Positions 1 through 64,000 of a stretch of 64,000 bases of DNA are shown here, piece after piece (position 1 is the first letter of the stretch; each line of letters begins with the position of its first letter). The stretch is from positions 11,054-75,053 of the IMG/VR virus record IMGVR_UViG_2765236019_000001, one strand, 5' to 3'. The position numbers and the translations under genes were made by a program. The notes beneath the pieces were generated by a model, which searched no databases, was not told the origin of the DNA, and saw nothing but the letters and a program-made list of their open reading frames with translations. Source of the DNA: a virus (lineage: Duplodnaviria > Caudoviricetes).

Positions 1-118
1 GGTGTGCCAGACGACGCGGGGCGGGAGGCTGGGGGTGTCCATGGCACCACCGATTCGGCCGCTGCCAATCCGCTCGGCGCCGGGTATCCATCGTGTGCCC
101 ATGGGGCTCCTTGGGGTC

Positions 119-346
119 TTACGCGTACTGGTGGGATCTCTGCGGGTAGCGGCAGGTGCGGGCGGCTGCGGCATCCTCGTCCAGGCCGAGGGATCCGAAC
201 GTGCGCGGTTCGAGAGTGTCGGATCGGGACTCGTTGGTGAGGCGCTCGACGTAGCCGCCTCGGTTGGGGGCGGCCTTGCGGATCGTGCCGTCGCAGGCGC
301 CGTAGCCAAGTTCGGTGGTGAGGGGGGCTCGGGGGATGTATGCCAT
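119..346 (-). CDS. Small hypothetical phage protein
   Basis: 75 aa ORF; start overlaps the upstream stop at 346. Confidence 0.6.
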   Translation of the reverse strand: MAYIPRAPLTTELGYGACDGTIRKAAPNRGGYVERLTNESRSDTLEPRTFGSLGLDEDAAAARTCRYPQRSHQYA

Positions 347-540
347 CAGCTCTCGATCTTCCTGCGGGGCACGGGGGCGGTCAGGCGCTTGGTGGATCCC
401 AGGAGTGAGCGGTCGTTGAAAACGTTCGCCAGGCGTGACTGGGCCAGGAGGCGCTCGTCGATGGTGACCTTGACGTTGTCGCCCCGGCCGCTTCGTCTGC
501 GGTCGAACATGCTCATGGGCTGGCGTGGCTTATCCGGCAT
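346..540 (-). CDS. Small basic hypothetical protein
   Basis: 64 aa ORF in a tightly packed operon. Confidence 0.6.
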   Translation of the reverse strand: MPDKPRQPMSMFDRRRSGRGDNVKVTIDERLLAQSRLANVFNDRSLLGSTKRLTAPVPRRKIES

Positions 541-748
541 GGCTGTGCTCCCTTTGCGGTGGCGGATACACGGAGTCGACGTTGAGGGCGTCGGCCAGTG
601 TGGGTGCGAACCAGCGCTTGCCGTGGGTGCCGTACACAGGCTTCGGTGGGTTCCAGGTGCCCTGTGCGACGGGTCGGGTCAGCGCGGCGAGGGTGTCGTC
701 GACCTGCTGCTCACGGCTGGTCGACCAGGGGCGGGGGGCGTATTCCAC
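530..748 (-). CDS. Small hypothetical protein
   Basis: 72 aa ORF, 3 nt after the upstream stop, GGAGG RBS. Confidence 0.65.
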   Translation of the reverse strand: MEYAPRPWSTSREQQVDDTLAALTRPVAQGTWNPPKPVYGTHGKRWFAPTLADALNVDSVYPPPQREHSHAG

Positions 749-751
749 GGG

Positions 752-1219
752 CTACCTCCAGGCCGGGAGCAGGGATCGCAGGTCGGTGCGGGGTTGGTCT
801 TCGGTGCCGGGTGTCTTGGTGGGGTTGCGCAGGGGTGTGCCTTCGGGGTTGCCGGTGGCGGTCCATCGGCGTCCGCGGAGTTGGTGTTCGATCCCGGTCA
901 TGGGGTGGAAGTCGGCGGGCCACTGGTAGTCGGCGGCGCTGAGTCGGGTGCCTTTGTGGATGCCCCTGGTGGTGGGCCGGTTGTTGTTGCGTTGTGCGGT
1001 CCGTGCGCCGGAGTTGGCCAGCCGGTCGGCGCGGCGTGAGGTGACGGTGCCGAGATAGCCGTCGGGGTATTCGGCCTGTCCCAGGCGGGGTGCGGAGAGG
1101 TTCCTTCGTGCCTGGGAGATGGTCTGGGCGCCGGTGAGGTGGGTGCTGCCTCCACCGCCCACAACTGCGCTGCCTGCGCCGGGGAGTTGGTAGGGGGCGG
1201 AGTAGTACAGGTCGCTCAC
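752..1219 (-). CDS. Hypothetical phage protein (AEYPDGYLGT...RGIHKG motif)
   Basis: 155 aa; GTGA overlap with upstream gene. Confidence 0.75.
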   Translation of the reverse strand: MSDLYYSAPYQLPGAGSAVVGGGGSTHLTGAQTISQARRNLSAPRLGQAEYPDGYLGTVTSRRADRLANSGARTAQRNNNRPTTRGIHKGTRLSAADYQWPADFHPMTGIEHQLRGRRWTATGNPEGTPLRNPTKTPGTEDQPRTDLRSLLPAWR

Positions 1220-1545
1220 GTCGCGCGCACCTGGCTGTTGCGGACGGGGTTGGACCCGGCGTAGCGGGTGACGGTGTCCATGCCGGTCTGCTGGCTCTGG
1301 CGGCTCTTGACGACCTGGTCCGGGGTGATGCCGCGGGTGCGTGCCTCGTTCTGGATTTCGTTGATGCGTGCCAGGACGCCGGAGCGGTACTGGGTGTCGG
1401 CTCCTGCGAGGCCGCCGATGATGTTGGCTGCCATGGAGGTGCGTTCCATGGGCTGGGTGCCGGTGGCCATGTTGGACAGCTCGCGGCCGACCTTGCCGAA
1501 CTGGGCGCCGTTAAGGACGCCGGAGCTGAAGTCTCCGAGGGCCAT
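1216..1545 (-). CDS. Hypothetical protein, possibly virion-associated
   Basis: 109 aa, AGGAG RBS. Confidence 0.7.
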   Translation of the reverse strand: MALGDFSSGVLNGAQFGKVGRELSNMATGTQPMERTSMAANIIGGLAGADTQYRSGVLARINEIQNEARTRGITPDQVVKSRQSQQTGMDTVTRYAGSNPVRNSQVRAT

Positions 1546-1553
1546 GGCGGCTC

Positions 1554-1745
1554 CTAGCGTGTGTAGACGGGGTTGGATTCCGTCGGCGGGTTCGGGGGGT
1601 CGGTTTGGCTGTGGGCGAGGGCTGTTCCGAACTGGGCGGCGCTGAGGAGGCGGGCTGCGGCGCCCGTTGATTCGGTGGCGGTGGCCCGGCCCAGGGTGGG
1701 CAGGGCGGTGCGGGCGGCGGCCAGGAGGAGGGGGAGCACGGTCAC
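1554..1745 (-). CDS. Small Ala-rich hypothetical protein
   Basis: 63 aa; GTGA overlap, GGAGG RBS. Confidence 0.55.
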   Translation of the reverse strand: MTVLPLLLAAARTALPTLGRATATESTGAAARLLSAAQFGTALAHSQTDPPNPPTESNPVYTR

Positions 1746-2038
1746 CTCCCGCTGGTGTCGAAGCAGAACTTGGTGGGAATGTGGGTGACTGCGCGGCCGG
1801 TTGCGCCTGCGACGGGGACGTTGGAGACGTGCCGGTCGGCCTTGATGGGGCCCGGTCCGGTGCGGTCGAGTTTGCGGCTGCGGATGCCGGTGGCGGGCTC
1901 GGGGTAGGGGCTGCCGCCTTTGGCGTTGCCGTTCTTCTTCACGGGCGTACCGCCCTGGGGCTGGACGTAGGTGCTCGCCAGGGCCATGGACTTACCCATG
2001 GTGGGGAACTGCCCGGATGAAATGATGTGCTCGCTCAC
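1742..2038 (-). CDS. Gly/Pro/Lys-rich hypothetical protein
   Basis: GTG start after AGGAGG; first gene after the promoter motif at 2085-2114. Confidence 0.7.
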   Translation of the reverse strand: MSEHIISSGQFPTMGKSMALASTYVQPQGGTPVKKNGNAKGGSPYPEPATGIRSRKLDRTGPGPIKADRHVSNVPVAGATGRAVTHIPTKFCFDTSGR

Positions 2039-2084
2039 GATGGCCTCCTGCGCCCTCAAGCAGCCGCTTTCCTATTCGCTTTCG

Positions 2085-2114
2085 AGAGTAGGTAGGAGGG
2101 TTCTTTTTGTGGTA
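2085..2114 (-). promoter_or_regulatory. Phage promoter motif TACC-N20-TACTCT
   Basis: Matches the motif repeated upstream of 13 units; directly follows a terminator hairpin. Confidence 0.7.
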
Positions 2115-2118
2115 ACGG

Positions 2119-2147
2119 GAAGGCCCCCGCTGTCAGCGGGGGCCTTC
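2119..2147 (-). terminator. Hairpin terminator after ruvC-like gene
   Basis: GAAGGCCCCCGC-TGTCA-GCGGGGGCCTTC. Confidence 0.75.
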
Positions 2148-2148
2148 T

Positions 2149-2721
2149 TCACGCCACCTGCTGCAATGGCGAAGCTCCTGTGGGTTTGAGGTGCTGCACT
2201 GCTGCTATCTCTTGCGGGGTTCCTCTGCCGGTGTAGACGGCGGAGGCAACGCGTGCCAGGGCGTAGGCGTCGGCGAGGTTGTCGTCGCGGAAAATGGCGC
2301 CGTATCTGTGGGAGACGGTGGCGATCATTTCCTGCTTCGTGGCATTTCCCTTTCCCGTGACGAACTTCTTGAGGGTGGTTGGGGGAACGACAAGAGGTCG
2401 CCGCCAGGGCTGCACGCCAGCAATCTCGGAGATGGCCAGCTTGACGGTCGCACCGAGTTCTCCGAGGGCCTCGCGCTGGTATTTCGATCCGTGAGAGTAG
2501 CCCTCCAGGGCGACTGCGGAGACTCCTCCGAAAGCGCAGCAGACGCCGGACAGCATCATTTGCACATCACGGAATATTCTGGCGAGCCGGTCGGACTGGG
2601 AGGCAAAATTCTTCGCTTCCCATCTGCTGGTCTTGGTCTGGTAAATCTCGCTGGGATGGCAGTAGATGGCCAGGGCGAAACCAGAGTAAGACTGATCGAT
2701 CCCGATGAACGGATACGTCAC
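2149..2721 (-). CDS. ruvC: RuvC-like Holliday junction resolvase
   Basis: IGIDQS, LEGYS, KKFVTGKGNATK and DDNLADA RuvC-family motifs; start reset to GTG 2721. Confidence 0.85.
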   Translation of the reverse strand: MTYPFIGIDQSYSGFALAIYCHPSEIYQTKTSRWEAKNFASQSDRLARIFRDVQMMLSGVCCAFGGVSAVALEGYSHGSKYQREALGELGATVKLAISEIAGVQPWRRPLVVPPTTLKKFVTGKGNATKQEMIATVSHRYGAIFRDDNLADAYALARVASAVYTGRGTPQEIAAVQHLKPTGASPLQQVA

Positions 2722-2945
2722 TAAACCTTCTCCCACTGGATGGCCGCACGCTCCAGGTGATGGTCGTAGGACACTTCTTCTGGACCCTCGTAGGGCCGGT
2801 CGCGGTAGAGCATGGAAAGCACCCACTGCGCCGAGGCAAGGCTCGCGTACGGCCCATACCGGAGACGGCGCTGTGTTCCGCACTTGTAGGTGATGCGGCG
2901 CACGACGCAGTAGACCTCCGAGGAATCTGTGCGAATGCGTCTCAT
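2721..2945 (-). CDS. Hypothetical protein
   Basis: ATGA overlap with upstream gene; stop overlaps ruvC start. Confidence 0.55.
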   Translation of the reverse strand: MRRIRTDSSEVYCVVRRITYKCGTQRRLRYGPYASLASAQWVLSMLYRDRPYEGPEEVSYDHHLERAAIQWEKV

Positions 2946-3385
2946 GCGGCCAGGTCCCCGTTCAGAACGGCACCGGGGATGTAGGGCGACCTGCGTGTGG
3001 TATGGGCACTGCACTTCAGGCAGACCAGAACGATGTGGGCCCTGGGGGTGCCTGGCGCGGCCACGGTGGTGGGCTGCCAGTTGTGGCGTGCCAGGTCTAT
3101 GCAGGTGTTAGGGAGTCGGCGCAGGGCTGCTGACGGGGACCTGAGCAGGACGTAGCAGTCGGAGGTGAAGCGGGTCCGGAGAATGCGGGATGTGCGGCCT
3201 CTTTGGTCCAAGTGTGTGGAGCCGGAGTCGACGCGCCGCTGCGTTCGGTCGCTATTGGTGAGGACGACGACCTCCACGCGGTTCGGGTGGACCTCTTCGA
3301 CGCGTACGGTTCGGCCGCGACGACGGCTGTCGGCGTCGGCCCAGACCTGGCCGGGTGCCACCAGGGATCGGCCCAGCTTGCTCAT
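2942..3385 (-). CDS. Hypothetical protein (PGQVWADADSR SH3-like N-terminus)
   Basis: 147 aa ORF abutting upstream stop. Confidence 0.6.
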   Translation of the reverse strand: MSKLGRSLVAPGQVWADADSRRRGRTVRVEEVHPNRVEVVVLTNSDRTQRRVDSGSTHLDQRGRTSRILRTRFTSDCYVLLRSPSAALRRLPNTCIDLARHNWQPTTVAAPGTPRAHIVLVCLKCSAHTTRRSPYIPGAVLNGDLAA

Positions 3386-3535
3386 CTAAACGCCCTTCCA
3401 GTGCAGTTCGGTGTCCATGTCGGGCTCCAGGCGGCAGGCTGTGCACAGGGCCTCACCGTCGATGTACTGGCGTTCTTCGTCGGCGTCGATCTCGTAGCCG
3501 CAGGCGCAGACAGTGGCGCTGAGGTGAGTGATCAC
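3386..3535 (-). CDS. 49 aa zinc-ribbon-like protein (CAC...CTAC)
   Basis: Hand-translated MITHLSATVCACGYEIDADEERQYIDGEALCTACRLEP...; fills the gap with a GTGA overlap. Confidence 0.6.
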   Translation of the reverse strand: MITHLSATVCACGYEIDADEERQYIDGEALCTACRLEPDMDTELHWKGV

Positions 3536-3879
3536 TGCTTCTCCCACTGCTCCAGGAGGCGGTCGTAGGCCGACTTGGAGCAGATGGCGTCAGCGCGCGC
3601 GGCGTCTCGCTCTGCTTGGGCCGCCTTCAGCTCCGCGCGCAGCCGGTCCATCTCCGCTGTGGCGTCTTCGAGCTGCCGCTTCCACATGGCAACGTCGGTG
3701 ACCTGTACGGCCGCCCGCAGGCGCTTCAGGTCGCCTTCGTCCAGGACGAGGGACAGCGCGAGGCTGGTGTCCTTGCACGCCAGGGCACGGTTTTGTACGA
3801 CGCTCCCGGAGGCCGTGGTGGCGTCGACCATGAGGTGGTGCCGAGTGCCGAGGGTGCTGAGGCGGAATCGTGTGGGCAT
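3532..3879 (-). CDS. Coiled-coil hypothetical protein
   Basis: MPTRFRL start after GGGAG; C-terminal heptads. Confidence 0.6.
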   Translation of the reverse strand: MPTRFRLSTLGTRHHLMVDATTASGSVVQNRALACKDTSLALSLVLDEGDLKRLRAAVQVTDVAMWKRQLEDATAEMDRLRAELKAAQAERDAARADAICSKSAYDRLLEQWEKQ

Positions 3880-3896
3880 TGTCTTGCTCCCGGTGG

Positions 3897-4061
3897 TCAG
3901 TTGGAGATGGGCCGGTAGTTCTTGGTGAGGTTTTCGGGACGGATGGATACGGCGGTCCGGCGGCCGGTGCCCAGGTTGTAGACGAAAGCGGATCGGAGCG
4001 CTGAGTTCGTCTTCGAGCTGCGGAGGACGGCGAGCTTCTGGAGGTCCTTGTGGAGATACAT
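3897..4061 (-). CDS. 54 aa hypothetical protein
   Basis: Hand-translated MYLHKDLQKLAVLRSS...; fills the gap. Confidence 0.4.
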   Translation of the reverse strand: MYLHKDLQKLAVLRSSKTNSALRSAFVYNLGTGRRTAVSIRPENLTKNYRPISN

Positions 4062-4088
4062 CTGTCCGTTGTTCACCGGCGTTTCCTT

Positions 4089-4589
4089 TCACGAGGACCA
4101 GCGCTGTGCGCGAGTCTCCCGGTCGTTGCGTCCGACGCGTCGGGTGAGTTCGCGAGAGACGACCGCGGCTTTGGCGTTGAGTCCGTTGTAGATGGATTCG
4201 AGGAGCTTGCGGGTGGCATAGGCGGTGTTGTAGGCGTCCATGAACTGGTGGACTTGCGGGTCTGCTGCTGCTGCGGCCTTCTGTGCGGTCACGGACTTCT
4301 CGCTTTTTGCTTTGACTGCCGCCAGGGCTCGGTAGCGTTCGAGGTTGGTCTCAGCTTGCTTCTCGTCGACTGCGGCTTGGGCGAGCCGAGTTCCGGCGAA
4401 CTCGCTCCAGTTGGTCAGTTCCACGAAGGTCTGCATCAGGGCGTCGTCGGGAAGTTCCGTCAGGTCCGGCGGTAGCTCGGGGGCGTCCTCGCCGGGGCGC
4501 TGAGGGAGCTTCAGGCCCTTCACTCGAAGGCGCCGCACTGTCCGCTGTGCCAGAGTTGGCTCCGCGCTGTCGTCCGGGAACGCCTTCAT
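4089..4589 (-). CDS. Helical hypothetical protein, possibly a recombination mediator
   Basis: GAGGAG RBS before MKAFPDD; helical coiled-coil sequence; recombination-module context. Confidence 0.6.
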   Translation of the reverse strand: MKAFPDDSAEPTLAQRTVRRLRVKGLKLPQRPGEDAPELPPDLTELPDDALMQTFVELTNWSEFAGTRLAQAAVDEKQAETNLERYRALAAVKAKSEKSVTAQKAAAAADPQVHQFMDAYNTAYATRKLLESIYNGLNAKAAVVSRELTRRVGRNDRETRAQRWSS

Positions 4590-5466
4590 CGCTCTCCTCG
4601 TACGCGTTGCATTCTTTGCAGCCGCCCTTGGGACAGGCAGGCGGATCGTTTCTTCCGAGCCGCTCATTGATTTCCTGGCACGTCGCTATGCGGTCTGCGA
4701 TGACGTCGTAGTTCGCCTTGACGGTGAAGCTTTTGACGTCCTGCGTCAGCTTCGACTCGTAGATGAACTCGGCGCCGTCCACGTCGAGTCCCATGAATGT
4801 GTTGGCGAGCCAGATGTATATCTGCACCTGCCGGATGTGGGAGGGGAAGGGGGTGCGAGTGTCTCTCCACAGTCCCTTGGCGTTTACGTAGGGTCGGCCG
4901 TCTGCGTCTTTGTGGGTGTGCCGTGTCAGGAGCTGGGGGTGCTCGTAGCGGTAGGTGCCCTCTCCGACCGTCTTGATTTCCAGGATCTTGCGGATGGGGA
5001 CGAGCAGGCCGTCGGCGTGTCCTGCGATGCGGTGGCTGGCGATGGCGCGAAGAGGGACTTCGGCGTACTCAAGTGCGGTTGAGCTGCACCGGTCGCACGC
5101 AGCAGGACTCTTGGCCCACCAGGTCTGCACGCAGTTGAGGCATCTGAAATTCCCTTCCAGCCAGCCGATTTCCCAGGCGCGGTCCTGCCACGTGCGGTGG
5201 GTTGCGTGCCCGTTGTCGAAGATGTTCAGGGTCTGGAACCCGAACTTCTGCTTGTGGTGGATGCCGGTCTCGATGCGCAGGTAGGTGGCTCGGGGGCACC
5301 AGTCAGCCTTGGCGACCTCCGAGGGGTGGATGATGTCCTGGCGGCGGCTGTTGTCCTTTGCGTGCTTGTCGAGGAGATGTGCCTTCGCCTTGGTCAGGAA
5401 GGTCTGAGGAGTGGTCTTGGTGAAGAGGTCGGCGAGGGAGGGATTGCGCCTTTGGTGGGCCTTCAT
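4351..5466 (-). CDS. Cas4/AddB-like PD-(D/E)XK exonuclease
   Basis: HPSE..WCPR, G..H, GHADG, LEIKT, Q..IY motifs; C-terminal CPKGGCKEC. Confidence 0.85.
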   Translation of the reverse strand: MKAHQRRNPSLADLFTKTTPQTFLTKAKAHLLDKHAKDNSRRQDIIHPSEVAKADWCPRATYLRIETGIHHKQKFGFQTLNIFDNGHATHRTWQDRAWEIGWLEGNFRCLNCVQTWWAKSPAACDRCSSTALEYAEVPLRAIASHRIAGHADGLLVPIRKILEIKTVGEGTYRYEHPQLLTRHTHKDADGRPYVNAKGLWRDTRTPFPSHIRQVQIYIWLANTFMGLDVDGAEFIYESKLTQDVKSFTVKANYDVIADRIATCQEINERLGRNDPPACPKGGCKECNAYEESDEGVPGRQRGANSGTADSAAPSSEGPEAPSAPRRGRPRATAGPDGTSRRRPDADLRGTDQLERVRRNSARPSRSRREAS

Positions 5467-5951
5467 GCTGCTGCCTTTGTGGTTTGAGGATCGCCCACGT
5501 GGCGCCATGTTTCGTGGCGGACGACGCAGCCTACGGCTGTCCGGCCTATTCCGTGTGCGCGGGCTAGTTCGGATTGGGTGTAGTGGCCGCTGTCGTATTG
5601 CTGGCGTATCTGTCGGACGGTTTCCTCAGTGAGCTTGGCGTAGGGGTGTGATTCGCCGACGTGACGCGGTGGGGGCACTCCGCGTCCTTTGTGCCACATA
5701 TCGATGACGTTGTCGGCCTGCGTCCCTTCCGAGAGATGATCAGGGCGGACGCAGATGGTGTTGTCGCATGCGTGGAGGATGATTCCTTCGGGCATCTTTC
5801 CGGAGGCCAGATAGTAGGCGTATCGGTGTGCGTAGTAGCGCTTCCCCTGGGCCCAGAAGGTGCCGTATCCGTTGCCTCGGTTGCCCCCGGTCCATATCCA
5901 GCAGCCATCAGTCTTGTGTACTCGGGACCAGAACTCTTCTCCGGGGATCAC
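5463..5951 (-). CDS. HNH homing endonuclease with C-terminal HTH
   Basis: CWIWTG, GYG, AHR, HACDNTICVRPDHL, GESHPYAKLTE. Confidence 0.9.
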   Translation of the reverse strand: MIPGEEFWSRVHKTDGCWIWTGGNRGNGYGTFWAQGKRYYAHRYAYYLASGKMPEGIILHACDNTICVRPDHLSEGTQADNVIDMWHKGRGVPPPRHVGESHPYAKLTEETVRQIRQQYDSGHYTQSELARAHGIGRTAVGCVVRHETWRHVGDPQTTKAAA

Positions 5952-6304
5952 TTTGCTCTTGCCTTTTCGTCGAAGAGGCTGAGCGGCGGGGCGTTTTCGA
6001 CCGTCCACTTGTCGGGGAGCCTTCTGTAGTGCCTGCGCATCCAGCCGAGTTGCTGCTGGTTGAGCCCTCCCCAGCAGCCGAAGCGCTCGCAGTTGGCGAG
6101 GGCCTGGTACAGGCAGCTGTCCCGCATGGGGCAGACGACGCCGTCATTGGTTCCGTTGCAGATGTCGGCGGCGTGGTCCATGTCGTCGAACCAGGGATCA
6201 GTGACATTCGTGTGCGGCGTCGGGAATTTTCGGCACTTGGCCTCCTTGCAGGAGTCGTCGCCAGCGCTCCAGTCGGGTGCGGCCTTGCGTGAATACAGGG
6301 CCAC
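5948..6304 (-). CDS. whiB: WhiB-family Fe-S transcription factor
   Basis: C..., C-x7-CPMRDSCL and GCWGGL (GVWGG-like turn). Confidence 0.85.
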   Translation of the reverse strand: MALYSRKAAPDWSAGDDSCKEAKCRKFPTPHTNVTDPWFDDMDHAADICNGTNDGVVCPMRDSCLYQALANCERFGCWGGLNQQQLGWMRRHYRRLPDKWTVENAPPLSLFDEKARAK

Positions 6305-6609
6305 TAGGCGTCCAGGAGGGTGTCGAAAGTCTCCTGGCTGATGACCATCCAGTTACGGCCGCCGAGTTCTACGGCGAAGACCATTTCCCGGCCGGATATA
6401 AGGGCGTTCCTCTCAGCCTTGAGGAGATCGTCCAGGCGGAGCGAGTAGGACTTCTTCTCCGTGGTCTTGGCTTCGAACGAAAACCGCGCGGACCGCACGT
6501 CATTCTTGTGGAGCCAGCCGTTTCCCGATCCCGGATTGACCACGCCCTGATACTTGGCGGCGAGAGCCTTTTCCTGCGCCTGGGACTTCTTCAGGCCGCC
6601 CCTGGTCAC
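6304..6609 (-). CDS. Hjc-like PD-(D/E)XK resolvase/nuclease
   Basis: E...A, PGSGNG, D, FEAKTT motifs. Confidence 0.7.
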   Translation of the reverse strand: MTRGGLKKSQAQEKALAAKYQGVVNPGSGNGWLHKNDVRSARFSFEAKTTEKKSYSLRLDDLLKAERNALISGREMVFAVELGGRNWMVISQETFDTLLDA

Positions 6610-7673
6610 GCCGCCTCCAGCTCACGCTGGCGCGGATCCGCGGCCTGGAGTACTGCGGCCGTCAGGGCATCCTGGAGGTCGGCGTCCTCCCGGATGGCGC
6701 TGAGCATCTCCTCCTTGCCCTTCCACCGCAGTTCCTCGCCATAGGAGAAGTAGGCGCCGCGCCTTGCGACAACGTCGTAATAAACGGACCACGTGATGAG
6801 GTCCTTGACGGTGTCGAACTCCCCGGCCCGGAATCCGAGTGCAGCCGCGTCCTCGAAGTAGTAGTCGGACTGCGAGACCTTCTGTCCGGCTATCTGCTTG
6901 TTCTTGATGGTCTTGAACTTGCATACCTGGCCGACGCGGGCCTTGCCCTTGCCGGGACGGGCTTCGTCGATCCACTCGGCGCGAGCAACTTCCAGGCGGC
7001 AGTAGTACGCGAAATTCTTAGCGAGACCGCCTGGGGTGGTCTTGGGGACCTGACCGTGCATAGCGCGGGCGCCTATCTTCTCCCGCCACTGATTGATGAT
7101 CAGGCCCGTCACCGGCCGCTGAGTGCCGGATATCGCCTTGCCGGTCTCCTTGCCGATCTTCCTGAAGAACTTCCCGACGAGCCGGGCGCCGAGCGTCATA
7201 GACGCCTCGTCCATGTCCTTTTCCGCTTCGCCGTCCGGCACGAGGGCCGGGTAGCTATCGAGGACGATGAGGTCGACGGCACGGGCCCGCGCCGCGTCGA
7301 TCATGACCTGGAACGCCTCTTCCATCCGGTTCGTGGCGTGAACGATGACGTTGGCAGTGTTGACACCGAGCATCTTGGCCTGGTCGGAGTCGTAGGCTTC
7401 GGCGGCGATCCACAAGGTCACGAAGTCTTCAGAGCGGCGCTGGTTGTATGCGACGGTCTGATGGCAGACGGTGGTTTTCCCGGAGCCCTCCATCCCGATG
7501 ACCTCGCTCCACTGATTGCGGGGGAACCCGCCACCCAGAATGAGGTCCAGGCTCAGAATTCCAGTGGGCAGCTGCCCCGAGTCCATCAGGGAACTGGCCA
7601 GCACGAGTGAGCCCTCCCCGTACTGCCGGTTGATCCGTGCCATGAGCGCGACCGCTTCATCGGTCAGAGCCAT
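6606..7673 (-). CDS. recA: RecA/UvsX-like recombinase
   Basis: PTGILSLDLILGGG, Walker A GMEGSGKT, VLDS, INQWREKIG, TTPGG. Confidence 0.93.
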   Translation of the reverse strand: MALTDEAVALMARINRQYGEGSLVLASSLMDSGQLPTGILSLDLILGGGFPRNQWSEVIGMEGSGKTTVCHQTVAYNQRRSEDFVTLWIAAEAYDSDQAKMLGVNTANVIVHATNRMEEAFQVMIDAARARAVDLIVLDSYPALVPDGEAEKDMDEASMTLGARLVGKFFRKIGKETGKAISGTQRPVTGLIINQWREKIGARAMHGQVPKTTPGGLAKNFAYYCRLEVARAEWIDEARPGKGKARVGQVCKFKTIKNKQIAGQKVSQSDYYFEDAAALGFRAGEFDTVKDLITWSVYYDVVARRGAYFSYGEELRWKGKEEMLSAIREDADLQDALTAAVLQAADPRQRELEAA

Positions 7674-7815
7674 CCGCGCAACCTCCCCACATTTGTTGAC
7701 AGATACGAAGCAAACGTCTGTCACGGCAATGCCGAGAGGCTATGCGGGAGTCACCAGCAATGTCCTTGCGGAGAGTTACTCCCCTGGATCACGAAAAAGT
7801 AAAGAACGTCAACGC

Positions 7816-7854
7816 GGAAAGCCCCCAGGGCATGTGAAGCCCGGGGGACTTTCC
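7816..7854 (-). terminator. Imperfect hairpin, likely terminator
   Basis: GGAAAGCCCCCAGGGC...GCCCGGGGGACTTTCC. Confidence 0.5.
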
Positions 7855-7865
7855 AACAGGAGTTG

Positions 7866-8042
7866 CTACGCTGTAAGTTCCACACCGACCCGGCGCAGCT
7901 CATCGATGATCTCGGTGAGCACCTGAACCCTCCCAGCGTCTTCCCCTGTCGCATAGGTCGACGACCAGTACTCGACGCGCTCTTCGAGTCCGGACGCGAC
8001 TTCCTCAAGGACTGCCGCAATGGCCAGATGAATGTCCCTCAC
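7866..8042 (-). CDS. Small acidic hypothetical protein
   Basis: GTG after GGAGGTGGCGGAG. Confidence 0.55.
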   Translation of the reverse strand: MRDIHLAIAAVLEEVASGLEERVEYWSSTYATGEDAGRVQVLTEIIDELRRVGVELTA

Positions 8043-8056
8043 AGCTCCGCCACCTC

Positions 8057-9988
8057 CTATCTCACATCGCACCCGTTTGCCGAACAGGCGTACTCCTGGC
8101 TACCCGTGGTGTGATCAGACCCCTCGTAGAAGACGAGGTCCGACCACACCAGGCGGGGCATTTGGTCGGTGAGGTGACGGTACGTCGCGTAGTCGCATTC
8201 CTGGTAGGGCGCCTGTGCGTAGGTGTGGTCGGAGTACGGGAGGAAAGCGACACCCGACAGCTCATGCAGGTGCTTCCACACCCAGTCGCGGACCTCCTCC
8301 CATTCACTGCCTCGGACAGAGATGGTGACTGACGGCTTGTGCTCGCAGTAGTGACGCTGGTAATCGAGCCAGAGATCCAGATGTTGAATCGCGGAGATAT
8401 TATCGCGTGTCCTCGAACCAGCTGCCGCCTGCTGCGGAAAGGAAAAAACAAGGTTCTGGTCGTTCAGAACGTCCATCTCATGCGGTACGCCCGCGTCGAT
8501 CAGGAAATCGGAGATCGGGTCCTTGACGTCGCTGCGCACGGTGCGAACCCAGTAGCGGCTGTGCGGCGGATGCAGGCCCGAAGGCACATCCGCCATCTGG
8601 GACGTAGTACCTTCGGGCTTGATGGCGGTGATGGCGTCGGCAGCGGGGATGCCGAGCATTTCGGCTTCCAGCTCGTTCGCTACGCGGGCCTCATCGCGCA
8701 AAAGCTCCAGAACTTGGTTCTTCAGCTCCCGGCCGCGCCCGTCCGTCAGAAGCCGGTTGCCGAATATGCCGGTCATGGAGACGCCGAGCAGTCGCTCTTC
8801 CTCGGCATTGCGTGACCACTCCTCACGCAGGAAGGGGAAGCCGGTCAGGGTCGCCTGCCAGGTGCCGAGAATGGCAGCCAAAGTGATCTTGCGCTTCAGC
8901 TCGGCGAGGCGGTCCTGCGGACGCACCACGACGGTGGATAGATTGCAGAAGCTGCGGGGCCGGAGGATGATCTCCGAACACGGGTTGGTCCCGTATTCGA
9001 TGCTGGGCTCCCGGCGGCCCCAGCGGGCCGCGATCCGGCGAGCGGCGTCCCGGTGGAAGATGCCGCGCTCCCCGCTCCCGGAGTCCTTGAGCATCCGCCA
9101 CTCGGCGTCGAACTGCTCGCGGGTGACGCCGTCGTGGTAGACCGCGGAGTTGTTGGCCAGCTTCCGATAGGGATGGCTTTCCCACCACTCCCCCGACTTG
9201 GCCAGCGCCATCTCCTGGTCGTCGAGATCGGACAGGCTGATCAGCGCCGACCGGCGCACACCGCCAACCACGACCACCGACGCAATCTTGCACACCAGAT
9301 CATGAGCCTCGATCGGCCGCAGCTTCCGGCCCTGGGCAACACGCAGCAACTCCACAGTGAACTCGAACAAATCCCGCAGCGGCTCAGGCCCGCTGGCCCG
9401 GCCTCCGAACGTCTTCAGGCGGGACCCTGCGGGCCGGATGCGGTCGTAATTGACGGTCGGTATACGTCCCTGGAGCCAGACCAGATCCAGTAGCTGGGCG
9501 TACGCCTCCGCCCAGCCCTGCTTGCTGTCCCCTACCCGCAGCACTGTGCTCAGGTCGAGTCGGGGGTGAGCGACGGGCGGCAACTTGTCGACGTAGCGCC
9601 GTTCCACGCTAAAACCGACCCCAGTGCCATTGAGCAGGATGAAGAGGACTTCCGAGAGGGATCGAATGTCATCGATCGGCGTGTAGGCGCAGTTGTACCC
9701 GGCGACGTTGGACAGATCGAGGGCTTCCCCTGCCGTCATCAGTGCGCGCATGGAGGGCAGCACCTCGTGGTTGAGTACGGCGTCGCGTAGCTGGTGGGCC
9801 AGCTCCTTCTCTGGGGTGTAGCCGTGCTTCTCCTTGAGGTGTCCCGTCATGAACTGGAAGAAGCGGTCAACCGTCTCAGTCCACGTCTCTCGGCGGCCGA
9901 GGTCATCGCGCCAGCGGGCGTAGCGGCTCTTTGCGATGTACGCCTGGTACGGGTCGGCGAGGTCGCCGTTGGTGTCGATGAGGGTCAT
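8057..9988 (-). CDS. nrdJ: Class II (B12-dependent) ribonucleotide reductase
   Basis: PSMRALM, YNC, GGVRRSA, TNPCSEI, KPEGT, EHKPS, C-terminal CSANGC; no small subunit nearby. Confidence 0.93.
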   Translation of the reverse strand: MTLIDTNGDLADPYQAYIAKSRYARWRDDLGRRETWTETVDRFFQFMTGHLKEKHGYTPEKELAHQLRDAVLNHEVLPSMRALMTAGEALDLSNVAGYNCAYTPIDDIRSLSEVLFILLNGTGVGFSVERRYVDKLPPVAHPRLDLSTVLRVGDSKQGWAEAYAQLLDLVWLQGRIPTVNYDRIRPAGSRLKTFGGRASGPEPLRDLFEFTVELLRVAQGRKLRPIEAHDLVCKIASVVVVGGVRRSALISLSDLDDQEMALAKSGEWWESHPYRKLANNSAVYHDGVTREQFDAEWRMLKDSGSGERGIFHRDAARRIAARWGRREPSIEYGTNPCSEIILRPRSFCNLSTVVVRPQDRLAELKRKITLAAILGTWQATLTGFPFLREEWSRNAEEERLLGVSMTGIFGNRLLTDGRGRELKNQVLELLRDEARVANELEAEMLGIPAADAITAIKPEGTTSQMADVPSGLHPPHSRYWVRTVRSDVKDPISDFLIDAGVPHEMDVLNDQNLVFSFPQQAAAGSRTRDNISAIQHLDLWLDYQRHYCEHKPSVTISVRGSEWEEVRDWVWKHLHELSGVAFLPYSDHTYAQAPYQECDYATYRHLTDQMPRLVWSDLVFYEGSDHTTGSQEYACSANGCDVR

Positions 9989-10003
9989 GCGATGCCTTCG
10001 TTC

Positions 10004-10312
10004 CTATCCGACGCGGCCGATGATGGTGTTGAGTGAGGCGCTGCCTGAGATCTGCCCTCGGGCCGGGCGGGGCGGGCCGTCTGAGGAGGAGGCGATCATT
10101 CCCGATGTCGACTGGAGCCGGGGGTATCCGCAGTCGTAGCAGCGGTAGTTCTGCGTATTCGGCGCCGCCATGTAGTTCCCTGAGCGGCAGTTGGGGCACC
10201 GGGACATGTCGGAGGCTGACTGCGCCTTGAGAGGAGTCTGCTGTGCCTGCGCAGGAGTGGTCGTCGGCGGGGCGAGGGATCCGCTGACTGCTCGTGCCCA
10301 AAAACTACTCAC
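10004..10312 (-). CDS. Zinc-ribbon protein
   Basis: CPNC...CYDC. Confidence 0.7.
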   Translation of the reverse strand: MSSFWARAVSGSLAPPTTTPAQAQQTPLKAQSASDMSRCPNCRSGNYMAAPNTQNYRCYDCGYPRLQSTSGMIASSSDGPPRPARGQISGSASLNTIIGRVG

Positions 10313-10706
10313 CACAGCACTCCCCGATTTTCGTGTATCGAATGATCTTCTTGTCGAAGAGATTTGCAAGAATGGCGCTTGACGTTGCAAAGCAGAGGTC
10401 TGCCTGGTCGCGCAGAAACGCGTCCTTCTCTTCGTCACTCAATGAATGAAGGTCAGGGTGGTCAAGGATAACCTTGAACAGGCCCTGAGTGAGAAGATGC
10501 GCATATACACCGAGTAGTTCGCTCAGCGGTTCCACGGCGGCCGTGCGTCGTCGAGAGGCAGCGACTTCCATCGCCATTACTTCGGGGCTCCTTCCCGGCT
10601 GCCCCAGGCTCCTGAGACTGGCAAGCACCGCCGTGTCGACTTCCTTGCAGGCATCCATCAAAAGCTCTGACTGGATCGCCTCGAAGGAGATTTTGTTCAT
10701 TCGCAT
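10305..10706 (-). CDS. Hypothetical protein
   Basis: 133 aa abutting the polymerase stop. Confidence 0.65.
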   Translation of the reverse strand: MRMNKISFEAIQSELLMDACKEVDTAVLASLRSLGQPGRSPEVMAMEVAASRRRTAAVEPLSELLGVYAHLLTQGLFKVILDHPDLHSLSDEEKDAFLRDQADLCFATSSAILANLFDKKIIRYTKIGECCGE

Positions 10707-12698
10707 TTACTTCGCCTCCGACCATCTGTCGCAGACCTTGACGTCTGCTGTGATAGGCACCTTGAGCATTTCTTGGATTCCGGGCCCTGTCATCGCCTTC
10801 TCAAGCAATACTGCCCCCTCTTCGACCTTGTCTTCTCGACAGTGCACAACTAGTTCGTCGTGGACTGTGAGTGAAAGTCGGAGCCATTCACTGTTTTGCT
10901 TGCACAGGTAACCCATCCGCACGATGGCCATTTTGTTGATATCGGCCGCTGAACCCTGGATGAGGCTGTTCAGACACTGCCTCTCAGCCTTTTCCCGGAT
11001 CCAGTCAACTGGACTGGCAAGGTCAGGGAGGCGGCGCTTGCGGCCGATGAGTGTGCGGATGTGCGGTATCTCGCGAGTGAGGGCGTCCTGGATCAGCCAG
11101 CGGCGGAACTTGCCGACTTCTGGCATTTTTCGTTCCTGGAGTTCGAGGAACGCTTGGGCCTCGGCTACGGTGGCGCGCATCGACTTTGCGACCGTCGGGG
11201 CTTGGGCACCGAACAGGGTGGCAAAGGCGAGGGTCTTGGAGTCGTTGCGCTGGTCTTTCGTGACTCTCTCTGGGGGGACACCGAAAACAGCGCTCGCCGT
11301 TGCAGTGTGTGCGTCTATGCCTGCGTGGAATCCGTCGAACCATGCTCCGTAGCCGAGGAAATGGGCCATGACGCGCAGTTCGATCTGGCCGTAGTCTGCA
11401 ATGAGCAGTTTCCAGCCTACTTCACGGAGGTGATCCTCCATGGCGACTGTCGCTCTTTCTCGCGGAGCGACGAATAGGCCGCGAACCGCCTTGCCCAGCT
11501 CTGTGTTGGGTGCTGGTACGTTCTGAAGGTTGGGCTCTGCTGAGGAGAATCTTCCGGATACGGTGCCGTACTGCTTGAAGGTGGGATAGATGCGCCCCTC
11601 GAAAATGATGGACGGTTTCCCAGCTGATTCGTCTCCGAGGTACCCGTGCACGTATGTGCCGAGGAGCTTGTTGACTTCCTGGTATTCGAGCAGTGCAGCG
11701 CAGACCGGATTGTCGTCGTGCTTCTTGAGTTCCTCGGCGTCGGCGCTATAGTCGTAGAGGGTGGGCGTGGCTCCCTCTCGCTTCTTCTTCTTTCCTCCCT
11801 TGGTCAGCTTGCTCGGTTTGAGGCCCTGGCCGCCGTCCCGCTTCTTTCCGAAGAGTATGTCTGCTTTTTGCTGGGTGGAATTGATGTTGAAGACGCGGCC
11901 CGCTGCCTTGTAGACCTGCTCCGTGATCTGCTCGATCCGCTCTGTGAGGTCGGTGTCGAGTTCGTGGAGGGCCTCTGTGTCGATTGGGGCGCCGGTGAGC
12001 GCCATGTCCAGGAGGATCTCTAGGACTTGCAGCTCCAGACTCATTGCCCGCGACAGGCCCTCTGCCTGGAGAAGGGGCACCATTCGCTGCCACAACAACC
12101 ACGTGTACTTAGCGTCCAGGAGTGCGTAGCTGGCGACCTTGCTGAACGGGTGTATCTCAACCTTGCGGCCGACGTTCTCGGTGTCGTATTTGTGTCCGTA
12201 GGTCGCCTCGGTACGGGGCTTGAGGCCGTTGAGTCGGTTTTCGTCGAGCAGCCATGAGGCGACGAGAGTGCAGCCGTAGCGGGGGACGGGTAGTTGGCCG
12301 TCGTAGTATTTGGCTATGCTTACGAGGTCGAAGGCTGCCTGGTGGGCGATTTTGCGGTATCTGTCACCGAAGAAAAGAGGCTGGAGAGCTTCGAATACTT
12401 GGCTCGGCCTCAGCTGGGTGGGGGGCTCGTCCCAGACGGCTGGTATGGCCTCGAATTTCCCTGTGGCGGGGTTCTTTTTCCTGGTGGCCTTGGAGATGAG
12501 CGTGTCGCCGTTGGGGTGGCCCATAGGTATGACGATCGCGGTGCCGTACGTGGCCATGGAGAGCCAGGTGACCTGATTCTGGCTGGGGACGCTTCGGTGA
12601 GGGCCGACGGTCTCGACGTCAAAGGTGAATGCGTCATGCTGTCCGAAGTAGTCGACGGCGTCGGCGAGATCTTCCTTGTTCAGGATGATGTGGGGCAT
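10707..12698 (-). CDS. Family A DNA polymerase with 3'-5' exonuclease
   Basis: FDVET ExoI, GRFSSAEPNLQN, ADYGQIELR, R..SKT..F motif B, IQGSAADI, VHDE. Confidence 0.95.
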   Translation of the reverse strand: MPHIILNKEDLADAVDYFGQHDAFTFDVETVGPHRSVPSQNQVTWLSMATYGTAIVIPMGHPNGDTLISKATRKKNPATGKFEAIPAVWDEPPTQLRPSQVFEALQPLFFGDRYRKIAHQAAFDLVSIAKYYDGQLPVPRYGCTLVASWLLDENRLNGLKPRTEATYGHKYDTENVGRKVEIHPFSKVASYALLDAKYTWLLWQRMVPLLQAEGLSRAMSLELQVLEILLDMALTGAPIDTEALHELDTDLTERIEQITEQVYKAAGRVFNINSTQQKADILFGKKRDGGQGLKPSKLTKGGKKKKREGATPTLYDYSADAEELKKHDDNPVCAALLEYQEVNKLLGTYVHGYLGDESAGKPSIIFEGRIYPTFKQYGTVSGRFSSAEPNLQNVPAPNTELGKAVRGLFVAPRERATVAMEDHLREVGWKLLIADYGQIELRVMAHFLGYGAWFDGFHAGIDAHTATASAVFGVPPERVTKDQRNDSKTLAFATLFGAQAPTVAKSMRATVAEAQAFLELQERKMPEVGKFRRWLIQDALTREIPHIRTLIGRKRRLPDLASPVDWIREKAERQCLNSLIQGSAADINKMAIVRMGYLCKQNSEWLRLSLTVHDELVVHCREDKVEEGAVLLEKAMTGPGIQEMLKVPITADVKVCDRWSEAK

Positions 12699-12719
12699 GT
12701 GGGTGCTTCCGGGTGTGAA

Positions 12720-12768
12720 AAGCCCGCCTCCCTATCCCGTCGGAACTGGAGCACGGGGAGGCGGGCTT
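12720..12768 (-). terminator. Terminator/attenuator between ssb and pol
   Basis: AAGCCCGCCTCCC...GGGAGGCGGGCTT inverted repeat with a short T-run on the minus strand. Confidence 0.6.
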
Positions 12769-12795
12769 GAGCGGACGCGCTTGCAGAGAGTTCGA

Positions 12796-13602
12796 CTATT
12801 CGTCGTCCTCTTCCGTATCGTCCTCCAAGAGGCGGTGCACCACTCGCTTCAGCTCCTGGGGGCTGCTGAAGCGCTCCCACGGGTCGGTGTAGATGACCTC
12901 TTTGAGGGTTGTGAGGGTCTTGCTGTCGATCTCATCGACGTCCCAGTCCTCGTCGAGGTCTCGCGCCTTGACCGTCTCCAGGTGGTACTCGGTGCTAGTG
13001 CCCTTGCCTGTCTTAGAGATGGCGAAATACAGGTTGTCCTTGTCCAGCGGCCCCCTCTTGGGGTCGTCATTGATGGCCTTGAGCTTCCGGCCAATCTTTA
13101 CGCCGACTTCCCAGACTCTGTGTTCCCACTCGTTGGTCGATTCGTTGAACAAAGCCACGTTGAACAGGGCCAGTTTGCGGGCGTAGTGGTCGAGGTCATC
13201 GCACAGCGGGCAGCTGTCCCCACCGCAGCGGAAGCTGCGCTTGCCTGTCTTGATCTCCTGAACGTAGTGCAGGCCGAAGGAGTCGAAGGGCGCGTCCTGG
13301 AGGATCTTGATGAGCTGCTGACTGTTGGTGACCCGCAGCTTGAGGGCGTTCTTGGCTTCGAAGTCGGTGTTGTTGCTGCTGCTGGCCGCGGCCTCGAACT
13401 CGTCCCACCCCGCAACAGCGCTGCGGCGGGCCGAATTGGTCCGGTGGCTGTGCTCCTCATCGGCCGCAGTCTCACTACGGCGGCGCTTGCGAGGCGCCTC
13501 GACGTTGTTATACGTCTCGTGGGGCGTGTCGTCGGCCGCGTGGCGGCGGCGCTTGGGCCGGGTGTCAATGTCATCAACGTCGAATGCGGCAGTGCGGGGC
13601 AC
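12796..13602 (-). CDS. Probable ssDNA-binding protein (gp32-like)
   Basis: H..., C-x4-CPLC metal site, TGKGTSTEY, acidic C-terminal tail; next to polymerase. Confidence 0.7.
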   Translation of the reverse strand: MPRTAAFDVDDIDTRPKRRRHAADDTPHETYNNVEAPRKRRRSETAADEEHSHRTNSARRSAVAGWDEFEAAASSSNNTDFEAKNALKLRVTNSQQLIKILQDAPFDSFGLHYVQEIKTGKRSFRCGGDSCPLCDDLDHYARKLALFNVALFNESTNEWEHRVWEVGVKIGRKLKAINDDPKRGPLDKDNLYFAISKTGKGTSTEYHLETVKARDLDEDWDVDEIDSKTLTTLKEVIYTDPWERFSSPQELKRVVHRLLEDDTEEDDE

Positions 13603-13603
13603 G

Positions 13604-13837
13604 TCAGCTCCTCTTGGTGTGCAAGTTGGTCAGCGCGGGGTGGACATGTGCAACGGAGTTCTCTTCGGTGGTGAACTTCTTTGCAAACAGCCGTTCGCGG
13701 GAAAGCATCGCGTCGAGTGCGTCCTCAACGTCGGTGATGCTTTCCTCAACAGGGTCGAACTGGACGGAGGCAGTCACTTCGATGTGTTCGTAGGAGCCGA
13801 GATTGAAACGCTCGGTAACTTGCTTGGTGTAAATCAC
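13604..13837 (-). CDS. Hypothetical protein (FNLGSYEH motif)
   Basis: 77 aa; GTGA overlap. Confidence 0.7.
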   Translation of the reverse strand: MIYTKQVTERFNLGSYEHIEVTASVQFDPVEESITDVEDALDAMLSRERLFAKKFTTEENSVAHVHPALTNLHTKRS

Positions 13838-14328
13838 GCGGCGTCAACCCCTTCGGATGCCGAGAGGTCCTCGAATAGCTGGGCCACGCGCTCGGAGAAC
13901 TTGGTAGCAGAGATCTGAATACCTTCGCCTTCGTGGTGGAGGATGCCCTCCTCCTCGGCGATGCGGATCATGCCCTCGATCTGGGCCCTGGTGTACAGCC
14001 TTCGGTTGCCGCGCTCAGTCTTTCCCCGAACCACGAAGGTAGGGGCGGGAATGATCCCCGTCCGTTCCCACTTGCGGATGGTAACCGGCTGACGGTTCAG
14101 CGCCATTGACAGATGACCGATGGAGTAGAACTCGTGGAGCACTCCGCCCACCCGGTAGACGCGCGGCTTGGAGTCCCAGAGAACTTCTGGCTTACTGGTC
14201 GGCTCGACCAGTCGCATCGTCTGCGGATCGATGCTGCGAATGCGTCTGGATGAGCCCGGGTAGTAACCAGGAGCCTGTCGGCTCTGGCCGCCTGCGATGA
14301 CGGCGAATTCACGCTCCCAGCGGCTCAC
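13834..14328 (-). CDS. MerR-like HTH DNA-binding protein
   Basis: YSIGHLSMALNRQPVTIRKWERTGIIP...RRLYT. Confidence 0.8.
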   Translation of the reverse strand: MSRWEREFAVIAGGQSRQAPGYYPGSSRRIRSIDPQTMRLVEPTSKPEVLWDSKPRVYRVGGVLHEFYSIGHLSMALNRQPVTIRKWERTGIIPAPTFVVRGKTERGNRRLYTRAQIEGMIRIAEEEGILHHEGEGIQISATKFSERVAQLFEDLSASEGVDAA

Positions 14329-14792
14329 TTGCCCCCCACTCGCACAAAGGACCACACAGTCTTCTCCGGGAAGACCTGATCTACTTCTTCCTCGGTCAGG
14401 AGGCCCTCCTGAAAGAGGACGTAGACCTCCTGCGCGTCAAAGACAGGCCGAGGGGGGAAGAGACGGTCGTAGACGCTCTTCTCCTTCCCTATGCGGGAGG
14501 CCGCGTCCTCGTCCACCTCTCGGGTAACGCTCCGCTGATATTTGAGCCCAGTAAACGACTTCCCGCCCACCTCATAGGAACGGCCGAGGTCGAGGGCGTA
14601 GCTTCCCTTCTCGTCACGGACACCGAACTCCCGAAGGTCTTCGATCATCTCCTGCTTCAGGGAGTCGAGGAGCATCTGCTGAGCTGCTACGCGATCCCTG
14701 ATCATGGCCCAACGGGCCGCTTTCCGCTGGAAATCGGACTCCGGAGTGTTGGCGCTGACGTAGCTCGCCAGAGGGGCGTCGCTGAACTCCAT
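14325..14792 (-). CDS. Hypothetical phage protein
   Basis: 155 aa, GGGAG RBS. Confidence 0.7.
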   Translation of the reverse strand: MEFSDAPLASYVSANTPESDFQRKAARWAMIRDRVAAQQMLLDSLKQEMIEDLREFGVRDEKGSYALDLGRSYEVGGKSFTGLKYQRSVTREVDEDAASRIGKEKSVYDRLFPPRPVFDAQEVYVLFQEGLLTEEEVDQVFPEKTVWSFVRVGGK

Positions 14793-14913
14793 GGGATTCT
14801 CCCGCTGGTCGTTAGATGGCAGCGGCAGGGCATGTCCAGGCGTGCCATTGGCGGCCGTTGGCCTCCCCCTGCGGCTCTACAAGAACAGTACAACAGATGC
14901 ACAGTTTCTCAAC

Positions 14914-14943
14914 ACCTTCACATCTGTTGAACACTTGTTGGTA
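14914..14943 (-). promoter_or_regulatory. Phage promoter motif TACC-N20-GAAGGT
   Basis: Motif match, overlapped by CAACAGATG/CATCTGTTG inverted repeat. Confidence 0.5.
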
Positions 14944-15079
14944 GCTGCTCGGGGCGCGGTGCCCAAAGTGGCCGGGCGAGGACGTGCCAGTAGCAGGCGG
15001 AAACCGACTGTGCAGTCTTACGGGGGGAACAAGGCTTGCTGGCTAGTTCCCCGCGAGGAGAGGGTGCCGCGGACGTCAA

Positions 15080-16696
15080 TCAGGCGGTGCGGCGCAGGAC
15101 ATCCAGAGACCGGACGAGGTTGGCGCGCAGGGACTCCACGTCAGCGAGCACCCGGCCGTCGTCGTCGGCGCCTCGGCCGTCCAGGATCGCCCTGGCAGTG
15201 CGGCGCTTGATCGCCAGGCGCTCCATGCGGCGTTCCTCGATCGTGTCCTGCGCCACGACGTTGACGACCTCTACCTCCTCGAAGAGGCTGCTGGCCCGGA
15301 CATGGCGGGTGTTGCGCTGGTCCATGGCACCGCTGCTGTCGCGCTGGTCGTAGTTGAGCAGCAGACGTGCTTCGGGGAGGTCGAGGCCGTAGCCACCGGC
15401 ATCGCTGGCGAGGAAGAGGCGGACATCAGGCTCGGAGGCGAATACGGCCTTCGCCTCTGCTTTCTCTTTCGCCGTCAGGTCTCCGGTGAAGTAGACGGCC
15501 GTCCACTGCTTCAGCTCGGCGGCCACCGCGGGCAACACGCCCTTGTTGAAGCTGAAGAGGATGACCTTGAGTGTGGGGTCGGCCGTCAGACGCTTCCGCA
15601 GGTAGCGCACCACCGCGTCGAGCTTGGGCGAGCGGGTGACGTCGTCGAGGATGCCCCGGTCGACGAGGCGTGCGGCGTACGTGCTGCCGCCGTCTCCAGC
15701 GGCGTGGGCGCCTGCCGAATCCCGCAGCAGCTCAGGGTGGTTGATGAGCATCTGAAGGGCGGAGAGCCGGGCCATGACGCGTCCCTGCACGGTGGTGCCG
15801 CTCTCCGCCCGACCGGCGTACACGGCGGCGAGGTCGAGGGTGCCGAACCCACCGAGCTTGTCGAGTTCCTTCAGCAGATCCTGGGCGATCTGCTCGTAGG
15901 CGGACAGGGTGCGTGGCCCGAGGCGGACCGGGAGGACGGTCTCCTTCACCTTCGGCATATACGGGGCCACGTCGGCGTCGCGGTAGGTACGACGGATCAT
16001 GGCGTCGCTGATCTTGCTGTGCAGCAGCGGGAGGTTGCGGTACGCGACCGGGATGCCGGAGCGGGAGCGGTGGATGAACGCCTGGTCGAAGAGGTCCCAG
16101 CGGCCGAGCACGCTCGCGTCGATCCACTCGAAGATCGAGAAAAGTTCCTCGGGCTGGCCGTTGTCGATGACGGTGCCGGACAGGCCGAGCCGATAGCTGG
16201 CCGTCAGCCTCTTCAGCTTCTTCGACCGCTGTGCCCGGAAGCTTTTGATGAAGCTTGCCTCGTCCAGGACCACTGCGTCCGGCCGGATTTTCCGGACGCG
16301 CTTCCAGTCGTGGATGACGGCTTCATAGCTGACGATGACGTACTCGGGCCGCTGTGCCAGGATCTGCTCGTACTGCCGCTCCTTCTGCGCCTTGGAGCCG
16401 TCGACCACGACGCAGGCGGAGTCGTCTGGGACCACGACGGAAGCCCGACCCACCCGCCGCCGCTTGGTCGGCACGTCAGTGAAACGGGCGAGCGATTCGG
16501 CCCACTGCCATTTCAAGGAGGCGGGGACCACGATCATGCACGTGTCGACGTCGTCCTTGGCGAGCCACTCCTCCATGACGGCTATGGACAGCACTGTCTT
16601 GCCGAGGCCCATGGTGTAGGCGCACAGCATCGCTCCTCTCTCGACTATGCGAGAGAAATCGTCCTCCTGATATGGGTGCAGTTTTCCGGTGAACAC
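15080..16696 (-). CDS. SNF2-family helicase
   Basis: LHPYQ, MGLGKT, DEAS, LSGT, GGYGLDL and Q...RHVR motifs. Confidence 0.92.
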   Translation of the reverse strand: MFTGKLHPYQEDDFSRIVERGAMLCAYTMGLGKTVLSIAVMEEWLAKDDVDTCMIVVPASLKWQWAESLARFTDVPTKRRRVGRASVVVPDDSACVVVDGSKAQKERQYEQILAQRPEYVIVSYEAVIHDWKRVRKIRPDAVVLDEASFIKSFRAQRSKKLKRLTASYRLGLSGTVIDNGQPEELFSIFEWIDASVLGRWDLFDQAFIHRSRSGIPVAYRNLPLLHSKISDAMIRRTYRDADVAPYMPKVKETVLPVRLGPRTLSAYEQIAQDLLKELDKLGGFGTLDLAAVYAGRAESGTTVQGRVMARLSALQMLINHPELLRDSAGAHAAGDGGSTYAARLVDRGILDDVTRSPKLDAVVRYLRKRLTADPTLKVILFSFNKGVLPAVAAELKQWTAVYFTGDLTAKEKAEAKAVFASEPDVRLFLASDAGGYGLDLPEARLLLNYDQRDSSGAMDQRNTRHVRASSLFEEVEVVNVVAQDTIEERRMERLAIKRRTARAILDGRGADDDGRVLADVESLRANLVRSLDVLRRTA

Positions 16697-16702
16697 CTGC
16701 TA

Positions 16703-16732
16703 AGGCTCGTCCTTAGCTCCGGACTTGTGTTA
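16703..16732 (-). promoter_or_regulatory. Phage promoter motif TAAC-N20-GAGCCT (leaderless)
   Basis: GTG start of the helicase lies 6 nt past the -10 hexamer. Confidence 0.65.
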
Positions 16733-16736
16733 GTCG

Positions 16737-17717
16737 TTATGCCGCGCATTGCTTGAGGCGCCGACGGAGCGGCGTGTACGCAGCGTCGTAGCAGTCCCAG
16801 ATCTCTTCGTCGGTCATCTCACCGGGATCTTTTGCTCCCGTGTCCAGATAGTTCCAGTATTTGAGCACGCTTCCTTTGCAGCGGTAGGAGTAGTAGAGCT
16901 GAGTGCGGGCAGACCGCCCGGCCGAATCGTTATCCTGGGCGAGGATGATGGTGTCTGCCATGCCGAGCGCCAGGTCCATCTGCGCGCGCGACGCGTGAGC
17001 GCCGTAGGTCGCCTTGCCCCCGTCGATTCCCGCGGAGTAGAGACGCACCGCGTCCAGAGGAGACTCCAGCAGCACGAGGGGGCCGTCGAAGTCGATGTGG
17101 GCGCCGAAGAGCGAGGTGCCCTTCGCTACGCCGTCGGGGTAGTTGCGGAAGTGGCGCTTGGACTTCTCCTGCCAGCCGAGCAGTTCGCCGTCCACGCTGC
17201 GGATCGGGAGTATCCAGCAGCGGCGGGGGCGGGTCAGGTCCCATCGGACCCCGAATTTCTCGCACGCGTCGAGCGTCAGGCCACGTTTGCGTCTGGCGGC
17301 TTCCGGCGGCGTGGTGAAGAGAACCATCTGCGCCTCGGACACCGGCTCCCCTGGTTCGACTTCGCTATGGCGGTCGTCTCCCTTGAGCAGCCGAAGAGCC
17401 CGGCCGATGGTGCCCTTCGAGGCGATCCATGCATTCGCGTGCGCCGAGTCGGTGCCCTGCATGTAGGCAACGAAACGAGCGAAAGATCCGGCCCAGTCGC
17501 AGGAGAAGCAGATGAACTGGCCAGAGTGGCTGTGGATGTAACAGGAGGGCCTGCGGTCGTGCTTGCCGGTGCGCTCCAGGTGGGCGGGGCAACGGAGTTT
17601 GTAGTTGTCGCCGTCGTCCCCCAAGACCTCGACGCCGAGGTCAGCTAGGGCAGAGAGTACGTCACCAGGGATGAGGTCGTCATGCCGCCTGGCGATCGAA
17701 CCACTCGTCCGCCCCAT
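16737..17717 (-). CDS. DNA primase (CHC2 zinc finger + Toprim)
   Basis: CPAH...CFSC, LESPLDA, QDNDSAG, KDPGE. Confidence 0.9.
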   Translation of the reverse strand: MGRTSGSIARRHDDLIPGDVLSALADLGVEVLGDDGDNYKLRCPAHLERTGKHDRRPSCYIHSHSGQFICFSCDWAGSFARFVAYMQGTDSAHANAWIASKGTIGRALRLLKGDDRHSEVEPGEPVSEAQMVLFTTPPEAARRKRGLTLDACEKFGVRWDLTRPRRCWILPIRSVDGELLGWQEKSKRHFRNYPDGVAKGTSLFGAHIDFDGPLVLLESPLDAVRLYSAGIDGGKATYGAHASRAQMDLALGMADTIILAQDNDSAGRSARTQLYYSYRCKGSVLKYWNYLDTGAKDPGEMTDEEIWDCYDAAYTPLRRRLKQCAA

Positions 17718-18957
17718 CGTCACCTCCCTGCCCGTACCCGAAATCGACCTTGGCCTCCTGGAAAGTTGACGTCTCGTAATCCCACACGAGAAGGAATTCA
17801 TCGTTGGGACAATTTCTGGAGGCCATGATCTTGAGCTTGGACTCCTTTGGGACGTCGGTGGCTTCCACACCGATCAGCACGTCACAGTCCTGCTCGAAGG
17901 CGCTGGTGTAACCGACGCTGCCTGCGGACAGACCGCCAGCGCCCAGCTTCGAGCGGAGGGACTGTGTGGTGACGATGACGGGGATCCCGCAAGCTCGCGC
18001 GAGTTGCTTGCTCCCACGACTGATGTTGGTGAGCGCCGAGTTCGTCATCTTCTCCCCCGTGATTTCATCGCGGAGAAAATAGATACCGTCGATGAGAACC
18101 ACATCGGGCTTGACATCGTCGATCTTTGCCTGGATGGAGCCAAGGGTTGTGGTGGCCTTGACGTCCTCAGAGATGACGAAAGGTGTGGCGGCCTCTTCCA
18201 TCTTGCGGATGGCTTTCTCCAGCCGCTTGAATTCGAGCTTGTCCAGGTCGCCGGACCGGAGCTTGGTCAAGGAAACCTTCGCCGCAATGGCGTCAACACG
18301 CTCGCTCAGCTCGGAGGCGATCATCTCGAAGGAGAAGACGAGCACCGTGTAGCCCAACGCGTTGATGTGCTGGGCCACCGTGATGGCGAGCTGCGTTTTG
18401 CCGGACTTCGCAAGACCGGTGAAAACGATGAGCTGACCAGGCTGAAGTCCCCCAGTGGCCTTGTCCAGCAAGTCGAAACCGGTGGGCAGCCCGCGGAGTT
18501 CGCCGTCGAGTTCCGCGTACTGCTGGTAGCGCTCCAGGCGCTCGTCGCCGGTCTGGGCCAAGTCGTAGTCGACGCCGGACGGCACGTCGTCCGCGATTGT
18601 CTGGAGCATCTCCCGGACCAGGCGCAGCGCTTCCTCGGTGTTGCCCTCCTCCCATGTCTCCGCGGCGAGGGTGAGGCCCTTCTCTGTGAGGGCGCGTCTC
18701 TTCGTCTCGCGGATGGAGTCGATCAGATACGCCAGTGGCTCTTCAACTTCAAGAAGCTTGAAGGTGGGGAAGTCCTTGCGCAGCACATCGGCCGTCGGGG
18801 CACAGCCGTATTCCTGTTGGTAGGCGAGCAGAGAAGCATAGACGCTTCGGCGATCGGGGTCGTGGAAGTGTCGGGGCTTGATACCTGCGGCGATGGCGCT
18901 GCGCAGGTCGCCGCAGGTAATGATTTTGGATATGAGCTTGTGCTCGACGTGCGCCAA
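17680..18957 (-). CDS. dnaB: DnaB-like replicative helicase
   Basis: PTGF..LD..TGGLQPG, GLAKSGKT, SFEM, IDG, EQDCD; TTG start inferred. Confidence 0.92.
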   Translation of the reverse strand: MAHVEHKLISKIITCGDLRSAIAAGIKPRHFHDPDRRSVYASLLAYQQEYGCAPTADVLRKDFPTFKLLEVEEPLAYLIDSIRETKRRALTEKGLTLAAETWEEGNTEEALRLVREMLQTIADDVPSGVDYDLAQTGDERLERYQQYAELDGELRGLPTGFDLLDKATGGLQPGQLIVFTGLAKSGKTQLAITVAQHINALGYTVLVFSFEMIASELSERVDAIAAKVSLTKLRSGDLDKLEFKRLEKAIRKMEEAATPFVISEDVKATTTLGSIQAKIDDVKPDVVLIDGIYFLRDEITGEKMTNSALTNISRGSKQLARACGIPVIVTTQSLRSKLGAGGLSAGSVGYTSAFEQDCDVLIGVEATDVPKESKLKIMASRNCPNDEFLLVWDYETSTFQEAKVDFGYGQGGDDGADEWFDRQAA

Positions 18958-18991
18958 GGCTGTCCGTCCGATGTGGTGGTCCGCTGTGAGT

Positions 18992-19657
18992 TCAGGTGCT
19001 TGCGGCGCGGTAGTCCGGGCCGCTGACGTAGACGATGTCGAACGCCTCCATGGCGAAGGAGGCGGTCGACTCGTCGTACACGGCGGCCCATTCGCCACCG
19101 CGCAGATTCGTGGTGATGATGGTCGGCAGCATGGCGTCGTGCCGGTGGCGCAGCAGAGTAGTGACCTGCTGCGCGGCATAGCCGGATGCGGTGCGGTGCT
19201 CCTTGCCGACGTCGTCGAGGACGAGCAGTGGCACGGTGTAGAGGCGCGTTTCGAGTTCGGCGAACCGCTCAGTCTCCGCGATGGCGGCCTCGCCGCCGAG
19301 GCCCTTGTCCACCTTGTTGTGCAGGGTGAAACTCTTGGTCTTGGACTGGACGTAGTCGGAGAAGCGGATGAAGTGTCCATCGACTTGGTACTTGCGGCAG
19401 ATGGAGACCAGTGCCGCGCATGCCTGTGTTGTTTTGCCTCGGCCGGGCTCGCCCGAGAGCATCACGCCTCTGCCGAGTCGGGACCGGTCGCTGGGGAATT
19501 GGTGGAGCGGGGTGTCCTGGGGGATGTGGCGGTTGGGCCAGTCGAGGTGGAGGTCGATCAGTTCCTGGAACGGTTCGTCGAGGTCGCCGAGCCTGATTCC
19601 CCACGTACGGCCGGGCAGGCCCATCTGCCGCCAGTAGTAGGAGGAGTTGACGGTCAT
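18992..19657 (-). CDS. DnaC/IstB-like helicase-loader ATPase
   Basis: GEPGRGKT, LVLDDVGKE, R....PTIITTN. Confidence 0.88.
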   Translation of the reverse strand: MTVNSSYYWRQMGLPGRTWGIRLGDLDEPFQELIDLHLDWPNRHIPQDTPLHQFPSDRSRLGRGVMLSGEPGRGKTTQACAALVSICRKYQVDGHFIRFSDYVQSKTKSFTLHNKVDKGLGGEAAIAETERFAELETRLYTVPLLVLDDVGKEHRTASGYAAQQVTTLLRHRHDAMLPTIITTNLRGGEWAAVYDESTASFAMEAFDIVYVSGPDYRAAST

Positions 19658-20202
19658 CACCGCCTCACCGCCGCGGCCCACGGGTCGGGCGTTGTCGGGT
19701 GGTAGCCGCCCCAGTTCTCGGTGATTTCCCGTGGGATGTCCAGCTGCTCAGCGGTTGCCCACGGGTCCGCCCTCGGCGGGGGCGCGGCTTGGGCCAGGAG
19801 GTCGTTGATGACAGCCCGGTAGAGGGTCCACGGCCTCTTCGCGGTGTGGTAGCGGGGGTTCGCAAAGAACTGGTCGATGCTGGCTTTGAGGGCGGCCGGG
19901 CCATGCCCGGCGTCGAATGCCTCGCGGAAGGTCTTGCCGAGCCCGCCTCGGTTGGTGTGGCCGATGAGGTGGTCGGCCCAGCGCGCCCGGGAGATGCACC
20001 GCGTCCAGTGGTTGACGAGGTCGTTGACCCCCCAGTCCTCCACCGGGCGTGCCAGGCCCTTCGTCGACTGGGTGTCTGCTGGCTCCGAAGGATTCCACAG
20101 GGTGTCCTGTACGGCCTGCATTGGGTTCAGGTCGTCATCGTCACGCTGTATTTTGCGGGGCGGTTTCTTCTCCAGTCGACGTGGCTGCCAGGAGCTGGTC
20201 AA
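19657..20202 (-). CDS. Hypothetical protein, possible replication initiator
   Basis: TTG after GAGGGAGG; immediately upstream of loader and helicase. Confidence 0.55.
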   Translation of the reverse strand: MTSSWQPRRLEKKPPRKIQRDDDDLNPMQAVQDTLWNPSEPADTQSTKGLARPVEDWGVNDLVNHWTRCISRARWADHLIGHTNRGGLGKTFREAFDAGHGPAALKASIDQFFANPRYHTAKRPWTLYRAVINDLLAQAAPPPRADPWATAEQLDIPREITENWGGYHPTTPDPWAAAVRR

Positions 20203-20573
20203 CGGTGCCTCCCTCTCTGCTGTGCGGTTTTGCGCGCTCCGCACACTACGCAAGGGATGAGAAACTCCTCAACAGGTGACCATCTTTTTGAGGGTAGTTG
20301 GTATACGTTCCCTCGCGAGCCGCTAGGCGAGTCGATAGGGGCGTAGCCCCTTGAGGGCTTCGCCCATCCTTCGCAAGCTCAGGAGCGATAGAAGAGGGAG
20401 GGTTCGGCTCCCGCGCAGTGGGTGATGGCCAAAGAAACACTGGGCCCATTGATTTCATTCCGTCGCGAAAAGTGACGCGCATCACACCAACTGCGGTGTT
20501 GTTTGTTGGTACGCAGCACGACGCTTGGCGCAATCACGTTTTCGAGAAGGGGGACCTTATTCTGGCCCGGTAA

Positions 20574-20617
20574 GCAAAAGAACCTCGGCTACCTCTCCCC
20601 GGCCGAGGTTCTTTTGC
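20574..20617. terminator. Bidirectional-type terminator
   Basis: GCAAAAGAACCTCGGC...GCCGAGGTTCTTTTGC. Confidence 0.8.
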
Positions 20618-20624
20618 TATGCGT

Positions 20625-21653
20625 CTAACCCCTGTTGGGCTGATACTTGACCCACTTTCCCTTCGCGTGATCCATCACAATGTCGTGGATCTCCACGCCC
20701 TTACGCGGGCGCCCCTTAAGGGGGAGGTACTCCTCCAGCTCCTCGTTGTACCAGCCACGGCGTACCTCAACATCCGGTTCCGCGCCCGGTGCCTCCGCAG
20801 GGGAAGCCTTCGGGTCCGCTGCTGCATCGGCGTCAGGCTCCGCACTGCGCAGGGCCACCTTTATCTCGTAAAGTGCGTCGCGCTCCGCAGTGAGGTCTGC
20901 GGAGAGTGTGCTGTCCACGGTGATGAGGACGCTCTCGACGACCTCGGTGAGACGGCGCAGCAGCGGTATCAACTCCCCGGTAGCTGGGTCGCCTGCGGCG
21001 TGCGGCGCTTGTGAGCGGTGTGCCTCTGCGATGTCCGCGTCAATGTCCGGCGCGGCTTCCCCCGCAGACTTGCGCGTCGTAGGCATCAGGTCCTTGCCCT
21101 CTTCGGCAGGGGCGTCGTCTTCCTGGCTGGCGATCATGCGCTCGGCGGCGGCCTGTACCGGGTAGGGCATGAGAGCACATCCGAGGTCCAGCGTTTCGAT
21201 TCCCGCCGTCGAGGCCGCGGTGATGAGTTCGTCGCACCCTGCGTTTGTGCCTTCGCCTCCGTTGGTGTCGGTCAGGATGAGCAGCGTCCGGTCGCCCTCC
21301 TGCTCACGGAGGTATGCGAGCATCTCCGCGTAAATCTCTTCGATGCCCTGGGATGCCTGCGCCTGTTCCGCATTTTCTACGATGAGCTTCACTCCCCGGT
21401 CATCGGTGTGGTTCTCCGCGTAGATAGTGGTGTAGTCGATGTTCGCGCGGCCTGTCCAGTTGTATACGTGCTGGAGCGTCCTCGAAATAAGGTCAGGGTG
21501 AGCCGGGAAAACGAAATGCGTATCCCGTGCGCGCTGGGTGGGTACGAACTTCTCGCCGCTTTCTTCGTAGCCAAGCCAGTCGGTCAGTAGGTCGTAGACG
21601 GCCGCCTTGCTGATGGCTCCGGTTCCGGCGATGGCCACAGTGCGCTGAGTCAT
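20625..21653 (-). CDS. Acidic hypothetical protein with Rossmann-like N-terminus
   Basis: 342 aa, AGGAG RBS, upstream TAAAAT, downstream terminator. Confidence 0.75.
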   Translation of the reverse strand: MTQRTVAIAGTGAISKAAVYDLLTDWLGYEESGEKFVPTQRARDTHFVFPAHPDLISRTLQHVYNWTGRANIDYTTIYAENHTDDRGVKLIVENAEQAQASQGIEEIYAEMLAYLREQEGDRTLLILTDTNGGEGTNAGCDELITAASTAGIETLDLGCALMPYPVQAAAERMIASQEDDAPAEEGKDLMPTTRKSAGEAAPDIDADIAEAHRSQAPHAAGDPATGELIPLLRRLTEVVESVLITVDSTLSADLTAERDALYEIKVALRSAEPDADAAADPKASPAEAPGAEPDVEVRRGWYNEELEEYLPLKGRPRKGVEIHDIVMDHAKGKWVKYQPNRG

Positions 21654-21742
21654 GCTGCTCCTGAGTCAGAGGGAAAGCTCCACCCTGGATTTTATGCCTT
21701 CCTCCGCGATATCTTCTCAATTTTTAAGGGACGATCTGATGC

Positions 21743-23437
21743 TTATGCCTGTGGTGCACTGGCGTAGCGCAGGTCGTACGGTGTGCCGTGCTCGATGTGA
21801 TCGCCGAGGACCTCGGCCAGTCGACGCTGGAGTGTGCGGCGCTCGCGGTAGTAATGCGACCGGGCGTGCTCGGTGACATCCCAGTCCTCCCACAGGTAAT
21901 CCGGGTTCTGGCCGCTGCCGTCGAAGTACGGGCGCAGCACGTCGCCCTCCTCCAGGAGCACGTCATCGAGGTAGAAGGAGCAGACGGCGCCACTGTGGTA
22001 CGTCTCAGGGTCAGGGCCCACCCACGCGGACACCCAGCGGTGCACGCCAGGCGGTGGGGTGAATATGTGGGAGATCCTGACCCAGTCGCCCTCCGTTCTT
22101 CCACGTGTCTGGCGCGCTTCCGCCGTGGATTCGCCCGGGTAGATCTCGCGCACCAGCCCCTTGCCAGGCACGTGAGTTGTGATTTCCACCCAGAGGCGGA
22201 CAGGCACCGTGCTCTGCGGCTGTTCGGCGACGTACGCGGACAGGGTGTGTGGACGCCCCATGGTGATGATCTCCAGGGGGGTGGCGGCTGCTTGGGAGCT
22301 GGCGCTGGTGCCCAGTCCGATACGTGTGCCGGGCGCGGGCGGGTCGGTCGGGGACGCCGTCGCGGCGAAGCTCGCTGCGCCCGGCCGTGCTCGGCCGGTG
22401 GAGGACTGGATGGTGACTGTGCCTGGCTGGGTGCCTGGGAGGTAGGTGAGCCAGCCTGCGGCGTCGTTGGTGAGGGAGGGGTTGCGGGCGAGGTTGACGC
22501 GGTTGGCCCGCAGGTTGATCGTCAGGTGGCGGGCGGCCTGGTATGGCTCGGCGGGGCGGTTTGTTCGCAGGGTCTGGTAGCGAAGGCCGAACGCGTCGCA
22601 GTGGAAGGGCTGCGTGGTTTGCAGGCGGATGGTGACTGCGGCGTAGCGGGCGTTCGCCGGGGGTGTGGCAGTTCCTTGGTACGACGACCAGGCCCAGGCG
22701 CCGTTGGTGGTGAAGGTGGTGACGGTGCTGGTGCTGAGCAATGCCTGATCGGCGCCGTAGAAGTGGACCAGCAGCTCGCCTGGGGTGGGTGACTCCGTGG
22801 CGACGGAGCCGTTGGCGATCAGGGAGCTGTTGGTGGTCTCCAGGCGTGCCAGGGCTGCCGCGGTGGGTTGCGGCCCGGCCCAGGGTGCCTCAGTCGTCGG
22901 CTCGCACCTGAGACTGCGTGCGCCGACCAGGGCGCGGTCGGTTGACAGGGCTGTGCGGCACGTCGGGCCGCTGTAGCAGCAGGAGGTGAGCTGGTAGGCG
23001 GCGTCGCGGGGCAGGATGTTGACGGCGTTCTGCCGGGTGACCATCGCCGATCCCACCTGTATCTGTGCTCCTTGGGCGAGGGCGGGCAGTCTCAGGCGCA
23101 CCTCGGCGTAGCGTGCGGCCGGGTAGGCGCTGTTTGCGGCGGGCACGGTGGTGGTGAGGGAGGCTCGCCGCCAGCCGTTGTTGGTGTCGGTGACTGCTGC
23201 GTTGATGACTTGGAGCGCTGCGGGGTCCATGCGGGCCGTGCGGACGGTCTCGGCGGTGGTGTTGTACTGGGCGATGCCGAGGTCGCTGTACGAGGCGCCA
23301 GGCCCTCCGGAGGCGACGAGAGCCGATCCGCTGATGGGTGCGATCAACGTGCCCTCTAAATCGTTTGTGCGGGAGGCGAGTCGGGCGGTGGCATGGGGCT
23401 GGAGCAGGGCCTGGTCGGTGATGGGCATGGTCGTCAT
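21743..23437 (-). CDS. Tail/baseplate protein with carbohydrate-binding-like beta-sandwich domains
   Basis: NLARNPS, TLSAYV, W.RIS, YLDDVLLEEG..PYFDG motifs typical of actinophage minor tail proteins. Confidence 0.75.
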   Translation of the reverse strand: MTTMPITDQALLQPHATARLASRTNDLEGTLIAPISGSALVASGGPGASYSDLGIAQYNTTAETVRTARMDPAALQVINAAVTDTNNGWRRASLTTTVPAANSAYPAARYAEVRLRLPALAQGAQIQVGSAMVTRQNAVNILPRDAAYQLTSCCYSGPTCRTALSTDRALVGARSLRCEPTTEAPWAGPQPTAAALARLETTNSSLIANGSVATESPTPGELLVHFYGADQALLSTSTVTTFTTNGAWAWSSYQGTATPPANARYAAVTIRLQTTQPFHCDAFGLRYQTLRTNRPAEPYQAARHLTINLRANRVNLARNPSLTNDAAGWLTYLPGTQPGTVTIQSSTGRARPGAASFAATASPTDPPAPGTRIGLGTSASSQAAATPLEIITMGRPHTLSAYVAEQPQSTVPVRLWVEITTHVPGKGLVREIYPGESTAEARQTRGRTEGDWVRISHIFTPPPGVHRWVSAWVGPDPETYHSGAVCSFYLDDVLLEEGDVLRPYFDGSGQNPDYLWEDWDVTEHARSHYYRERRTLQRRLAEVLGDHIEHGTPYDLRYASAPQA

Positions 23438-23440
23438 CAG

Positions 23441-26167
23441 CTACCTCTTGATCTCGGCGAGGCCCACGTAGCTGCCCGTCGTCTGGGGGGCGGAGGGGTA
23501 GGTGTAGCGCGCCAGGTCAGTGGTGTTGAAGTCGTCGTTGTTGGCCTTTTTGACGACGATCAGGCGGTCGCCGTCGTAGGTGAGGATCAGGCGGTCGCCG
23601 TCTGCGAGCGGTGGGTAGGTGGCCAGCTGGTCGGCCTGGTAGCCGCCATCGGTCTTGCGGATGCGGTAGAGGCCGTCGCGCGCTGCGATGGTGAAGTCGC
23701 CGCCGTTGCTGGTGGCGTGCACGGCCAGGCCGTGCAGGGCGCTGGGGTCGGTGGGCCGGGACAGGACGGTGACTGCGAGGCTGACGGGTCCGGTGGGCTG
23801 GGGGGTGAGGGCGGTGGTCAGGTAGGTGCCATCTGGTGCAGGAGCGGGGGTGGTACTCAAAATGCCTGCCGCGACTGACCACGTACCTCCGCGTGTTGTC
23901 CACTTCTGGGCGGAGGTGCCGACAGAGGTTCCTGCCAGGTCGTTGAGGTCGACATCGAACGGGTCTCGAAGGGCCGCGGTTGTTGCTGCGGTGGCGGTGA
24001 GCTGGGGAAGGGGGCGTCCGGTGGAGTCGTACCACCCGATTTCGCAGGCCAGGTTGCTGATTGTGGTGCCGCCCGCATAGCGGGCGTGTACGGCAGCGGT
24101 AATCAGCTCCGTAGCTGCTCCTGCGAATGCCCAACTTCCCTGGTCGCTCCCCGAGTTCGCGGGCTGCTCGCCTTGGTTTGCGGTGATGGCCTCGTAGCGG
24201 GCGCGCCCGTGCGCGACGATCTCTCCAGGCTGGTAGAGGCGGTCCGGCGTCCAGGCAGAGACGCGAGGAAGAGGCACTCCGGCGGAGGCCACGAGCGCCG
24301 GGTCGGGGACGCCTTGGTCGGTGGCCAGCGACGGCCGCCAGTAGTCCTTGGCCTGGCCCGGCGCCTGCCCGGAGGAGGCGGTGGCCACCGCCTCCCAGGT
24401 GCGTCCCTGGTAGGTGACCAGGTGGCCGACGCGGTAGACGGTGGCCGCGTCCCAGGGGCGAGCCTGCGCGGGGGCGATCGAGGCGAGGGTGTAGGAGGCG
24501 GCTCGTGGCGCGGTGGCGGCGAGTGCGGTCGTGGCGTACTGGCTGTGTGGCCCATCAGGTGGGGTGATGCCGCTTTGGCTGCCCAGCGTTCCAGGCACGG
24601 TCCGGGCCGCTGTGTCGTCTGCTCGCAGCCACCAGGTGGAGGGGTCGAGTGTGGCCGGGGTCGTCTCCAGTCCCCAGTCACGTGGTGGCGCGCTGACCTC
24701 CTCCCAGAAGATGCCGCTGTCTGGGTGTCCGGCAGGAGGCACCGGCGACAGACGCTGGTCGGTCGGTGTCAGGCTCAGGGTGTTGATGCCCAGTTGCCAG
24801 CCGCTGGAGGCGACGTTGGCGCCGCTGACGGCGATGCGGATGGCGTGGTCTCCGGCGGCGAGCTGGCGGCGGCCCAGTGTGGCGGTGGCGGTGGACTGGG
24901 TGCGTGCGTAGCCGTCGATCGTGCGCAGCGTTTCGCCGTCGATGGCGATGGTCCAGATGCCGTAGCTCGGAGCGGTGGTGTACACCAGGGCGATGTCGTA
25001 GGTGGCGGCGGTGTCGACGGTCAGCTTGAGGGTGAACGCGTCGCCGTTCTTGAGGTTCCTGCCCAGGACTCGCGTGCCGAGCTTGTCTGTCTCAGCCACG
25101 ACTGTGCCTTGTGTCTGGGTAGTTGTGGGCGGCAGCAGGCTGGTGGCGGGGATGCGTCGGGCGGAGGAGCGGGCGCGGAAGGTGCGGCCTCCGTAGGTGA
25201 CGTACTCCCCCGCTGCGTAGCGCACGCCCGCAGACCAGGAGGGCAGCGCCGGATGCCACATGCCTGACTGGTCCTGGTCTGCCATGAGGTTGGGGCTGGT
25301 GTGGATATCGCAGTCCCAACCCGTCAGGTCGTGGATGAGCTGCCGCAGGCCCGCGTCGGTGCCCTTCGCCCGCGCGGCACGGCTGGCGTTCTCGACTCGG
25401 GCACGACGGAGCTGGGGCCGGGCAGACAGCGGTTGCTCCAGGCCGAGCATGTCGGCAGCACGCTCGGTGTAGGTGCTGGAGGTGGTGTGCTGGTCGTGGA
25501 GCCTGGTTGCGAGGTCGATACGGCCTTTGGCGGTGTCCAGCGGCTGGCCGAGCACGGTGAGGAACGCGGTGAGGTCCTCGTTGGTGCCGCTGTTCTCCGT
25601 GGTGATCTCCTGGGGCGCGGTGCGGTACGCGGGCGGCAGGAGGGAGTACATCCGCTGCGCGTAGCGGTGGTCGGCGACGGAGAGTCCTGCTGCGGCACCG
25701 GCTCGGACCCATTCCAGTGTGTTGGTGGTGGCCCGCCAGTCCTGTGATGCGCTGGAGGGTGCGCTGCCGCTGGTGGGGCGCTGGCAGAGGTAGGTGGTGC
25801 CGTTGTAGGTGACGCAGTCGCCGACGCGGTAGGAGGCGGCGGCCGACCAGGCTGGGTAGGGCACGGAGACGTACAGCGCGTAGTAGTACAGGCGGTCGGG
25901 CAGCAGATCGGTGTCCAGGTAGGTGGTCACCAGGCCCTCGTGTCCGGTTTCGTAGAGCACCGTTCCGTCGTCTGCGTCGCCGGGCACGCCGAAAGTGTTG
26001 CGGACCAGCCGGAGCCGGGTCCAGGAGTCCTCCCGTGACGGGGACCAGGTGACCTGGATTTGACAGGGGGCGACGGATTCTGCGGTGGCAGGCTCGACGC
26101 TGTACTCGACACGGACATCGGTGCCGTATTTGGACTGGGCGTAGAAATCGAGCCCGTACTGTGCCAT
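23441..26167 (-). CDS. Baseplate wedge/tail protein with four CBM5/12-like repeats and a CBM6/35-like domain
   Basis: MYSLLP..Y and AKGT..GL..L..GW (P2 gpI-like); repeated W...Y..G..V.Y.G..Y motifs. Confidence 0.82.
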   Translation of the reverse strand: MAQYGLDFYAQSKYGTDVRVEYSVEPATAESVAPCQIQVTWSPSREDSWTRLRLVRNTFGVPGDADDGTVLYETGHEGLVTTYLDTDLLPDRLYYYALYVSVPYPAWSAAASYRVGDCVTYNGTTYLCQRPTSGSAPSSASQDWRATTNTLEWVRAGAAAGLSVADHRYAQRMYSLLPPAYRTAPQEITTENSGTNEDLTAFLTVLGQPLDTAKGRIDLATRLHDQHTTSSTYTERAADMLGLEQPLSARPQLRRARVENASRAARAKGTDAGLRQLIHDLTGWDCDIHTSPNLMADQDQSGMWHPALPSWSAGVRYAAGEYVTYGGRTFRARSSARRIPATSLLPPTTTQTQGTVVAETDKLGTRVLGRNLKNGDAFTLKLTVDTAATYDIALVYTTAPSYGIWTIAIDGETLRTIDGYARTQSTATATLGRRQLAAGDHAIRIAVSGANVASSGWQLGINTLSLTPTDQRLSPVPPAGHPDSGIFWEEVSAPPRDWGLETTPATLDPSTWWLRADDTAARTVPGTLGSQSGITPPDGPHSQYATTALAATAPRAASYTLASIAPAQARPWDAATVYRVGHLVTYQGRTWEAVATASSGQAPGQAKDYWRPSLATDQGVPDPALVASAGVPLPRVSAWTPDRLYQPGEIVAHGRARYEAITANQGEQPANSGSDQGSWAFAGAATELITAAVHARYAGGTTISNLACEIGWYDSTGRPLPQLTATAATTAALRDPFDVDLNDLAGTSVGTSAQKWTTRGGTWSVAAGILSTTPAPAPDGTYLTTALTPQPTGPVSLAVTVLSRPTDPSALHGLAVHATSNGGDFTIAARDGLYRIRKTDGGYQADQLATYPPLADGDRLILTYDGDRLIVVKKANNDDFNTTDLARYTYPSAPQTTGSYVGLAEIKR

Positions 26168-26178
26168 GGAAGCTCCGG

Positions 26179-27003
26179 TCAGGGGGTCAAGGGATCGGCG
26201 TCCCAGTCCGGCCGGGTCACCATGTCCTGCGGCAGCGCCCGGATATAGGTGAACCCGGCCCAGGTGAACACGGTCTGCGGGCCGATCGGGTCGAACAGAT
26301 TGGCCGCCGGGATGCGCAGGTTGCCCATGTGCCGGATCTCCACCGACAGCTTCTCGCCCTGATACCAGGGCCCGGAGTACACGGGGTTGTTGCGGTGGTA
26401 TCCGTAGATGCCAAGCGGTGCCGAATCGCCGTCGGTGGCAACGTCCCTGGAAACGCCCTCGATGTTGACGCGGGTGTACATGGCATGGTCGGTTGATTTT
26501 GTCTGGGGCCGCTTGGCGGGCACCCACATCATCGTGCGCACCGAGATGATCCACCATCCGGTCTTGGGGCACGTCAGCGTGTACGTCGGCTGCTTAGCCA
26601 TCCCCAGCGGATCGATGACCGCCCGGTCGAAGAGGATGGGGTGCCAGTCCTCGACCGGATGATTGGGATTCCCCTGGTTCACCGTCTGCGGGATGCTGGT
26701 GCCCGAGCTGCGCAGAGAGCAAACCGGCAGGTTCCAGCCGGTCTTCGCGGCGTCGAGCAGTCCGTCCTGGTAGTAGCGCAGCCGCTCCTGTTCGCGTTGG
26801 ATGATGTCCAGGCGGGAGTCGACGGTGGTGTAGGAGACGGTGTTGCCGTTGGCGTCCAGGTATTCGGTGGGCATGACTCCGAGCGTGGAGCTGATGCCTG
26901 CTATCTCGTCCTGGATTTCGTTGACGTGCTCCGCCATGACGTAGTCGCGCTGATTGGCGTGCTGGGGCCACCTGCGGATGGCCTTCGGGTAGTGAGAGGG
27001 CAT
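26179..27003 (-). CDS. Minor tail/fibre protein
   Basis: AEHVNEIQDEI N-terminus; C1q-like C-terminal strands. Confidence 0.7.
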   Translation of the reverse strand: MPSHYPKAIRRWPQHANQRDYVMAEHVNEIQDEIAGISSTLGVMPTEYLDANGNTVSYTTVDSRLDIIQREQERLRYYQDGLLDAAKTGWNLPVCSLRSSGTSIPQTVNQGNPNHPVEDWHPILFDRAVIDPLGMAKQPTYTLTCPKTGWWIISVRTMMWVPAKRPQTKSTDHAMYTRVNIEGVSRDVATDGDSAPLGIYGYHRNNPVYSGPWYQGEKLSVEIRHMGNLRIPAANLFDPIGPQTVFTWAGFTYIRALPQDMVTRPDWDADPLTP

Positions 27004-28517
27004 CAGAATCCTCCGTCGGTGACGAGGTACAGGTCGCCCGGCACGGGGATTTCCCAGTCGCGGCACAGGATGTCCTGGGCGCCGGTCTGCACGCCGTCGG
27101 CCCTGGCGAAGAGCGGGACCTTCACGTATTCGACGCCGGGCAGGGAGTCGAGCATTCGGTAGACACGGGAGATGGGAATCGTCTGCCCGAAGGCGCTGCG
27201 TGCGTCGGAGAGCAGCTCTTGCAGCGCGCGCCTGCCTGCCCGCGCGACGTCGGCGGCACGGTGGTTGGGGTACAGGCCCAGGATGATCGGGCTGGCTTCG
27301 CTGCCCATGTTGACGCGGACGAGGTCGCCTGGGGCGACCGTGACGCGTACTCCGGCGACGGCTCGCTGCTGGAGGTAGCGCTCCACGCGGTCCAGCAGCT
27401 CCAGGGCCGGGGTGGCGTTGGCGGCGCCGACGACGCGGACGGTGACGGAGGTGGTCTGGGTCGCCAATGCCTTGGCCTTGGCGATGCCGGGCACGGCCAG
27501 GGCGAGGTCGGCGTAGTCGCGTAGCGAGACCGCGCGGTCCTGCGTGCGATGGGCTCTGGGTGCGTTGGTGCGGATCGATTCCAGCGATTCGGCATCCCGG
27601 CCGCCGGTCATGGCGCTGCTGGTGGCGATGTAGACGCCAGGCAGCGCATCTGCGATGTCGATGAGTTGGTTGGCGGAGATGTTGCCGACAGTGCCGCCTC
27701 CGGTGCGGTACGCGGCGTGCAGGGCCTGCCCTGCGGCGGGGACGGCACCGGCCAGGCCGTCGCCCAGGACGATGATGGTCTGGCCATCGGCGGCGGTGTG
27801 TACCTCAAACACCAGGTCAGTGGGGCCGCATTCCAGGAGGCTGTCGACGCGGCGCCAGGGCACGGCGTCCTGGGCGGTGGAGACGTACAGGCGGATGCTG
27901 TCGTGCAGGGCGGGGCCCTCGGCAAGCACCAGGCGCTGCTCCGGCCGCCCGGTGGAGGTGCCCAGGGCCTCGGTGAGGATCTCCTGCTGCTGCGGTGTGT
28001 CCCGGGCGATCAGCAGCGGTGTGATCCCTGCGGTTTGGCCCTCAGTCACCGGGATGCTGGCTGAGCCTCCGGCTGCGGCCAGGGTGACGGCGGTGGTCGT
28101 CTCGTAGATCAGCGGACGGTCCAGGGCGTCGATGAACGCGGTTGTGATCTTGGTGCCCGCAGGGACGGTCACGGCAGTGGCCTGACTCGCCTCGGTTGCC
28201 AGGACCACGGTGCCTGCGGCGGCCGTTGCCACATCGGGGGTGTAGCCGAGCATCCGCGCCAGGTCCATGATGGACTCCCGGCGCGTTGCCGTCGGCAAGA
28301 ACGCCTCGCGGCTGGCCGCATCGAGGTAGTAAGAGAGGATGTCACCGAGATAGGCGATTTCCTCGATCAGCGTGACGCCGAAATCAGCGGTCGCGCGGCC
28401 GGTCCATTGGGGAAATACCTGCGTGGCGTGATCGAGCATTGCTGCGCGCAGGCTCGCGAAATCCCGGGCGGTGTAGTCGATGACGGCAGGGACAGCTGCG
28501 CTGGTCTGTTCCGCCAC
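27003..28517 (-). CDS. Baseplate J/gp47 protein
   Basis: IDYTARDF, DFGVTLIE, LARMLGY, GGRDAES, RAVS..DY. Confidence 0.92.
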   Translation of the reverse strand: MAEQTSAAVPAVIDYTARDFASLRAAMLDHATQVFPQWTGRATADFGVTLIEEIAYLGDILSYYLDAASREAFLPTATRRESIMDLARMLGYTPDVATAAAGTVVLATEASQATAVTVPAGTKITTAFIDALDRPLIYETTTAVTLAAAGGSASIPVTEGQTAGITPLLIARDTPQQQEILTEALGTSTGRPEQRLVLAEGPALHDSIRLYVSTAQDAVPWRRVDSLLECGPTDLVFEVHTAADGQTIIVLGDGLAGAVPAAGQALHAAYRTGGGTVGNISANQLIDIADALPGVYIATSSAMTGGRDAESLESIRTNAPRAHRTQDRAVSLRDYADLALAVPGIAKAKALATQTTSVTVRVVGAANATPALELLDRVERYLQQRAVAGVRVTVAPGDLVRVNMGSEASPIILGLYPNHRAADVARAGRRALQELLSDARSAFGQTIPISRVYRMLDSLPGVEYVKVPLFARADGVQTGAQDILCRDWEIPVPGDLYLVTDGGF

Positions 28518-28554
28518 GAAGACTCCTGTCAATGATCGTCATTTCGACATGCCC

Positions 28555-28584
28555 ATTTTGTGCCAGGGCCTGGGTGTTGTATTA
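28555..28584 (-). promoter_or_regulatory. Variant phage promoter TAAT-N20-CAAAAT
   Basis: One-mismatch motif upstream of baseplate J. Confidence 0.45.
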
Positions 28585-28983
28585 GTAGGTGTCGACCCGG
28601 CCACCCGGTCGGACAACGATTTCCTGGGGATAGGTGACAGTTTCTGGGCTTGCATTGGTGGTGCCGATATCCACCAGCACGTCCACGATTCCCTCCGCGT
28701 CGTCGTTGACGACAGGCCGAGCTGCGGAGACAACGGCTCCCGGCTCCCAACGAGCGACCGCGTCCTGTACCGCATGCCGGAGCGCCTCTTGTGTGACCGG
28801 GTCGTTCGGCGCGAACAGGAAGGGCCGCAGGTCCGTGCCGAATTCGGGCTGCATGACGCGCTCAGATGGCGCGGTAGCCACCACGGCACGCACCCGCTGC
28901 GCTGTCTGCCGGTCGGGGTTGGTGACGCTGGCGATTCGGCCGGAGGCGTCCACGGCGAAGGGGATGGCGAGCTGTTCAGACAT
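28582..28983 (-). CDS. gp25/GPW baseplate wedge protein
   Basis: IPF, T.PSERVMQPEFGT, RWEP. Confidence 0.9.
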   Translation of the reverse strand: MSEQLAIPFAVDASGRIASVTNPDRQTAQRVRAVVATAPSERVMQPEFGTDLRPFLFAPNDPVTQEALRHAVQDAVARWEPGAVVSAARPVVNDDAEGIVDVLVDIGTTNASPETVTYPQEIVVRPGGRVDTY

Positions 28984-31099
28984 TGTCGTATCTCCCGTTG
29001 AGCGTGGGTCCCTTGTACTCGATGGACATACGGATATTCGTTGCCGTCCCGGTCTGCCCAGCACGTAGCGCCAGCGTGATGCGTGATCCGGATTTCAGTG
29101 AGGCAAGCACTGTTCCGGTGGCCCCTTGCGCCACCGATGAGACCGATTCCTGAGACCAGATCCGGAATTCCGTGCCGCCAGCGTTCACCCACATTCGGTT
29201 CTGGGTGAGCGACTGGCCCCAGCGGCAGCTCACACTGATCTGGTACAGTCCGTCTCGGGTGGTATAGATTCCCATGGTGTCCTGCGAGGCGAACATTCCT
29301 GTGTCCGTCTGGGCCAGCACAGATTCCCAGGCGATGTCGGATGATGTCGGCGATAGGGCGAAACTATCTGTCTGGGTAACGATGTAAGGCCGCTTTTCTG
29401 CGACGGTCATCCACCGCCCGTTAATGCGCACCTGCGCGATTTCAGCGTCATTGAGGATGTAGAGATCGCCGTCGGCCGGATTGAGGACGTCACGTACCGC
29501 AGTAGAGGCCACGGCACGGATCCGTGCGGTGTGCTCGGGGAGGGTGCCGGGCCGTGCGGCGTTGCCCGGACGGACTGGTTCGACGGCCAACTGGCCCCCC
29601 GCGATGACGGCGAGCTGCTCGCCGTTGGGGTATGTCGAGTTGGCGTTGCACCAGTAGCGGGGGGTGATGGTGACGGTGGAGCCCGGAGTCAGCCCCTGGA
29701 GGAGATGGCGTTTCGTCGCAGCCAGTCCCCATGTTTTGCCGGAGATGGTCACGGCCTGCTGGAGTCCGTCACCGCTCCATTCGTAGTCCCCGCTGACGGA
29801 CCAGCCCAGGCGCATCTCGGCCGTGTCGGAGACCTGGTTCCACAGGGTGGCACCGATGCTGACCAGGAGGCTGCCGGTGGCGGGCACGGTGGTGGTGATG
29901 GGGGCCCAGTCTGTGGGGGCGTAATCGGTCCAGGTGCTGGTGGCGGCGTACCGGGGGGCGGGATACGTCAGCAGTGTCTGCTGGACACGGGTGTCCTCCC
30001 CCTCGACCACCGGCTCGACGGCAAGCTGTCCAGACTGCGCCACGAAGGTCGTCACGGTGGTGCTGCTGTCTGTGCCATACACCGGGGTGATGCGCACAAC
30101 CTCGCCTGGCACAAGGCCAGTTATAAGCGTGCGCCGGGTGGCGGCGGAGACCGCGGAGGCGTTCACGCTGGTGATTTGTTTGTACAGGTGGGACCAGGTG
30201 TCTTTCCACCCGGTGCTGCCGCTGAGCACCCAGGAGTACCACAGGTCATCGCCGACGGTGGCTGACGCCGGGGCGATCTTCCCGGAGATGGACACCCACA
30301 TTTTCCCGGACGCTGGGACCACCGCGCGGATGCCCGCGAGATCGTCAACGGGGAACGGCGTGTAGGACGAGGCCAGGTATTTAGGCTGCCGGGACTGGTC
30401 GGTGGTCACCGGCATCACCGTCGCCGCAGGAACAGGCTCGACGACCATCTGGCCACCGGAGATGATGCGGGGCACGTACGCGGCGTCAATGTTCGCATGG
30501 GAATAGGCGGGCCGAATCTGCACACGGTGTCCCGGCGGCAGTCCCTGCACCAGATGCCGACGCGTAGCCGCGATAGTCCCCGCCTCATCAACGCCCGGCA
30601 CTCCGCCCTGACGATGCAGGCTCACTCGACCGGTGTCGACGTACAGGTAGGCGCGGGTGTCCAGGTCGTAGACGCCCCAGGAGATCGCACACTGCGCACC
30701 CGGCCGACCCCCCGGATTCAACCGGGCTGACAGGGAGACGAAAAAGGCACCCGACTCCGGCACGACGGTATTGATGAACGGCCACTGAGCCTCGTCCCAG
30801 AGGTAGAAACTGGTGCCGTTCAAGGGCCGGGGGGCAAGGCGCTGGGCGGATACCAGTGGCTCAATCGGCTCGTAGTCGCGCTCCACTACGTCCGGGTCGG
30901 CTACGTAGACCGGGCGGGCCTCATCGCCTCCCTGATACGTGACCCACACCAGCTCGCCCACGGCCGGGACGCGCCCGCGCACCGCAGGCTCCGCCCACAG
31001 GGTCAGGGCCTCTCCGGAGACCTGGGGCACCTGAAGGCGGACGCGTCCTCGCAACTGCGGGTCGGTCGTGCTGGCCACGACCGCCTGGTACGTGCTCAT
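28976..31099 (-). CDS. gp5/gpV-like spike OB-fold fused to three internal repeats and a C1q-like domain
   Basis: DPQLRGRVRLQVP..WA...P.VGELVWV.Y.GGD..RPV; three repeats each ending GQ(M/L).VEPV. Confidence 0.82.
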   Translation of the reverse strand: MSTYQAVVASTTDPQLRGRVRLQVPQVSGEALTLWAEPAVRGRVPAVGELVWVTYQGGDEARPVYVADPDVVERDYEPIEPLVSAQRLAPRPLNGTSFYLWDEAQWPFINTVVPESGAFFVSLSARLNPGGRPGAQCAISWGVYDLDTRAYLYVDTGRVSLHRQGGVPGVDEAGTIAATRRHLVQGLPPGHRVQIRPAYSHANIDAAYVPRIISGGQMVVEPVPAATVMPVTTDQSRQPKYLASSYTPFPVDDLAGIRAVVPASGKMWVSISGKIAPASATVGDDLWYSWVLSGSTGWKDTWSHLYKQITSVNASAVSAATRRTLITGLVPGEVVRITPVYGTDSSTTVTTFVAQSGQLAVEPVVEGEDTRVQQTLLTYPAPRYAATSTWTDYAPTDWAPITTTVPATGSLLVSIGATLWNQVSDTAEMRLGWSVSGDYEWSGDGLQQAVTISGKTWGLAATKRHLLQGLTPGSTVTITPRYWCNANSTYPNGEQLAVIAGGQLAVEPVRPGNAARPGTLPEHTARIRAVASTAVRDVLNPADGDLYILNDAEIAQVRINGRWMTVAEKRPYIVTQTDSFALSPTSSDIAWESVLAQTDTGMFASQDTMGIYTTRDGLYQISVSCRWGQSLTQNRMWVNAGGTEFRIWSQESVSSVAQGATGTVLASLKSGSRITLALRAGQTGTATNIRMSIEYKGPTLNGRYDNV

Positions 31100-32271
31100 G
31101 CTGCGCCTCCGATGTACTGGGCGCACCAGCGCTGCTCGGACAGGACGGTGCTGGCGGGTTGAGGCAGGGGCAGCCGGTGCGCATCCAGGCCGTCGGGCCG
31201 GTTGCGGCCCAGCACGAGATCGGTGACGTAGGTGCGCTGAGAGGGTTGGGTGGGATGGAGGGTCAGGCGATGACTGACCTGGCGGATCATCCACGTACCC
31301 ACCGTGTGCGGACCAAGGCCCGCTCCTTGGAGCCAGATCTCGGTGCCGACCTTGAGCCGGGCGTCCCCCCGTACGCTGGCGTTTGCCGATACCCACAGTG
31401 CGGAGGCGGCGGAAGCGGCGCTCACGCGTTCCTCGGCCTCGGCGCGGGAGTCGGCGGGGAGCGCCGTGGCGTATGTCCGGTGCGCCGCTGTGGCGGAGCG
31501 GGCGTCGACGCTGCGGGACAGGTGCCGGGTATGGCGGTTGTAGGCATACCCCTCGATCCGAGTGCGGCGGCCACCGCCGGGCTCCAGCTCGCCGTGGAGG
31601 GCGTCGAAGGCATAGATGGTGTCGTGCAGGCCCGGCAGCTTGGTCAGGTGGGCTGAGGGGATTGCCTGGCCCCGGCGCAGGGTGGCCAGCGGGGAGGTGA
31701 GGTAGACGGTAGTGGCATCGGCGACCAGCCGCAGGCCGTACTCCTGGGCCAGGTCGCGCAGGAACGCGAAGTCGCTCTGGGCTGACTGCATCTTGGTCAG
31801 GCGTGTCGGCGTTCGCTCGGTGACGCAGGCCAGCTGGTAGTGGCGGCATACGCTGCGGGCGAGAGCGGAGGCGCTCGACATCTGCCAGGCGAGACTGCGC
31901 TGGGACTGCATGGTGGTGGTCGGGCCAGTGAGCGTGTAGGTGACGGTGACCTCGCTGTTGCGCTGGAGGCGGGCGTCGTCCTGGCCGGTGGTGATGCGGT
32001 AGGAGTGGACGTACCCATAGAGGTCTGCCTGTTGGTGTGGCCCGGAGCCGTAGCGCAAGTGCATCGGCGTACCCTCTGGCTGCACGATGCCGGAGGAGAG
32101 GGCCCAGCTGCGGATGCTGTCCGTGCGGGGCACGCTGATGCGTATGGAAATCTCCGCCACCTCGTGCGTGGCCTCGGCCTGGTGCACGGAGATGTGGGTG
32201 ATGTAGTGGCGGCTGGTGGGTACGTTTGGATAGATGATGCGTGCGTGGGGCGCAAATTCCTTAATCGGCAT
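31096..32271 (-). CDS. Baseplate hub (GPD/gp27-like)
   Basis: QSDFAFLRDLAQEYG, GDARLKVG, G.W....VSH. Confidence 0.85.
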   Translation of the reverse strand: MPIKEFAPHARIIYPNVPTSRHYITHISVHQAEATHEVAEISIRISVPRTDSIRSWALSSGIVQPEGTPMHLRYGSGPHQQADLYGYVHSYRITTGQDDARLQRNSEVTVTYTLTGPTTTMQSQRSLAWQMSSASALARSVCRHYQLACVTERTPTRLTKMQSAQSDFAFLRDLAQEYGLRLVADATTVYLTSPLATLRRGQAIPSAHLTKLPGLHDTIYAFDALHGELEPGGGRRTRIEGYAYNRHTRHLSRSVDARSATAAHRTYATALPADSRAEAEERVSAASAASALWVSANASVRGDARLKVGTEIWLQGAGLGPHTVGTWMIRQVSHRLTLHPTQPSQRTYVTDLVLGRNRPDGLDAHRLPLPQPASTVLSEQRWCAQYIGGAA

Positions 32272-32539
32272 GAGGAATCCTGATAGCAGTTCCGGGCGCT
32301 ATTTCTGTCCAGTCCAGGATTTCCGGGTTGACCTCAGCGATGCGCCACCATTGCGTGGGGTCGCGATAGAACTCGGTAGCCACGGTGTCCACGCGATCAC
32401 CGTCCTGCCACCGGTAGGAAATTGCACGCACGCGCAGTGTTTTCGGTGGGGCTGGGCCGAGGACCTGGCGCGTGGCTCCCGCAGCATCAGTGACGATCTC
32501 GACTGGGTGGTCTGCATAGCGGGAGCCACTGTTGATCAT
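32261..32539 (-). CDS. LysM/tail-X-like baseplate protein
   Basis: SRY, GDRVD..A..Y.DP..WW.IA..NP, PG..IRIP. Confidence 0.82.
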   Translation of the reverse strand: MINSGSRYADHPVEIVTDAAGATRQVLGPAPPKTLRVRAISYRWQDGDRVDTVATEFYRDPTQWWRIAEVNPEILDWTEIAPGTAIRIPHAD

Positions 32540-32546
32540 GTTTCTC

Positions 32547-33260
32547 CTATTTCGGCTGAGGGAGCCCTGTCATCGTAATGCTGAGCGACAGGCGTTGAGT
32601 AGTCATGTCCTGTGTCCAGTGCACCCATTGGATCTCGATATTGCTGATGTACCCGTAGTAAAAGAGGGCCCGGTCCTGGCCTCCGAAAAACGCGGTGCAC
32701 GGCCGCATCTGCATCGGACCGGTCACCGTCTCAGGGACGTCTGACGTATCCGGTGAGGGCGCACTGTCCGGATCACTGCTCGACCCGGCCGAACCGCCCG
32801 TTCTGGAAACTGAGTTGATCCCGACCAGGTTGTACAGCGCATTCACGTCGTACATCACGCCATACCTGGACTGTGGGGTGTCCCGCCTGGCGAGGACGTC
32901 ATACGTCCGGTCGTAGAAGAGGCTGAAAGAGCAGGAGGAGTTGATTGGCAGCAGCGCGGTCCCGGTATCCGACTCAGCGCGCTGCCAATCCGCCGGAGTA
33001 AGGTTGGCCTGGTCCAGTCCATGGCTCATCGACACCGTGGACGGGTTGTAGTGGAATTTGAGGTAGTACGGCTTTTCCTTCTTGGGAAGCCCACGGGTGT
33101 CGCTGACAATGTAGCCCTGCGGAAAGGTTAGGTAGTCGTCCTGGCCGCTGCCAACTCCCCCGCCCCACCAGCCGATTCCTCCCGCCGGGAGCTGGCGAGG
33201 GTCTACCGCCCCGTTGCTGTGCTGACGAGCATCCAGCTCTTTGTGAATACGAGAGAACAC
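32547..33260 (-). CDS. Tail tube initiator-like protein
   Basis: FHYNPSTV, F.L.YDRT, YGYI; position after tape measure. Confidence 0.7.
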   Translation of the reverse strand: MFSRIHKELDARQHSNGAVDPRQLPAGGIGWWGGGVGSGQDDYLTFPQGYIVSDTRGLPKKEKPYYLKFHYNPSTVSMSHGLDQANLTPADWQRAESDTGTALLPINSSCSFSLFYDRTYDVLARRDTPQSRYGVMYDVNALYNLVGINSVSRTGGSAGSSSDPDSAPSPDTSDVPETVTGPMQMRPCTAFFGGQDRALFYYGYISNIEIQWVHWTQDMTTQRLSLSITMTGLPQPK

Positions 33261-36200
33261 TAGACGCCCATCCCGATCTCCCTGATGCGCTTGTCGGCGG
33301 CAATCGCATCGACGATTTGTCTTCCCGCCTGCATGGCCGTACTGCTGCTCATCGCACCCTGCACGGTGATGCTGATCGACCCGGGCCCGAACTGCACTGT
33401 CACTCCCCCACCTGAGTTGGATGCCCGCTTCGGGCCTTCAAGCGCCGCGGCCGTGGTGGACCGCACGGGAATGGACTGCTGCATCAGCGCGTTGCGGATT
33501 GTCTGTGCGGTGCCTTTCGGCAGGATCATCTCGCCCTTGTGCACCTGGGCGATCTCGTCCTCCGGCAGATCCCACGCGCCCACGGCGTACCCCTTGGGCG
33601 GCCGGTCCGGGTCGGCCTGCTGGACCTTGCCGATGCTGCCGTAGCGCGCCTTGATCCAACCGATGGCGGCAGCAGTCGACGCTGCGGGGTCCGTACGGTC
33701 ATTCGGCAATGACTTGGCGCGGTACGCCGCGAACGTCGACCCGATGACCTGGAACAGCCCCACCGAGGGGTCGCCATGCTGGGCATTGGCATCCCAGTCG
33801 TTGCGGGCATCCTTCCGGTAGCCCGACTCCCGGTAGGCGATGGTTGTCAAACCCCGTGCCCAGGCCGCCCCGGAGACCCCCTTGGCGGCCATGCCACGCT
33901 GAATCGCAGCCCTGACCCAGCCCGGCGGCGGTGGGACCTTCGTGTACCGCCCGTTGATGGCCCCCCAGGAGTACCCTCCGGAATCCGCAGCGGCACCGGC
34001 ATCTTCACTTCCGGACCCGCCTTTCTTGGACGCCCCGGAGCCGGATGGGCCGCGACCACCGGAAAACAGGGACGCGGCCAGCGCCTCGATTTCGCTGACG
34101 CTTCCATAGGCGTTCGTGATAGCCCCGGTCGTGCTGGCTCCGGTGGCCGCCGGATTGTCGTTCCCCGCGCCTGCTTCAGCAGACGTCGATCCCGGCTCGT
34201 CGGAGGCAAAGGTGTCCCCGGCACCGGAGACGACCCGGCGGACCGCTATGTACCGCCCGAAACGGTCCTCGGAGTCAACGCGGATTTTCTGCCCCGTGCG
34301 CGGCGCATGCACGATTTTCCCGTTGCCGAGATACATCACCACATGTCCCGAATTCGGGAACATCAGGTCGCCAGGCTTGCGGTCCTCAAACGCGACGCCC
34401 TTACCCGCCTTCAGCTGCTCGTACGTTGTACGCCCCAGCCGGACACCGACCTTACTGAAGGCATACTGCATCAGCGAACTACAGTCGAATCCAACCGTTT
34501 TCGCACCCTGAGCAAATCCCCGAGACGGTCCCTCCGGCCCCCCGCCGCCCCACGAATAATCGACACCGATCTGGGACAGCGCCGCCTTGATTGCGGGATT
34601 TGCGCTGCCCTGATGCAGATTCGCCCGGGTCTTCGCGCCGCCCCCGGAGCCCCCCGATGCTCCCCCGCCAGTGGAACCACCACCAGATGCACCGCCGCCG
34701 ATGAGACCGCCGATGCCACCAATAACGCCACCGGCCACCGCCCCTACTCCGGTACCGAGCCCGGGTATGACGCTTCCGGCCGCGGCACCAGTAAGAACGC
34801 CTAGCCCGGCGCCCTTCAGAGCCCCCGTCAGGCGCCCGCCACTGCCCGCGTCCACACCCTGGTATCCGCCCACGGTCTGCTTGACGCCAGGCAGCTCCAG
34901 AATGGCGTTCAACGCCTCTTTGAAATCAATGACGGCATCGGTGGCCGACTGCATAGCCGGACCGAACGCGTCCATCATCTGCGAGTCGTGACGCCGCTCC
35001 TCCCCCTCCTTCCGCTTCTTCTGATTGAGGAGATTGTCGACGTCCAGGCCGCCCTTTTGCAGCTTCCGGCGAGCGTCCTCCGCTTTGTCTCCCGTACCGC
35101 CCGCATCGCGCAGCAGCTGCTCGTAATCGGCCACCGACCCGCCAGTCTGCTCCCGCCAACGCGCTTGGGACTGAATCTGGGTGAGACGATTCTCCACCCA
35201 CTCCTGCCCCAACCCGAGTTGCCGTGCCTGCGCCTCCAGCGTGGTGCGCAGCGACCCGCCCTGCTCGGACGCCGCCAGGACGTTCTTCAACCGGTAGCCG
35301 CGCTGGAACACCCTGTCCAAGATGTTCTGATTGAGCTGGCCCTGCGATAGCCGCTTGCCTCCCGCTCCGATGGTCGGGCCGAGCCCCATCACCTGGTAGA
35401 GCATGGACGCCTGCGGCGTGTACATCGCCGTCATCATCCGCGCGGAATCCGCCACACCCATCGTCGGGTCCAGCAGCGCATACCCCGACGCCTGCTGATG
35501 CAGCAGACGCCGCTCCACCTCGCTGCGCCCCATGCCAAGACGCCGGTCGACCTCGAACAAGCCGCTGTTGAGGTCTTCTGTTGACAGCGCGGTCGACGAC
35601 TGCATCGCCGCATTGCGGAGTCGGTTCTTCTCCGACCAGTAGCCGGACTTCGGGTCGCCCCACGTGCTGTACGCGAACGCGGCGTAGCGATCCATCTCGT
35701 ACGCCTGGTCCGTCATGTGGTCGACGCGCGACCGTATCTTCCCCGCGCCCCAGGACACCGCGCGCCCGGCGAGTTGCCCCAGTCCAAATGCCAGGCGCGG
35801 TGTGTCGATGGCCCTTCCAGCGCCGTCGGGCTGTCCGGCGCCCGCGGTCGGCGGATACGTCGGGCGAGGCGGAATGGCGCCTGCGCCACCGAGCCGGGCC
35901 GTCACCCGGGCACGCGCACTGGCGTCCGCCCGCTCCCGGTCCTGCCGCGCCCGTTCCTGGGCCTGGCGCATCGCCTGCTGCTGAGCCTCAGCGGCGGCGG
36001 CCCGCCGGGCGTTGGACTCCAGGCGGTCACGGTGCGCCTGGTCCCGCTGGCGACGACGTTCCTCCTCCTGCTGACGGCGCAGGTCAGCCGCCCGGAGAGT
36101 CGCCTCATTCTGCTGGGCCCGGCGAGCCTCCATACGCTGCCGCATGATGGCTGCCGCCTGCTGGGTCGCTGTGGCCCCAGAGCCGGGCAGAGAGCTGGTC

Positions 36201-36421
36201 TGTGCAGTTCCGGCCGGGCTCGGCTGATTCGCGGAGGGAAATCCCCCCCAGCCCATGCCGGACCCCACTCCGGTCGGCGTCATCCCGCTGAGCGCGCGAT
36301 TCAGGCGGCCGATGTTGGTTCCCAGTGTTTTGATCTGGCGCTCCAGATCATCGACCTCGTGCTCCAGCCGGTTCACGCCGAGCAAGCGCCCAGCGATATT
36401 GGGCTCTCTACTGGACGCCAT
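33260..36421 (-). CDS. Tape measure protein with NlpC/P60 peptidase and lytic transglycosylase domains
   Basis: YSWGG, FDCSSL, PGDL, GHV (NlpC/P60); RESG, GLFQ, ARYG (SLT). Confidence 0.88.
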   Translation of the reverse strand: MASSREPNIAGRLLGVNRLEHEVDDLERQIKTLGTNIGRLNRALSGMTPTGVGSGMGWGGFPSANQPSPAGTAQTSSLPGSGATATQQAAAIMRQRMEARRAQQNEATLRAADLRRQQEEERRRQRDQAHRDRLESNARRAAAAEAQQQAMRQAQERARQDRERADASARARVTARLGGAGAIPPRPTYPPTAGAGQPDGAGRAIDTPRLAFGLGQLAGRAVSWGAGKIRSRVDHMTDQAYEMDRYAAFAYSTWGDPKSGYWSEKNRLRNAAMQSSTALSTEDLNSGLFEVDRRLGMGRSEVERRLLHQQASGYALLDPTMGVADSARMMTAMYTPQASMLYQVMGLGPTIGAGGKRLSQGQLNQNILDRVFQRGYRLKNVLAASEQGGSLRTTLEAQARQLGLGQEWVENRLTQIQSQARWREQTGGSVADYEQLLRDAGGTGDKAEDARRKLQKGGLDVDNLLNQKKRKEGEERRHDSQMMDAFGPAMQSATDAVIDFKEALNAILELPGVKQTVGGYQGVDAGSGGRLTGALKGAGLGVLTGAAAGSVIPGLGTGVGAVAGGVIGGIGGLIGGGASGGGSTGGGASGGSGGGAKTRANLHQGSANPAIKAALSQIGVDYSWGGGGPEGPSRGFAQGAKTVGFDCSSLMQYAFSKVGVRLGRTTYEQLKAGKGVAFEDRKPGDLMFPNSGHVVMYLGNGKIVHAPRTGQKIRVDSEDRFGRYIAVRRVVSGAGDTFASDEPGSTSAEAGAGNDNPAATGASTTGAITNAYGSVSEIEALAASLFSGGRGPSGSGASKKGGSGSEDAGAAADSGGYSWGAINGRYTKVPPPPGWVRAAIQRGMAAKGVSGAAWARGLTTIAYRESGYRKDARNDWDANAQHGDPSVGLFQVIGSTFAAYRAKSLPNDRTDPAASTAAAIGWIKARYGSIGKVQQADPDRPPKGYAVGAWDLPEDEIAQVHKGEMILPKGTAQTIRNALMQQSIPVRSTTAAALEGPKRASNSGGGVTVQFGPGSISITVQGAMSSSTAMQAGRQIVDAIAADKRIREIGMGV

Positions 36422-36584
36422 GCAGTGCCTCCTTCCGCTCCTTGTGCCACAGCGCGAGGTCTCGCCAGTAATGACGCTCGCGGACCGTCAGAGCCTTGAT
36501 CTCGCTCGGTGGCCAGCGATAGGCGAAAACCAGCGATTCGATGTCGAGAAGTGTGGCCTCGATGTCACAGGTCCAGAAACGCAT
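36408..36584 (-). CDS. Small tail assembly chaperone (DUF6760-like)
   Basis: Y.W...EI..L..RER..W; lies between chaperone and tape measure. Confidence 0.7.
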   Translation of the reverse strand: MRFWTCDIEATLLDIESLVFAYRWPPSEIKALTVRERHYWRDLALWHKERKEALHGVQ

Positions 36585-37410
36585 CCGCCACCGAAATCGG
36601 CAGCGGAATCTCCTCTCCGCAACTTTCATGGGTGACGGACACGTCGGTGAGCTGCGGGCCGGGAGCGTGGTCGGCCAGATACATCAACAGGGTGCGCCGG
36701 TCGGCGATACCCAGGCTCTGGGCGAAGGCCGCGCCGTCCTCCACGGGTGTCTCCCCCACAGCGGTCACACACCGCTCCAGCAAACGGGAGTTGACCCGTG
36801 CCGGGGTTGCGTCCCTCTCCGTCAGGACGAACCTCTGATCTGCTCCCGTGGGAAAACGCACCCGGGCGATCCTGCCATCGCGCAACGTCACCGTGGGCTC
36901 GCCCCCGGGCAAGGCACGCTGCTCGACCGTGGACAGATCGATGGTCACGTCGATGAGCGAGGTGCAGCTCGGGCACTTCACTCCCTGGATCTCCAGCGGG
37001 CTACCGAACGTTGCGACGCGGATCGCCAGAAGCAGGCTGTCGCGGTCACCGACGAGCATGTCCTGGAGCTGCTCGTCGGTAGGAATCTTCGACCCCAGAG
37101 CGGCGACACCACGGCGCAGGATGGTGTCGAAGAACTCCAGTGAGTTGCGGTCCACAGCCGCAAGAGCTTCTTCGTCGGCCCCGGTCAGCTCGCGTACGCG
37201 TGCCTCGCGCACCAGCTGGCCGTCAATAGTGATCCCGACAGGGAGCAGGGCCTGCGTGGGATTGGGGCGCGGCGGGCTCGGGGCGGGCCCGCTGCTCTCG
37301 GCCAGGACCTGCTGGATCGCACGGTTGGCGGCAGCGGCGTCGGTTACGGGGTTGATTGCGGGGGCAGCGGACTGGTCGAAGGTCCAGTCGTAAGTGAGGG
37401 GCTCGGTCAC
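36565..37410 (-). CDS. T4 gp26-like baseplate hub/tail assembly chaperone
   Basis: VRELTGADEE, GDRD.LL..IR..TFG, CPSC, PTG.DQ, PGP. Confidence 0.82.
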   Translation of the reverse strand: MTEPLTYDWTFDQSAAPAINPVTDAAAANRAIQQVLAESSGPAPSPPRPNPTQALLPVGITIDGQLVREARVRELTGADEEALAAVDRNSLEFFDTILRRGVAALGSKIPTDEQLQDMLVGDRDSLLLAIRVATFGSPLEIQGVKCPSCTSLIDVTIDLSTVEQRALPGGEPTVTLRDGRIARVRFPTGADQRFVLTERDATPARVNSRLLERCVTAVGETPVEDGAAFAQSLGIADRRTLLMYLADHAPGPQLTDVSVTHESCGEEIPLPISVADAFLDL

Positions 37411-37424
37411 TGGATTCCTAATTC

Positions 37425-38003
37425 CTAGAGGGTGGCACTCGACTTGGCATTCGGGGCGACCTTGAAATCGAACCCCTCGTGCGCGAGTGTCATCTGATGC
37501 ACGGCGTACATATTCTGGCCCGCATCGAGGTCACCGAACGCCACGCTCGTCGGCCACGCGTTGTACACCCGCCACACGGCCTGAACTTTTGCGGGCGACT
37601 TGGTCACCGGGTGCTCTATCAGCATGATGTCAACAGTGGCACGGAAATCGGTGCTGGTGTCGTAGGTCTTCCCCACGCCTTGCATGACGTTGAACAGCTG
37701 GCCCATCCAGTCCAGGAGCTGCTGATCTCCCGGGCACAACCCCTTGGAGAGCGTGATGGGGCTGAAATCGCTCTGCCCGGGGAGCTTCTGGGTGGACACG
37801 TTCATTCCACCGGTGCGGTAAGCGATCACGTCAGTGGTCGAGCTGAGACCGGACACCGCCATGAAGCCAAGCTTCGGGTAGGCCCCCTGTAGCCCCTGCG
37901 GTCCCGATATCTGGACGTGGAATTTGAAGGACCGCAACGGGTCCGTGGATATGGAGGCGAGGCTGGACCTCTGCTCCACTGTCGCCCGGGTCTTACCCGC
38001 CAT
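37425..38003 (-). CDS. Tail tube protein (T4 gp19 family)
   Basis: DPLRSFKF, YR.GG, KLPG, ITLSKG, NAWP, LAHEG. Confidence 0.93.
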   Translation of the reverse strand: MAGKTRATVEQRSSLASISTDPLRSFKFHVQISGPQGLQGAYPKLGFMAVSGLSSTTDVIAYRTGGMNVSTQKLPGQSDFSPITLSKGLCPGDQQLLDWMGQLFNVMQGVGKTYDTSTDFRATVDIMLIEHPVTKSPAKVQAVWRVYNAWPTSVAFGDLDAGQNMYAVHQMTLAHEGFDFKVAPNAKSSATL

Positions 38004-38014
38004 AGCCCACTCCT

Positions 38015-39580
38015 TTACTGAAACGCCTCGGACGAGGTACTTCCGCCCTCGAACTGACCGATGTGGATCGCGATGAATTCCGCTGGGCGCAGCAGCGCCA
38101 GTCCGATGTCAATGTGGACCTCGCCGTTGGCGACTGTCTGCTCGGTGTTATTTGTCTCGTTGCACACGACTCTGAAGGCAGTTTCAGGGCTGCCGCCCTT
38201 GAGCTGGCCTGCCTGGGTCATTTCGGTCAGCCGCTGCGTGATGATTGTGGTCAGCGACGCCCAGAGATCCGGAGTGTTGGGCTGAAAAACAGCGTAACCA
38301 GTCGACTCAACGAGCAGTTTCCTCACATGGATAAGGAAACGCCTCACAGCTATGTACCGGTCTGGATACCCCGCCTTTATCGTGCGCCCGCCCATTGGGC
38401 AATAGCCCGCGCTCGGTACGTAGCGAATGATGTTGATGCCCGCCACATTCAGCTCATCGAGCTGTGCATCGGTGAAACGGAACTGGGCGCTGAAGACCCC
38501 GCGGAGCACGGCCTCCTCGCCCGCAGGAGTTCGGTGCGGCCCATGGGCGATGTCGAACCGCGCGAACTGGCCCATCAGCGCGCCCCCGGGGGGAAGCAGG
38601 CGCGTCGCACCCACAGCTGCTACTGCGGGATCTGCTGTCTGAATCCACGGTCCGTAGACAGCCGCATAGGAGGAGGCGCGCAGCGGTGCCGGAGTAGTTC
38701 CGCCATTGACCAGTGGGCTCAGTTCTCGCATCTTGGCCAGCGCCACCTCGGTCGGCGTGCCGTCAGGGACCTGCGGGGTGTCGACGATGAGGAAGGCGTA
38801 CGCGTAGCGCTCGCACCAGTCGATGACCGGGTTGAGGACGGCGGCGTCGGATACCCCGGGGAGATTGATGTTGAGAGCCGCGTTGGTGGATTCGAGTGAC
38901 TGCGCGGCAGCCGAAAGGTCCGGTGCGGCAGAGCCGTTCGAGCCGCCCGCGAGCGGCTTGTCGACTGTGACGGCGGGCGTGTTGTCGGTCGTCCACGCAA
39001 GGGGCCCGAGGTAGGCCAGAGAGATGAATCTGGATCCGCTGTCGGGTGCGTTGACGAGCGCGATAGCGTTTCGGGTGTCGGTGGGGTCCAGACTGACGTC
39101 GGTGTAGCGCTCAACGAGGCCGCCAGCGGTATCTCCAGCCGTCTTCACCGTCAGGGTGAAACGGCCAGGAGCCGTACCCGCATCGGTCACGCTGACCGTC
39201 AGTCCGTTGGCGAAAGCGCCCGGCGCGGTCGCGGTCACGCGCAGCACGTCCTTGGGGCTGGAGTTCTCACCCCCGGACTGGCGGTCCTTCAGCACCAGTG
39301 ACGCCGTTTTCGCATCTGCTGAGACTGCCCTCACGACATAGCAGGCTCTTCCCCCGTTGACGAAAAACTGGTGCACGGCGAACGGAAGCATGGAGTCGGC
39401 GCTGAACCCGCCGTACAGTGACACGAATTCCGCCCAGCTCCGAATCAGCGTCGGCTTGGACGGTCCGAAATCATGGGCTCCCACAAAAGCTGCAATGAAT
39501 TCCCCCGCCGGGGGTTCATTCACCACGATTGGATTCAGTGTCTCATCGACGAAGATTCCTGGACGCTTGTACGTGGCCAT
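38015..39580 (-). CDS. Contractile tail sheath
   Basis: Y.RPGIFV, Y.PWI, PAG, GRT, YIAVRR, AVFQPN, PAEFI. Confidence 0.95.
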   Translation of the reverse strand: MATYKRPGIFVDETLNPIVVNEPPAGEFIAAFVGAHDFGPSKPTLIRSWAEFVSLYGGFSADSMLPFAVHQFFVNGGRACYVVRAVSADAKTASLVLKDRQSGGENSSPKDVLRVTATAPGAFANGLTVSVTDAGTAPGRFTLTVKTAGDTAGGLVERYTDVSLDPTDTRNAIALVNAPDSGSRFISLAYLGPLAWTTDNTPAVTVDKPLAGGSNGSAAPDLSAAAQSLESTNAALNINLPGVSDAAVLNPVIDWCERYAYAFLIVDTPQVPDGTPTEVALAKMRELSPLVNGGTTPAPLRASSYAAVYGPWIQTADPAVAAVGATRLLPPGGALMGQFARFDIAHGPHRTPAGEEAVLRGVFSAQFRFTDAQLDELNVAGINIIRYVPSAGYCPMGGRTIKAGYPDRYIAVRRFLIHVRKLLVESTGYAVFQPNTPDLWASLTTIITQRLTEMTQAGQLKGGSPETAFRVVCNETNNTEQTVANGEVHIDIGLALLRPAEFIAIHIGQFEGGSTSSEAFQ

Positions 39581-39594
39581 GCGGCTCCTTAGCA

Positions 39595-40194
39595 CTACGG
39601 GACCTGCGCGTCGTGCAGATCGGTGATGACGGTCTTGACCGGCGTGGGAGTGGACACGGCCCCGAGGACCTCACTAGTGACGCTAACGAGGTAAGCGGCA
39701 GTAAGGAGGCGCTTTTGATGCTCGTCCCAGCCTATGTGAAATTCTGGCCCCTCTAGTTCGAGGCTACGTACAGTGCCGTCCTCGGGGACTTCCAGATAAC
39801 CGAAGCGCACAGGAAGAAGGTCCACGGAGCTGAGTCGAGCGACCAGGTCCGTAAGATGCGCCTGCTTCCGGCACAGCACATTGACCTGGTATTCGATCCG
39901 GTATGGAATGGGATTGTCCGTGTAGTACGGAGAAGCCGCCCCATCAGCCATGCCGGGCCAAGGCGCGTAGCCCTCTGGCGCATAGCCGAGCTGCACAACA
40001 CCCCGGGCTTCTCGACGCGGGTCGCGCACAGCGCGCGTGCGCTCCAGGACAATGAGAGGGAAAGTTTGATCGGCCAGCTCGCTTTCCGGATAGGAGAACC
40101 GCACCCCGACAGGGGTCTCCATGGAACCGTCTTTCACACTGAGCCCCTGGAGCTTTCGCCGCAATGCGGCATCCTCGTTCAGCAGCCACGGCAT
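39595..40194 (-). CDS. Tail completion/sheath terminator-like protein
   Basis: Position directly upstream of sheath; FP.I motif. Confidence 0.7.
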   Translation of the reverse strand: MPWLLNEDAALRRKLQGLSVKDGSMETPVGVRFSYPESELADQTFPLIVLERTRAVRDPRREARGVVQLGYAPEGYAPWPGMADGAASPYYTDNPIPYRIEYQVNVLCRKQAHLTDLVARLSSVDLLPVRFGYLEVPEDGTVRSLELEGPEFHIGWDEHQKRLLTAAYLVSVTSEVLGAVSTPTPVKTVITDLHDAQVP

Positions 40195-40226
40195 CGATTT
40201 GACCTCTCAGAAACTCCGACAGGTCC

Positions 40227-40256
40227 AGATTCACATCAGATGTGCATGCGGTGTTA
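40227..40256 (-). promoter_or_regulatory. Phage promoter motif TAAC-N20-GAATCT
   Basis: Upstream of tail operon; contains the CACATCAGATGTG palindrome. Confidence 0.65.
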
Positions 40257-40257
40257 G

Positions 40258-40797
40258 CTAGTCATTCTGGCGGACATGCCGCGAACCGAAACGCCGGTAA
40301 TCGTCGAAAATGGAATCTGCCGTGATTTCATCAGGCATGATTTCGGTGAGCTTCAGCGAAACCACGAAATCGTGTCGCCTCAATCGGCCCAGAGCCTGGA
40401 GGTCGTCGATCCGGTGTAGACACCCGTCATAACCGATCCAGTCACTCAGATACCTGCGGGTGTCGATGTCTGGCTGACTGATGCCGACTCGGGCGAGCTG
40501 CCGCGCGGCGGCCGTCACGTACAGCGGAGCCACCTGGTACAGGCCCTGCGCGGTGCGCTCGACGGCGCCCTGGTCGCGAGAGACGTCCATCACTGGCACC
40601 GTGATCGGTGGATGGTAGGCCCGGCCTCCGGGAGCTGCGCCCTCGTCGTAGACGTCGTGAGCGTGGGACTGCGCTGGCGCGGCCCGGAACCACGAGACGC
40701 AGTCGCCCTTGCGGTGCTGCCAGGCACGCAGCCCGGCGTCGATCCGGGCCGCGTGGTATGCGGTGCTGAAGCGCCCGCTCTTCCAGTCGGCCCTCAT
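40258..40797 (-). CDS. Probable head closure/neck protein
   Basis: D.YDEG motif; ATGA overlap; neck position. Confidence 0.65.
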   Translation of the reverse strand: MRADWKSGRFSTAYHAARIDAGLRAWQHRKGDCVSWFRAAPAQSHAHDVYDEGAAPGGRAYHPPITVPVMDVSRDQGAVERTAQGLYQVAPLYVTAAARQLARVGISQPDIDTRRYLSDWIGYDGCLHRIDDLQALGRLRRHDFVVSLKLTEIMPDEITADSIFDDYRRFGSRHVRQND

Positions 40798-41612
40798 CCG
40801 GTGAGCCCGCTGATGATGGGCGATGCGATGCCGGAGGGGTCTTCGTTGCGGCGGTCGATGGGCGGGAGCTGGCGCGTTGGGTAGGCAGAGTCGTCGTACT
40901 CGCGCGGCGTGAAGATGGGCACGAGACGGTTGTTGTACGGAGAGACGCGGCGCAGTGTCGCCATTTCGATGCGGTAGAGGCCCACGTTGAGCTGCTGACA
41001 CAGGTCCCGGTATCGCGTCTCCAGATTCTCAATCTGCGCCATAACCTGGGTGTAGATCTGCCCGCGGGCGACGTGCGTGCCCTCTGCCGTGTGGATGTCG
41101 GGCTCCATGGAGGCGTCCGTCGCCACCGCCCACAGCACATTGACGGCCGCCAAGACGGCCAGCGGCAGCTCCTCGATCTCCGGCAGCGTCGCCAGGGTCA
41201 CCGGTTCGTCCTCGTACCGGTAGAACCCCTCCGCCGACCGATACCGGACCGTGACGACCCGGTCGGAGCAGTGCTGGAGGACCGCGTCCTGGAGGTGGAT
41301 GACCAGCTCCTGGTCGTCGACCATGCCGCCGGATCGTCCCTCCACGATCACCACGGCGCCCAGCGGCAGCGGTCCCAGACCCTCCCGGAAAATGACCCGC
41401 CCTTCCCGGGAGAGCAGGGTGTAGTCCGTACCAGCGGCCAGCTCACGGCTCTGACCGCCCTGGACAAGCAGAGCCTTGGTGATGGTGACGCGTGTCTGGG
41501 AGAGGTCGTATTCAGACAGCTCGCCCGTGCCGGTCAGCACATCGCGGAACTCGCTGCCGAAATCGCCGAGCAGCGAGCGGACCCGCGCAAGCATCTGTGC
41601 CTGATCAGCCAT
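40794..41612 (-). CDS. Probable head-tail adaptor
   Basis: RVR..LGD N-terminus, LRRVS..NRLVP.F.PREYDD; neck position. Confidence 0.7.
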   Translation of the reverse strand: MADQAQMLARVRSLLGDFGSEFRDVLTGTGELSEYDLSQTRVTITKALLVQGGQSRELAAGTDYTLLSREGRVIFREGLGPLPLGAVVIVEGRSGGMVDDQELVIHLQDAVLQHCSDRVVTVRYRSAEGFYRYEDEPVTLATLPEIEELPLAVLAAVNVLWAVATDASMEPDIHTAEGTHVARGQIYTQVMAQIENLETRYRDLCQQLNVGLYRIEMATLRRVSPYNNRLVPIFTPREYDDSAYPTRQLPPIDRRNEDPSGIASPIISGLTG

Positions 41613-42214
41613 CAGCCCACCCCGCAGGACAGGGCCCCAGCCCTGATGGACACCGACTCCCCCGCATGCACCTCGTGCGGGTCAGTCAGCTCGATGACAC
41701 TGACGACCCTGCCGGACCCGTCTGACGCCGCCAGCGTGACAGCGACGTGCGTGACGCTGACCGCCGCACCGCTCGGCAGCAGCGGCCCGAAAACGATCTC
41801 TGCGGCGTTCGCCGCCGCGCTGATGCGACCCTGGTCGTCGACCCCTATCTCCCCCAGCTCCAGCAACTGCGGGAGATAGCCCTCAGCGTCGATTTCGCTC
41901 TGCGCCAGCGTGGCCAGCGTGACCGTCCGCCCTGGATCGCTGGTCAGCAGATGCACGTGCCGAGCCACCTCCCGAGGCGGGACGGCGCCAACCTCGGCCT
42001 TCAGTGCGGCCAGACCCTCCGGTGTGGAGGCCGCCGCGAGCAGGTCCTCCAGAAAGCCGCGCGGCAGGCACCTCATCAAGGCGCCGCGCTCGGGAGTCAC
42101 CGCCCAGGCCGTGTGAAGGCAGTCGCTCACCACCGCCGGGAGGTCCGGTGCGGCCACCATGGCACGCGTCAGCTCCACACTGGTCTGAACCGGGACGTAT
42201 GTCGGCACCGTCAC
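41612..42214 (-). CDS. Virion structural protein
   Basis: C-terminal N...I.F..VTH...G.L beta-sandwich; structural operon. Confidence 0.6.
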   Translation of the reverse strand: MTVPTYVPVQTSVELTRAMVAAPDLPAVVSDCLHTAWAVTPERGALMRCLPRGFLEDLLAAASTPEGLAALKAEVGAVPPREVARHVHLLTSDPGRTVTLATLAQSEIDAEGYLPQLLELGEIGVDDQGRISAAANAAEIVFGPLLPSGAAVSVTHVAVTLAASDGSGRVVSVIELTDPHEVHAGESVSIRAGALSCGVG

Positions 42215-42513
42215 TGCACCTCCTGGGCAATCTCGTCAGGACTGGGAAGTTCGACCGGCGGCGGATCAGGGTCCGGCTGCGGATCGGGCGGCGGCACGAC
42301 AGGCGGCGGGGTGTACTCGGAGAAGTGCTTTTTGAAAAACGTCTGCGAGTACCGGATCAGTCGAGGGGGCGGTGATGTCCTGCCAGCAGGGAACGAGAAA
42401 ATGACGCTGCCATTGGCGACGGAAATAACATCCACGACGCTGCCCGGCTCCAGCCGCCCATACCCAATACCAATGCCGTCAGAAGACGTCAGCTGATACG
42501 AACGGCCTGCCAT
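42211..42513 (-). CDS. Hypothetical protein with Pro-rich tail
   Basis: Packed in structural operon. Confidence 0.55.
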   Translation of the reverse strand: MAGRSYQLTSSDGIGIGYGRLEPGSVVDVISVANGSVIFSFPAGRTSPPPRLIRYSQTFFKKHFSEYTPPPVVPPPDPQPDPDPPPVELPSPDEIAQEVQ

Positions 42514-42521
42514 AACCGACG

Positions 42522-42884
42522 TCAGGCCCCCCACACGTAGCCCTTTTCTGCAAGATGGTTGTACACGAACGCAGGCACCTTGTAGGTACGACCGGCTTCA
42601 AAGGTGAACGTATTTCGGTAGCCGATCGTCACGTTCTCCAGATCCTCCACCACACGCATCTCGCGGGTGCTCTCACCGACAACGACCGGCAGCTGTTCAA
42701 CATTGGCAGCAGGCGGGGCAGTCAGGTCCACGACCTGGGATCGGACCTCGTCAGCAACCTGCGCCTCGGCCAACTGCGCCTTGGCGGCTTCCTTCTCGGC
42801 CAGGTCGCGGTTCGTCTCCAGCGTTCGCTTGACCCGGCCGGTGGCATCCCGAGGGCTCGTCACGCGCTTAGCAGTCGTCGCCAT
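42522..42884 (-). CDS. Head-associated hypothetical protein
   Basis: GAGGAG RBS; F..G..YKVP...HL..KGY. Confidence 0.75.
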   Translation of the reverse strand: MATTAKRVTSPRDATGRVKRTLETNRDLAEKEAAKAQLAEAQVADEVRSQVVDLTAPPAANVEQLPVVVGESTREMRVVEDLENVTIGYRNTFTFEAGRTYKVPAFVYNHLAEKGYVWGA

Positions 42885-42921
42885 CTCTAGACTCCTCACA
42901 TAGCAAAATCCCTGCGACGGA

Positions 42922-42951
42922 ATCTTCGCAGGGATTTTGCCTGGGGAGTTA
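42922..42951 (-). promoter_or_regulatory. Phage promoter motif TAAC-N20-GAAGAT
   Basis: Restarts structural genes after island A; overlapped by a 15-bp inverted repeat at 42903-42940. Confidence 0.65.
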
Positions 42952-43058
42952 TACGGGTCGGCCTGTTACTGGGTTCCCCGCCCCGCGAACAGGCGGCTTC
43001 GATATCGACTTCGCCACCCAAGCAGTGCTATGTCGCTGACCAGCGGAGGTGCCCCTGG

Positions 43059-43808
43059 TCAGCCGTTGAGGCGCTGCACCTTGGTGCTCAAAATCGCTTG
43101 CATTTCGATGATGCGCCTAGGGTCCGGACGGGGGTGCATCCACTTGTTCTTGGGGTGCATCTGAGCCCGCAACGGCGCGGCTTTCAGAAAGGCACTGAAA
43201 GTATGGTCTTCCCACGGGGGTACCCACGCTCCGGAGCGGCATACGAAGCAGGCTGAGAAGGCGACCGGAGGCGGCACGCCGTCGTCAATAGACATGGCCA
43301 CTTCTACTAGCGGCTCTTCGGTCGGGCGGTCCAGTGACTCACGCCATGGCGGAAAGTGGACGTGTAGCTCGGCGCCTGCCCACGCATGGGCCAACATCCA
43401 ATTTTCGCACCGGATCCCGTCGCCGCTAGCCTTCCACTCTTCGAAGCTCGCGTGATTGAGCTTGCACCCCGCATCATGGTGCGCGTCGTACAGGTGGATC
43501 GTGTCCCACGAGCCTTCACCGCCCACGTCGCTTGGCCATAGATGCCCCGCCCACGCGTTGCTGTCTGCGTAGATCAACGGAGCCCCGTCCGTGAACCAGA
43601 ACCGCCCCCAGAACCCGCCCCAGCCGCTCGCGGTGGGCAGCGGGACTCCGGCTTCGCTGAATCGCTTGGCGCGTTCCACCCACACAACTTCGGTGTGATG
43701 TTCGTCTTCGGCCACAGGCCATCCGTACAGCTCCGGGTGGGAGCCCATGGGAGCGCCAGCGTCCGGGTTGGGGAAGAAGAAGTCCCAGTCAACGACGAGC
43801 AGATGCAT
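43059..43808 (-). CDS. Arginase/UPF0489-like metallohydrolase
   Basis: VDWDFF, DAHHD, CENW, CRSGAWVPPW motifs; GAGGAGG RBS. Confidence 0.65.
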   Translation of the reverse strand: MHLLVVDWDFFFPNPDAGAPMGSHPELYGWPVAEDEHHTEVVWVERAKRFSEAGVPLPTASGWGGFWGRFWFTDGAPLIYADSNAWAGHLWPSDVGGEGSWDTIHLYDAHHDAGCKLNHASFEEWKASGDGIRCENWMLAHAWAGAELHVHFPPWRESLDRPTEEPLVEVAMSIDDGVPPPVAFSACFVCRSGAWVPPWEDHTFSAFLKAAPLRAQMHPKNKWMHPRPDPRRIIEMQAILSTKVQRLNG

Positions 43809-43845
43809 TCGGTTACCTCCTCGGGGGGCAGCTTAGCGGCAGACA

Positions 43846-43886
43846 GCACTGCCCCCGACCGCAACTTGCCAGCGGCCGGGGGCAGT
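43846..43886. terminator. GC-rich hairpin
   Basis: ACTGCCCCCG.CCGC...GCGG.CGGGGGCAGT. Confidence 0.5.
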
Positions 43887-43893
43887 TGATCAC

Positions 43894-44010
43894 TCAGGCG
43901 TTCTGGAAGTGACCAGGGCTTCCGCTGCCGCCCTGGCCGTCGCCGTCCTCAACGTCGGTATTATCCGACCCCGTGGCCGCCGTCATCCTCGCCGCCGTGC
44001 GCGGCGGCAT
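43894..44010 (-). CDS. 38 aa Gly/Asp-rich peptide
   Basis: Hand-translated MPPRTAARMTAATGSDNTDVEDGDGQGGSGSPGHFQNA after GGAGAGGA. Confidence 0.4.
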   Translation of the reverse strand: MPPRTAARMTAATGSDNTDVEDGDGQGGSGSPGHFQNA

Positions 44011-44239
44011 TCCTCTCCAGTGCTTCCTTGAGGGTCACAGGCGTTTGCCTTCCCAAGAAATTCGATTCGAGGAGTTTCCCCGGATCGTGGTGCACCTGCT
44101 GGCCCGGCCGCCTGATGGCCGGGGGCTTGCCCGCCCCCGTCGAGACTCTCGCCCCGGGTGGGGGAATGCGATTGTCTGCGACGGGTAGCGGAGTTTAAAG
44201 AGGCGTTATTGGCCATTCACGGCGCACCGCCAGAGGTTT

Positions 44240-44395
44240 TCACGTTCCGTACCAGCGCCCCTCCTTCTGGCCGCGCTCATCGAGGTTCTGCGACACCATC
44301 GCCTGTCGCTCCTTGGCGTTTTGAGTGCCAGCCACCTCCGAGTCCCGGTTGCGCCGCTCTTTAGCGGCCTTGATGGTGTGTTTTGCTTTCGACAC
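44240..44395 (-). CDS. 51 aa hypothetical protein
   Basis: Hand-translated VSKAKHTIKAAKERRNR...; AGAGAGGA RBS. Confidence 0.5.
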   Translation of the reverse strand: MSKAKHTIKAAKERRNRDSEVAGTQNAKERQAMVSQNLDERGQKEGRWYGT

Positions 44396-44490
44396 TGCTT
44401 TTCCTCTCTTTCATCGGGCCCGTCCCACTAGTCCACCGTTGTTTGGGATGGCGGGCCGGGGTACGGATCCGGCAACGGCGCTAACGACCG

Positions 44491-44646
44491 CTATTTCCCG
44501 GACTGCCTGTCGGCAATCTCCTGTGCAGATTGCGCAGCCGCATCACGTACCGCCGGAGGGAGACTCTCATCTCCGGCTGCCTGACTCAGGCTTTTGATAC
44601 TGGCGATGTCGTTGAAAAACTCGTCGTCGTCATTCTGCTTGCCCAT
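44491..44646 (-). CDS. 51 aa acidic hypothetical protein
   Basis: Hand-translated MGKQNDDDEFFNDIASI...; AAGAGG RBS. Confidence 0.55.
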   Translation of the reverse strand: MGKQNDDDEFFNDIASIKSLSQAAGDESLPPAVRDAAAQSAQEIADRQSGK

Positions 44647-44730
44647 GTCACCTCTTTTGAAATCGTTTCAGGTTTCTTACCGGACGAACGCAGGAGCGTA
44701 GCGACCGGCGGCACACATGCGGGAGTAGTC

Positions 44731-44976
44731 TCACGACTGTATGCCGCGGGTAGCTACCGTCCATGCTTCGGCCAGCATTCCGTACCTCCGCACTCGAAAT
44801 CGATATTTCTCCGATTCGGCGGCTGTCGCATGCCGACACTGGTCGGGGTCCGCGTCCCATTCTTCCCCAAGGCCAGTTGATTCATCCACCAGCGTCGGAA
44901 TACCGTCTCGGAAGTCCGTGACGCGGGCAACGGTTTTTCGGCCTTCATCAAACACTATGCTGCCGACCTTCCACAT
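44731..44976 (-). CDS. Small SH3-like Streptomyces hypothetical protein
   Basis: G.EW.ADP...R.AT motif; GGGAGG RBS. Confidence 0.65.
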   Translation of the reverse strand: MWKVGSIVFDEGRKTVARVTDFRDGIPTLVDESTGLGEEWDADPDQCRHATAAESEKYRFRVRRYGMLAEAWTVATRGIQS

Positions 44977-45047
44977 CGCGCACCTCCCAGAAGAGAAATG
45001 AGTGTGTCAGGAGAAGGAGTGCTCACCCTTGGGCCGAGTGTTTCGGA

Positions 45048-45362
45048 TCAGGGACTTATCCCCTCAACGCTTTGGCGCTGTTTCGATCGAGCAGCCGCAC
45101 TCCGCTCCAACGCCTCCGCATAGCCCCTCTGCATTTCTTCGCTTCGTCGCCCTCTTCGTAATTGAACGCCCGCCGCCAGCAACATTCTGTGCACGAAGTC
45201 ACGTGACCGCCCAGTCGCACCCACTAGAATTGGGAAAGAGGCTCCCGCATCGTAGTGCCGCTTCAAAGCGTCGCGGACCTGCACCTTTTGCTTGGGAGTC
45301 AGCCGCTGCCGCGGATCCAATCTCGGTATCTCTGGCAATTCAGCCTCGCCCGTCAGACTCAC
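45048..45362 (-). CDS. HTH DNA-binding protein
   Basis: YDAGAS...L...TGRS..FVHR.L..AGV.LR. Confidence 0.75.
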   Translation of the reverse strand: MSLTGEAELPEIPRLDPRQRLTPKQKVQVRDALKRHYDAGASFPILVGATGRSRDFVHRMLLAAGVQLRRGRRSEEMQRGYAEALERSAAARSKQRQSVEGISP

Positions 45363-45561
45363 GTCCCCTCGCTCCTCCCCTACCACGGATCTTTACGCCC
45401 CAACCGACGAGCGTGCCCTTCAGCCAGTACTCACTGACCTGGAAATCACTGGCGATCTTATTAAGCGGCTCCCCGCCGTCGTACCGATTGACCACTTCAG
45501 CCTTACTGCGTCGTACAGTCTGCCGCGCTTCTTCGACCTCTTTTTGAGTCCGCCGCGCCAT
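45340..45561 (-). CDS. HTH DNA-binding protein (same family as neighbour)
   Basis: YDGGEPLNKIASDFQVS...L...GVKIR. Confidence 0.7.
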   Translation of the reverse strand: MARRTQKEVEEARQTVRRSKAEVVNRYDGGEPLNKIASDFQVSEYWLKGTLVGWGVKIRGRGGARGRESDGRG

Positions 45562-45855
45562 CTACCCATCTCCCAACGTCGCATAGCTGCGGTACCGGCG
45601 GGTGTGGCACCTCGTACAAGAACTCCGGCCGCCATCGTCGGTCTCCCAACGGCACGGCTTTTCAGCTGAGTCTGTCGGGCCGTCGTATCTCAGTACGCAG
45701 ATGTGACCCGCAAGACCGTGCGCGGCAATCAGTCCTCTCCAGTACCGACCCACCCCTACGTCACGAGAGAAATCCCTCTCGGCCTGAAGCGCTAGAGCTA
45801 ACCACCCTTGGCACGTCTCACATTTACCGGAACCCTTACCCCGAGCCACTGCCAT
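45562..45855 (-). CDS. Cys/His-rich putative zinc-binding protein (DUF6255-like C-terminus)
   Basis: CETC...H; C.W...CTRC.TRRY..Y..L. Confidence 0.55.
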   Translation of the reverse strand: MAVARGKGSGKCETCQGWLALALQAERDFSRDVGVGRYWRGLIAAHGLAGHICVLRYDGPTDSAEKPCRWETDDGGRSSCTRCHTRRYRSYATLGDG

Positions 45856-45862
45856 CCCCCGG

Positions 45863-46156
45863 TCACTTGGCAGACGCCTGATTTTCTTCACACTCGTCTT
45901 CATCTATGCAGGCGGGCGTGATATTTACAGCGCCGGTGTAGTCGTCGTGGTAAATCCAGACCTCAATCTGGTCGTACCGCCGTGGCACATGACAAACCGC
46001 ACACCGAAAAATCGCTGGGTCGTCACCGAGCGCTGCCTCACACTTAGCGTCACAGAGTTTTGCAGCATCGTATTTAGAACTCTGACACCAGCTACGAACC
46101 GTGCACTGGGCCAGGTCCAGGCAACTCATTGTCAGTGCTTTTCGATAGTCCGTCAT
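45863..46156 (-). CDS. Cys-rich hypothetical protein
   Basis: Many Cys including CAVC. Confidence 0.5.
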   Translation of the reverse strand: MTDYRKALTMSCLDLAQCTVRSWCQSSKYDAAKLCDAKCEAALGDDPAIFRCAVCHVPRRYDQIEVWIYHDDYTGAVNITPACIDEDECEENQASAK

Positions 46157-46363
46157 AAACCGGGAAATTCCGAGACGACTGATGGGGACTAGACAGGTAC
46201 AGAACCAGCAAGAATACAGAACACTCCCCTGGACATCCCAATCGTCACCCATCACCGTCCCCCTACCTACGAGCCCGACTTCTGATACCCCGACCCCTTG
46301 CAAGACCGACAAATAATGGTCACGACTTTCCCTCGCTGAATAGTGATGATCCGCTTTTTGCCC

Positions 46364-46774
46364 TCACATTCCTTGCAGAACTCGACCTTCACTCCATGCC
46401 CCTCTTTTCTCTTCGTCGTGCTCGTACGGACAGGCAGAGCCTGTACGAGGACATGCGATCAACGCGATGTGCACGTACTTCTCTCGGTCAGAGACGTATT
46501 GGGTCATGACATCTTGTCCCGCCCACATACGGCTCCGCGCAGTCTCTTCGAATGCGGACGCCTCAATTCCACGAGGATCTGGCCTGTAGACACTGAGCCG
46601 CTCCATGTACCACTTAATAGCAGCATGAGGGTCATCAAATCTTCCCGCGTGCAGCTCATGCGGCTTTTTGAGCCATTCCCCTCGGACCATTGGGGGTACC
46701 GCGATCGAGGAGTCGCGGCGTTCTTCGGCGCTAGGCAAAAAATGCCCGGACCAGATGTATCCGTGGTAGTGCAT
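46364..46774 (-). CDS. Streptomyces hypothetical protein (HYHGY.W.G family)
   Basis: GGTGGAG RBS; PP...WL.K motif. Confidence 0.7.
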   Translation of the reverse strand: MHYHGYIWSGHFLPSAEERRDSSIAVPPMVRGEWLKKPHELHAGRFDDPHAAIKWYMERLSVYRPDPRGIEASAFEETARSRMWAGQDVMTQYVSDREKYVHIALIACPRTGSACPYEHDEEKRGAWSEGRVLQGM

Positions 46775-46877
46775 TACTCCACCTAGAGATATCCGTGCCG
46801 AGAGATAATTTCGCTCACCACGAAGCTCACCAACAGCCAGAGGAAAATCACGACGAGACACCCGACCCCGATGTACG

Positions 46878-47438
46878 TCACCGAGGCACAAGGCTCAGTG
46901 CTCGATGCACCCTGGCCCTCAGCAGATTGTCCAGGCTCAGGAGAGGTGTCCATCTGCGCACTGCCGGAATCCCTATCGGCACCTGCGAGGACAGGGTGCG
47001 GAACAGGAAATGGACGGTGTAGACGACCTGAGCGGGGAGGCATTTCTCCGGATTCGCACGCACACGGCTAACATCGATCAACAGGGGGCACCGATCCTTC
47101 GGGGCCACCCAGACCTGATCCAGCCCGGTCGACCCCACCAATGAGCTGTACGTCAGCGAAAGAAGGTCTTCCGCATCGCACTCGGCCATCGCGACGAATT
47201 CCTGGTGCATGACCCAGTCCCGTATCCCGACGTCCCAGAAATGAAGGACCGCCTGGAACTCGTTGACCACCACTGCCGACACCACGATGATCGGACACTG
47301 CTCACAGGCCGCATCCCCACCATCGGCATGCCGATGAGACTCCAACGCCTCCACCAACACGCTGAGCCGGTCTCCCTCGTGAGGGTGGGCCGCCAGATAG
47401 CTCTCGACGGCCGTCGCCAACAGGCACCGCATGCTCAT
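46878..47438 (-). CDS. Degenerate NUDIX-fold protein
   Basis: YL..HP.E..RL and P..IDV...ANPEK..P flanks kept; Nudix box absent. Confidence 0.6.
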   Translation of the reverse strand: MSMRCLLATAVESYLAAHPHEGDRLSVLVEALESHRHADGGDAACEQCPIIVVSAVVVNEFQAVLHFWDVGIRDWVMHQEFVAMAECDAEDLLSLTYSSLVGSTGLDQVWVAPKDRCPLLIDVSRVRANPEKCLPAQVVYTVHFLFRTLSSQVPIGIPAVRRWTPLLSLDNLLRARVHRALSLVPR

Positions 47439-47791
47439 GGAGCCACCTCCAGCAGCAGACACGGGATGTCGAGCCGGAGACAAGAGACTTCGCGCACGCG
47501 CCCCACCACCCAAAAAGACGGGCCCTTCCCCACTGTGTCGTACGGCGCCGAGGTATACCCATCGAGCCATTCACCTCGCCTGCCGAGCGAGGCTCGGAGC
47601 CCGCGAATCACTGGTCGCCGAGCCTCGCTCGGCAGGCCACTCAGCAGCTCCTGCACGACCGCGTCGAGCCACAGCAGCGCTTCCTTCGGGGAGTCGAGGA
47701 CCAGCTCGTGGCGCACAGCGCAGGGCGCAGTAGAGAGGCGGCTGACCACCGCGGCCAAGTAACGCGGCGTCACCTCGGTCGGAATACTCAT
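47435..47791 (-). CDS. Hypothetical protein (SP..A..WL family)
   Basis: ATGA coupling to the ATP-binding gene. Confidence 0.6.
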   Translation of the reverse strand: MSIPTEVTPRYLAAVVSRLSTAPCAVRHELVLDSPKEALLWLDAVVQELLSGLPSEARRPVIRGLRASLGRRGEWLDGYTSAPYDTVGKGPSFWVVGRVREVSCLRLDIPCLLLEVAP

Positions 47792-48222
47792 GCGGAGCAC
47801 CTCGCCAAGGAGCGCCGCCCTTCAGGCAACTCTGCCGGTGCGATGAGTGTGGCGCAGACGTCCTTGCCGTTCTCCACCGGTATGGCCTCCCACTTGTCGG
47901 AGAGCTGCTCGACGATGCGCATCCCCCGACCTCCAAGAGACGCCCACCCAGGGTCGGCGAGCACCGGGAGTTCGGAGGACCGATCGCGCACCGTGATGAA
48001 AAGGGACTGGCCTTCTACCGCAAGCGTGAGCACCGCGTATCCGTCCGCATGGTGCAGAACGTTCGTCAGAAGCTCGGTCACCACCGCCTCGGCAGGCTCC
48101 GCGAGAGCCTCCAGCTCCCACCGGCGCACGTAGGACGCGACCAGCTTGCGGACGGACCGGAGCCGCGCCGGGTCGACGTTGAAGGCGAGCTTGAACCGCT
48201 CCTGGCGCATGATTTGACACAT
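47788..48222 (-). CDS. AbaA/RsbW-like HATPase_c ATP-binding protein
   Basis: VTELLTNV..H, V.D, GRGM.IV..LS..W, GK.V. Confidence 0.9.
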   Translation of the reverse strand: MCQIMRQERFKLAFNVDPARLRSVRKLVASYVRRWELEALAEPAEAVVTELLTNVLHHADGYAVLTLAVEGQSLFITVRDRSSELPVLADPGWASLGGRGMRIVEQLSDKWEAIPVENGKDVCATLIAPAELPEGRRSLARCSA

Positions 48223-48429
48223 AGTCAGCGACCTCCCTAGGTCAACCGCCGCTGGAGCCCGCCCAGGTGGCCAAGACAGGGACCATCAAGTCGCGGCAGT
48301 GAGGCCATGGTTGCTTGCGAGCAACATTTCTCGCAAGCTCTCTCACTAGAAAGAGTGCCGACGAGCAAGATTGGCATATGCCAAGCGCTCCACAGCCGGT
48401 ACCCTGCGTGGTTACGGGAGGTAGACGGG

Positions 48430-49320
48430 ATGACTGACGCACAACCAAACGTGCATCGGCGCCGACTCGGCTTGGCGCTCAGGGCCCTACGTAAGCGGGT
48501 CACCCTTCCCGACAGGGAGGACGGGGCCCTCACCCTCGCTGATGCAGCCGAGATGATAGGGCTGGCAGGGCAGTCCGCACTGAGCAAGATCGAGAGCGGC
48601 AAGCAGCGAGTGCCACTCAGTACCCTGCCGAGCTACTTCGCGGCATACGGAGTCGACGACCCCGCTGTCCAAGAGGAGTTGCGGACGCTCGCTACCCTCG
48701 CGTCAAGCGGCAAACGGTCAAATCTGCTCAACCAGTTCAAAGGGCCCCTGCCCGACCCCTTCGCGGAGTATCTGCACCTGGAGGAGCTGGCACACAAGAG
48801 CGAGGTGTATACCCTGATCATCCCCGGCCTCCTCCAGCACACGGAGTACGCCGAGGCGATCATTCGGCGCAGTCGTCAGTGGGAGTCCAACCGAGAGATC
48901 CGAAACTACGTCAACCTGCGGCTGGAGCGTCAACGTGCTCTGCACAGGGATGATCCCCTTCAGCTCTGGTGCATCATCGATGAGGCCGCCCTACACCGCA
49001 AGGTTGGCGGCCCGGAGGTGATGAAGGCCCAACTCCAGCACCTGGTGGACCTCTCGGACGAGCACCCGCACGTCACCATCCAGGTGCTGCCATTCGAGGC
49101 CGGACCGCATGCTGGTATCGACGGGGCCTTCACTCTCCTACACTTCCCAGCAGGGCCGCCTGTCGTGGTGGTCGAGCCGATGACGACTCACCTCTACCTG
49201 GAGGACGACAGCGACCTCGGACGCTATGAGACCTGCATCAGCCACTTGAAGGCTGAGGCGCTCGACCCGGACAGCAGCCGCCAGTTCATCATCAAACTGA
49301 TCAAGGAAAAATACCTATGA
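48430..49320 (+). CDS. XRE HTH + DUF5753 regulator (WhiJ-like)
   Basis: RRRLG..LR.LR, SKIESG, IPGLLQ..YA, IDEAAL, IQVLPF. Confidence 0.93.
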   Translation: MTDAQPNVHRRRLGLALRALRKRVTLPDREDGALTLADAAEMIGLAGQSALSKIESGKQRVPLSTLPSYFAAYGVDDPAVQEELRTLATLASSGKRSNLLNQFKGPLPDPFAEYLHLEELAHKSEVYTLIIPGLLQHTEYAEAIIRRSRQWESNREIRNYVNLRLERQRALHRDDPLQLWCIIDEAALHRKVGGPEVMKAQLQHLVDLSDEHPHVTIQVLPFEAGPHAGIDGAFTLLHFPAGPPVVVVEPMTTHLYLEDDSDLGRYETCISHLKAEALDPDSSRQFIIKLIKEKYL

Positions 49321-49544
49321 AGAAGTCGGTCGACCTCACGAACGCTGTGTGGACGAAGAGCGACTACAGCAACGGCAGTGGCGCTAATTGCGTCGAGGTC
49401 GCCTTCGTTGACGGATTCGTAGCCATCCGTGATTCCAACGACGCGGACGACCCCACCATCAAGCCGACGATCGTCTCGGAACAGGACTACCGGTTCTTTA
49501 CTCGCAGCATTCAGGAGGGCCAGGAGGGCCTCCTTCTGCCGTGA
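49317..49544 (+). CDS. DUF397 (BldB-like) protein
   Basis: W.KS.YS...NCVEVA, V.IRDS. Confidence 0.93.
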   Translation: MKKSVDLTNAVWTKSDYSNGSGANCVEVAFVDGFVAIRDSNDADDPTIKPTIVSEQDYRFFTRSIQEGQEGLLLP

Positions 49545-49553
49545 GGAATCTCT

Positions 49554-49598
49554 AGGAACACAAAAACCCCAGGGCTCGCCTGGGGTTTTTGTGTTCCT
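49554..49598. terminator. Bidirectional terminator between DUF397 and capsid genes
   Basis: 20-bp perfect stem AGGAACACAAAAACCCCAGG/CCTGGGGTTTTTGTGTTCCT. Confidence 0.88.
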
Positions 49599-49613
49599 CT
49601 CGAAGATGCGGAA

Positions 49614-50597
49614 TCAGTTCGTCTCGATCGTCACTACGGACTGATCCGTAATCATCCCCATGCCGTAGATGCTGTACCACGCTAGAGCGTGCTCTCGGCC
49701 AAAATCGAGCACACCGCCGTCGCGGAGTTCGACCGGCAGCGAGATCGCATGGCCGAAGGCGTTGTCCCCGATCATTGAGGACTGGTAGACGGTCTTGCCG
49801 TCCTTGTTCGTGACCTGGCGGACCTGTGTGGTCTCGATGAAAATGACGTCGTCGATTCGGCCGATTTCCCCCAGAGAGAAATTCCCAGGGGACGCGTATT
49901 TGGTCGCCTCGATCCAGCTGGGGTCCTCACGCAGCCACCGGCTCTGGTGCGGGTGCACGAAGCACACGTAGGTATCGCCGAGCCTCGGGATGTTCTTCGA
50001 GGCAAGTGTCTCGACGCCATCCTTGACGACGGCCGAGGTGAAAAAGTGCTCGGTGAGACCGTCTCGACCGACAGCGTTCTGTCCCTTGTCATAGGGTGAC
50101 ATGTTCGTGATCGGCTGCCCCGGCTTGAACTTATCACGGCCGTAAAGAACGCTCGTCGCGCCCAGAAGGACATCGCGGCACTGGCCGTCCAGGTACATCG
50201 CCATATTCCGGCCCAGCAGACGGCTGGCGCTCGCCATGACGTCGTCGAAAGAAGCGTTCAGCAGCAGCTCCGAGACCGCGACGGCGGCTCCGTGCTCCGC
50301 GACCGTAATCGAAAACTGGCTCGCGGAAAGGGCCTGGGTTTCCATGCGGACACCCTCAACAAGCTGCCGCGCTCCCTCCAGGTTGTTGTACCGCATAAAA
50401 TTGATCTGAAGCCCCGGCGCGACCCCGAGTTCGGTCTTCTTCACAGCGAACTGCTCGTAGCGCAAGATCGGCATCGACTGGAACAGGATTTCCTTGCTCC
50501 AGATGGTCTGGATAGCCGGGGTCAGCTGAGTGTTGGAGCCAGGGTAGGCAGTCGGGTTCGCACCGAGCTGGCCAGTACCAGTGATCGCAGATGGCAT
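49614..50597 (-). CDS. Major capsid protein (N4-gp56 type, HK97 fold)
   Basis: IWSKEIL, L.EG, E.G..V..SE, VHP.Q...LR, GEIGR...V.FIET. Confidence 0.93.
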   Translation of the reverse strand: MPSAITGTGQLGANPTAYPGSNTQLTPAIQTIWSKEILFQSMPILRYEQFAVKKTELGVAPGLQINFMRYNNLEGARQLVEGVRMETQALSASQFSITVAEHGAAVAVSELLLNASFDDVMASASRLLGRNMAMYLDGQCRDVLLGATSVLYGRDKFKPGQPITNMSPYDKGQNAVGRDGLTEHFFTSAVVKDGVETLASKNIPRLGDTYVCFVHPHQSRWLREDPSWIEATKYASPGNFSLGEIGRIDDVIFIETTQVRQVTNKDGKTVYQSSMIGDNAFGHAISLPVELRDGGVLDFGREHALAWYSIYGMGMITDQSVVTIETN

Positions 50598-50694
50598 ATC
50601 GTGTCCTCCTGGTGTAGACGATAAAGACCGGTCTTACGCTCTAACTGGCACACCGTGTCTGGATCCGCCAAGGCGTACGCTGCCGTCCAGATTT

Positions 50695-50724
50695 AGTGTG
50701 ATCGGCCCGCGGAATAATCTGTTA
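50695..50724 (-). promoter_or_regulatory. Phage promoter motif TAAC-N20-CACACT
   Basis: Upstream of major capsid gene. Confidence 0.65.
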
Positions 50725-50788
50725 CCCGAATAGGTACAAACACAAGGACACCCACCTCTCATGAACAGAAAGATGGGTGTCATATTCT

Positions 50789-51583
50789 TCAGCCGAACAT
50801 TCCGCGGTCACCGGACGACGATGCAATGCCAGGGATCTGCTTTCGTACCTCTGCCCACCGAGACATCGGCATCGTCGATATCTCCTCCACGGAGAGCTGG
50901 CGGGTGTCTCCCATGGCACCGCCGGGCCCGATGCCGTAGCCAGTGGGCTGGGTGCCCCGCATCTGGGCACGGGCCTGGGTCTGGGCGGCCTGGATGCTCT
51001 GCACAATGGCGGCCGACTTGGCGGCCATGGCGGCGATCGACTCGTCGATCTCCTCCTTGGTGTTTCCCGTCACCAGGTCCTGCAACTCGGGGGCGATATT
51101 GTCGGCCGCCTGCGCCAGCGCGGCCGATCGGTAGCTCTGAAGCTCCGCAAATTCCCGCTCCTTGGCAGCCAGGGCATCCCGCTCAGCAATCTGCTTCTGG
51201 AGATCGGCCAGCTTGGCTTCCCACTCCTTTTCCTTTTCAGCAAGAAGGGTTTTCGCAGTCAGCTCGGACCGTCGCTTTCGCTCGGCCTCTTCCTCGGCGA
51301 CACGCTGCGCCTCGGCAGCCGCCTCCTCGTCCGCCTTGCGCTTTGCCTCGCGCTGCTGTAGATCCGTCGCCAGCTTGTCCAGTACTTCCTGCTGCGACTC
51401 AAGGCGGTTCGTGAGCGTTTCGCGTTCCTGCTGGCGCGCTCGGGCGATGTCGTCCTCGGTGAGCGCCTTTGGCGCCTCGATACCCTGCTCCGGAGGAGGG
51501 ACCATTACGGTGATGGTCTCCCCGGTCGGCTCGGACGTCTGCGGAGCGGAAGAGGCCGGGGCGGTCGGTTCGGTGTTCGGCAT
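50789..51583 (-). CDS. Capsid scaffolding protein
   Basis: Long coiled coil between portal and capsid genes. Confidence 0.8.
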   Translation of the reverse strand: MPNTEPTAPASSAPQTSEPTGETITVMVPPPEQGIEAPKALTEDDIARARQQERETLTNRLESQQEVLDKLATDLQQREAKRKADEEAAAEAQRVAEEEAERKRRSELTAKTLLAEKEKEWEAKLADLQKQIAERDALAAKEREFAELQSYRSAALAQAADNIAPELQDLVTGNTKEEIDESIAAMAAKSAAIVQSIQAAQTQARAQMRGTQPTGYGIGPGGAMGDTRQLSVEEISTMPMSRWAEVRKQIPGIASSSGDRGMFG

Positions 51584-51601
51584 GGCTACATCCTCACGTC
51601 A

Positions 51602-53293
51602 TCAACTGTCTTGCTCGGATTCGGAGTTCTGCGGACTGCGCTGGTCCTTTGGGTTGTGCGCCATGGTCACAACGCTGTCGAATATTTTTTTGGCGTCCAT
51701 CCCGAGTTTCAGAGAGAATCCCGAATCATCAGGGCTTCCCGCTGGCTTTGCCGGAGCGACCTTGTTGTCAGTGTGCGGCTTCTCCGGCGGGATGCCCGCG
51801 GCTTCGAAAATACCAGCGTCAATGGACGCCTTGATAAAGTCCAAGGCTCCCTGGGCCATGACATCCTGCCTCTGCTCTTCCTCGATTTCCCGCAGCTTCT
51901 CGTCGGGAAATTCGACACCGAGTTCGTTGAGGGCGGAACGTTTGCTCTCCAAGCCGAGAGCCATCTTCAGCTGGATTTCATTGAGTTTGACGATGTTGTC
52001 AACAGGCAGCGGACTGGGCCAGACGACGTCGGCCTGGTACGCCTCGGGGTCGTGGACATCGATGATGGTCGGCTGGCTGGGGTCCTTCTTGATGCCCTCG
52101 GTGACGGGGTCGTAGGCGCGGGTTTCCGGCTCGTACGTGTAGAGGGTGAGGAGGACCAGGTCGTTGATCCGCTTGAAGCCGCTGCCGTATTGCATTTGTT
52201 TGAGGCTGGCCCGCTGGACCAAGGGGAAATGTTGGATTGCGAGCGCCACGCCTGATGTATTCGACACCGGCTGCGCCTTGCCGAGAGCGGTCTCGGGGAC
52301 GCCGCTCAGCTCGTGCATGCTGTTCTTCAGGATCCCCAGGTACTCAAGCGGTCCCTGGAGGTTCACGGCAGATTCAAGGTTGAATACGCTTGCATCCTTG
52401 GGTAGGCCGCCCCAGACCTTTTTGGGTCCCTTTTCGAGGTTCGTGGCCTTGGCGCCGGTGATGATGGTGACCGGGGCTGCGTGGTAGTTGATGATATCCG
52501 CGATGGCGTTCGTGATGTTGTTGTATTCGCGGTTGAGGGGGATGATGTCGTCGAGGTCGCTTTTCCCCCAGGGCGAGCCGGAGACGGCGATGTTGCGAAT
52601 ATGCACGATCGGGATAACGCCGATCGGGTTGGGTCGGTCGTCCACCAGGTCGTCGTTGATGTACTCCGATATCCGATCGTCCGTCAGGATTTCAGTGTAT
52701 GTATATGTGGTCCTGGTGCCGTCGGTCGAAGTGCCCCAGAACTTGTACTTGATCTTGACGCGGGTCAGCTTGTCTCGGTCATGCGGATGGTATTCCGGAA
52801 AAACATGGGCACTGGAGAGGGGAAGGATCCTGACCCTCCCGGGATGCTGGCGCCCAGCCTTGTCTTCCCAAGCCTCTTCGTAGGCGACTTTCACGAAGGC
52901 GTCTCCGGTGACTCCGCCGTTTTCGCCTATCTCGTAGAGAATCGACTTCTTGTCGTTGTCCTCTTCCCAGGCTCGCCGCAAGAGGGCTGGGATGATGTGG
53001 TCGAACTTCTTCTTGGTTTCGAACTGGATGCCGCGCCCGAACACGAAATGATTGACGTAGCGGCACAGCGCGCCTGTGTAGTTGATCGCGTTCTGGGTTT
53101 CTCCGGCCTCGCGTCGATACGAGTGGTGGAAACCGAGATAGAATGCCCAGTTGGTGGAGTAGCGGCTCAGACGCTGCCCGTGAACCTCGAATTCTTCGTC
53201 GCTGAGTTCGACCAGCCCCAGCGGCGAGATGGAAATGGCGAGATCGGAAGCGGCAGCTCGCATGGCCGGAGGATAGAACGCAACCGACGACAT
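51602..53293 (-). CDS. Portal protein (SPP1 gp6-like)
   Basis: IPIVHIRN, G.SDL, SG.AL, W..PLP motifs. Confidence 0.9.
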   Translation of the reverse strand: MSSVAFYPPAMRAAASDLAISISPLGLVELSDEEFEVHGQRLSRYSTNWAFYLGFHHSYRREAGETQNAINYTGALCRYVNHFVFGRGIQFETKKKFDHIIPALLRRAWEEDNDKKSILYEIGENGGVTGDAFVKVAYEEAWEDKAGRQHPGRVRILPLSSAHVFPEYHPHDRDKLTRVKIKYKFWGTSTDGTRTTYTYTEILTDDRISEYINDDLVDDRPNPIGVIPIVHIRNIAVSGSPWGKSDLDDIIPLNREYNNITNAIADIINYHAAPVTIITGAKATNLEKGPKKVWGGLPKDASVFNLESAVNLQGPLEYLGILKNSMHELSGVPETALGKAQPVSNTSGVALAIQHFPLVQRASLKQMQYGSGFKRINDLVLLTLYTYEPETRAYDPVTEGIKKDPSQPTIIDVHDPEAYQADVVWPSPLPVDNIVKLNEIQLKMALGLESKRSALNELGVEFPDEKLREIEEEQRQDVMAQGALDFIKASIDAGIFEAAGIPPEKPHTDNKVAPAKPAGSPDDSGFSLKLGMDAKKIFDSVVTMAHNPKDQRSPQNSESEQDS

Positions 53294-53330
53294 ACGGCCT
53301 CACTCACATCGTTCGACATCAGATGCGTAC

Positions 53331-53360
53331 ATTCTTGAGGCCGCTGCGCGATATCTGTTA
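53331..53360 (-). promoter_or_regulatory. Phage promoter motif TAAC-N20-AAGAAT
   Basis: Between terminator and portal gene. Confidence 0.7.
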
Positions 53361-53376
53361 GGCGCGGGAGTGAAGA

Positions 53377-53416
53377 AAACCCTCGCCTCGTCTTGCTGAG
53401 GCGAGGCGAGGGTTTC
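53377..53416 (-). terminator. Intrinsic terminator
   Basis: AAACCCTCGCCTCG...CGAGGCGAGGGTTT with T-run on the minus strand. Confidence 0.75.
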
Positions 53417-53431
53417 CCGGGTGTGCGTTTG

Positions 53432-53833
53432 CTACTCGGTAATCGTCGCGTAGTTCTTGCGGAACTGGTGGCTACCATCACGGATGGCCGCCTGGAACTT
53501 CAACTCCGCTCCGGACCCCGCGCCGTCGGCGAAGGGCTGGAGATATTCCGGCGCCTCCGGCCAGGAGGCCGAGCCGACATGGGCGCGGGCCTTGAGGGTT
53601 TCCTCGGACGGCTTCTTCCAGACGACCTTATTGTGATTCGGGCGTCCCGGAGCGGTCTCGTAGCCGGAGAGAACTCCCACCCCAAAATCATGCGGGACAT
53701 CTGTGTCAGTTCCGATTCCTTCTTCGAAGCGCAGGCGGCCCTTGCGTGCAGCGTTGGAGCCGGTCTTATTCGTGTACTCGGCCCGCCCCCTTTCGGCGAC
53801 GTCCGGGACCGGTGCGAGTGGGCTGGAGGGCAT
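53432..53833 (-). CDS. Phage hypothetical protein (LRFEEG..TDTDVP motif)
   Basis: 133 aa with its own promoter motif and terminator. Confidence 0.8.
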   Translation of the reverse strand: MPSSPLAPVPDVAERGRAEYTNKTGSNAARKGRLRFEEGIGTDTDVPHDFGVGVLSGYETAPGRPNHNKVVWKKPSEETLKARAHVGSASWPEAPEYLQPFADGAGSGAELKFQAAIRDGSHQFRKNYATITE

Positions 53834-53868
53834 ATCGGTACCTCAATCGTGGATGAGCACTCTCTTTC

Positions 53869-53897
53869 ATGATTGAGGTATTGGCCCCATTGTGTTA
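53869..53897 (-). promoter_or_regulatory. Variant phage promoter TAAC-N19-AATCAT
   Basis: Restarts transcription after island B. Confidence 0.5.
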
Positions 53898-53925
53898 TCG
53901 AGCGATGTGGGCCGGTGAGAACGCA

Positions 53926-53957
53926 GAGCAGGGCGGTGATGGTTCACCGCCCTGCTC
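53926..53957. terminator. Hairpin terminator at the end of island B
   Basis: GAGCAGGGCGGTGA-TGGT-TCACCGCCCTGCTC followed by T-run on the plus strand. Confidence 0.75.
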
Positions 53958-53985
53958 GTTTTTTGTTGTTGGTGGGCCGTCAGCG

Positions 53986-55041
53986 TTAGCTGGCGAGGGC
54001 CAGGTAGCTCGGGGTCATGAACAGCGCGGCGAAAGCTCCGGGTCCGAATCTGCCGTCGAGCCAGGCGCACAGCCCTCGCATGTCACCGCTGATCATGGCT
54101 GCGAGGATGGTGCTGTGCAGGCCGGATGCCTCCGGCCCGCCGATCCGGTCGAGGAAGCGCCCGTAGCGCCCGTTTACGGTTGCCTGGTACCGGCCCATGC
54201 TGCTGAGGTACAAGGTGTGCTCGGGGCCCTCCCCCGGTACTCCGGCGGCCAGTGCCGCGACGTCGCCCTCGGTGAGGCTGCCGGTCACGTCCCGGTAGGC
54301 ATACCGGTCGAGCCCGGCTGGCTCGGTGATGGCGTGGGTGTCAGCTGCTGCCCGGGTGATGGACCGCGCCTCTCGGTCGCAAGCCCCCTCCATCACGACA
54401 CCCAGGTTCCTCGTACTTTCGGCACCCTCTTTGTCCCGCGCCGAGTACGATCTCCCTTCCGCCGAACGGTAGTTGATGCCGTACTGGGTGCGCACCACCT
54501 CACCGTCACGCCACTGGTATCGGCGGGCACTGCCGTAGTGCAGGCAATCGTGGGCGTACCCGCGCAGCAGATCCAGCACTGCCAGCTCGGACGGTTCGGC
54601 GTTCATGTCCCCGTACGCGGTCACGAGCGCCACCATTTGCAGATGCCGGTATCCCTGGTTCGGGTGGTGGAATCCGCCGAATGCCTGCTGCCGGGTGGAG
54701 CTGACGGCGACCAAGAACCGGTCCGGGGGGAGAAACTGGGTCAGCCCGAGGTCTCCGTAGCGGGTGGTGAGGTCCGCGTAGCCGGTGTGCCACGCAGCGC
54801 AGTCCACGCCCTGCTGCTCCCATGTGCGGATGACCGTCGTCAGCGGCAGGAACTCGTGGTCGGGGTGCTGCTCTGCGGCGTAGGCGAGTGGGTTGGCGCG
54901 CAGGTTGGACAGGGCGTCCAGCAGAGGGCCAACCTGCGCGCCGGTGAGGGTTTCGCCGGGAGTCAGTTCCCGGTTTCTCCGAGGATCAGTTCCCGGTGGG
55001 AGGGCTGAAGTCCTGCGGGGAGAGAGGTCGGGGTGCACCAT
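53986..55041 (-). CDS. Hypothetical protein with gluzincin-like HDxxH...EG motif
   Basis: AHDCLHY and downstream MEGACDREA; GGAGG RBS. Confidence 0.65.
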   Translation of the reverse strand: MVHPDLSPRRTSALPPGTDPRRNRELTPGETLTGAQVGPLLDALSNLRANPLAYAAEQHPDHEFLPLTTVIRTWEQQGVDCAAWHTGYADLTTRYGDLGLTQFLPPDRFLVAVSSTRQQAFGGFHHPNQGYRHLQMVALVTAYGDMNAEPSELAVLDLLRGYAHDCLHYGSARRYQWRDGEVVRTQYGINYRSAEGRSYSARDKEGAESTRNLGVVMEGACDREARSITRAAADTHAITEPAGLDRYAYRDVTGSLTEGDVAALAAGVPGEGPEHTLYLSSMGRYQATVNGRYGRFLDRIGGPEASGLHSTILAAMISGDMRGLCAWLDGRFGPGAFAALFMTPSYLALAS

Positions 55042-55418
55042 TGCGCCTCCAGAATCTCGCTGCTGTCGATCTTGAGGGTCCCGCCGACGAGGGTGGCCTC
55101 GTATGCCACCTCGACGCGCAGTTTGTATCCGCTCTTGAGGTGGATGAGGCGGCCGGTTTTCACGTCCAGGCCGGTCTCCTCGTGGACCTCTCGCACCACC
55201 GTGTCGGCGAAGTCCTCGCCCCGGGTCGCGTAGCCGGTCGGCAGGCCCCAGGGCCGGTCTTGCGGCCACATACGGTGGCGGAGCAGGAGCACCCGGCCTT
55301 CGTGGTCACGGACTACGCCGGTCACGCCCACCATGTATTTCGCGTGGGCGAGCCAGAGGATGCGCCACTGCATCGGTCCTCGCAGTGCGCGCCAGACGCG
55401 GGCGACGATGGTCTTCAT
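54963..55418 (-). CDS. NUDIX hydrolase
   Basis: GLPTGYATRGEDFADTVVREVHEETGL Nudix box. Confidence 0.92.
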   Translation of the reverse strand: MKTIVARVWRALRGPMQWRILWLAHAKYMVGVTGVVRDHEGRVLLLRHRMWPQDRPWGLPTGYATRGEDFADTVVREVHEETGLDVKTGRLIHLKSGYKLRVEVAYEATLVGGTLKIDSSEILEAQWCTPTSLPAGLQPSHRELILGETGN

Positions 55419-55501
55419 GTTCCTGCCTTCCGTAGGTGGAGGCGGATCACAATGGCGCATCTGGCGTGATGAGCCAAATGCGCTGAGTAACTCACCCCTC
55501 C

Positions 55502-55566
55502 ATAGTGGCGTAGGCCACAGGCCACTGTCAAGGCTGATGCCCTATCATGTTTGTGGCCTAGTCCAC
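55502..55566. promoter_or_regulatory. Divergent promoters with two GntR/HutC-type operators
   Basis: GTGGCGTAGGCCAC (55505) and GTGGCCTAGTCCAC (55553); TTGACA-N18-CACTAT on minus, TATCAT on plus. Confidence 0.7.
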
Positions 55567-55584
55567 CAGTTGAGGAGGAACGCC

Positions 55585-56337
55585 GTGAGCCCAGAGATCA
55601 CGCGCCCACTGCCGCCCTACATGCAGGTGGTCACCCACCTGCGAGAACAGATCATCACGGGGGCGCTCGCAGACGGAGACGTCGTACCCAGCGAGCGCCA
55701 GCTGGAGCGGGACTGGGGAATCAGCCGGTCCACCGCGACAAAGGTCCTTGGCGTGCTGCGCGCCGAGGGCTTGGTGACCTCCCGTCAGGGCGTCGGCACC
55801 ATCGTCACCACCAAGACCCTGCACCACTCCGCCTACGACCGCACGCGGGCAGTAGAGATCACCGGCCGCATCTATCCCAAGGGACAGTACGCCAAGATCC
55901 TCTCTGCCCGGATCGAGCCCGCCTCGGAGCGAGCAGCACAGGCCCTTGGCATCGAGCCCGGCCAGGAGGCCATCCGGCGTCAGCGAGTCACCTACGCCGA
56001 GTCCGGCGCCGCAGTCAGTGCCTCCACCAGCTGGTTCGACCTCGAACTCGCAGAAATTGTCCCGCAGCTGCTCAGCACCGAGCGCATTCCCGGAGGCACC
56101 GCCAAGGCCATCGAGGACGCCACCGGCCGGTCATGGACGGACGCCGACGAACTGCTCCAGGCGCGCATCGCCTCGGACGAAGACGCCGACCTGCTCGGCA
56201 TCACGGAGCGCCCCTCCGCGATCATCGTCGGCTACAACCGGCTGGTGGACGAGTCGGGCCGCACCCTCGAATACGGCGAGTACCTGTGTCACGGCGACCG
56301 CATCACCCGCTACTCCTACGCACGACCACGCGACTGA
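55585..56337 (+). CDS. GntR-family regulator (HutC/UTRA, KorSA-like)
   Basis: PY.Q...LR..I, PSER.L...GISRST, G.GT; UTRA C-terminus. Confidence 0.92.
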   Translation: MSPEITRPLPPYMQVVTHLREQIITGALADGDVVPSERQLERDWGISRSTATKVLGVLRAEGLVTSRQGVGTIVTTKTLHHSAYDRTRAVEITGRIYPKGQYAKILSARIEPASERAAQALGIEPGQEAIRRQRVTYAESGAAVSASTSWFDLELAEIVPQLLSTERIPGGTAKAIEDATGRSWTDADELLQARIASDEDADLLGITERPSAIIVGYNRLVDESGRTLEYGEYLCHGDRITRYSYARPRD

Positions 56338-56368
56338 CAAAACCGGCAGGCAAGACGGCGGTTGAGCG

Positions 56369-56403
56369 TTGTGGGGGCGGACCCAACGGGTCCGCCCCCA
56401 CAA
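56369..56403. terminator. Terminator between convergent genes
   Basis: TTGTGGGGGCGGACCC-AAC-GGGTCCGCCCCCACAA. Confidence 0.8.
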
Positions 56404-56418
56404 TCTTTGGAACCGATG

Positions 56419-57051
56419 TCAGCCACGCCGACGCTGGACGATGAAGATGCCGCTCTGGTCGTGGCTCTCAGCCCGTTTCAGAGAGCAGCCTGACTGGAGG
56501 GCTTTGGCTGCCAGGACGTAGCCGTCACCCGTGTCGACCACACTCACCGGCCCGCGATTGCTGTTGGCGATGATGGGCTCACCGGGAGCTGCGATGGTGT
56601 ATCCGCGCCGCCTGTACCACCGCAGGACGCTCCGGTCGCGCAACGCGACATTTGCGACCAGCAGATGGCGGCCCAGTTCCCGCTCTTCGTCTTCTACCGC
56701 TGCCAGGAGCCCACCACCTAACCCGTGCTCACGGTGGTCCTCATATACAGCCAGCAGCTCGATTTTGGTGAACAGCCGGGCCAGGGATGGGCGGGCCGGA
56801 GCAGGATATTCGTCGAGCCAGGAAATTGGCGGAGCTGTATAAACCATGCCCGCCACCTGGCCCTGGTCGTCCACGGCAACACGGCAAATCCCTTGACCGT
56901 ACCGCAGCGTGATACGACCGCCCTCGGCGTCGACCTGGCCGGGGAGCCCCCGGTCCGCATAGCCGTCGACAACACCGAGCGCGATGCCTGCCAGGGCCGC
57001 GACGTGGGGACCGTCGCCCGGCGCAGCCGTGCGGACAGAGAGCAGCCTCAT
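56419..57051 (-). CDS. GNAT acetyltransferase
   Basis: LAV..DHREHGLGGGLL motif A; WYRRRGY motif B. Confidence 0.85.
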   Translation of the reverse strand: MRLLSVRTAAPGDGPHVAALAGIALGVVDGYADRGLPGQVDAEGGRITLRYGQGICRVAVDDQGQVAGMVYTAPPISWLDEYPAPARPSLARLFTKIELLAVYEDHREHGLGGGLLAAVEDEERELGRHLLVANVALRDRSVLRWYRRRGYTIAAPGEPIIANSNRGPVSVVDTGDGYVLAAKALQSGCSLKRAESHDQSGIFIVQRRRG

Positions 57052-57347
57052 GCTGAACTCCTCCCACTGCCCCACATGGTTTCTACCTCGCCGTGCTGGA
57101 CAAGGGCGTCGCCCTCGGTGCGAGCATCCTCGCACTCGGTGCTCCACGTGCTCCCGCCGTCACGCGAGACTCCCGTGGCGAACATGCAACCCACTCCCGT
57201 CGCGTCATCGACCCCCTCCCACACGGTCCGAACCAAGACTCCGTGGGAGGGGGCCGATGACGCGACCGCTCGATACGTCATGTCGTTCCACAGCGCTGCC
57301 CACTCGTCAGGGGTGATCTCCGTGCCCTGCCGATCCCTATACACCAT
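57048..57347 (-). CDS. Small phage hypothetical protein
   Basis: 99 aa, V.TVW.GVD motif; ATGA overlap with GNAT gene. Confidence 0.65.
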   Translation of the reverse strand: MVYRDRQGTEITPDEWAALWNDMTYRAVASSAPSHGVLVRTVWEGVDDATGVGCMFATGVSRDGGSTWSTECEDARTEGDALVQHGEVETMWGSGRSSA

Positions 57348-57371
57348 GCGGCCATCATCCCACTGCCTAGC

Positions 57372-57884
57372 TCACCAGCTCGTCCAGGCGTACGTCCGAC
57401 TGGTAAGCCGAGGCACCGGGATCGGCTGATAGGGCTCGTCGACCTCCAGGGCGTGGAGCTGCTGGACAGTGTCACCCACACCAGACGGGACACGGATCAT
57501 GAACTGCCGCCCAGCTGGCATGACTTCCCAGACCGAGTACGAGATCGCCGCGGCCAGTGACGGGCCGGTGGAAGCTGGAAGGGTCATCGCCAGCTGGCCG
57601 TCACGGACCGGCACACGCGTGGTTGTGGGAAGGATGCGGATGCCGGTAGTGGTGTCGACCAGAGGTGCTGCTGCGCGTACCAGAACACTGGCCCGGTAGA
57701 CCGCTGCCTCACTCCCCCACAGGTACGTCGCCCCGAGCCTCACCTGCTCGATGTGCTCGGGGAACTGCGGCTTCTGCGTCGGGACCTGGTCGTGGCCGAT
57801 GGGGCGCTGCGCCGTCCAGCCAGGAATCCACCAGGGATTGGTCTCCCAGCCCCGCGGCGGGTGCTCGTACGGGAAGCCGCCCAT
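57372..57884 (-). CDS. Hypothetical, probably virion protein
   Basis: 170 aa, beta-rich, coupled to upstream gene. Confidence 0.6.
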   Translation of the reverse strand: MGGFPYEHPPRGWETNPWWIPGWTAQRPIGHDQVPTQKPQFPEHIEQVRLGATYLWGSEAAVYRASVLVRAAAPLVDTTTGIRILPTTTRVPVRDGQLAMTLPASTGPSLAAAISYSVWEVMPAGRQFMIRVPSGVGDTVQQLHALEVDEPYQPIPVPRLTSRTYAWTSW

Positions 57885-57885
57885 C

Positions 57886-58431
57886 TCAGGTCGTAACGAC
57901 GGCGACGGCGGGAGTCGACCGGCGTCCGCTGGCGTCGATTGCGGTCAGGGTGAAGCGGTACCGGGGTGCTCGGATCTTGTGGCCGGTGAGGTCGAGCTTG
58001 TACGTGGTGAGGCCACCGTCGAGCTGTACGAGGAAGGCCCGGCTGGGGTCAGCGGGATTGACGTCGATCTCGCCCTCGTGGCGCTGGAGTTCGTAAGAGG
58101 CCGGCGCGCCGGAGGCGGGCGTGGTCCAGGTGAAGGTGATCACCGGAGCGGGCCCGCCCTGAGAGCCATTGAAGGACCCGGCCAGGTGCGTGGGGTACGA
58201 CGGCGGCCGGGTATCGGGAGTCAGCGCCGCCCAGCCCTTGGTGAGGAACGGGTCGCCGGGGCGTGCCCGCCCTTGCAGGTCGTAGAAGTTGGTGGGTCGC
58301 CAGCCAAGGAGCGCCTGGTCGCGCTCCTTGGCCAGCTTGGAGGCGTCGGCCTTCAGCTGAGCGTTTTCTGCCGTCAGCGCGGCGATCTGGCGCTTCAGCT
58401 CATCGACGGTGGGGTCCGGCGGCGTGGTCAT
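57886..58431 (-). CDS. Coiled-coil + FN3/Ig-like protein, probably virion decoration
   Basis: P..PT.L...ITFTW..P..Y.L...Y.F...A.D..G..S. Confidence 0.65.
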   Translation of the reverse strand: MTTPPDPTVDELKRQIAALTAENAQLKADASKLAKERDQALLGWRPTNFYDLQGRARPGDPFLTKGWAALTPDTRPPSYPTHLAGSFNGSQGGPAPVITFTWTTPASGAPASYELQRHEGEIDVNPADPSRAFLVQLDGGLTTYKLDLTGHKIRAPRYRFTLTAIDASGRRSTPAVAVVTT

Positions 58432-58462
58432 GCATCCTCCAGGAAAGCGGGCGGCTTTCTGG

Positions 58463-58492
58463 ATTATCCGCGCAAACGTTCCCTCACCGGTA
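58463..58492 (-). promoter_or_regulatory. Phage promoter motif TACC-N20-GATAAT
   Basis: Overlaps the terminase stop, upstream of FN3 gene. Confidence 0.65.
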
Positions 58493-60013
58493 GAAGAAAT
58501 TTTCCTGGGTTTGAATCTCCGGCATGGACATCTCCGCAGATGCCCACACTGATAGCGCCAGCGAATCCACGTAGTCGTCATGGGCGCCGGTTTCATCGGG
58601 AGCCTCGACGATGATATTCGGGCCCTGGAAGCGCAGTTCCGCATCTTCCATCTGCGTCTGGAAGCGCCGCCACACCTTAAGACGCCGCGCCTTCGAATGC
58701 CCCGGCCAAGCAAGCTTGCCCTGGCGCATCAATTCCATGAGGTGTTTCCAGCGTTTCGACTGTGCACCGAGATCCGAGTTGCACTCCACGATTTCGACAT
58801 GCGGCATCAAAACTTTGAGACGGGAAGCGACCACGTCGCCGACGCCTCCGACATCGATGCAGATCGCCCATATGTTGTACGCGCTCAGCCAGTCGACGAT
58901 TCGGTAGTACTGCTCCTCCCATTCGAGGCCAGACAGATCCAGCCAGTTGAGGACTCGGTGCTCATACATCCCGAACTCGTCAGGGTGGTCCCAATCCACC
59001 CACGTAACCGTGACAATGGTGGCGTCCTGTTTCCTGGCCGGGTCGATGCCTACGAGGACTGGCGTGTGATTCCAGGCCTTGACCACCTGCATGGAGCTGT
59101 CACATAGTGCCTCGAATTTCTCCCCGGTCGTGAGCATTCCTCGGTCCAGCATCCAGATGAGTCGGTAGCTCAATTTGAACTCGTCCGAGTCCTCACCGAT
59201 CTTGAGCTTCTCGGCCTCGATGTAGACGCCGTAGTCGGGGTGCGCCTTGGCGACGTCCTTCCAGGTGGCCTCAAAGTGGTTCTGCCGCTGCCCTCGACGA
59301 TTAGCCAAGCGCCTATTCTGCTGAATGATCTTGTAGAAGATGCCCTTGAAATAGGTCGGCGTGCCGGTGAGGACCATCGTCCCGCGAGTGCTGGCGAGCA
59401 TCGGGGAGATGCTCTTGTTGATGACCCGCTCGTCAGCGACCTGCGCCTCATCGACCAGCACGACGTGGTAAGTCCGTCCCTCGATCTGAGCCCGCGGATG
59501 GCATGTCTGTTTCCGCACCAGTGACCCCGACTTGACCAGCTTCAGTTCCCGGCCCTTGCCTGAAACTTTGTCGTCGACCTCGGGGTCCTGCATGATCTCC
59601 TGGGCCCGCTCGGAGGTGAGCCGGGTAACAAACCTCGAATACAAGTTGTCCGCCATGTCATCAACTGGAGCGAAAGCTCCAACCCACACGCCTTCGGCGA
59701 AGCGCCCCATCAGGTTCGGAAATATTGGAGCGAGCTTCGGGAACATGATCATCGCTGCGGCGATCGTGTTGACTATGGTTTCGGTCTTGCCGGACTGCCG
59801 GGCCATGCACGAGGTAATGGTCCTGGCATCACCGAGAATCACCGATTCCAGGATCCGCCGGGCCAGGGGTTTCTGATAGTGCCTCAGAGGGTGCCCGGAC
59901 AGCTCGTCGACCACCAAGAGCAACTTGTCGATGATCTGGTCGACGGTCTCCTGGCTGATCTCCGGGAATCTCTCGGCACCATCTTCTTCTTGCACCGCGA
60001 CCGCTCCACCCAT
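58484..60013 (-). CDS. terL: Terminase large subunit
   Basis: YQ, ARQSGKT, VDEAQ, LTGT, GIDPA, HDDYVDS. Confidence 0.95.
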   Translation of the reverse strand: MGGAVAVQEEDGAERFPEISQETVDQIIDKLLLVVDELSGHPLRHYQKPLARRILESVILGDARTITSCMARQSGKTETIVNTIAAAMIMFPKLAPIFPNLMGRFAEGVWVGAFAPVDDMADNLYSRFVTRLTSERAQEIMQDPEVDDKVSGKGRELKLVKSGSLVRKQTCHPRAQIEGRTYHVVLVDEAQVADERVINKSISPMLASTRGTMVLTGTPTYFKGIFYKIIQQNRRLANRRGQRQNHFEATWKDVAKAHPDYGVYIEAEKLKIGEDSDEFKLSYRLIWMLDRGMLTTGEKFEALCDSSMQVVKAWNHTPVLVGIDPARKQDATIVTVTWVDWDHPDEFGMYEHRVLNWLDLSGLEWEEQYYRIVDWLSAYNIWAICIDVGGVGDVVASRLKVLMPHVEIVECNSDLGAQSKRWKHLMELMRQGKLAWPGHSKARRLKVWRRFQTQMEDAELRFQGPNIIVEAPDETGAHDDYVDSLALSVWASAEMSMPEIQTQENFFYR

Positions 60014-60049
60014 AAGCCCCGCTCCTCGAATTTCACGAAATCGAGATCG

Positions 60050-60079
60050 AGGCTATGAACCGGAGCAGAAAAAACGTTA
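60050..60079 (-). promoter_or_regulatory. Phage promoter motif TAAC-N20-TAGCCT
   Basis: Upstream of terminase. Confidence 0.7.
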
Positions 60080-60179
60080 CTCCCAGATAGGCGGCAATCA
60101 GCCGCTTCCCTTCACCGAACACCCACGCCACCCACCCCTGCTGTAGCCTTCCCCGCACACAACGGGTCGGGGAGGGAAC

Positions 60180-60767
60180 GTGCACAACGTGCAAAGAGCA
60201 GGCTGGGCGGCAGCTGGAGCACAACTCTGGGCGCAACAGGCCGACCAATGGCGTGACGTGCAGGAACACGGCCACGCATACGTCGAGCAGAAACGGCACG
60301 CAGCCTGGCAGGAGGCACAACTGCACTCCCCGTACTCCCCCAAGCGCCTGGCTCTGACCCGCATCTGCTACGTCGTCACCTACGGGATGCTCGCGCTCGC
60401 CGTCGTTGCCGCACTCATAGCGGGCGGACAGGACGGCGGCGGCGCCCGCGTCGTGCTGGGGGTCGGTGTCTACACCTGCCTGCTGTCGCTCCCCCTCTAC
60501 CTGGCCCTCAGCCTGCGCACCGGACGCCTCATCGCACGCGCAACGGCGCTCACGACGCTGGAGGATCCCGCCGCCAGGTCTCGGTCGGCCGCCGAGTACG
60601 GTGTCCGGTCCGCGTCCCAGCCCCTGTACGCCGCCGTCGGCGCGCTCGGCTGCATGGTCGCCGGTCTTCTGCCCTGGCCCCGACTGCACATCCGCATGTA
60701 CCAAGGCGCCCTGTTCGCAGCCCGGTACCGCGGCCTCGACATCTCCTGCGTCACCGACGGACGATAG
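60180..60767 (+). CDS. Membrane protein with 2-3 TM helices, opposite strand
   Basis: GGGAGGG RBS; hydrophobic segments. Confidence 0.65.
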   Translation: MHNVQRAGWAAAGAQLWAQQADQWRDVQEHGHAYVEQKRHAAWQEAQLHSPYSPKRLALTRICYVVTYGMLALAVVAALIAGGQDGGGARVVLGVGVYTCLLSLPLYLALSLRTGRLIARATALTTLEDPAARSRSAAEYGVRSASQPLYAAVGALGCMVAGLLPWPRLHIRMYQGALFAARYRGLDISCVTDGR

Positions 60768-61008
60768 CCCGGCGTGCCAGCTCCTCCAGCGTTCCAGCGA
60801 CCACGACCAGGCCCTCAGCGGCCTGGTCAAGCTGCTCCTGGTCCACGTTCTTGCGCAGCTCACCCACTGCGCGGGACACCTGGGTGACCCCCTGGTCGGC
60901 CCACTCGGCAACATCCGCCGTCGGCAACGCTGCGCTCCGGCGGGCGACACGATCACGAAGCCGATGACCAGGCACCAGCTCGCGCAAAACCCTCAAAGTC
61001 CGCTTCAC
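60751..61008 (-). CDS. Helical hypothetical protein
   Basis: GTG start; packaging region. Confidence 0.6.
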   Translation of the reverse strand: MKRTLRVLRELVPGHRLRDRVARRSAALPTADVAEWADQGVTQVSRAVGELRKNVDQEQLDQAAEGLVVVAGTLEELARRAIVRR

Positions 61009-61132
61009 CGATCGACCCCCAGCATCTGAAGCAGCCGCCACTCGTCGTCCATATCGAGAGCAAGATCAGCGACCATCCTGCGCACCGTATCCGCGTCCGT
61101 GGTGGCATCGGCCTCGTAGAACTCGTCTTCCA

Positions 61133-61351
61133 TCAGCCCACCATCCGGAAGATCGATCGCATCGCGGCATCCTCGTCGGCCAGCACTCGGGTATACCGGC
61201 CAACCGCCAAGCCTCTCCGGAACCCAATACGGACGACGTATGTCCTATCACTGCGCCGATAAGGCGCGGACGTTTCCTGTGTCCAAGTGATGAAGAAGGG
61301 TCTCTGCCCCTTGTTCACGCCGACTACGCGGCAAAAGAAATTAGTGGCCAT
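61133..61351 (-). CDS. Hypothetical protein (QET..PYR motif)
   Basis: ATG 7 nt after the promoter -10 (leaderless-like). Confidence 0.6.
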   Translation of the reverse strand: MATNFFCRVVGVNKGQRPFFITWTQETSAPYRRSDRTYVVRIGFRRGLAVGRYTRVLADEDAAMRSIFRMVG

Positions 61352-61358
61352 GACCCGC

Positions 61359-61388
61359 ATCCTTACGCGGGCCGGACCCAATCAGTTA
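61359..61388 (-). promoter_or_regulatory. Phage promoter motif TAAC-N20-AAGGAT
   Basis: Motif match; start codon at predicted TSS. Confidence 0.6.
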
Positions 61389-61676
61389 TTCCTGGTTCAG
61401 CAGCGACGAGGGCATACGTGCAGTCGTCTGCGGGTCGATACCGTGGGAGCGGAGCTGCACTGAATAGTCAATGCTGGATTCCCGGTAGTAGCGCAACAGC
61501 TCCTCCAGCTCTCGCACATAGCGCCGCAGCTGAAGGAGCGCAGCCTCCTGCTCTTCCCGGAGGTCGCGCTGCTCCTGCTGGGCGGCTGAGCGCCTGGCCT
61601 GCCAAACGGTGGCCCAGGTAGCCAGAGAGGCAATGCCGCCGCCGCCGAAGAACGCCGCAATTATTTCAGGCGACAT
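61386..61676 (-). CDS. Single-TM + coiled-coil protein (holin/lysis-accessory-like)
   Basis: N-terminal hydrophobic helix, then coiled coil. Confidence 0.6.
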   Translation of the reverse strand: MSPEIIAAFFGGGGIASLATWATVWQARRSAAQQEQRDLREEQEAALLQLRRYVRELEELLRYYRESSIDYSVQLRSHGIDPQTTARMPSSLLNQE

Positions 61677-61684
61677 CGCACCTC

Positions 61685-62119
61685 CTAGGAAATTCGACGG
61701 TACGGATGATTCCTCAAGGTGCTGTTGATGTACCGTCCCTCGGACGTGGCCTTACGGACGTGCCGCCACTGGCTCTCGGAGACCCGGTAGTACTCGTACA
61801 CCGGACCTCCTGGACGCCCCCTGCCCTGCTCACCATTCCGGAACTGGATGCGCAGGGTGTGTGTCTTGTAGTCATAGCCTGCGGCCACCGTTCGCGGGCG
61901 CTCCGGGTTGACCGTGTGGTCAGGGTATGTCGAGAAGGTGAACAGTGCCGCGGTGTCGCCGTCCTCGAAGGCCGCCAGGCGCTCCTGAATTTTTGGGCTG
62001 GCGTTTTTCCGTGCTTGGTACTGGAGTCGCTCGATCTGGCGCTTGGTATACGGGCTGCGGTTTTCGAAGTTACTCCCGCGCGCGGGGAGCGGCTTTGGCC
62101 TGGCGTACTTTTTTGCCAC
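61685..62119 (-). CDS. KTSC-domain protein
   Basis: GYD....L.IQFRNG...YEY..V......ATS.GRYIN..LR..Y. Confidence 0.8.
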   Translation of the reverse strand: MAKKYARPKPLPARGSNFENRSPYTKRQIERLQYQARKNASPKIQERLAAFEDGDTAALFTFSTYPDHTVNPERPRTVAAGYDYKTHTLRIQFRNGEQGRGRPGGPVYEYYRVSESQWRHVRKATSEGRYINSTLRNHPYRRIS

Positions 62120-62157
62120 GATGGCTCCTACGGCGAAGACGAGCGAAGTACATTGCA

Positions 62158-62187
62158 ATTCTAAGTTTGCGGCCCCGCCATGAGGTA
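62158..62187 (-). promoter_or_regulatory. Phage promoter motif TACC-N20-TAGAAT
   Basis: Directly after terminator, upstream of KTSC gene. Confidence 0.72.
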
Positions 62188-62190
62188 CAG

Positions 62191-62220
62191 AAAACCCCCG
62201 CACCGGAAGCGGTGCGGGGG
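62191..62220 (-). terminator. Intrinsic terminator
   Basis: CCCCCGCACCG...CGGTGCGGGGG then TTTT on the minus strand. Confidence 0.8.
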
Positions 62221-62234
62221 CTATTACCACGAAC

Positions 62235-62468
62235 TCAGCGCGCCATCTCGCGCGGGCCCTGTTCAGACGCCTTGTCCGCATACTCCATCAGATAGACCGG
62301 CCACTGCCAAGCTCCCGCAACGTGGACCTGACGGCCGATTCGCACCCCGAATCGATCCGCCCCGCCCAAATGTTTCACCACGGACGCCCAATGATGAAGG
62401 GAATCAACCGCTTCCTGCCGCGAGTAGTGCACGTCGAGCCGCTCGACTATTCTGTCCCTGCTGCTCAC
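62235..62468 (-). CDS. Hypothetical protein
   Basis: GTGA overlap. Confidence 0.55.
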   Translation of the reverse strand: MSSRDRIVERLDVHYSRQEAVDSLHHWASVVKHLGGADRFGVRIGRQVHVAGAWQWPVYLMEYADKASEQGPREMAR

Positions 62469-62902
62469 GCTGCCTCCTGCCCGGGAGCAGCAGAGAAAAG
62501 TACGCGCTCCACATCGGCCTCCACGTAATTCGGCCCCTTGAGCACCTTGCCGTCGAAACGACGGATCGGACGACCGTCCAGACCGAGCTTGCTCAAATTA
62601 CTGCGGTGCACCTCTTCGAACACCTGCGGCAGCGGAATATTCAGAACCTCAGCTGTACCGTAGGTGACGTACAGCAGGTCGGCCAACTCTTTGGCAAGAG
62701 CGATTCGGGCGCTGCGCCCGAGCTGGCGGCGCTCCACCCGCCGCGCCAGACGGGCCAGTTCCACGCAGACCTCGTCCGCCTCCTCAGCGACAAGTCTTCG
62801 GCGCAACAGCACGAGGTTCTCCTTGTCATCGGAGTCGCGCTCATTCTCAATTCCGAAAGCCGCATGGAATTCAGCGAGGCGAGCCATCGGGTCATATGTC
62901 AT
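62465..62902 (-). CDS. MazG-like NTP pyrophosphohydrolase (PRA-PH/DR2231 type)
   Basis: EFH..F, EE..E, KELADLLYV.YG, SN.SK, DGKVLKGPNY. Confidence 0.9.
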   Translation of the reverse strand: MTYDPMARLAEFHAAFGIENERDSDDKENLVLLRRRLVAEEADEVCVELARLARRVERRQLGRSARIALAKELADLLYVTYGTAEVLNIPLPQVFEEVHRSNLSKLGLDGRPIRRFDGKVLKGPNYVEADVERVLFSAAPGQEAA

Positions 62903-63114
62903 GCTGCTCTCCTGTCATGTTGAGAAATAGGGGCATCGACCGGCCTGCGTGAATTCAGCGCGGCCTCCTCCCGGAGATGGTCGGCGACGGCGAGGTACGC
63001 ACGGAGCTGGCTGCCGCAATCCAGGCGGTTCTGCACCCACCCGCAGGTGCAACTGGCCTGTATCGAGGGGCCGTTCGTCCGACCCAGGTCGCGGTAGGAA
63101 GGCGTATGACGCAT
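62899..63114 (-). CDS. Small CxC...H zinc-binding-like protein
   Basis: A.CTCGW...H; coupled to both neighbours. Confidence 0.55.
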   Translation of the reverse strand: MRHTPSYRDLGRTNGPSIQASCTCGWVQNRLDCGSQLRAYLAVADHLREEAALNSRRPVDAPISQHDRRAA

Positions 63115-63115
63115 C

Positions 63116-64000
63116 TCAGGCGACCCTCCCGAAGAGCGCCTGCTCCAGCGCGAACACAGGCGACTCCTGGAGCCGCCGGGCCGCCCTGTCGTACCCGATG
63201 GTGGTCCTGATGTCCCGGTGCCGCATGACCTCCTGCACGCGCTCCAGCGCCTGGCCGAGCTGGAGCAGGAGTACGGTCGTCGTTGCGCGGAGCAGATGCG
63301 GGAAAAGACGGGTGACACCTGCCCGGCGGGCCATCCGGACGATGGTGTCGTAGGCGCCGGATCGGCTGAGCCGACGACCGGAACGGGTCACGAAAATCGG
63401 CCCGGTCGTACGGTCTCCAAGGTAGGCGTCGAGGGCGGCGAACGCGGCGTCCGGCAAGGGCATGGCGATTTTGTCATCACCACCCTTCGGCTTGATCCAT
63501 AGCACCCGCTGGCCTGCGACCGTGCCGATGTCCTCGATGTCTGCGCCCAGCAGCTCGCTGATGCGCAGGCCCAGCAAAAGCAATGTGGTGACCAGCGCGT
63601 AGAGTCGGTCTGAGGTGTCAAACGCCTCCGTGAGGACGGCGACCGACTCCTCCATCGACATGCCCAGGGCGGGCTCCCCCGAAGGCTGGGGCTTGGCCAC
63701 GTCCGTGAACGGGTTCTGGCGGGCGTACCGCCAGCGGATCGCGTACGTGTAGAAGGCACTGACCACGCTGAACGCCCGCCGACGCGTGCGCGGCGCGAGG
63801 CCGTAATCAACTTCCAGAGCACGAAGGAACGTTGCTGCCGTGTCGGGCCGGGCTCGCAGAGGGTCCACGTCGCGGGCCGCGCAGTGGCGGATGTAGCGCG
63901 TGATGTCGCGCTCGTACTCCTCCTGGGTGCGCCCGACCTTGGTCTCCAGCCACTCGCGCACAGCGCGTTCGGCTCTCTTGAAGCTGATCTTGCGGGTCAC
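63116..64000 (-). CDS. Tyrosine recombinase (XerC/D-like); start at window edge
   Basis: GLRISE, K.KG, PHLLR, RH, TIGYD catalytic residues; N-terminal SAM-like domain. Confidence 0.92.
   Translation of the reverse strand: MTRKISFKRAERAVREWLETKVGRTQEEYERDITRYIRHCAARDVDPLRARPDTAATFLRALEVDYGLAPRTRRRAFSVVSAFYTYAIRWRYARQNPFTDVAKPQPSGEPALGMSMEESVAVLTEAFDTSDRLYALVTTLLLLGLRISELLGADIEDIGTVAGQRVLWIKPKGGDDKIAMPLPDAAFAALDAYLGDRTTGPIFVTRSGRRLSRSGAYDTIVRMARRAGVTRLFPHLLRATTTVLLLQLGQALERVQEVMRHRDIRTTIGYDRAARRLQESPVFALEQALFGRVA

Follow-up and report, generated by a model that had tools for sequence, protein, structure and literature searches.

The 64,000-nt stretch of a large Streptomyces prophage analysed here (the window) raised the question of whether a short bipartite motif, TAAC or TACC followed after 20 bases by a -10-like hexamer and present in about 12 copies before virion and packaging genes, constitutes a class of promoters, and, if it does, what reads it. 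The preliminary description of this DNA had listed 13 sites, proposed that they form a late regulon, and suggested that host RNA polymerase is redirected to them by a phage activator. All 13 sites were found where it had placed them (Table 1); 11 are exact copies of TA[AC]C-N20-NANNNT, while the site at 53897 has an N19 spacer and that at 28584 carries TAAT as its box.

Table 1. Putative promoters and neighbouring features of the window, with sequences printed from the minus strand; G000 is the window prophage and G001, G002 and G003 are its relatives.
Feature	Position	Strand	Sequence and context	Counterparts
Promoter A (putative)	62158..62187	-	TACC-N20-TAGAAT, 39 nt before KTSC-domain gene 61685-62119	TAGAAT (G001), TAGACT (G002), TAAAAT (G003)
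Intrinsic terminator	62193..62222	-	T-tail runs into TACC of promoter A	
Promoter B (putative)	61359..61388	-	TAAC-N20-AAGGAT; TAA is the stop codon of a 96-aa gene	4/4 genomes; relatives TACGGT, TACGTT, TAGCTT
Leaderless 72-aa gene	61133..61351	-	ATG 7 nt after promoter B hexamer	72-81 aa, conserved over whole length, same ATG position in 4/4 genomes
Promoter C (putative)	60050..60079	-	TAAC-N20-TAGCCT, 37 nt before large terminase gene 58484-60013	TAGCCT in 4/4 genomes; spacer identity 0.49
Promoter D (putative)	58463..58492	-	TACC-N20-GATAAT; TACC within last codons of terminase gene	4/4 genomes; relatives GACAAT, GATAAT, GATAAT; next start codon 28-34 nt on
Promoter E (putative)	53869..53897	-	TAAC-N19-AATCAT, before 133-aa gene 53432-53833	G001-G003, N20 with GACCAT, GAGCAT, GACCAT
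Promoter F (putative)	53331..53360	-	TAAC-N20-AAGAAT, 38 nt before portal gene 51602-53293	AAGAAT in 3/4 genomes
Promoter G (putative)	50695..50724	-	TAAC-N20-CACACT, 98 nt before major capsid gene 49614-50597	3/4 genomes; CAGACT in G001 and G002
Promoter H (putative)	42922..42951	-	TAAC-N20-GAAGAT, before 120-aa gene 42522-42884	TAAC-N19-GAAGAT (G001, G002), TAAC-N20-CAGTAT (G003)
Promoter I (putative)	40227..40256	-	TAAC-N20-GAATCT, 33 nt before gene 39595-40194	4/4 genomes; relatives GATTCT, GATTCT, GAATCT
Variant promoter (putative)	28555..28584	-	TAAT-N20-CAAAAT, before baseplate wedge gene 27003-28517; TAA is the upstream gene's stop codon	TAAT-N20-CAAAAT or CAGAAT in 4/4 genomes, spacers different
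Promoter J (putative)	16703..16732	-	TAAC-N20-GAGCCT, before helicase gene 15080-16696	G000 and G003 only (2/4); segment missing from G001, G002
Promoter K (putative)	2085..2114	-	TACC-N20-TACTCT, 47 nt before gene 1742-2038	4/4 genomes; relatives TACTCT, TATTCT, TACCCT
Claimed site, probably a chance match	14914..14943	-	TACC-N20-GAAGGT	Without counterpart in G001-G003
Sigma-70-like promoter (putative)	14885..14912	-	TTGAGA-N16-TACTGT, before gene 14325-14792	Hexamer (TAGTGT or TACTGT) conserved in G001, G002
Sigma-70-like promoter (putative)	20243..20272	-	TTGAGG-N18-TAGTGT, head of replication module (gene 19657-20202)	TTGAGA-N18-TAGTGT in G001 and G002

We counted exact matches to TA[AC]C-N20-NANNNT, with genes called, and intergenic DNA (14.3% of the window) defined, by a simple and crude codon-usage caller of our own. 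The whole window contained 20 matches on both strands, against 11.34 +/- 3.31 in 100 shuffles, two of which reached 20. Fifteen of these were on the minus strand (three inside genes) and five on the plus strand, with 12 and one, respectively, lying at least 70% in intergenic DNA. In the 32 intergenic segments scanned (9,623 nt) the coding strand held 12 matches and the opposite strand one; 1000 dinucleotide shuffles averaged 1.19 (sd 1.13), and no shuffle had more than 6. The peak was sharp, with 12 matches at the claimed spacing versus 0-5 at 27 other spacings, and the pattern ranked best among 37,632 head-by-spacer patterns. Bonferroni correction raises the naive Poisson p from 3.4e-6 to about 0.13, so the window alone is only suggestive.

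Conservation in related phages, which the preliminary description had named as a check, could be followed in three related prophages of about 105 kb from other genomes (G001-G003). With the pattern specified before counting, G001 gave 14 matches (2.70 +/- 1.62 expected), G002 13 (2.49 +/- 1.71) and G003 18 (2.99 +/- 1.58), the largest of 300 shuffles being 8 in each case and the opposite strand holding 2-3 matches; in each relative the counts peaked sharply at a single spacing, the one seen in the window. The four prophages share a common ancestry, and these counts are therefore not independent draws; the independence that they lack is supplied by the divergence of the spacers. Across 13 ortholog groups the T, A, C, A and T were kept, while identity was 0.559 in the spacers (over 1,220 positions) and 0.470 in the flanks (over 2,440). 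All of the 13 sites but 14943 had a counterpart in at least one relative, and the sites precede the same genes as in the window. The spacing peak was also present in metagenomic relatives with 73-77% capsid identity, one of which (L021) had 10 matches, every one of them on the coding strand, where 4.5 +/- 2.1 would be expected for the two strands together. The enrichment of the motif in the prophage is thereby confirmed. Counting revealed no clear enrichment in the virulent relative BRock or in a Nonomuraea relative, and the class is therefore confined to one subclade.

The motif holds little information (about 14-15 bits, selection bias included): four or five bases of the box are kept, together with the A and T of the hexamer 20 nt away, and none between them. 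Over 53 intergenic sites in the four genomes, the box was TACC in 17, and the first hexamer base was T in 25, G in 16, A in 8 and C in 4, so that about half read TANNNT, as in housekeeping -10 elements. The box is usually followed by A, and the resulting nTAACA differs from TTGACA at one base, the G.

The called start codon lay 5-9 nt after the hexamer in 7 of these 53 sites and 28-45 nt after it in 30. The claim that the start codon directly follows the hexamer at 16732 and 61388 held, the GTG of the helicase standing 6 nt beyond promoter J with an in-frame TAG two codons before it. The leaderless gene that follows the hexamer is conserved in all four genomes at 61388 and at window position -4755, and in two at 16732; a family search with the 72-aa gene after promoter B found none. 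Strong terminators stand directly upstream of four sites, in agreement with the claim that several follow one: at 62187 (-27.2 kcal/mol, z -6.3, with none of 200 shuffles folding as well), at 53360 (53380-53412, -23.8 kcal/mol, z -4.1), at 50724 (50738-50787, -25.3 kcal/mol, z -4.2), where the hexamer score is the weakest, and at 2114 (2119-2147, -28.3 kcal/mol, z -5.6). The promoter B hexamer lies at the top of a hairpin (-21.3 kcal/mol, z -1.4 in the window) and that of promoter H in the loop of a strong one (42902-42941, -30.3 kcal/mol, z -7.2); since both hexamers are inside hairpins, conservation at 61388 and 42951 could partly serve the hairpin. Read by eye, the promoter B stem seems longer in the relatives. 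Because the motif is intergenic, on the coding strand, often placed after a terminator and at fixed distances from start codons, including those of leaderless genes, its sequence context supports the view that it behaves as a promoter and its hexamer as a -10 element.

The sites mainly precede packaging, head, neck, tail and baseplate genes, the gene after promoter I being followed by those for tail sheath and tube, and to this extent the proposed late regulon is supported. The class is, however, not cleanly late, and is better described as about 12 mostly late sites, because promoter J lies before a replication helicase gene and has no counterpart in two of the four genomes, and because 14943 is not conserved. 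The conserved promoter at the latter locus is instead the sigma-70-like TTGAGA-N16-TACTGT, 30 nt downstream.

In the 7.4-Mb host genome the motif showed no spacing peak, with 345 matches at the claimed spacing versus 333-390 at nearby spacings of equal codon phase. A control, TTGAC-N18-TANNNT, did peak there, at 34 versus about 4; in host leaderless contexts the motif again had no spacing peak and TTGAC-type promoters did. The absence of a host peak supports a motif specific to the phage. The prophages also carry a second conserved class, TTGAGA/TTGACA-N16-18-TAGTGT, which stands upstream of the integrase and replication genes and of the head of the other arm. A scan of window 1-40000 and 44001-64000 for strict matches to the sigma-70 consensus gave 3, 1 and 1, against 3.8, 2.3 and 2.0 expected, numbers no higher than chance would give.

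What reads the motif is less certain. The reading we favour, tentatively and at a little under an even chance, is that these sites serve late transcription in a temperate relative, about 105 kb long, of Streptomyces phage BRock, and that the host HrdB would read the -10 element and a phage protein the box. The first interpretation, taken as a whole, is partly supported; within it, redirection of HrdB polymerase by a phage activator that reads TAMC would be one of two or more possible mechanisms.

The other, which we consider quite possible if somewhat doubtful, is that the promoters are as described but a dedicated sigma factor reads both elements; it could be a highly divergent phage protein, or an alternative sigma of the host that has a tiny regulon and is switched on by the phage. 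The box sits where sigma region 4 normally binds, a spacing as rigid as this (N20, or N19 at a few sites) is typical where a single protein contacts both elements, and nTAACA is a single base from TTGACA. The host genome has at least 31 Sigma70_r2 genes, and although the motif is not in excess there, spacing scans would miss a regulon with fewer than about 10 promoters. Against this reading, the preliminary description saw no phage sigma factor or RNA polymerase in the window, and we recognized none there or on the whole 109.6-kb contig. Six-frame searches of the contig yielded no Sigma70_r2 match, and its sole Sigma70_r4_2 match (12.5 bits, E ~1) is in a protein with an ortholog in G001 alone. 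When all ORFs of at least 50 aa in five phages were searched with an HMM made from 30 sigma ORFs of the host, no conserved match emerged; across 70 profile-profile comparisons the highest probability was 3.6%, and the predicted folds of two candidate proteins matched no sigma factor. Profile searches do, however, miss many phage sigma factors. No known activator or anti-sigma candidate was found on the contig either, which counts against the favoured reading.

It is improbable that the motif is not a promoter but some other kind of oriented site for protein binding, such as the stoperator-like repressor sites of Cluster A mycobacteriophages, or a termination-linked signal. The sites are indeed asymmetric, intergenic and in a single orientation relative to transcription, and several adjoin or sit within terminator hairpins, but so few bases conserved 20 nt apart, a second half with exactly the -10 signature, a position 6-7 nt before the starts of three conserved genes without room for a ribosome-binding site, and the clustering of the remaining distances at 28-45 nt all argue for promoters. 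Chance combined with shared ancestry, by which a loose post hoc pattern supplied with TAAC by TAA stops and AT-rich intergenic DNA was simply inherited, draws on the corrected p, the stop codons at 61388 and 28584 and the unconserved 14943, but is disfavoured and very unlikely given the shuffles, the use of a stop codon by only 2 of 13 sites, the TACC boxes, the defining bases kept in every orthologous pair and the peak in metagenomic relatives.

Several known systems resemble the proposed one. T4 middle promoters, which depend on sigma appropriation by MotA and AsiA with a MotA box centred near -30, likewise combine a housekeeping-type -10 (TAnnnT) with a phage-specific box in place of the -35, and form a temporal class since they are silent before phage proteins are made; the prophage box, TAMC(A), differs in its sequence, its place at -36 to -32 and its actinomycete host, and no MotA/AsiA-type family matched among the part of the window's proteins searched in Pfam. 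Late phage sigma factors and activators such as SPO1 gp33/34, T4 gp55 and the RinA/ArpU type also serve a dedicated consensus before packaging, head and tail genes; no such protein was recognizable on the contig. HrdB/SigA promoters (TTGACA-N17-TAnnnT) share the A and T at hexamer positions 2 and 6 and leaderless starts 6-7 nt downstream, but the prophage class lacks TTGACA, has 2 nt more between its elements when nTAACA is matched with that sequence, and is absent from the host genome, where TTGAC-N18-TAnnnT peaks.

At mycobacterial PafBC hybrid promoters the housekeeping holoenzyme reads a canonical -10 while PafBC, a host factor for DNA damage, replaces the sigma domain 4/-35 contact and reads its own element at -26 (tGTCgg-N10-tA-N3-T), a mechanism termed sigma adaptation (PMC8635444). 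The bipartite consensus with a fixed gap and the actinobacterial housekeeping holoenzyme proposed here are alike; the prophage motif differs in sequence, in its element at -36 and in having no excess in the host genome. WhiB-like proteins, actinobacterial activators tethered to region 4 of sigma-A, bind sigma domain 4 alone or with WhiA, whose GACAC motif lies upstream of a separate -35, and WhiB-DNA contact is not sequence-specific (PMC10243135). The phage encodes a WhiB-like protein at 5948-6304 (Pfam Whib, E 4e-7); the prophage box, however, replaces the -35 instead of preceding it, and BRock has a WhiB-like gene but not the motif.

We infer that transcription would start at the sites, 6-8 nt past the hexamer, giving mRNAs that are leaderless or have a 25-35 nt leader with a ribosome-binding site. 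If HrdB and a phage protein do share these promoters, NANNNT would be the -10 element, with its A at -11 and T at -7, and in place of a TTGACA-like -35 the T-A-(A/C)-C box would be read by a phage-specified protein that occupies or re-tools the -35 position, as in T4 sigma appropriation or PafBC sigma adaptation. Before the appearance of such a protein the promoters would be silent. The early and replication genes may be served by the TTGACA/TTGAGA...TAGTGT promoters, readable by the unaided host enzyme.

The window spans bases 11387-75386 of its contig, which measures 109,610 bp and belongs to a 7.52-Mb genome (G000; 73.3% G+C); the contig itself has a G+C content of ~63%, apart from its last 4 kb. 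PHROG and Pfam scans identified the element as a contractile-tailed phage whose genes form a long minus-strand arm (~86) and a short plus-strand arm (~49); all gene calls, and with them the definition of intergenic DNA, come from a simple codon-usage caller written for this analysis rather than from established software. In its capsid protein the phage shares 66-67% identity with Streptomyces phage BRock and its kin, BRock being described as a virulent 112.5-kb myovirus of 52.3% G+C (excerpt of PMC7453282). The element encodes two recombinases, a tyrosine integrase midway between the arms (window 63116-64000) and a large serine recombinase near one contig end (G000:C124 1400-3148).

The preliminary description had listed 13 promoter-like sites of the form TA[AC]C-N20-NANNNT as a candidate late regulon under an activator that reads the upstream box (TAAC or TACC, hereafter TAMC). 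All 13 were recovered, 11 as exact matches, 53897 with a spacer of N19 and 28584 with TAAT as its box. Over the whole window there were 20 matches, 15 of them on the minus strand, versus 11.3 ± 3.3 in shuffled sequence, while intergenic DNA held 12 on the coding strand and 1 on the opposite strand. Dinucleotide shuffling of the intergenic DNA, a comparison that had been put forward with the claim, gave 1.19 ± 1.13 matches, with none of 1000 shuffles reaching the observed 12, and the 12 matches at the claimed spacing compare with 0-5 at 27 other spacings. Because the reader had picked the pattern after looking at the sequence, we scored 37,632 comparable patterns; the motif was the best among them, yet for the window alone its corrected p is only ~0.13. 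The motif is short, and exact matches are also found within genes. One such match, TACC...TACCGT in the ribonucleotide reductase gene (window 8177-8206, minus strand), is kept in all four genomes compared below and lies 135 nt before a 58-aa gene; it may reflect an internal promoter or mere coding constraint. Stop codons were rejected as the origin of TAAC, given that TAA is the upstream stop only at 61388 and 28584.

Capsid searches located related prophages in three further genomes (loci L004, L005 and L006 in G001, G002 and G003, with 92%, 91% and 81% capsid identity), as well as a 72% relative (L007) in a Nonomuraea genome (G004). The prophages of G001-G003 are low-G+C islands of ~105-110 kb flanked by host-like DNA. 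Applied to them unaltered, and counted on the coding strand of intergenic DNA, the pattern gave 14 matches in G001 (shuffles 2.70 ± 1.62), 13 in G002 (2.49 ± 1.71) and 18 in G003 (2.99 ± 1.58), with 18 on the whole contig of G000 (2.64 ± 1.59). The top value among 300 shuffles per genome was 8, the opposite strand held 2-3 matches, and the counts peaked once per genome, at this same spacing, so that the recurrence in related phages that had been proposed as a check was indeed observed in G001-G003.

The sites form 13 ortholog groups, each before the same genes. In ungapped comparisons identity was 55.9% in the spacers (over 1,220 positions) and 47.0% in the flanks (over 2,440), the defining bases being kept in every pair of these four prophages, which share ancestry. 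The preliminary description is not borne out at 14943, probably a chance match, which occurs in G000 only and has no counterpart in G001-G003. The consensus is thus represented by ~12 sites per genome and kept in at least four prophages. The signal fades with distance and is still seen in metagenomic relatives at 73-77% capsid identity: all of the 10 matches at locus L021 lie on the coding strand, with a shuffled count over the two strands of 4.5 ± 2.1 (10 is attained in 7 of 200), and locus L014 has 14, nine of them on the coding strand, versus 8.0 ± 2.7 (7 of 200 reach 14). The 7 matches in the Nonomuraea relative, versus 3.9 ± 2.0, are not significant, and BRock, with crude gene calls, showed no spacing peak, its intergenic regions appearing TTGACA-like by eye.

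Predicted promoter sites and selected genes of the phage (window coordinates)
Feature	Position	Strand	Remarks
TAMC site	62187	minus	4/4 genomes
TAMC site	61388	minus	4/4 genomes
TAMC site	60079	minus	4/4 genomes
TAMC site	58492	minus	4/4 genomes
TAMC site	53897	minus	4/4 genomes; N19 here, N20 in relatives
TAMC site	53360	minus	3/4 genomes
TAMC site	50724	minus	3/4 genomes
TAMC site	42951	minus	4/4 genomes; N19 in two relatives
TAMC site	40256	minus	4/4 genomes
TAMC site variant	28584	minus	4/4 genomes; TAAT-N20-CAAAAT or CAGAAT
TAMC site	16732	minus	2/4 genomes
TAMC site	2114	minus	4/4 genomes
TTGAGA/TTGAGG-N16-18-TAGTGT/TACTGT promoter	20243-20272	minus	before first replication-module gene; conserved in relatives
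Promoter of the same class	14885-14912	minus	before gene 14325-14792
TTGAAC-N17-TAGTGT	outside window		before integrase gene
Near-consensus TTGACA/TTGACT-N17-TANTGT	outside window		heads short arm, 4/4 genomes
Large terminase	58484-60013	minus	PHROG/Pfam
Portal	51602-53293	minus	PHROG/Pfam
Major capsid protein	49614-50597	minus	PHROG/Pfam
Sheath	38015-39580	minus	PHROG/Pfam
Tube, baseplate genes		minus	PHROG/Pfam
DnaC-, DnaB-, primase-like genes, helicase, DNA polymerase, ribonucleotide reductase, RecA-like, WhiB-like		minus	PHROG/Pfam
Anti-sigma-like HATPase_c_2 protein	47788-48222	minus	in island between neck and capsid modules
HTH_31+DUF5753 protein	48430-49320	plus	in island
DUF397 protein	49317-49544	plus	in island
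WhiB-like protein	5948-6304		DNA-binding; conserved in four prophages
MerR-like HTH protein	13834-14328		DNA-binding; conserved in four prophages
205-aa zinc-ribbon protein	outside window		beside integrase gene; DNA-binding; conserved in four prophages

Measured from the final T of the hexamer, the called start lies 5-9 nt away at 7 of the 53 intergenic sites in the four genomes, 28-45 nt away at 30, 46-130 nt away at 13 and farther at 3. Actinobacterial leaderless mRNAs begin at the start codon, and the T of the -10 element is then expected at -7/-8. A start codon 6-7 nt past the hexamer had been described at two sites, and both hold up: at 16732 the helicase GTG lies 6 nt away, with an in-frame TAG just upstream of it, and at 61388 an ATG at 7 nt opens a frame of 72-81 aa that the gene caller overlooked and that is conserved at full length in all four genomes. 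A third case lies beyond the window, at -4755 in window coordinates, where a 326-aa gene has its ATG 7 nt past the hexamer, again in 4/4 genomes. These three predicted leaderless cases would therefore place the hexamer T at -7 or -8, as for a -10 element; the hexamer A and T belong to the search pattern, and their separate support is the leaderless starts at three ortholog groups.

In the logo of the 53 sites the conserved upstream bases, 20 nt from the hexamer, are T, A, A or C, and C (TAAC at 36 sites, TACC at 17), followed by an A in 31 of 53; the first hexamer position is T in 25 and G in 16, and the spacer is without conservation. No TTGACA-like -35 hexamer was found 16-18 nt upstream of the -10 at the motif sites, and scans with strict sigma-70 consensus patterns (window 1-40000 and 44001-64000) were at or below chance.

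Several sites had also been said to follow a terminator directly, and strong hairpins (-23.8 to -28.3 kcal/mol, z -4.1 to -6.3) do end right before the box at 62187, 53360, 50724 and 2114. The hexamer at 42951 occupies the loop of a -30.3 kcal/mol hairpin (z -7.2) that has a T-rich stretch and the ribosome-binding site after it; the one at 61388 sits atop a hairpin, and there the descending stem and T-run supply the opening codons of the leaderless gene. If both signals work, upstream transcripts would stop at these two hairpins and new transcripts would start within the descending stem, thereby escaping the terminator. On sequence grounds, then, the start distances, leaderless genes, terminators and logo mark the TAMC sites as probable promoters.

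The TAMC sites precede terminase, portal, capsid, neck, tail and baseplate genes and small unknown genes among these, and, beyond the window, also a LysM-transglycosylase gene with its neighbours. Seven of the 12 conserved sites stand before one of the named genes, from terminase to baseplate, or before a conserved gene lying within that block, and three (62187, 61388 and 58492) before unknown genes adjoining it; 2114 is followed by small unknown genes and 16732 by the helicase. A late regulon would fit the placement of the sites mostly before the virion and packaging block and of the second promoter class of the table before replication genes; such a late programme would be mostly, not wholly, clean because 16732 serves the helicase. 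The early and middle programme would be carried out by the host enzyme alone, and the late programme would need something more.

Several small repeats were noted as well. The second promoter class, which is sigma-70-like (TTGAGA/TTGACA-N16-18-TAGTGT) and conserved in the relatives, has its members outside the window at ~64112 and ~69568, and several of the class carry CATCTGTTG in the spacer. On the minus strand an 11-bp palindrome, ACATCTGATGT, or a near copy of it lies inside the spacer of 40256 (~40236-40246) and just past the hexamer of 53360 (~53312-53325); an inverted pair related to it, CAACAGATG...CATCTGTTG, is present at window 14890-14930; the palindrome or inverted pair may be an operator. 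The 10-mer TAGGTACGAC recurs on the coding strand at gene junctions of the short arm, with 10 copies in G000 (G000:C124 ~84,690-102,780, outside the window) and ~7-10 in the short arm of each relative in G001-G003; in the Nonomuraea relative each strand has 0-1. Copies are often found directly behind a stop codon, at times 1 nt ahead of an ATG, and the 10-mer is reminiscent of the start-associated sequences of Cluster K mycobacteriophages.

In host DNA (7.41 Mb) the claimed spacing had 345 TAMC matches, neighbouring spacings of equal codon phase having 333-390; for TAAC the count was 58 versus ~63, so there was no excess. A control count of the TTGAC-N18-TANNNT type gave 34, 21 and 21 versus ~4, and host promoters are thus detected by this approach. 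Among 5,863 leaderless-like host contexts, 10 were at the claimed spacing, without a peak, and TTGAC peaked again; a host regulon of fewer than ~10 promoters would escape both tests.

A -10 element with a box replacing the -35 element is the sequence architecture of an activator-dependent hybrid promoter of the T4 MotA/AsiA or PafBC type, and the TAMC sites share this architecture. The factor reading the box could be an adaptor on the holoenzyme of HrdB, the host housekeeping sigma, or a dedicated sigma factor. We rank the adaptor slightly above the dedicated sigma factor, because about half of the hexamers are ordinary TANNNT and because actinobacteria are known to use such adaptors (PafBC, WhiB/WhiA). 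Measured against an ordinary HrdB promoter, the sites lack the -35 feature, and the class has no spacing peak in host DNA. ECF sigma promoters carry AAC at -35 and CGT at -10; here TAAC is joined by TACC (36 and 17 of 53) and the hexamers have no CGT preference. Stoperator-like repressor sites are contiguous asymmetric motifs of ~13 bp in a single orientation, and the TAMC sites share the orientation but consist of only two short conserved blocks 20 nt apart. Promoters of the PafBC regulon follow tGTCgg-N10-tA-N3-T (excerpt of PMC8635444); in our logo, by contrast, TAMC stands 20 nt away from the hexamer, and -26 shows no GTC. WhiB/WhiA adaptors act on sigma domain 4, and the host WhiA motif was rejected as the box since it sits upstream of a separate -35 element (both from an excerpt of PMC10243135). 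MerR-type control of long-spacer promoters, suggested by the MerR-like gene, was dismissed, the spacers being without a conserved dyad.

For the adaptor as for a sigma factor, we searched the phage proteins for a candidate. In keeping with the initial impression that no phage sigma is visible, nothing on the contig resembled a sigma factor, MotA, AsiA or a RinA- or ArpU-type activator: neither PHROGs on 75 window proteins and 16 candidates nor Pfam on 90 proteins (E <= 0.001), 30 (E <= 1) and 3 more returned such a match. Six-frame searches of the G000 genome with PF04542 and PF08281 likewise gave no recognisable sigma factor on the contig. A custom HMM from 30 host sigma ORFs, run against all ORFs of at least 50 aa in five phages, reached at best 15.6 bits, with an ORF found in G000 only, and hhalign of 70 ortholog alignments against the sigma alignment gave a best probability of 3.6%, which is noise level, for the 205-aa zinc-ribbon protein.

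Many small conserved phage proteins are without a family, and no result ties the WhiB-like, MerR-like or zinc-ribbon protein to the motif. For the zinc-ribbon protein, a word-based homolog search returned itself only, an exhaustive profile search 10 representatives that lacked any Pfam family at E <= 0.001, and a PDB profile search no match; its model (pLDDT 66.5) had no Foldseek match at E <= 0.001 and a best VIA Z of 4.4. The model of the 155-aa protein at 14325-14792 (pLDDT 82.6) had no Foldseek match and a best VIA Z of 5.1, on the long helix only, so that the predicted structures of two candidates gave no convincing match to solved folds. A 181-aa protein (19657-20202) has 11 homologs, all unnamed Streptomyces proteins, and Atlas searches with the 181-aa and 155-aa proteins returned viral hypothetical proteins only. 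Gene content compared with motif presence across the relatives singled out no gene.

Several further features of the element were recorded. Window 43,800-49,550, between the neck and capsid modules, is an island of poorly coding or foreign genes; its HATPase_c_2, HTH_31+DUF5753 and DUF397 proteins form a trio known from Streptomyces WhiJ/AbaA-like loci, and ~2.5 kb of it (44,400-46,880) gave no confident gene, tRNA or Rfam match. Two genes (55585-56337 and 60180-60767, both plus strand) run opposite to the surrounding late arm, one encoding a GntR/UTRA regulator and the other a 195-aa protein missing from G002, where the sites corresponding to 61388 and 60079 are 682 nt apart versus 1340-1382 nt elsewhere; both genes are probably lysogeny-expressed additions. 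Between the arms (G000:C124 77,095-79,753, outside the window), the element has genes encoding an MmyB-like regulator, a type III polyketide synthase-like protein and a TetR regulator, all of which the three related prophages lack. In G003 the capsid match (L006/L010) spreads residues 1-300 over 1,224 nt versus 981 nt elsewhere, which suggests an insertion within the predicted capsid gene.

A phage-specific late promoter class is of a known kind; what is new here is the consensus, the clade and the missing factor. In the full-text literature, with subscription journals largely outside it, we found no account of the motif, of the late promoters of these phages or of how actinobacteriophage late genes are switched on. 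We propose, as a possibility that stops short of the probable, that a clade of ~105-kb temperate Streptomyces myovirus-like prophages reprogrammes the host housekeeping RNA polymerase by means of a protein, as yet unrecognisable, that is specific for a TAMC(A) box at -36. Sigma appropriation or adaptation would thereby gain a new actinobacterial example. On this proposal, at some promoters inside terminator hairpins read-through would halt and a fresh late transcript, in one case leaderless, would begin in the same hairpin. The defined consensus gives a handle for finding the factor, for annotating transcription units and leaderless genes in these phages, and possibly for making phage-inducible, host-orthogonal expression parts for Streptomyces. 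Should the box turn out to be read by a sigma adaptor of a new kind, a mechanism known until now from T4 and PafBC would be extended.
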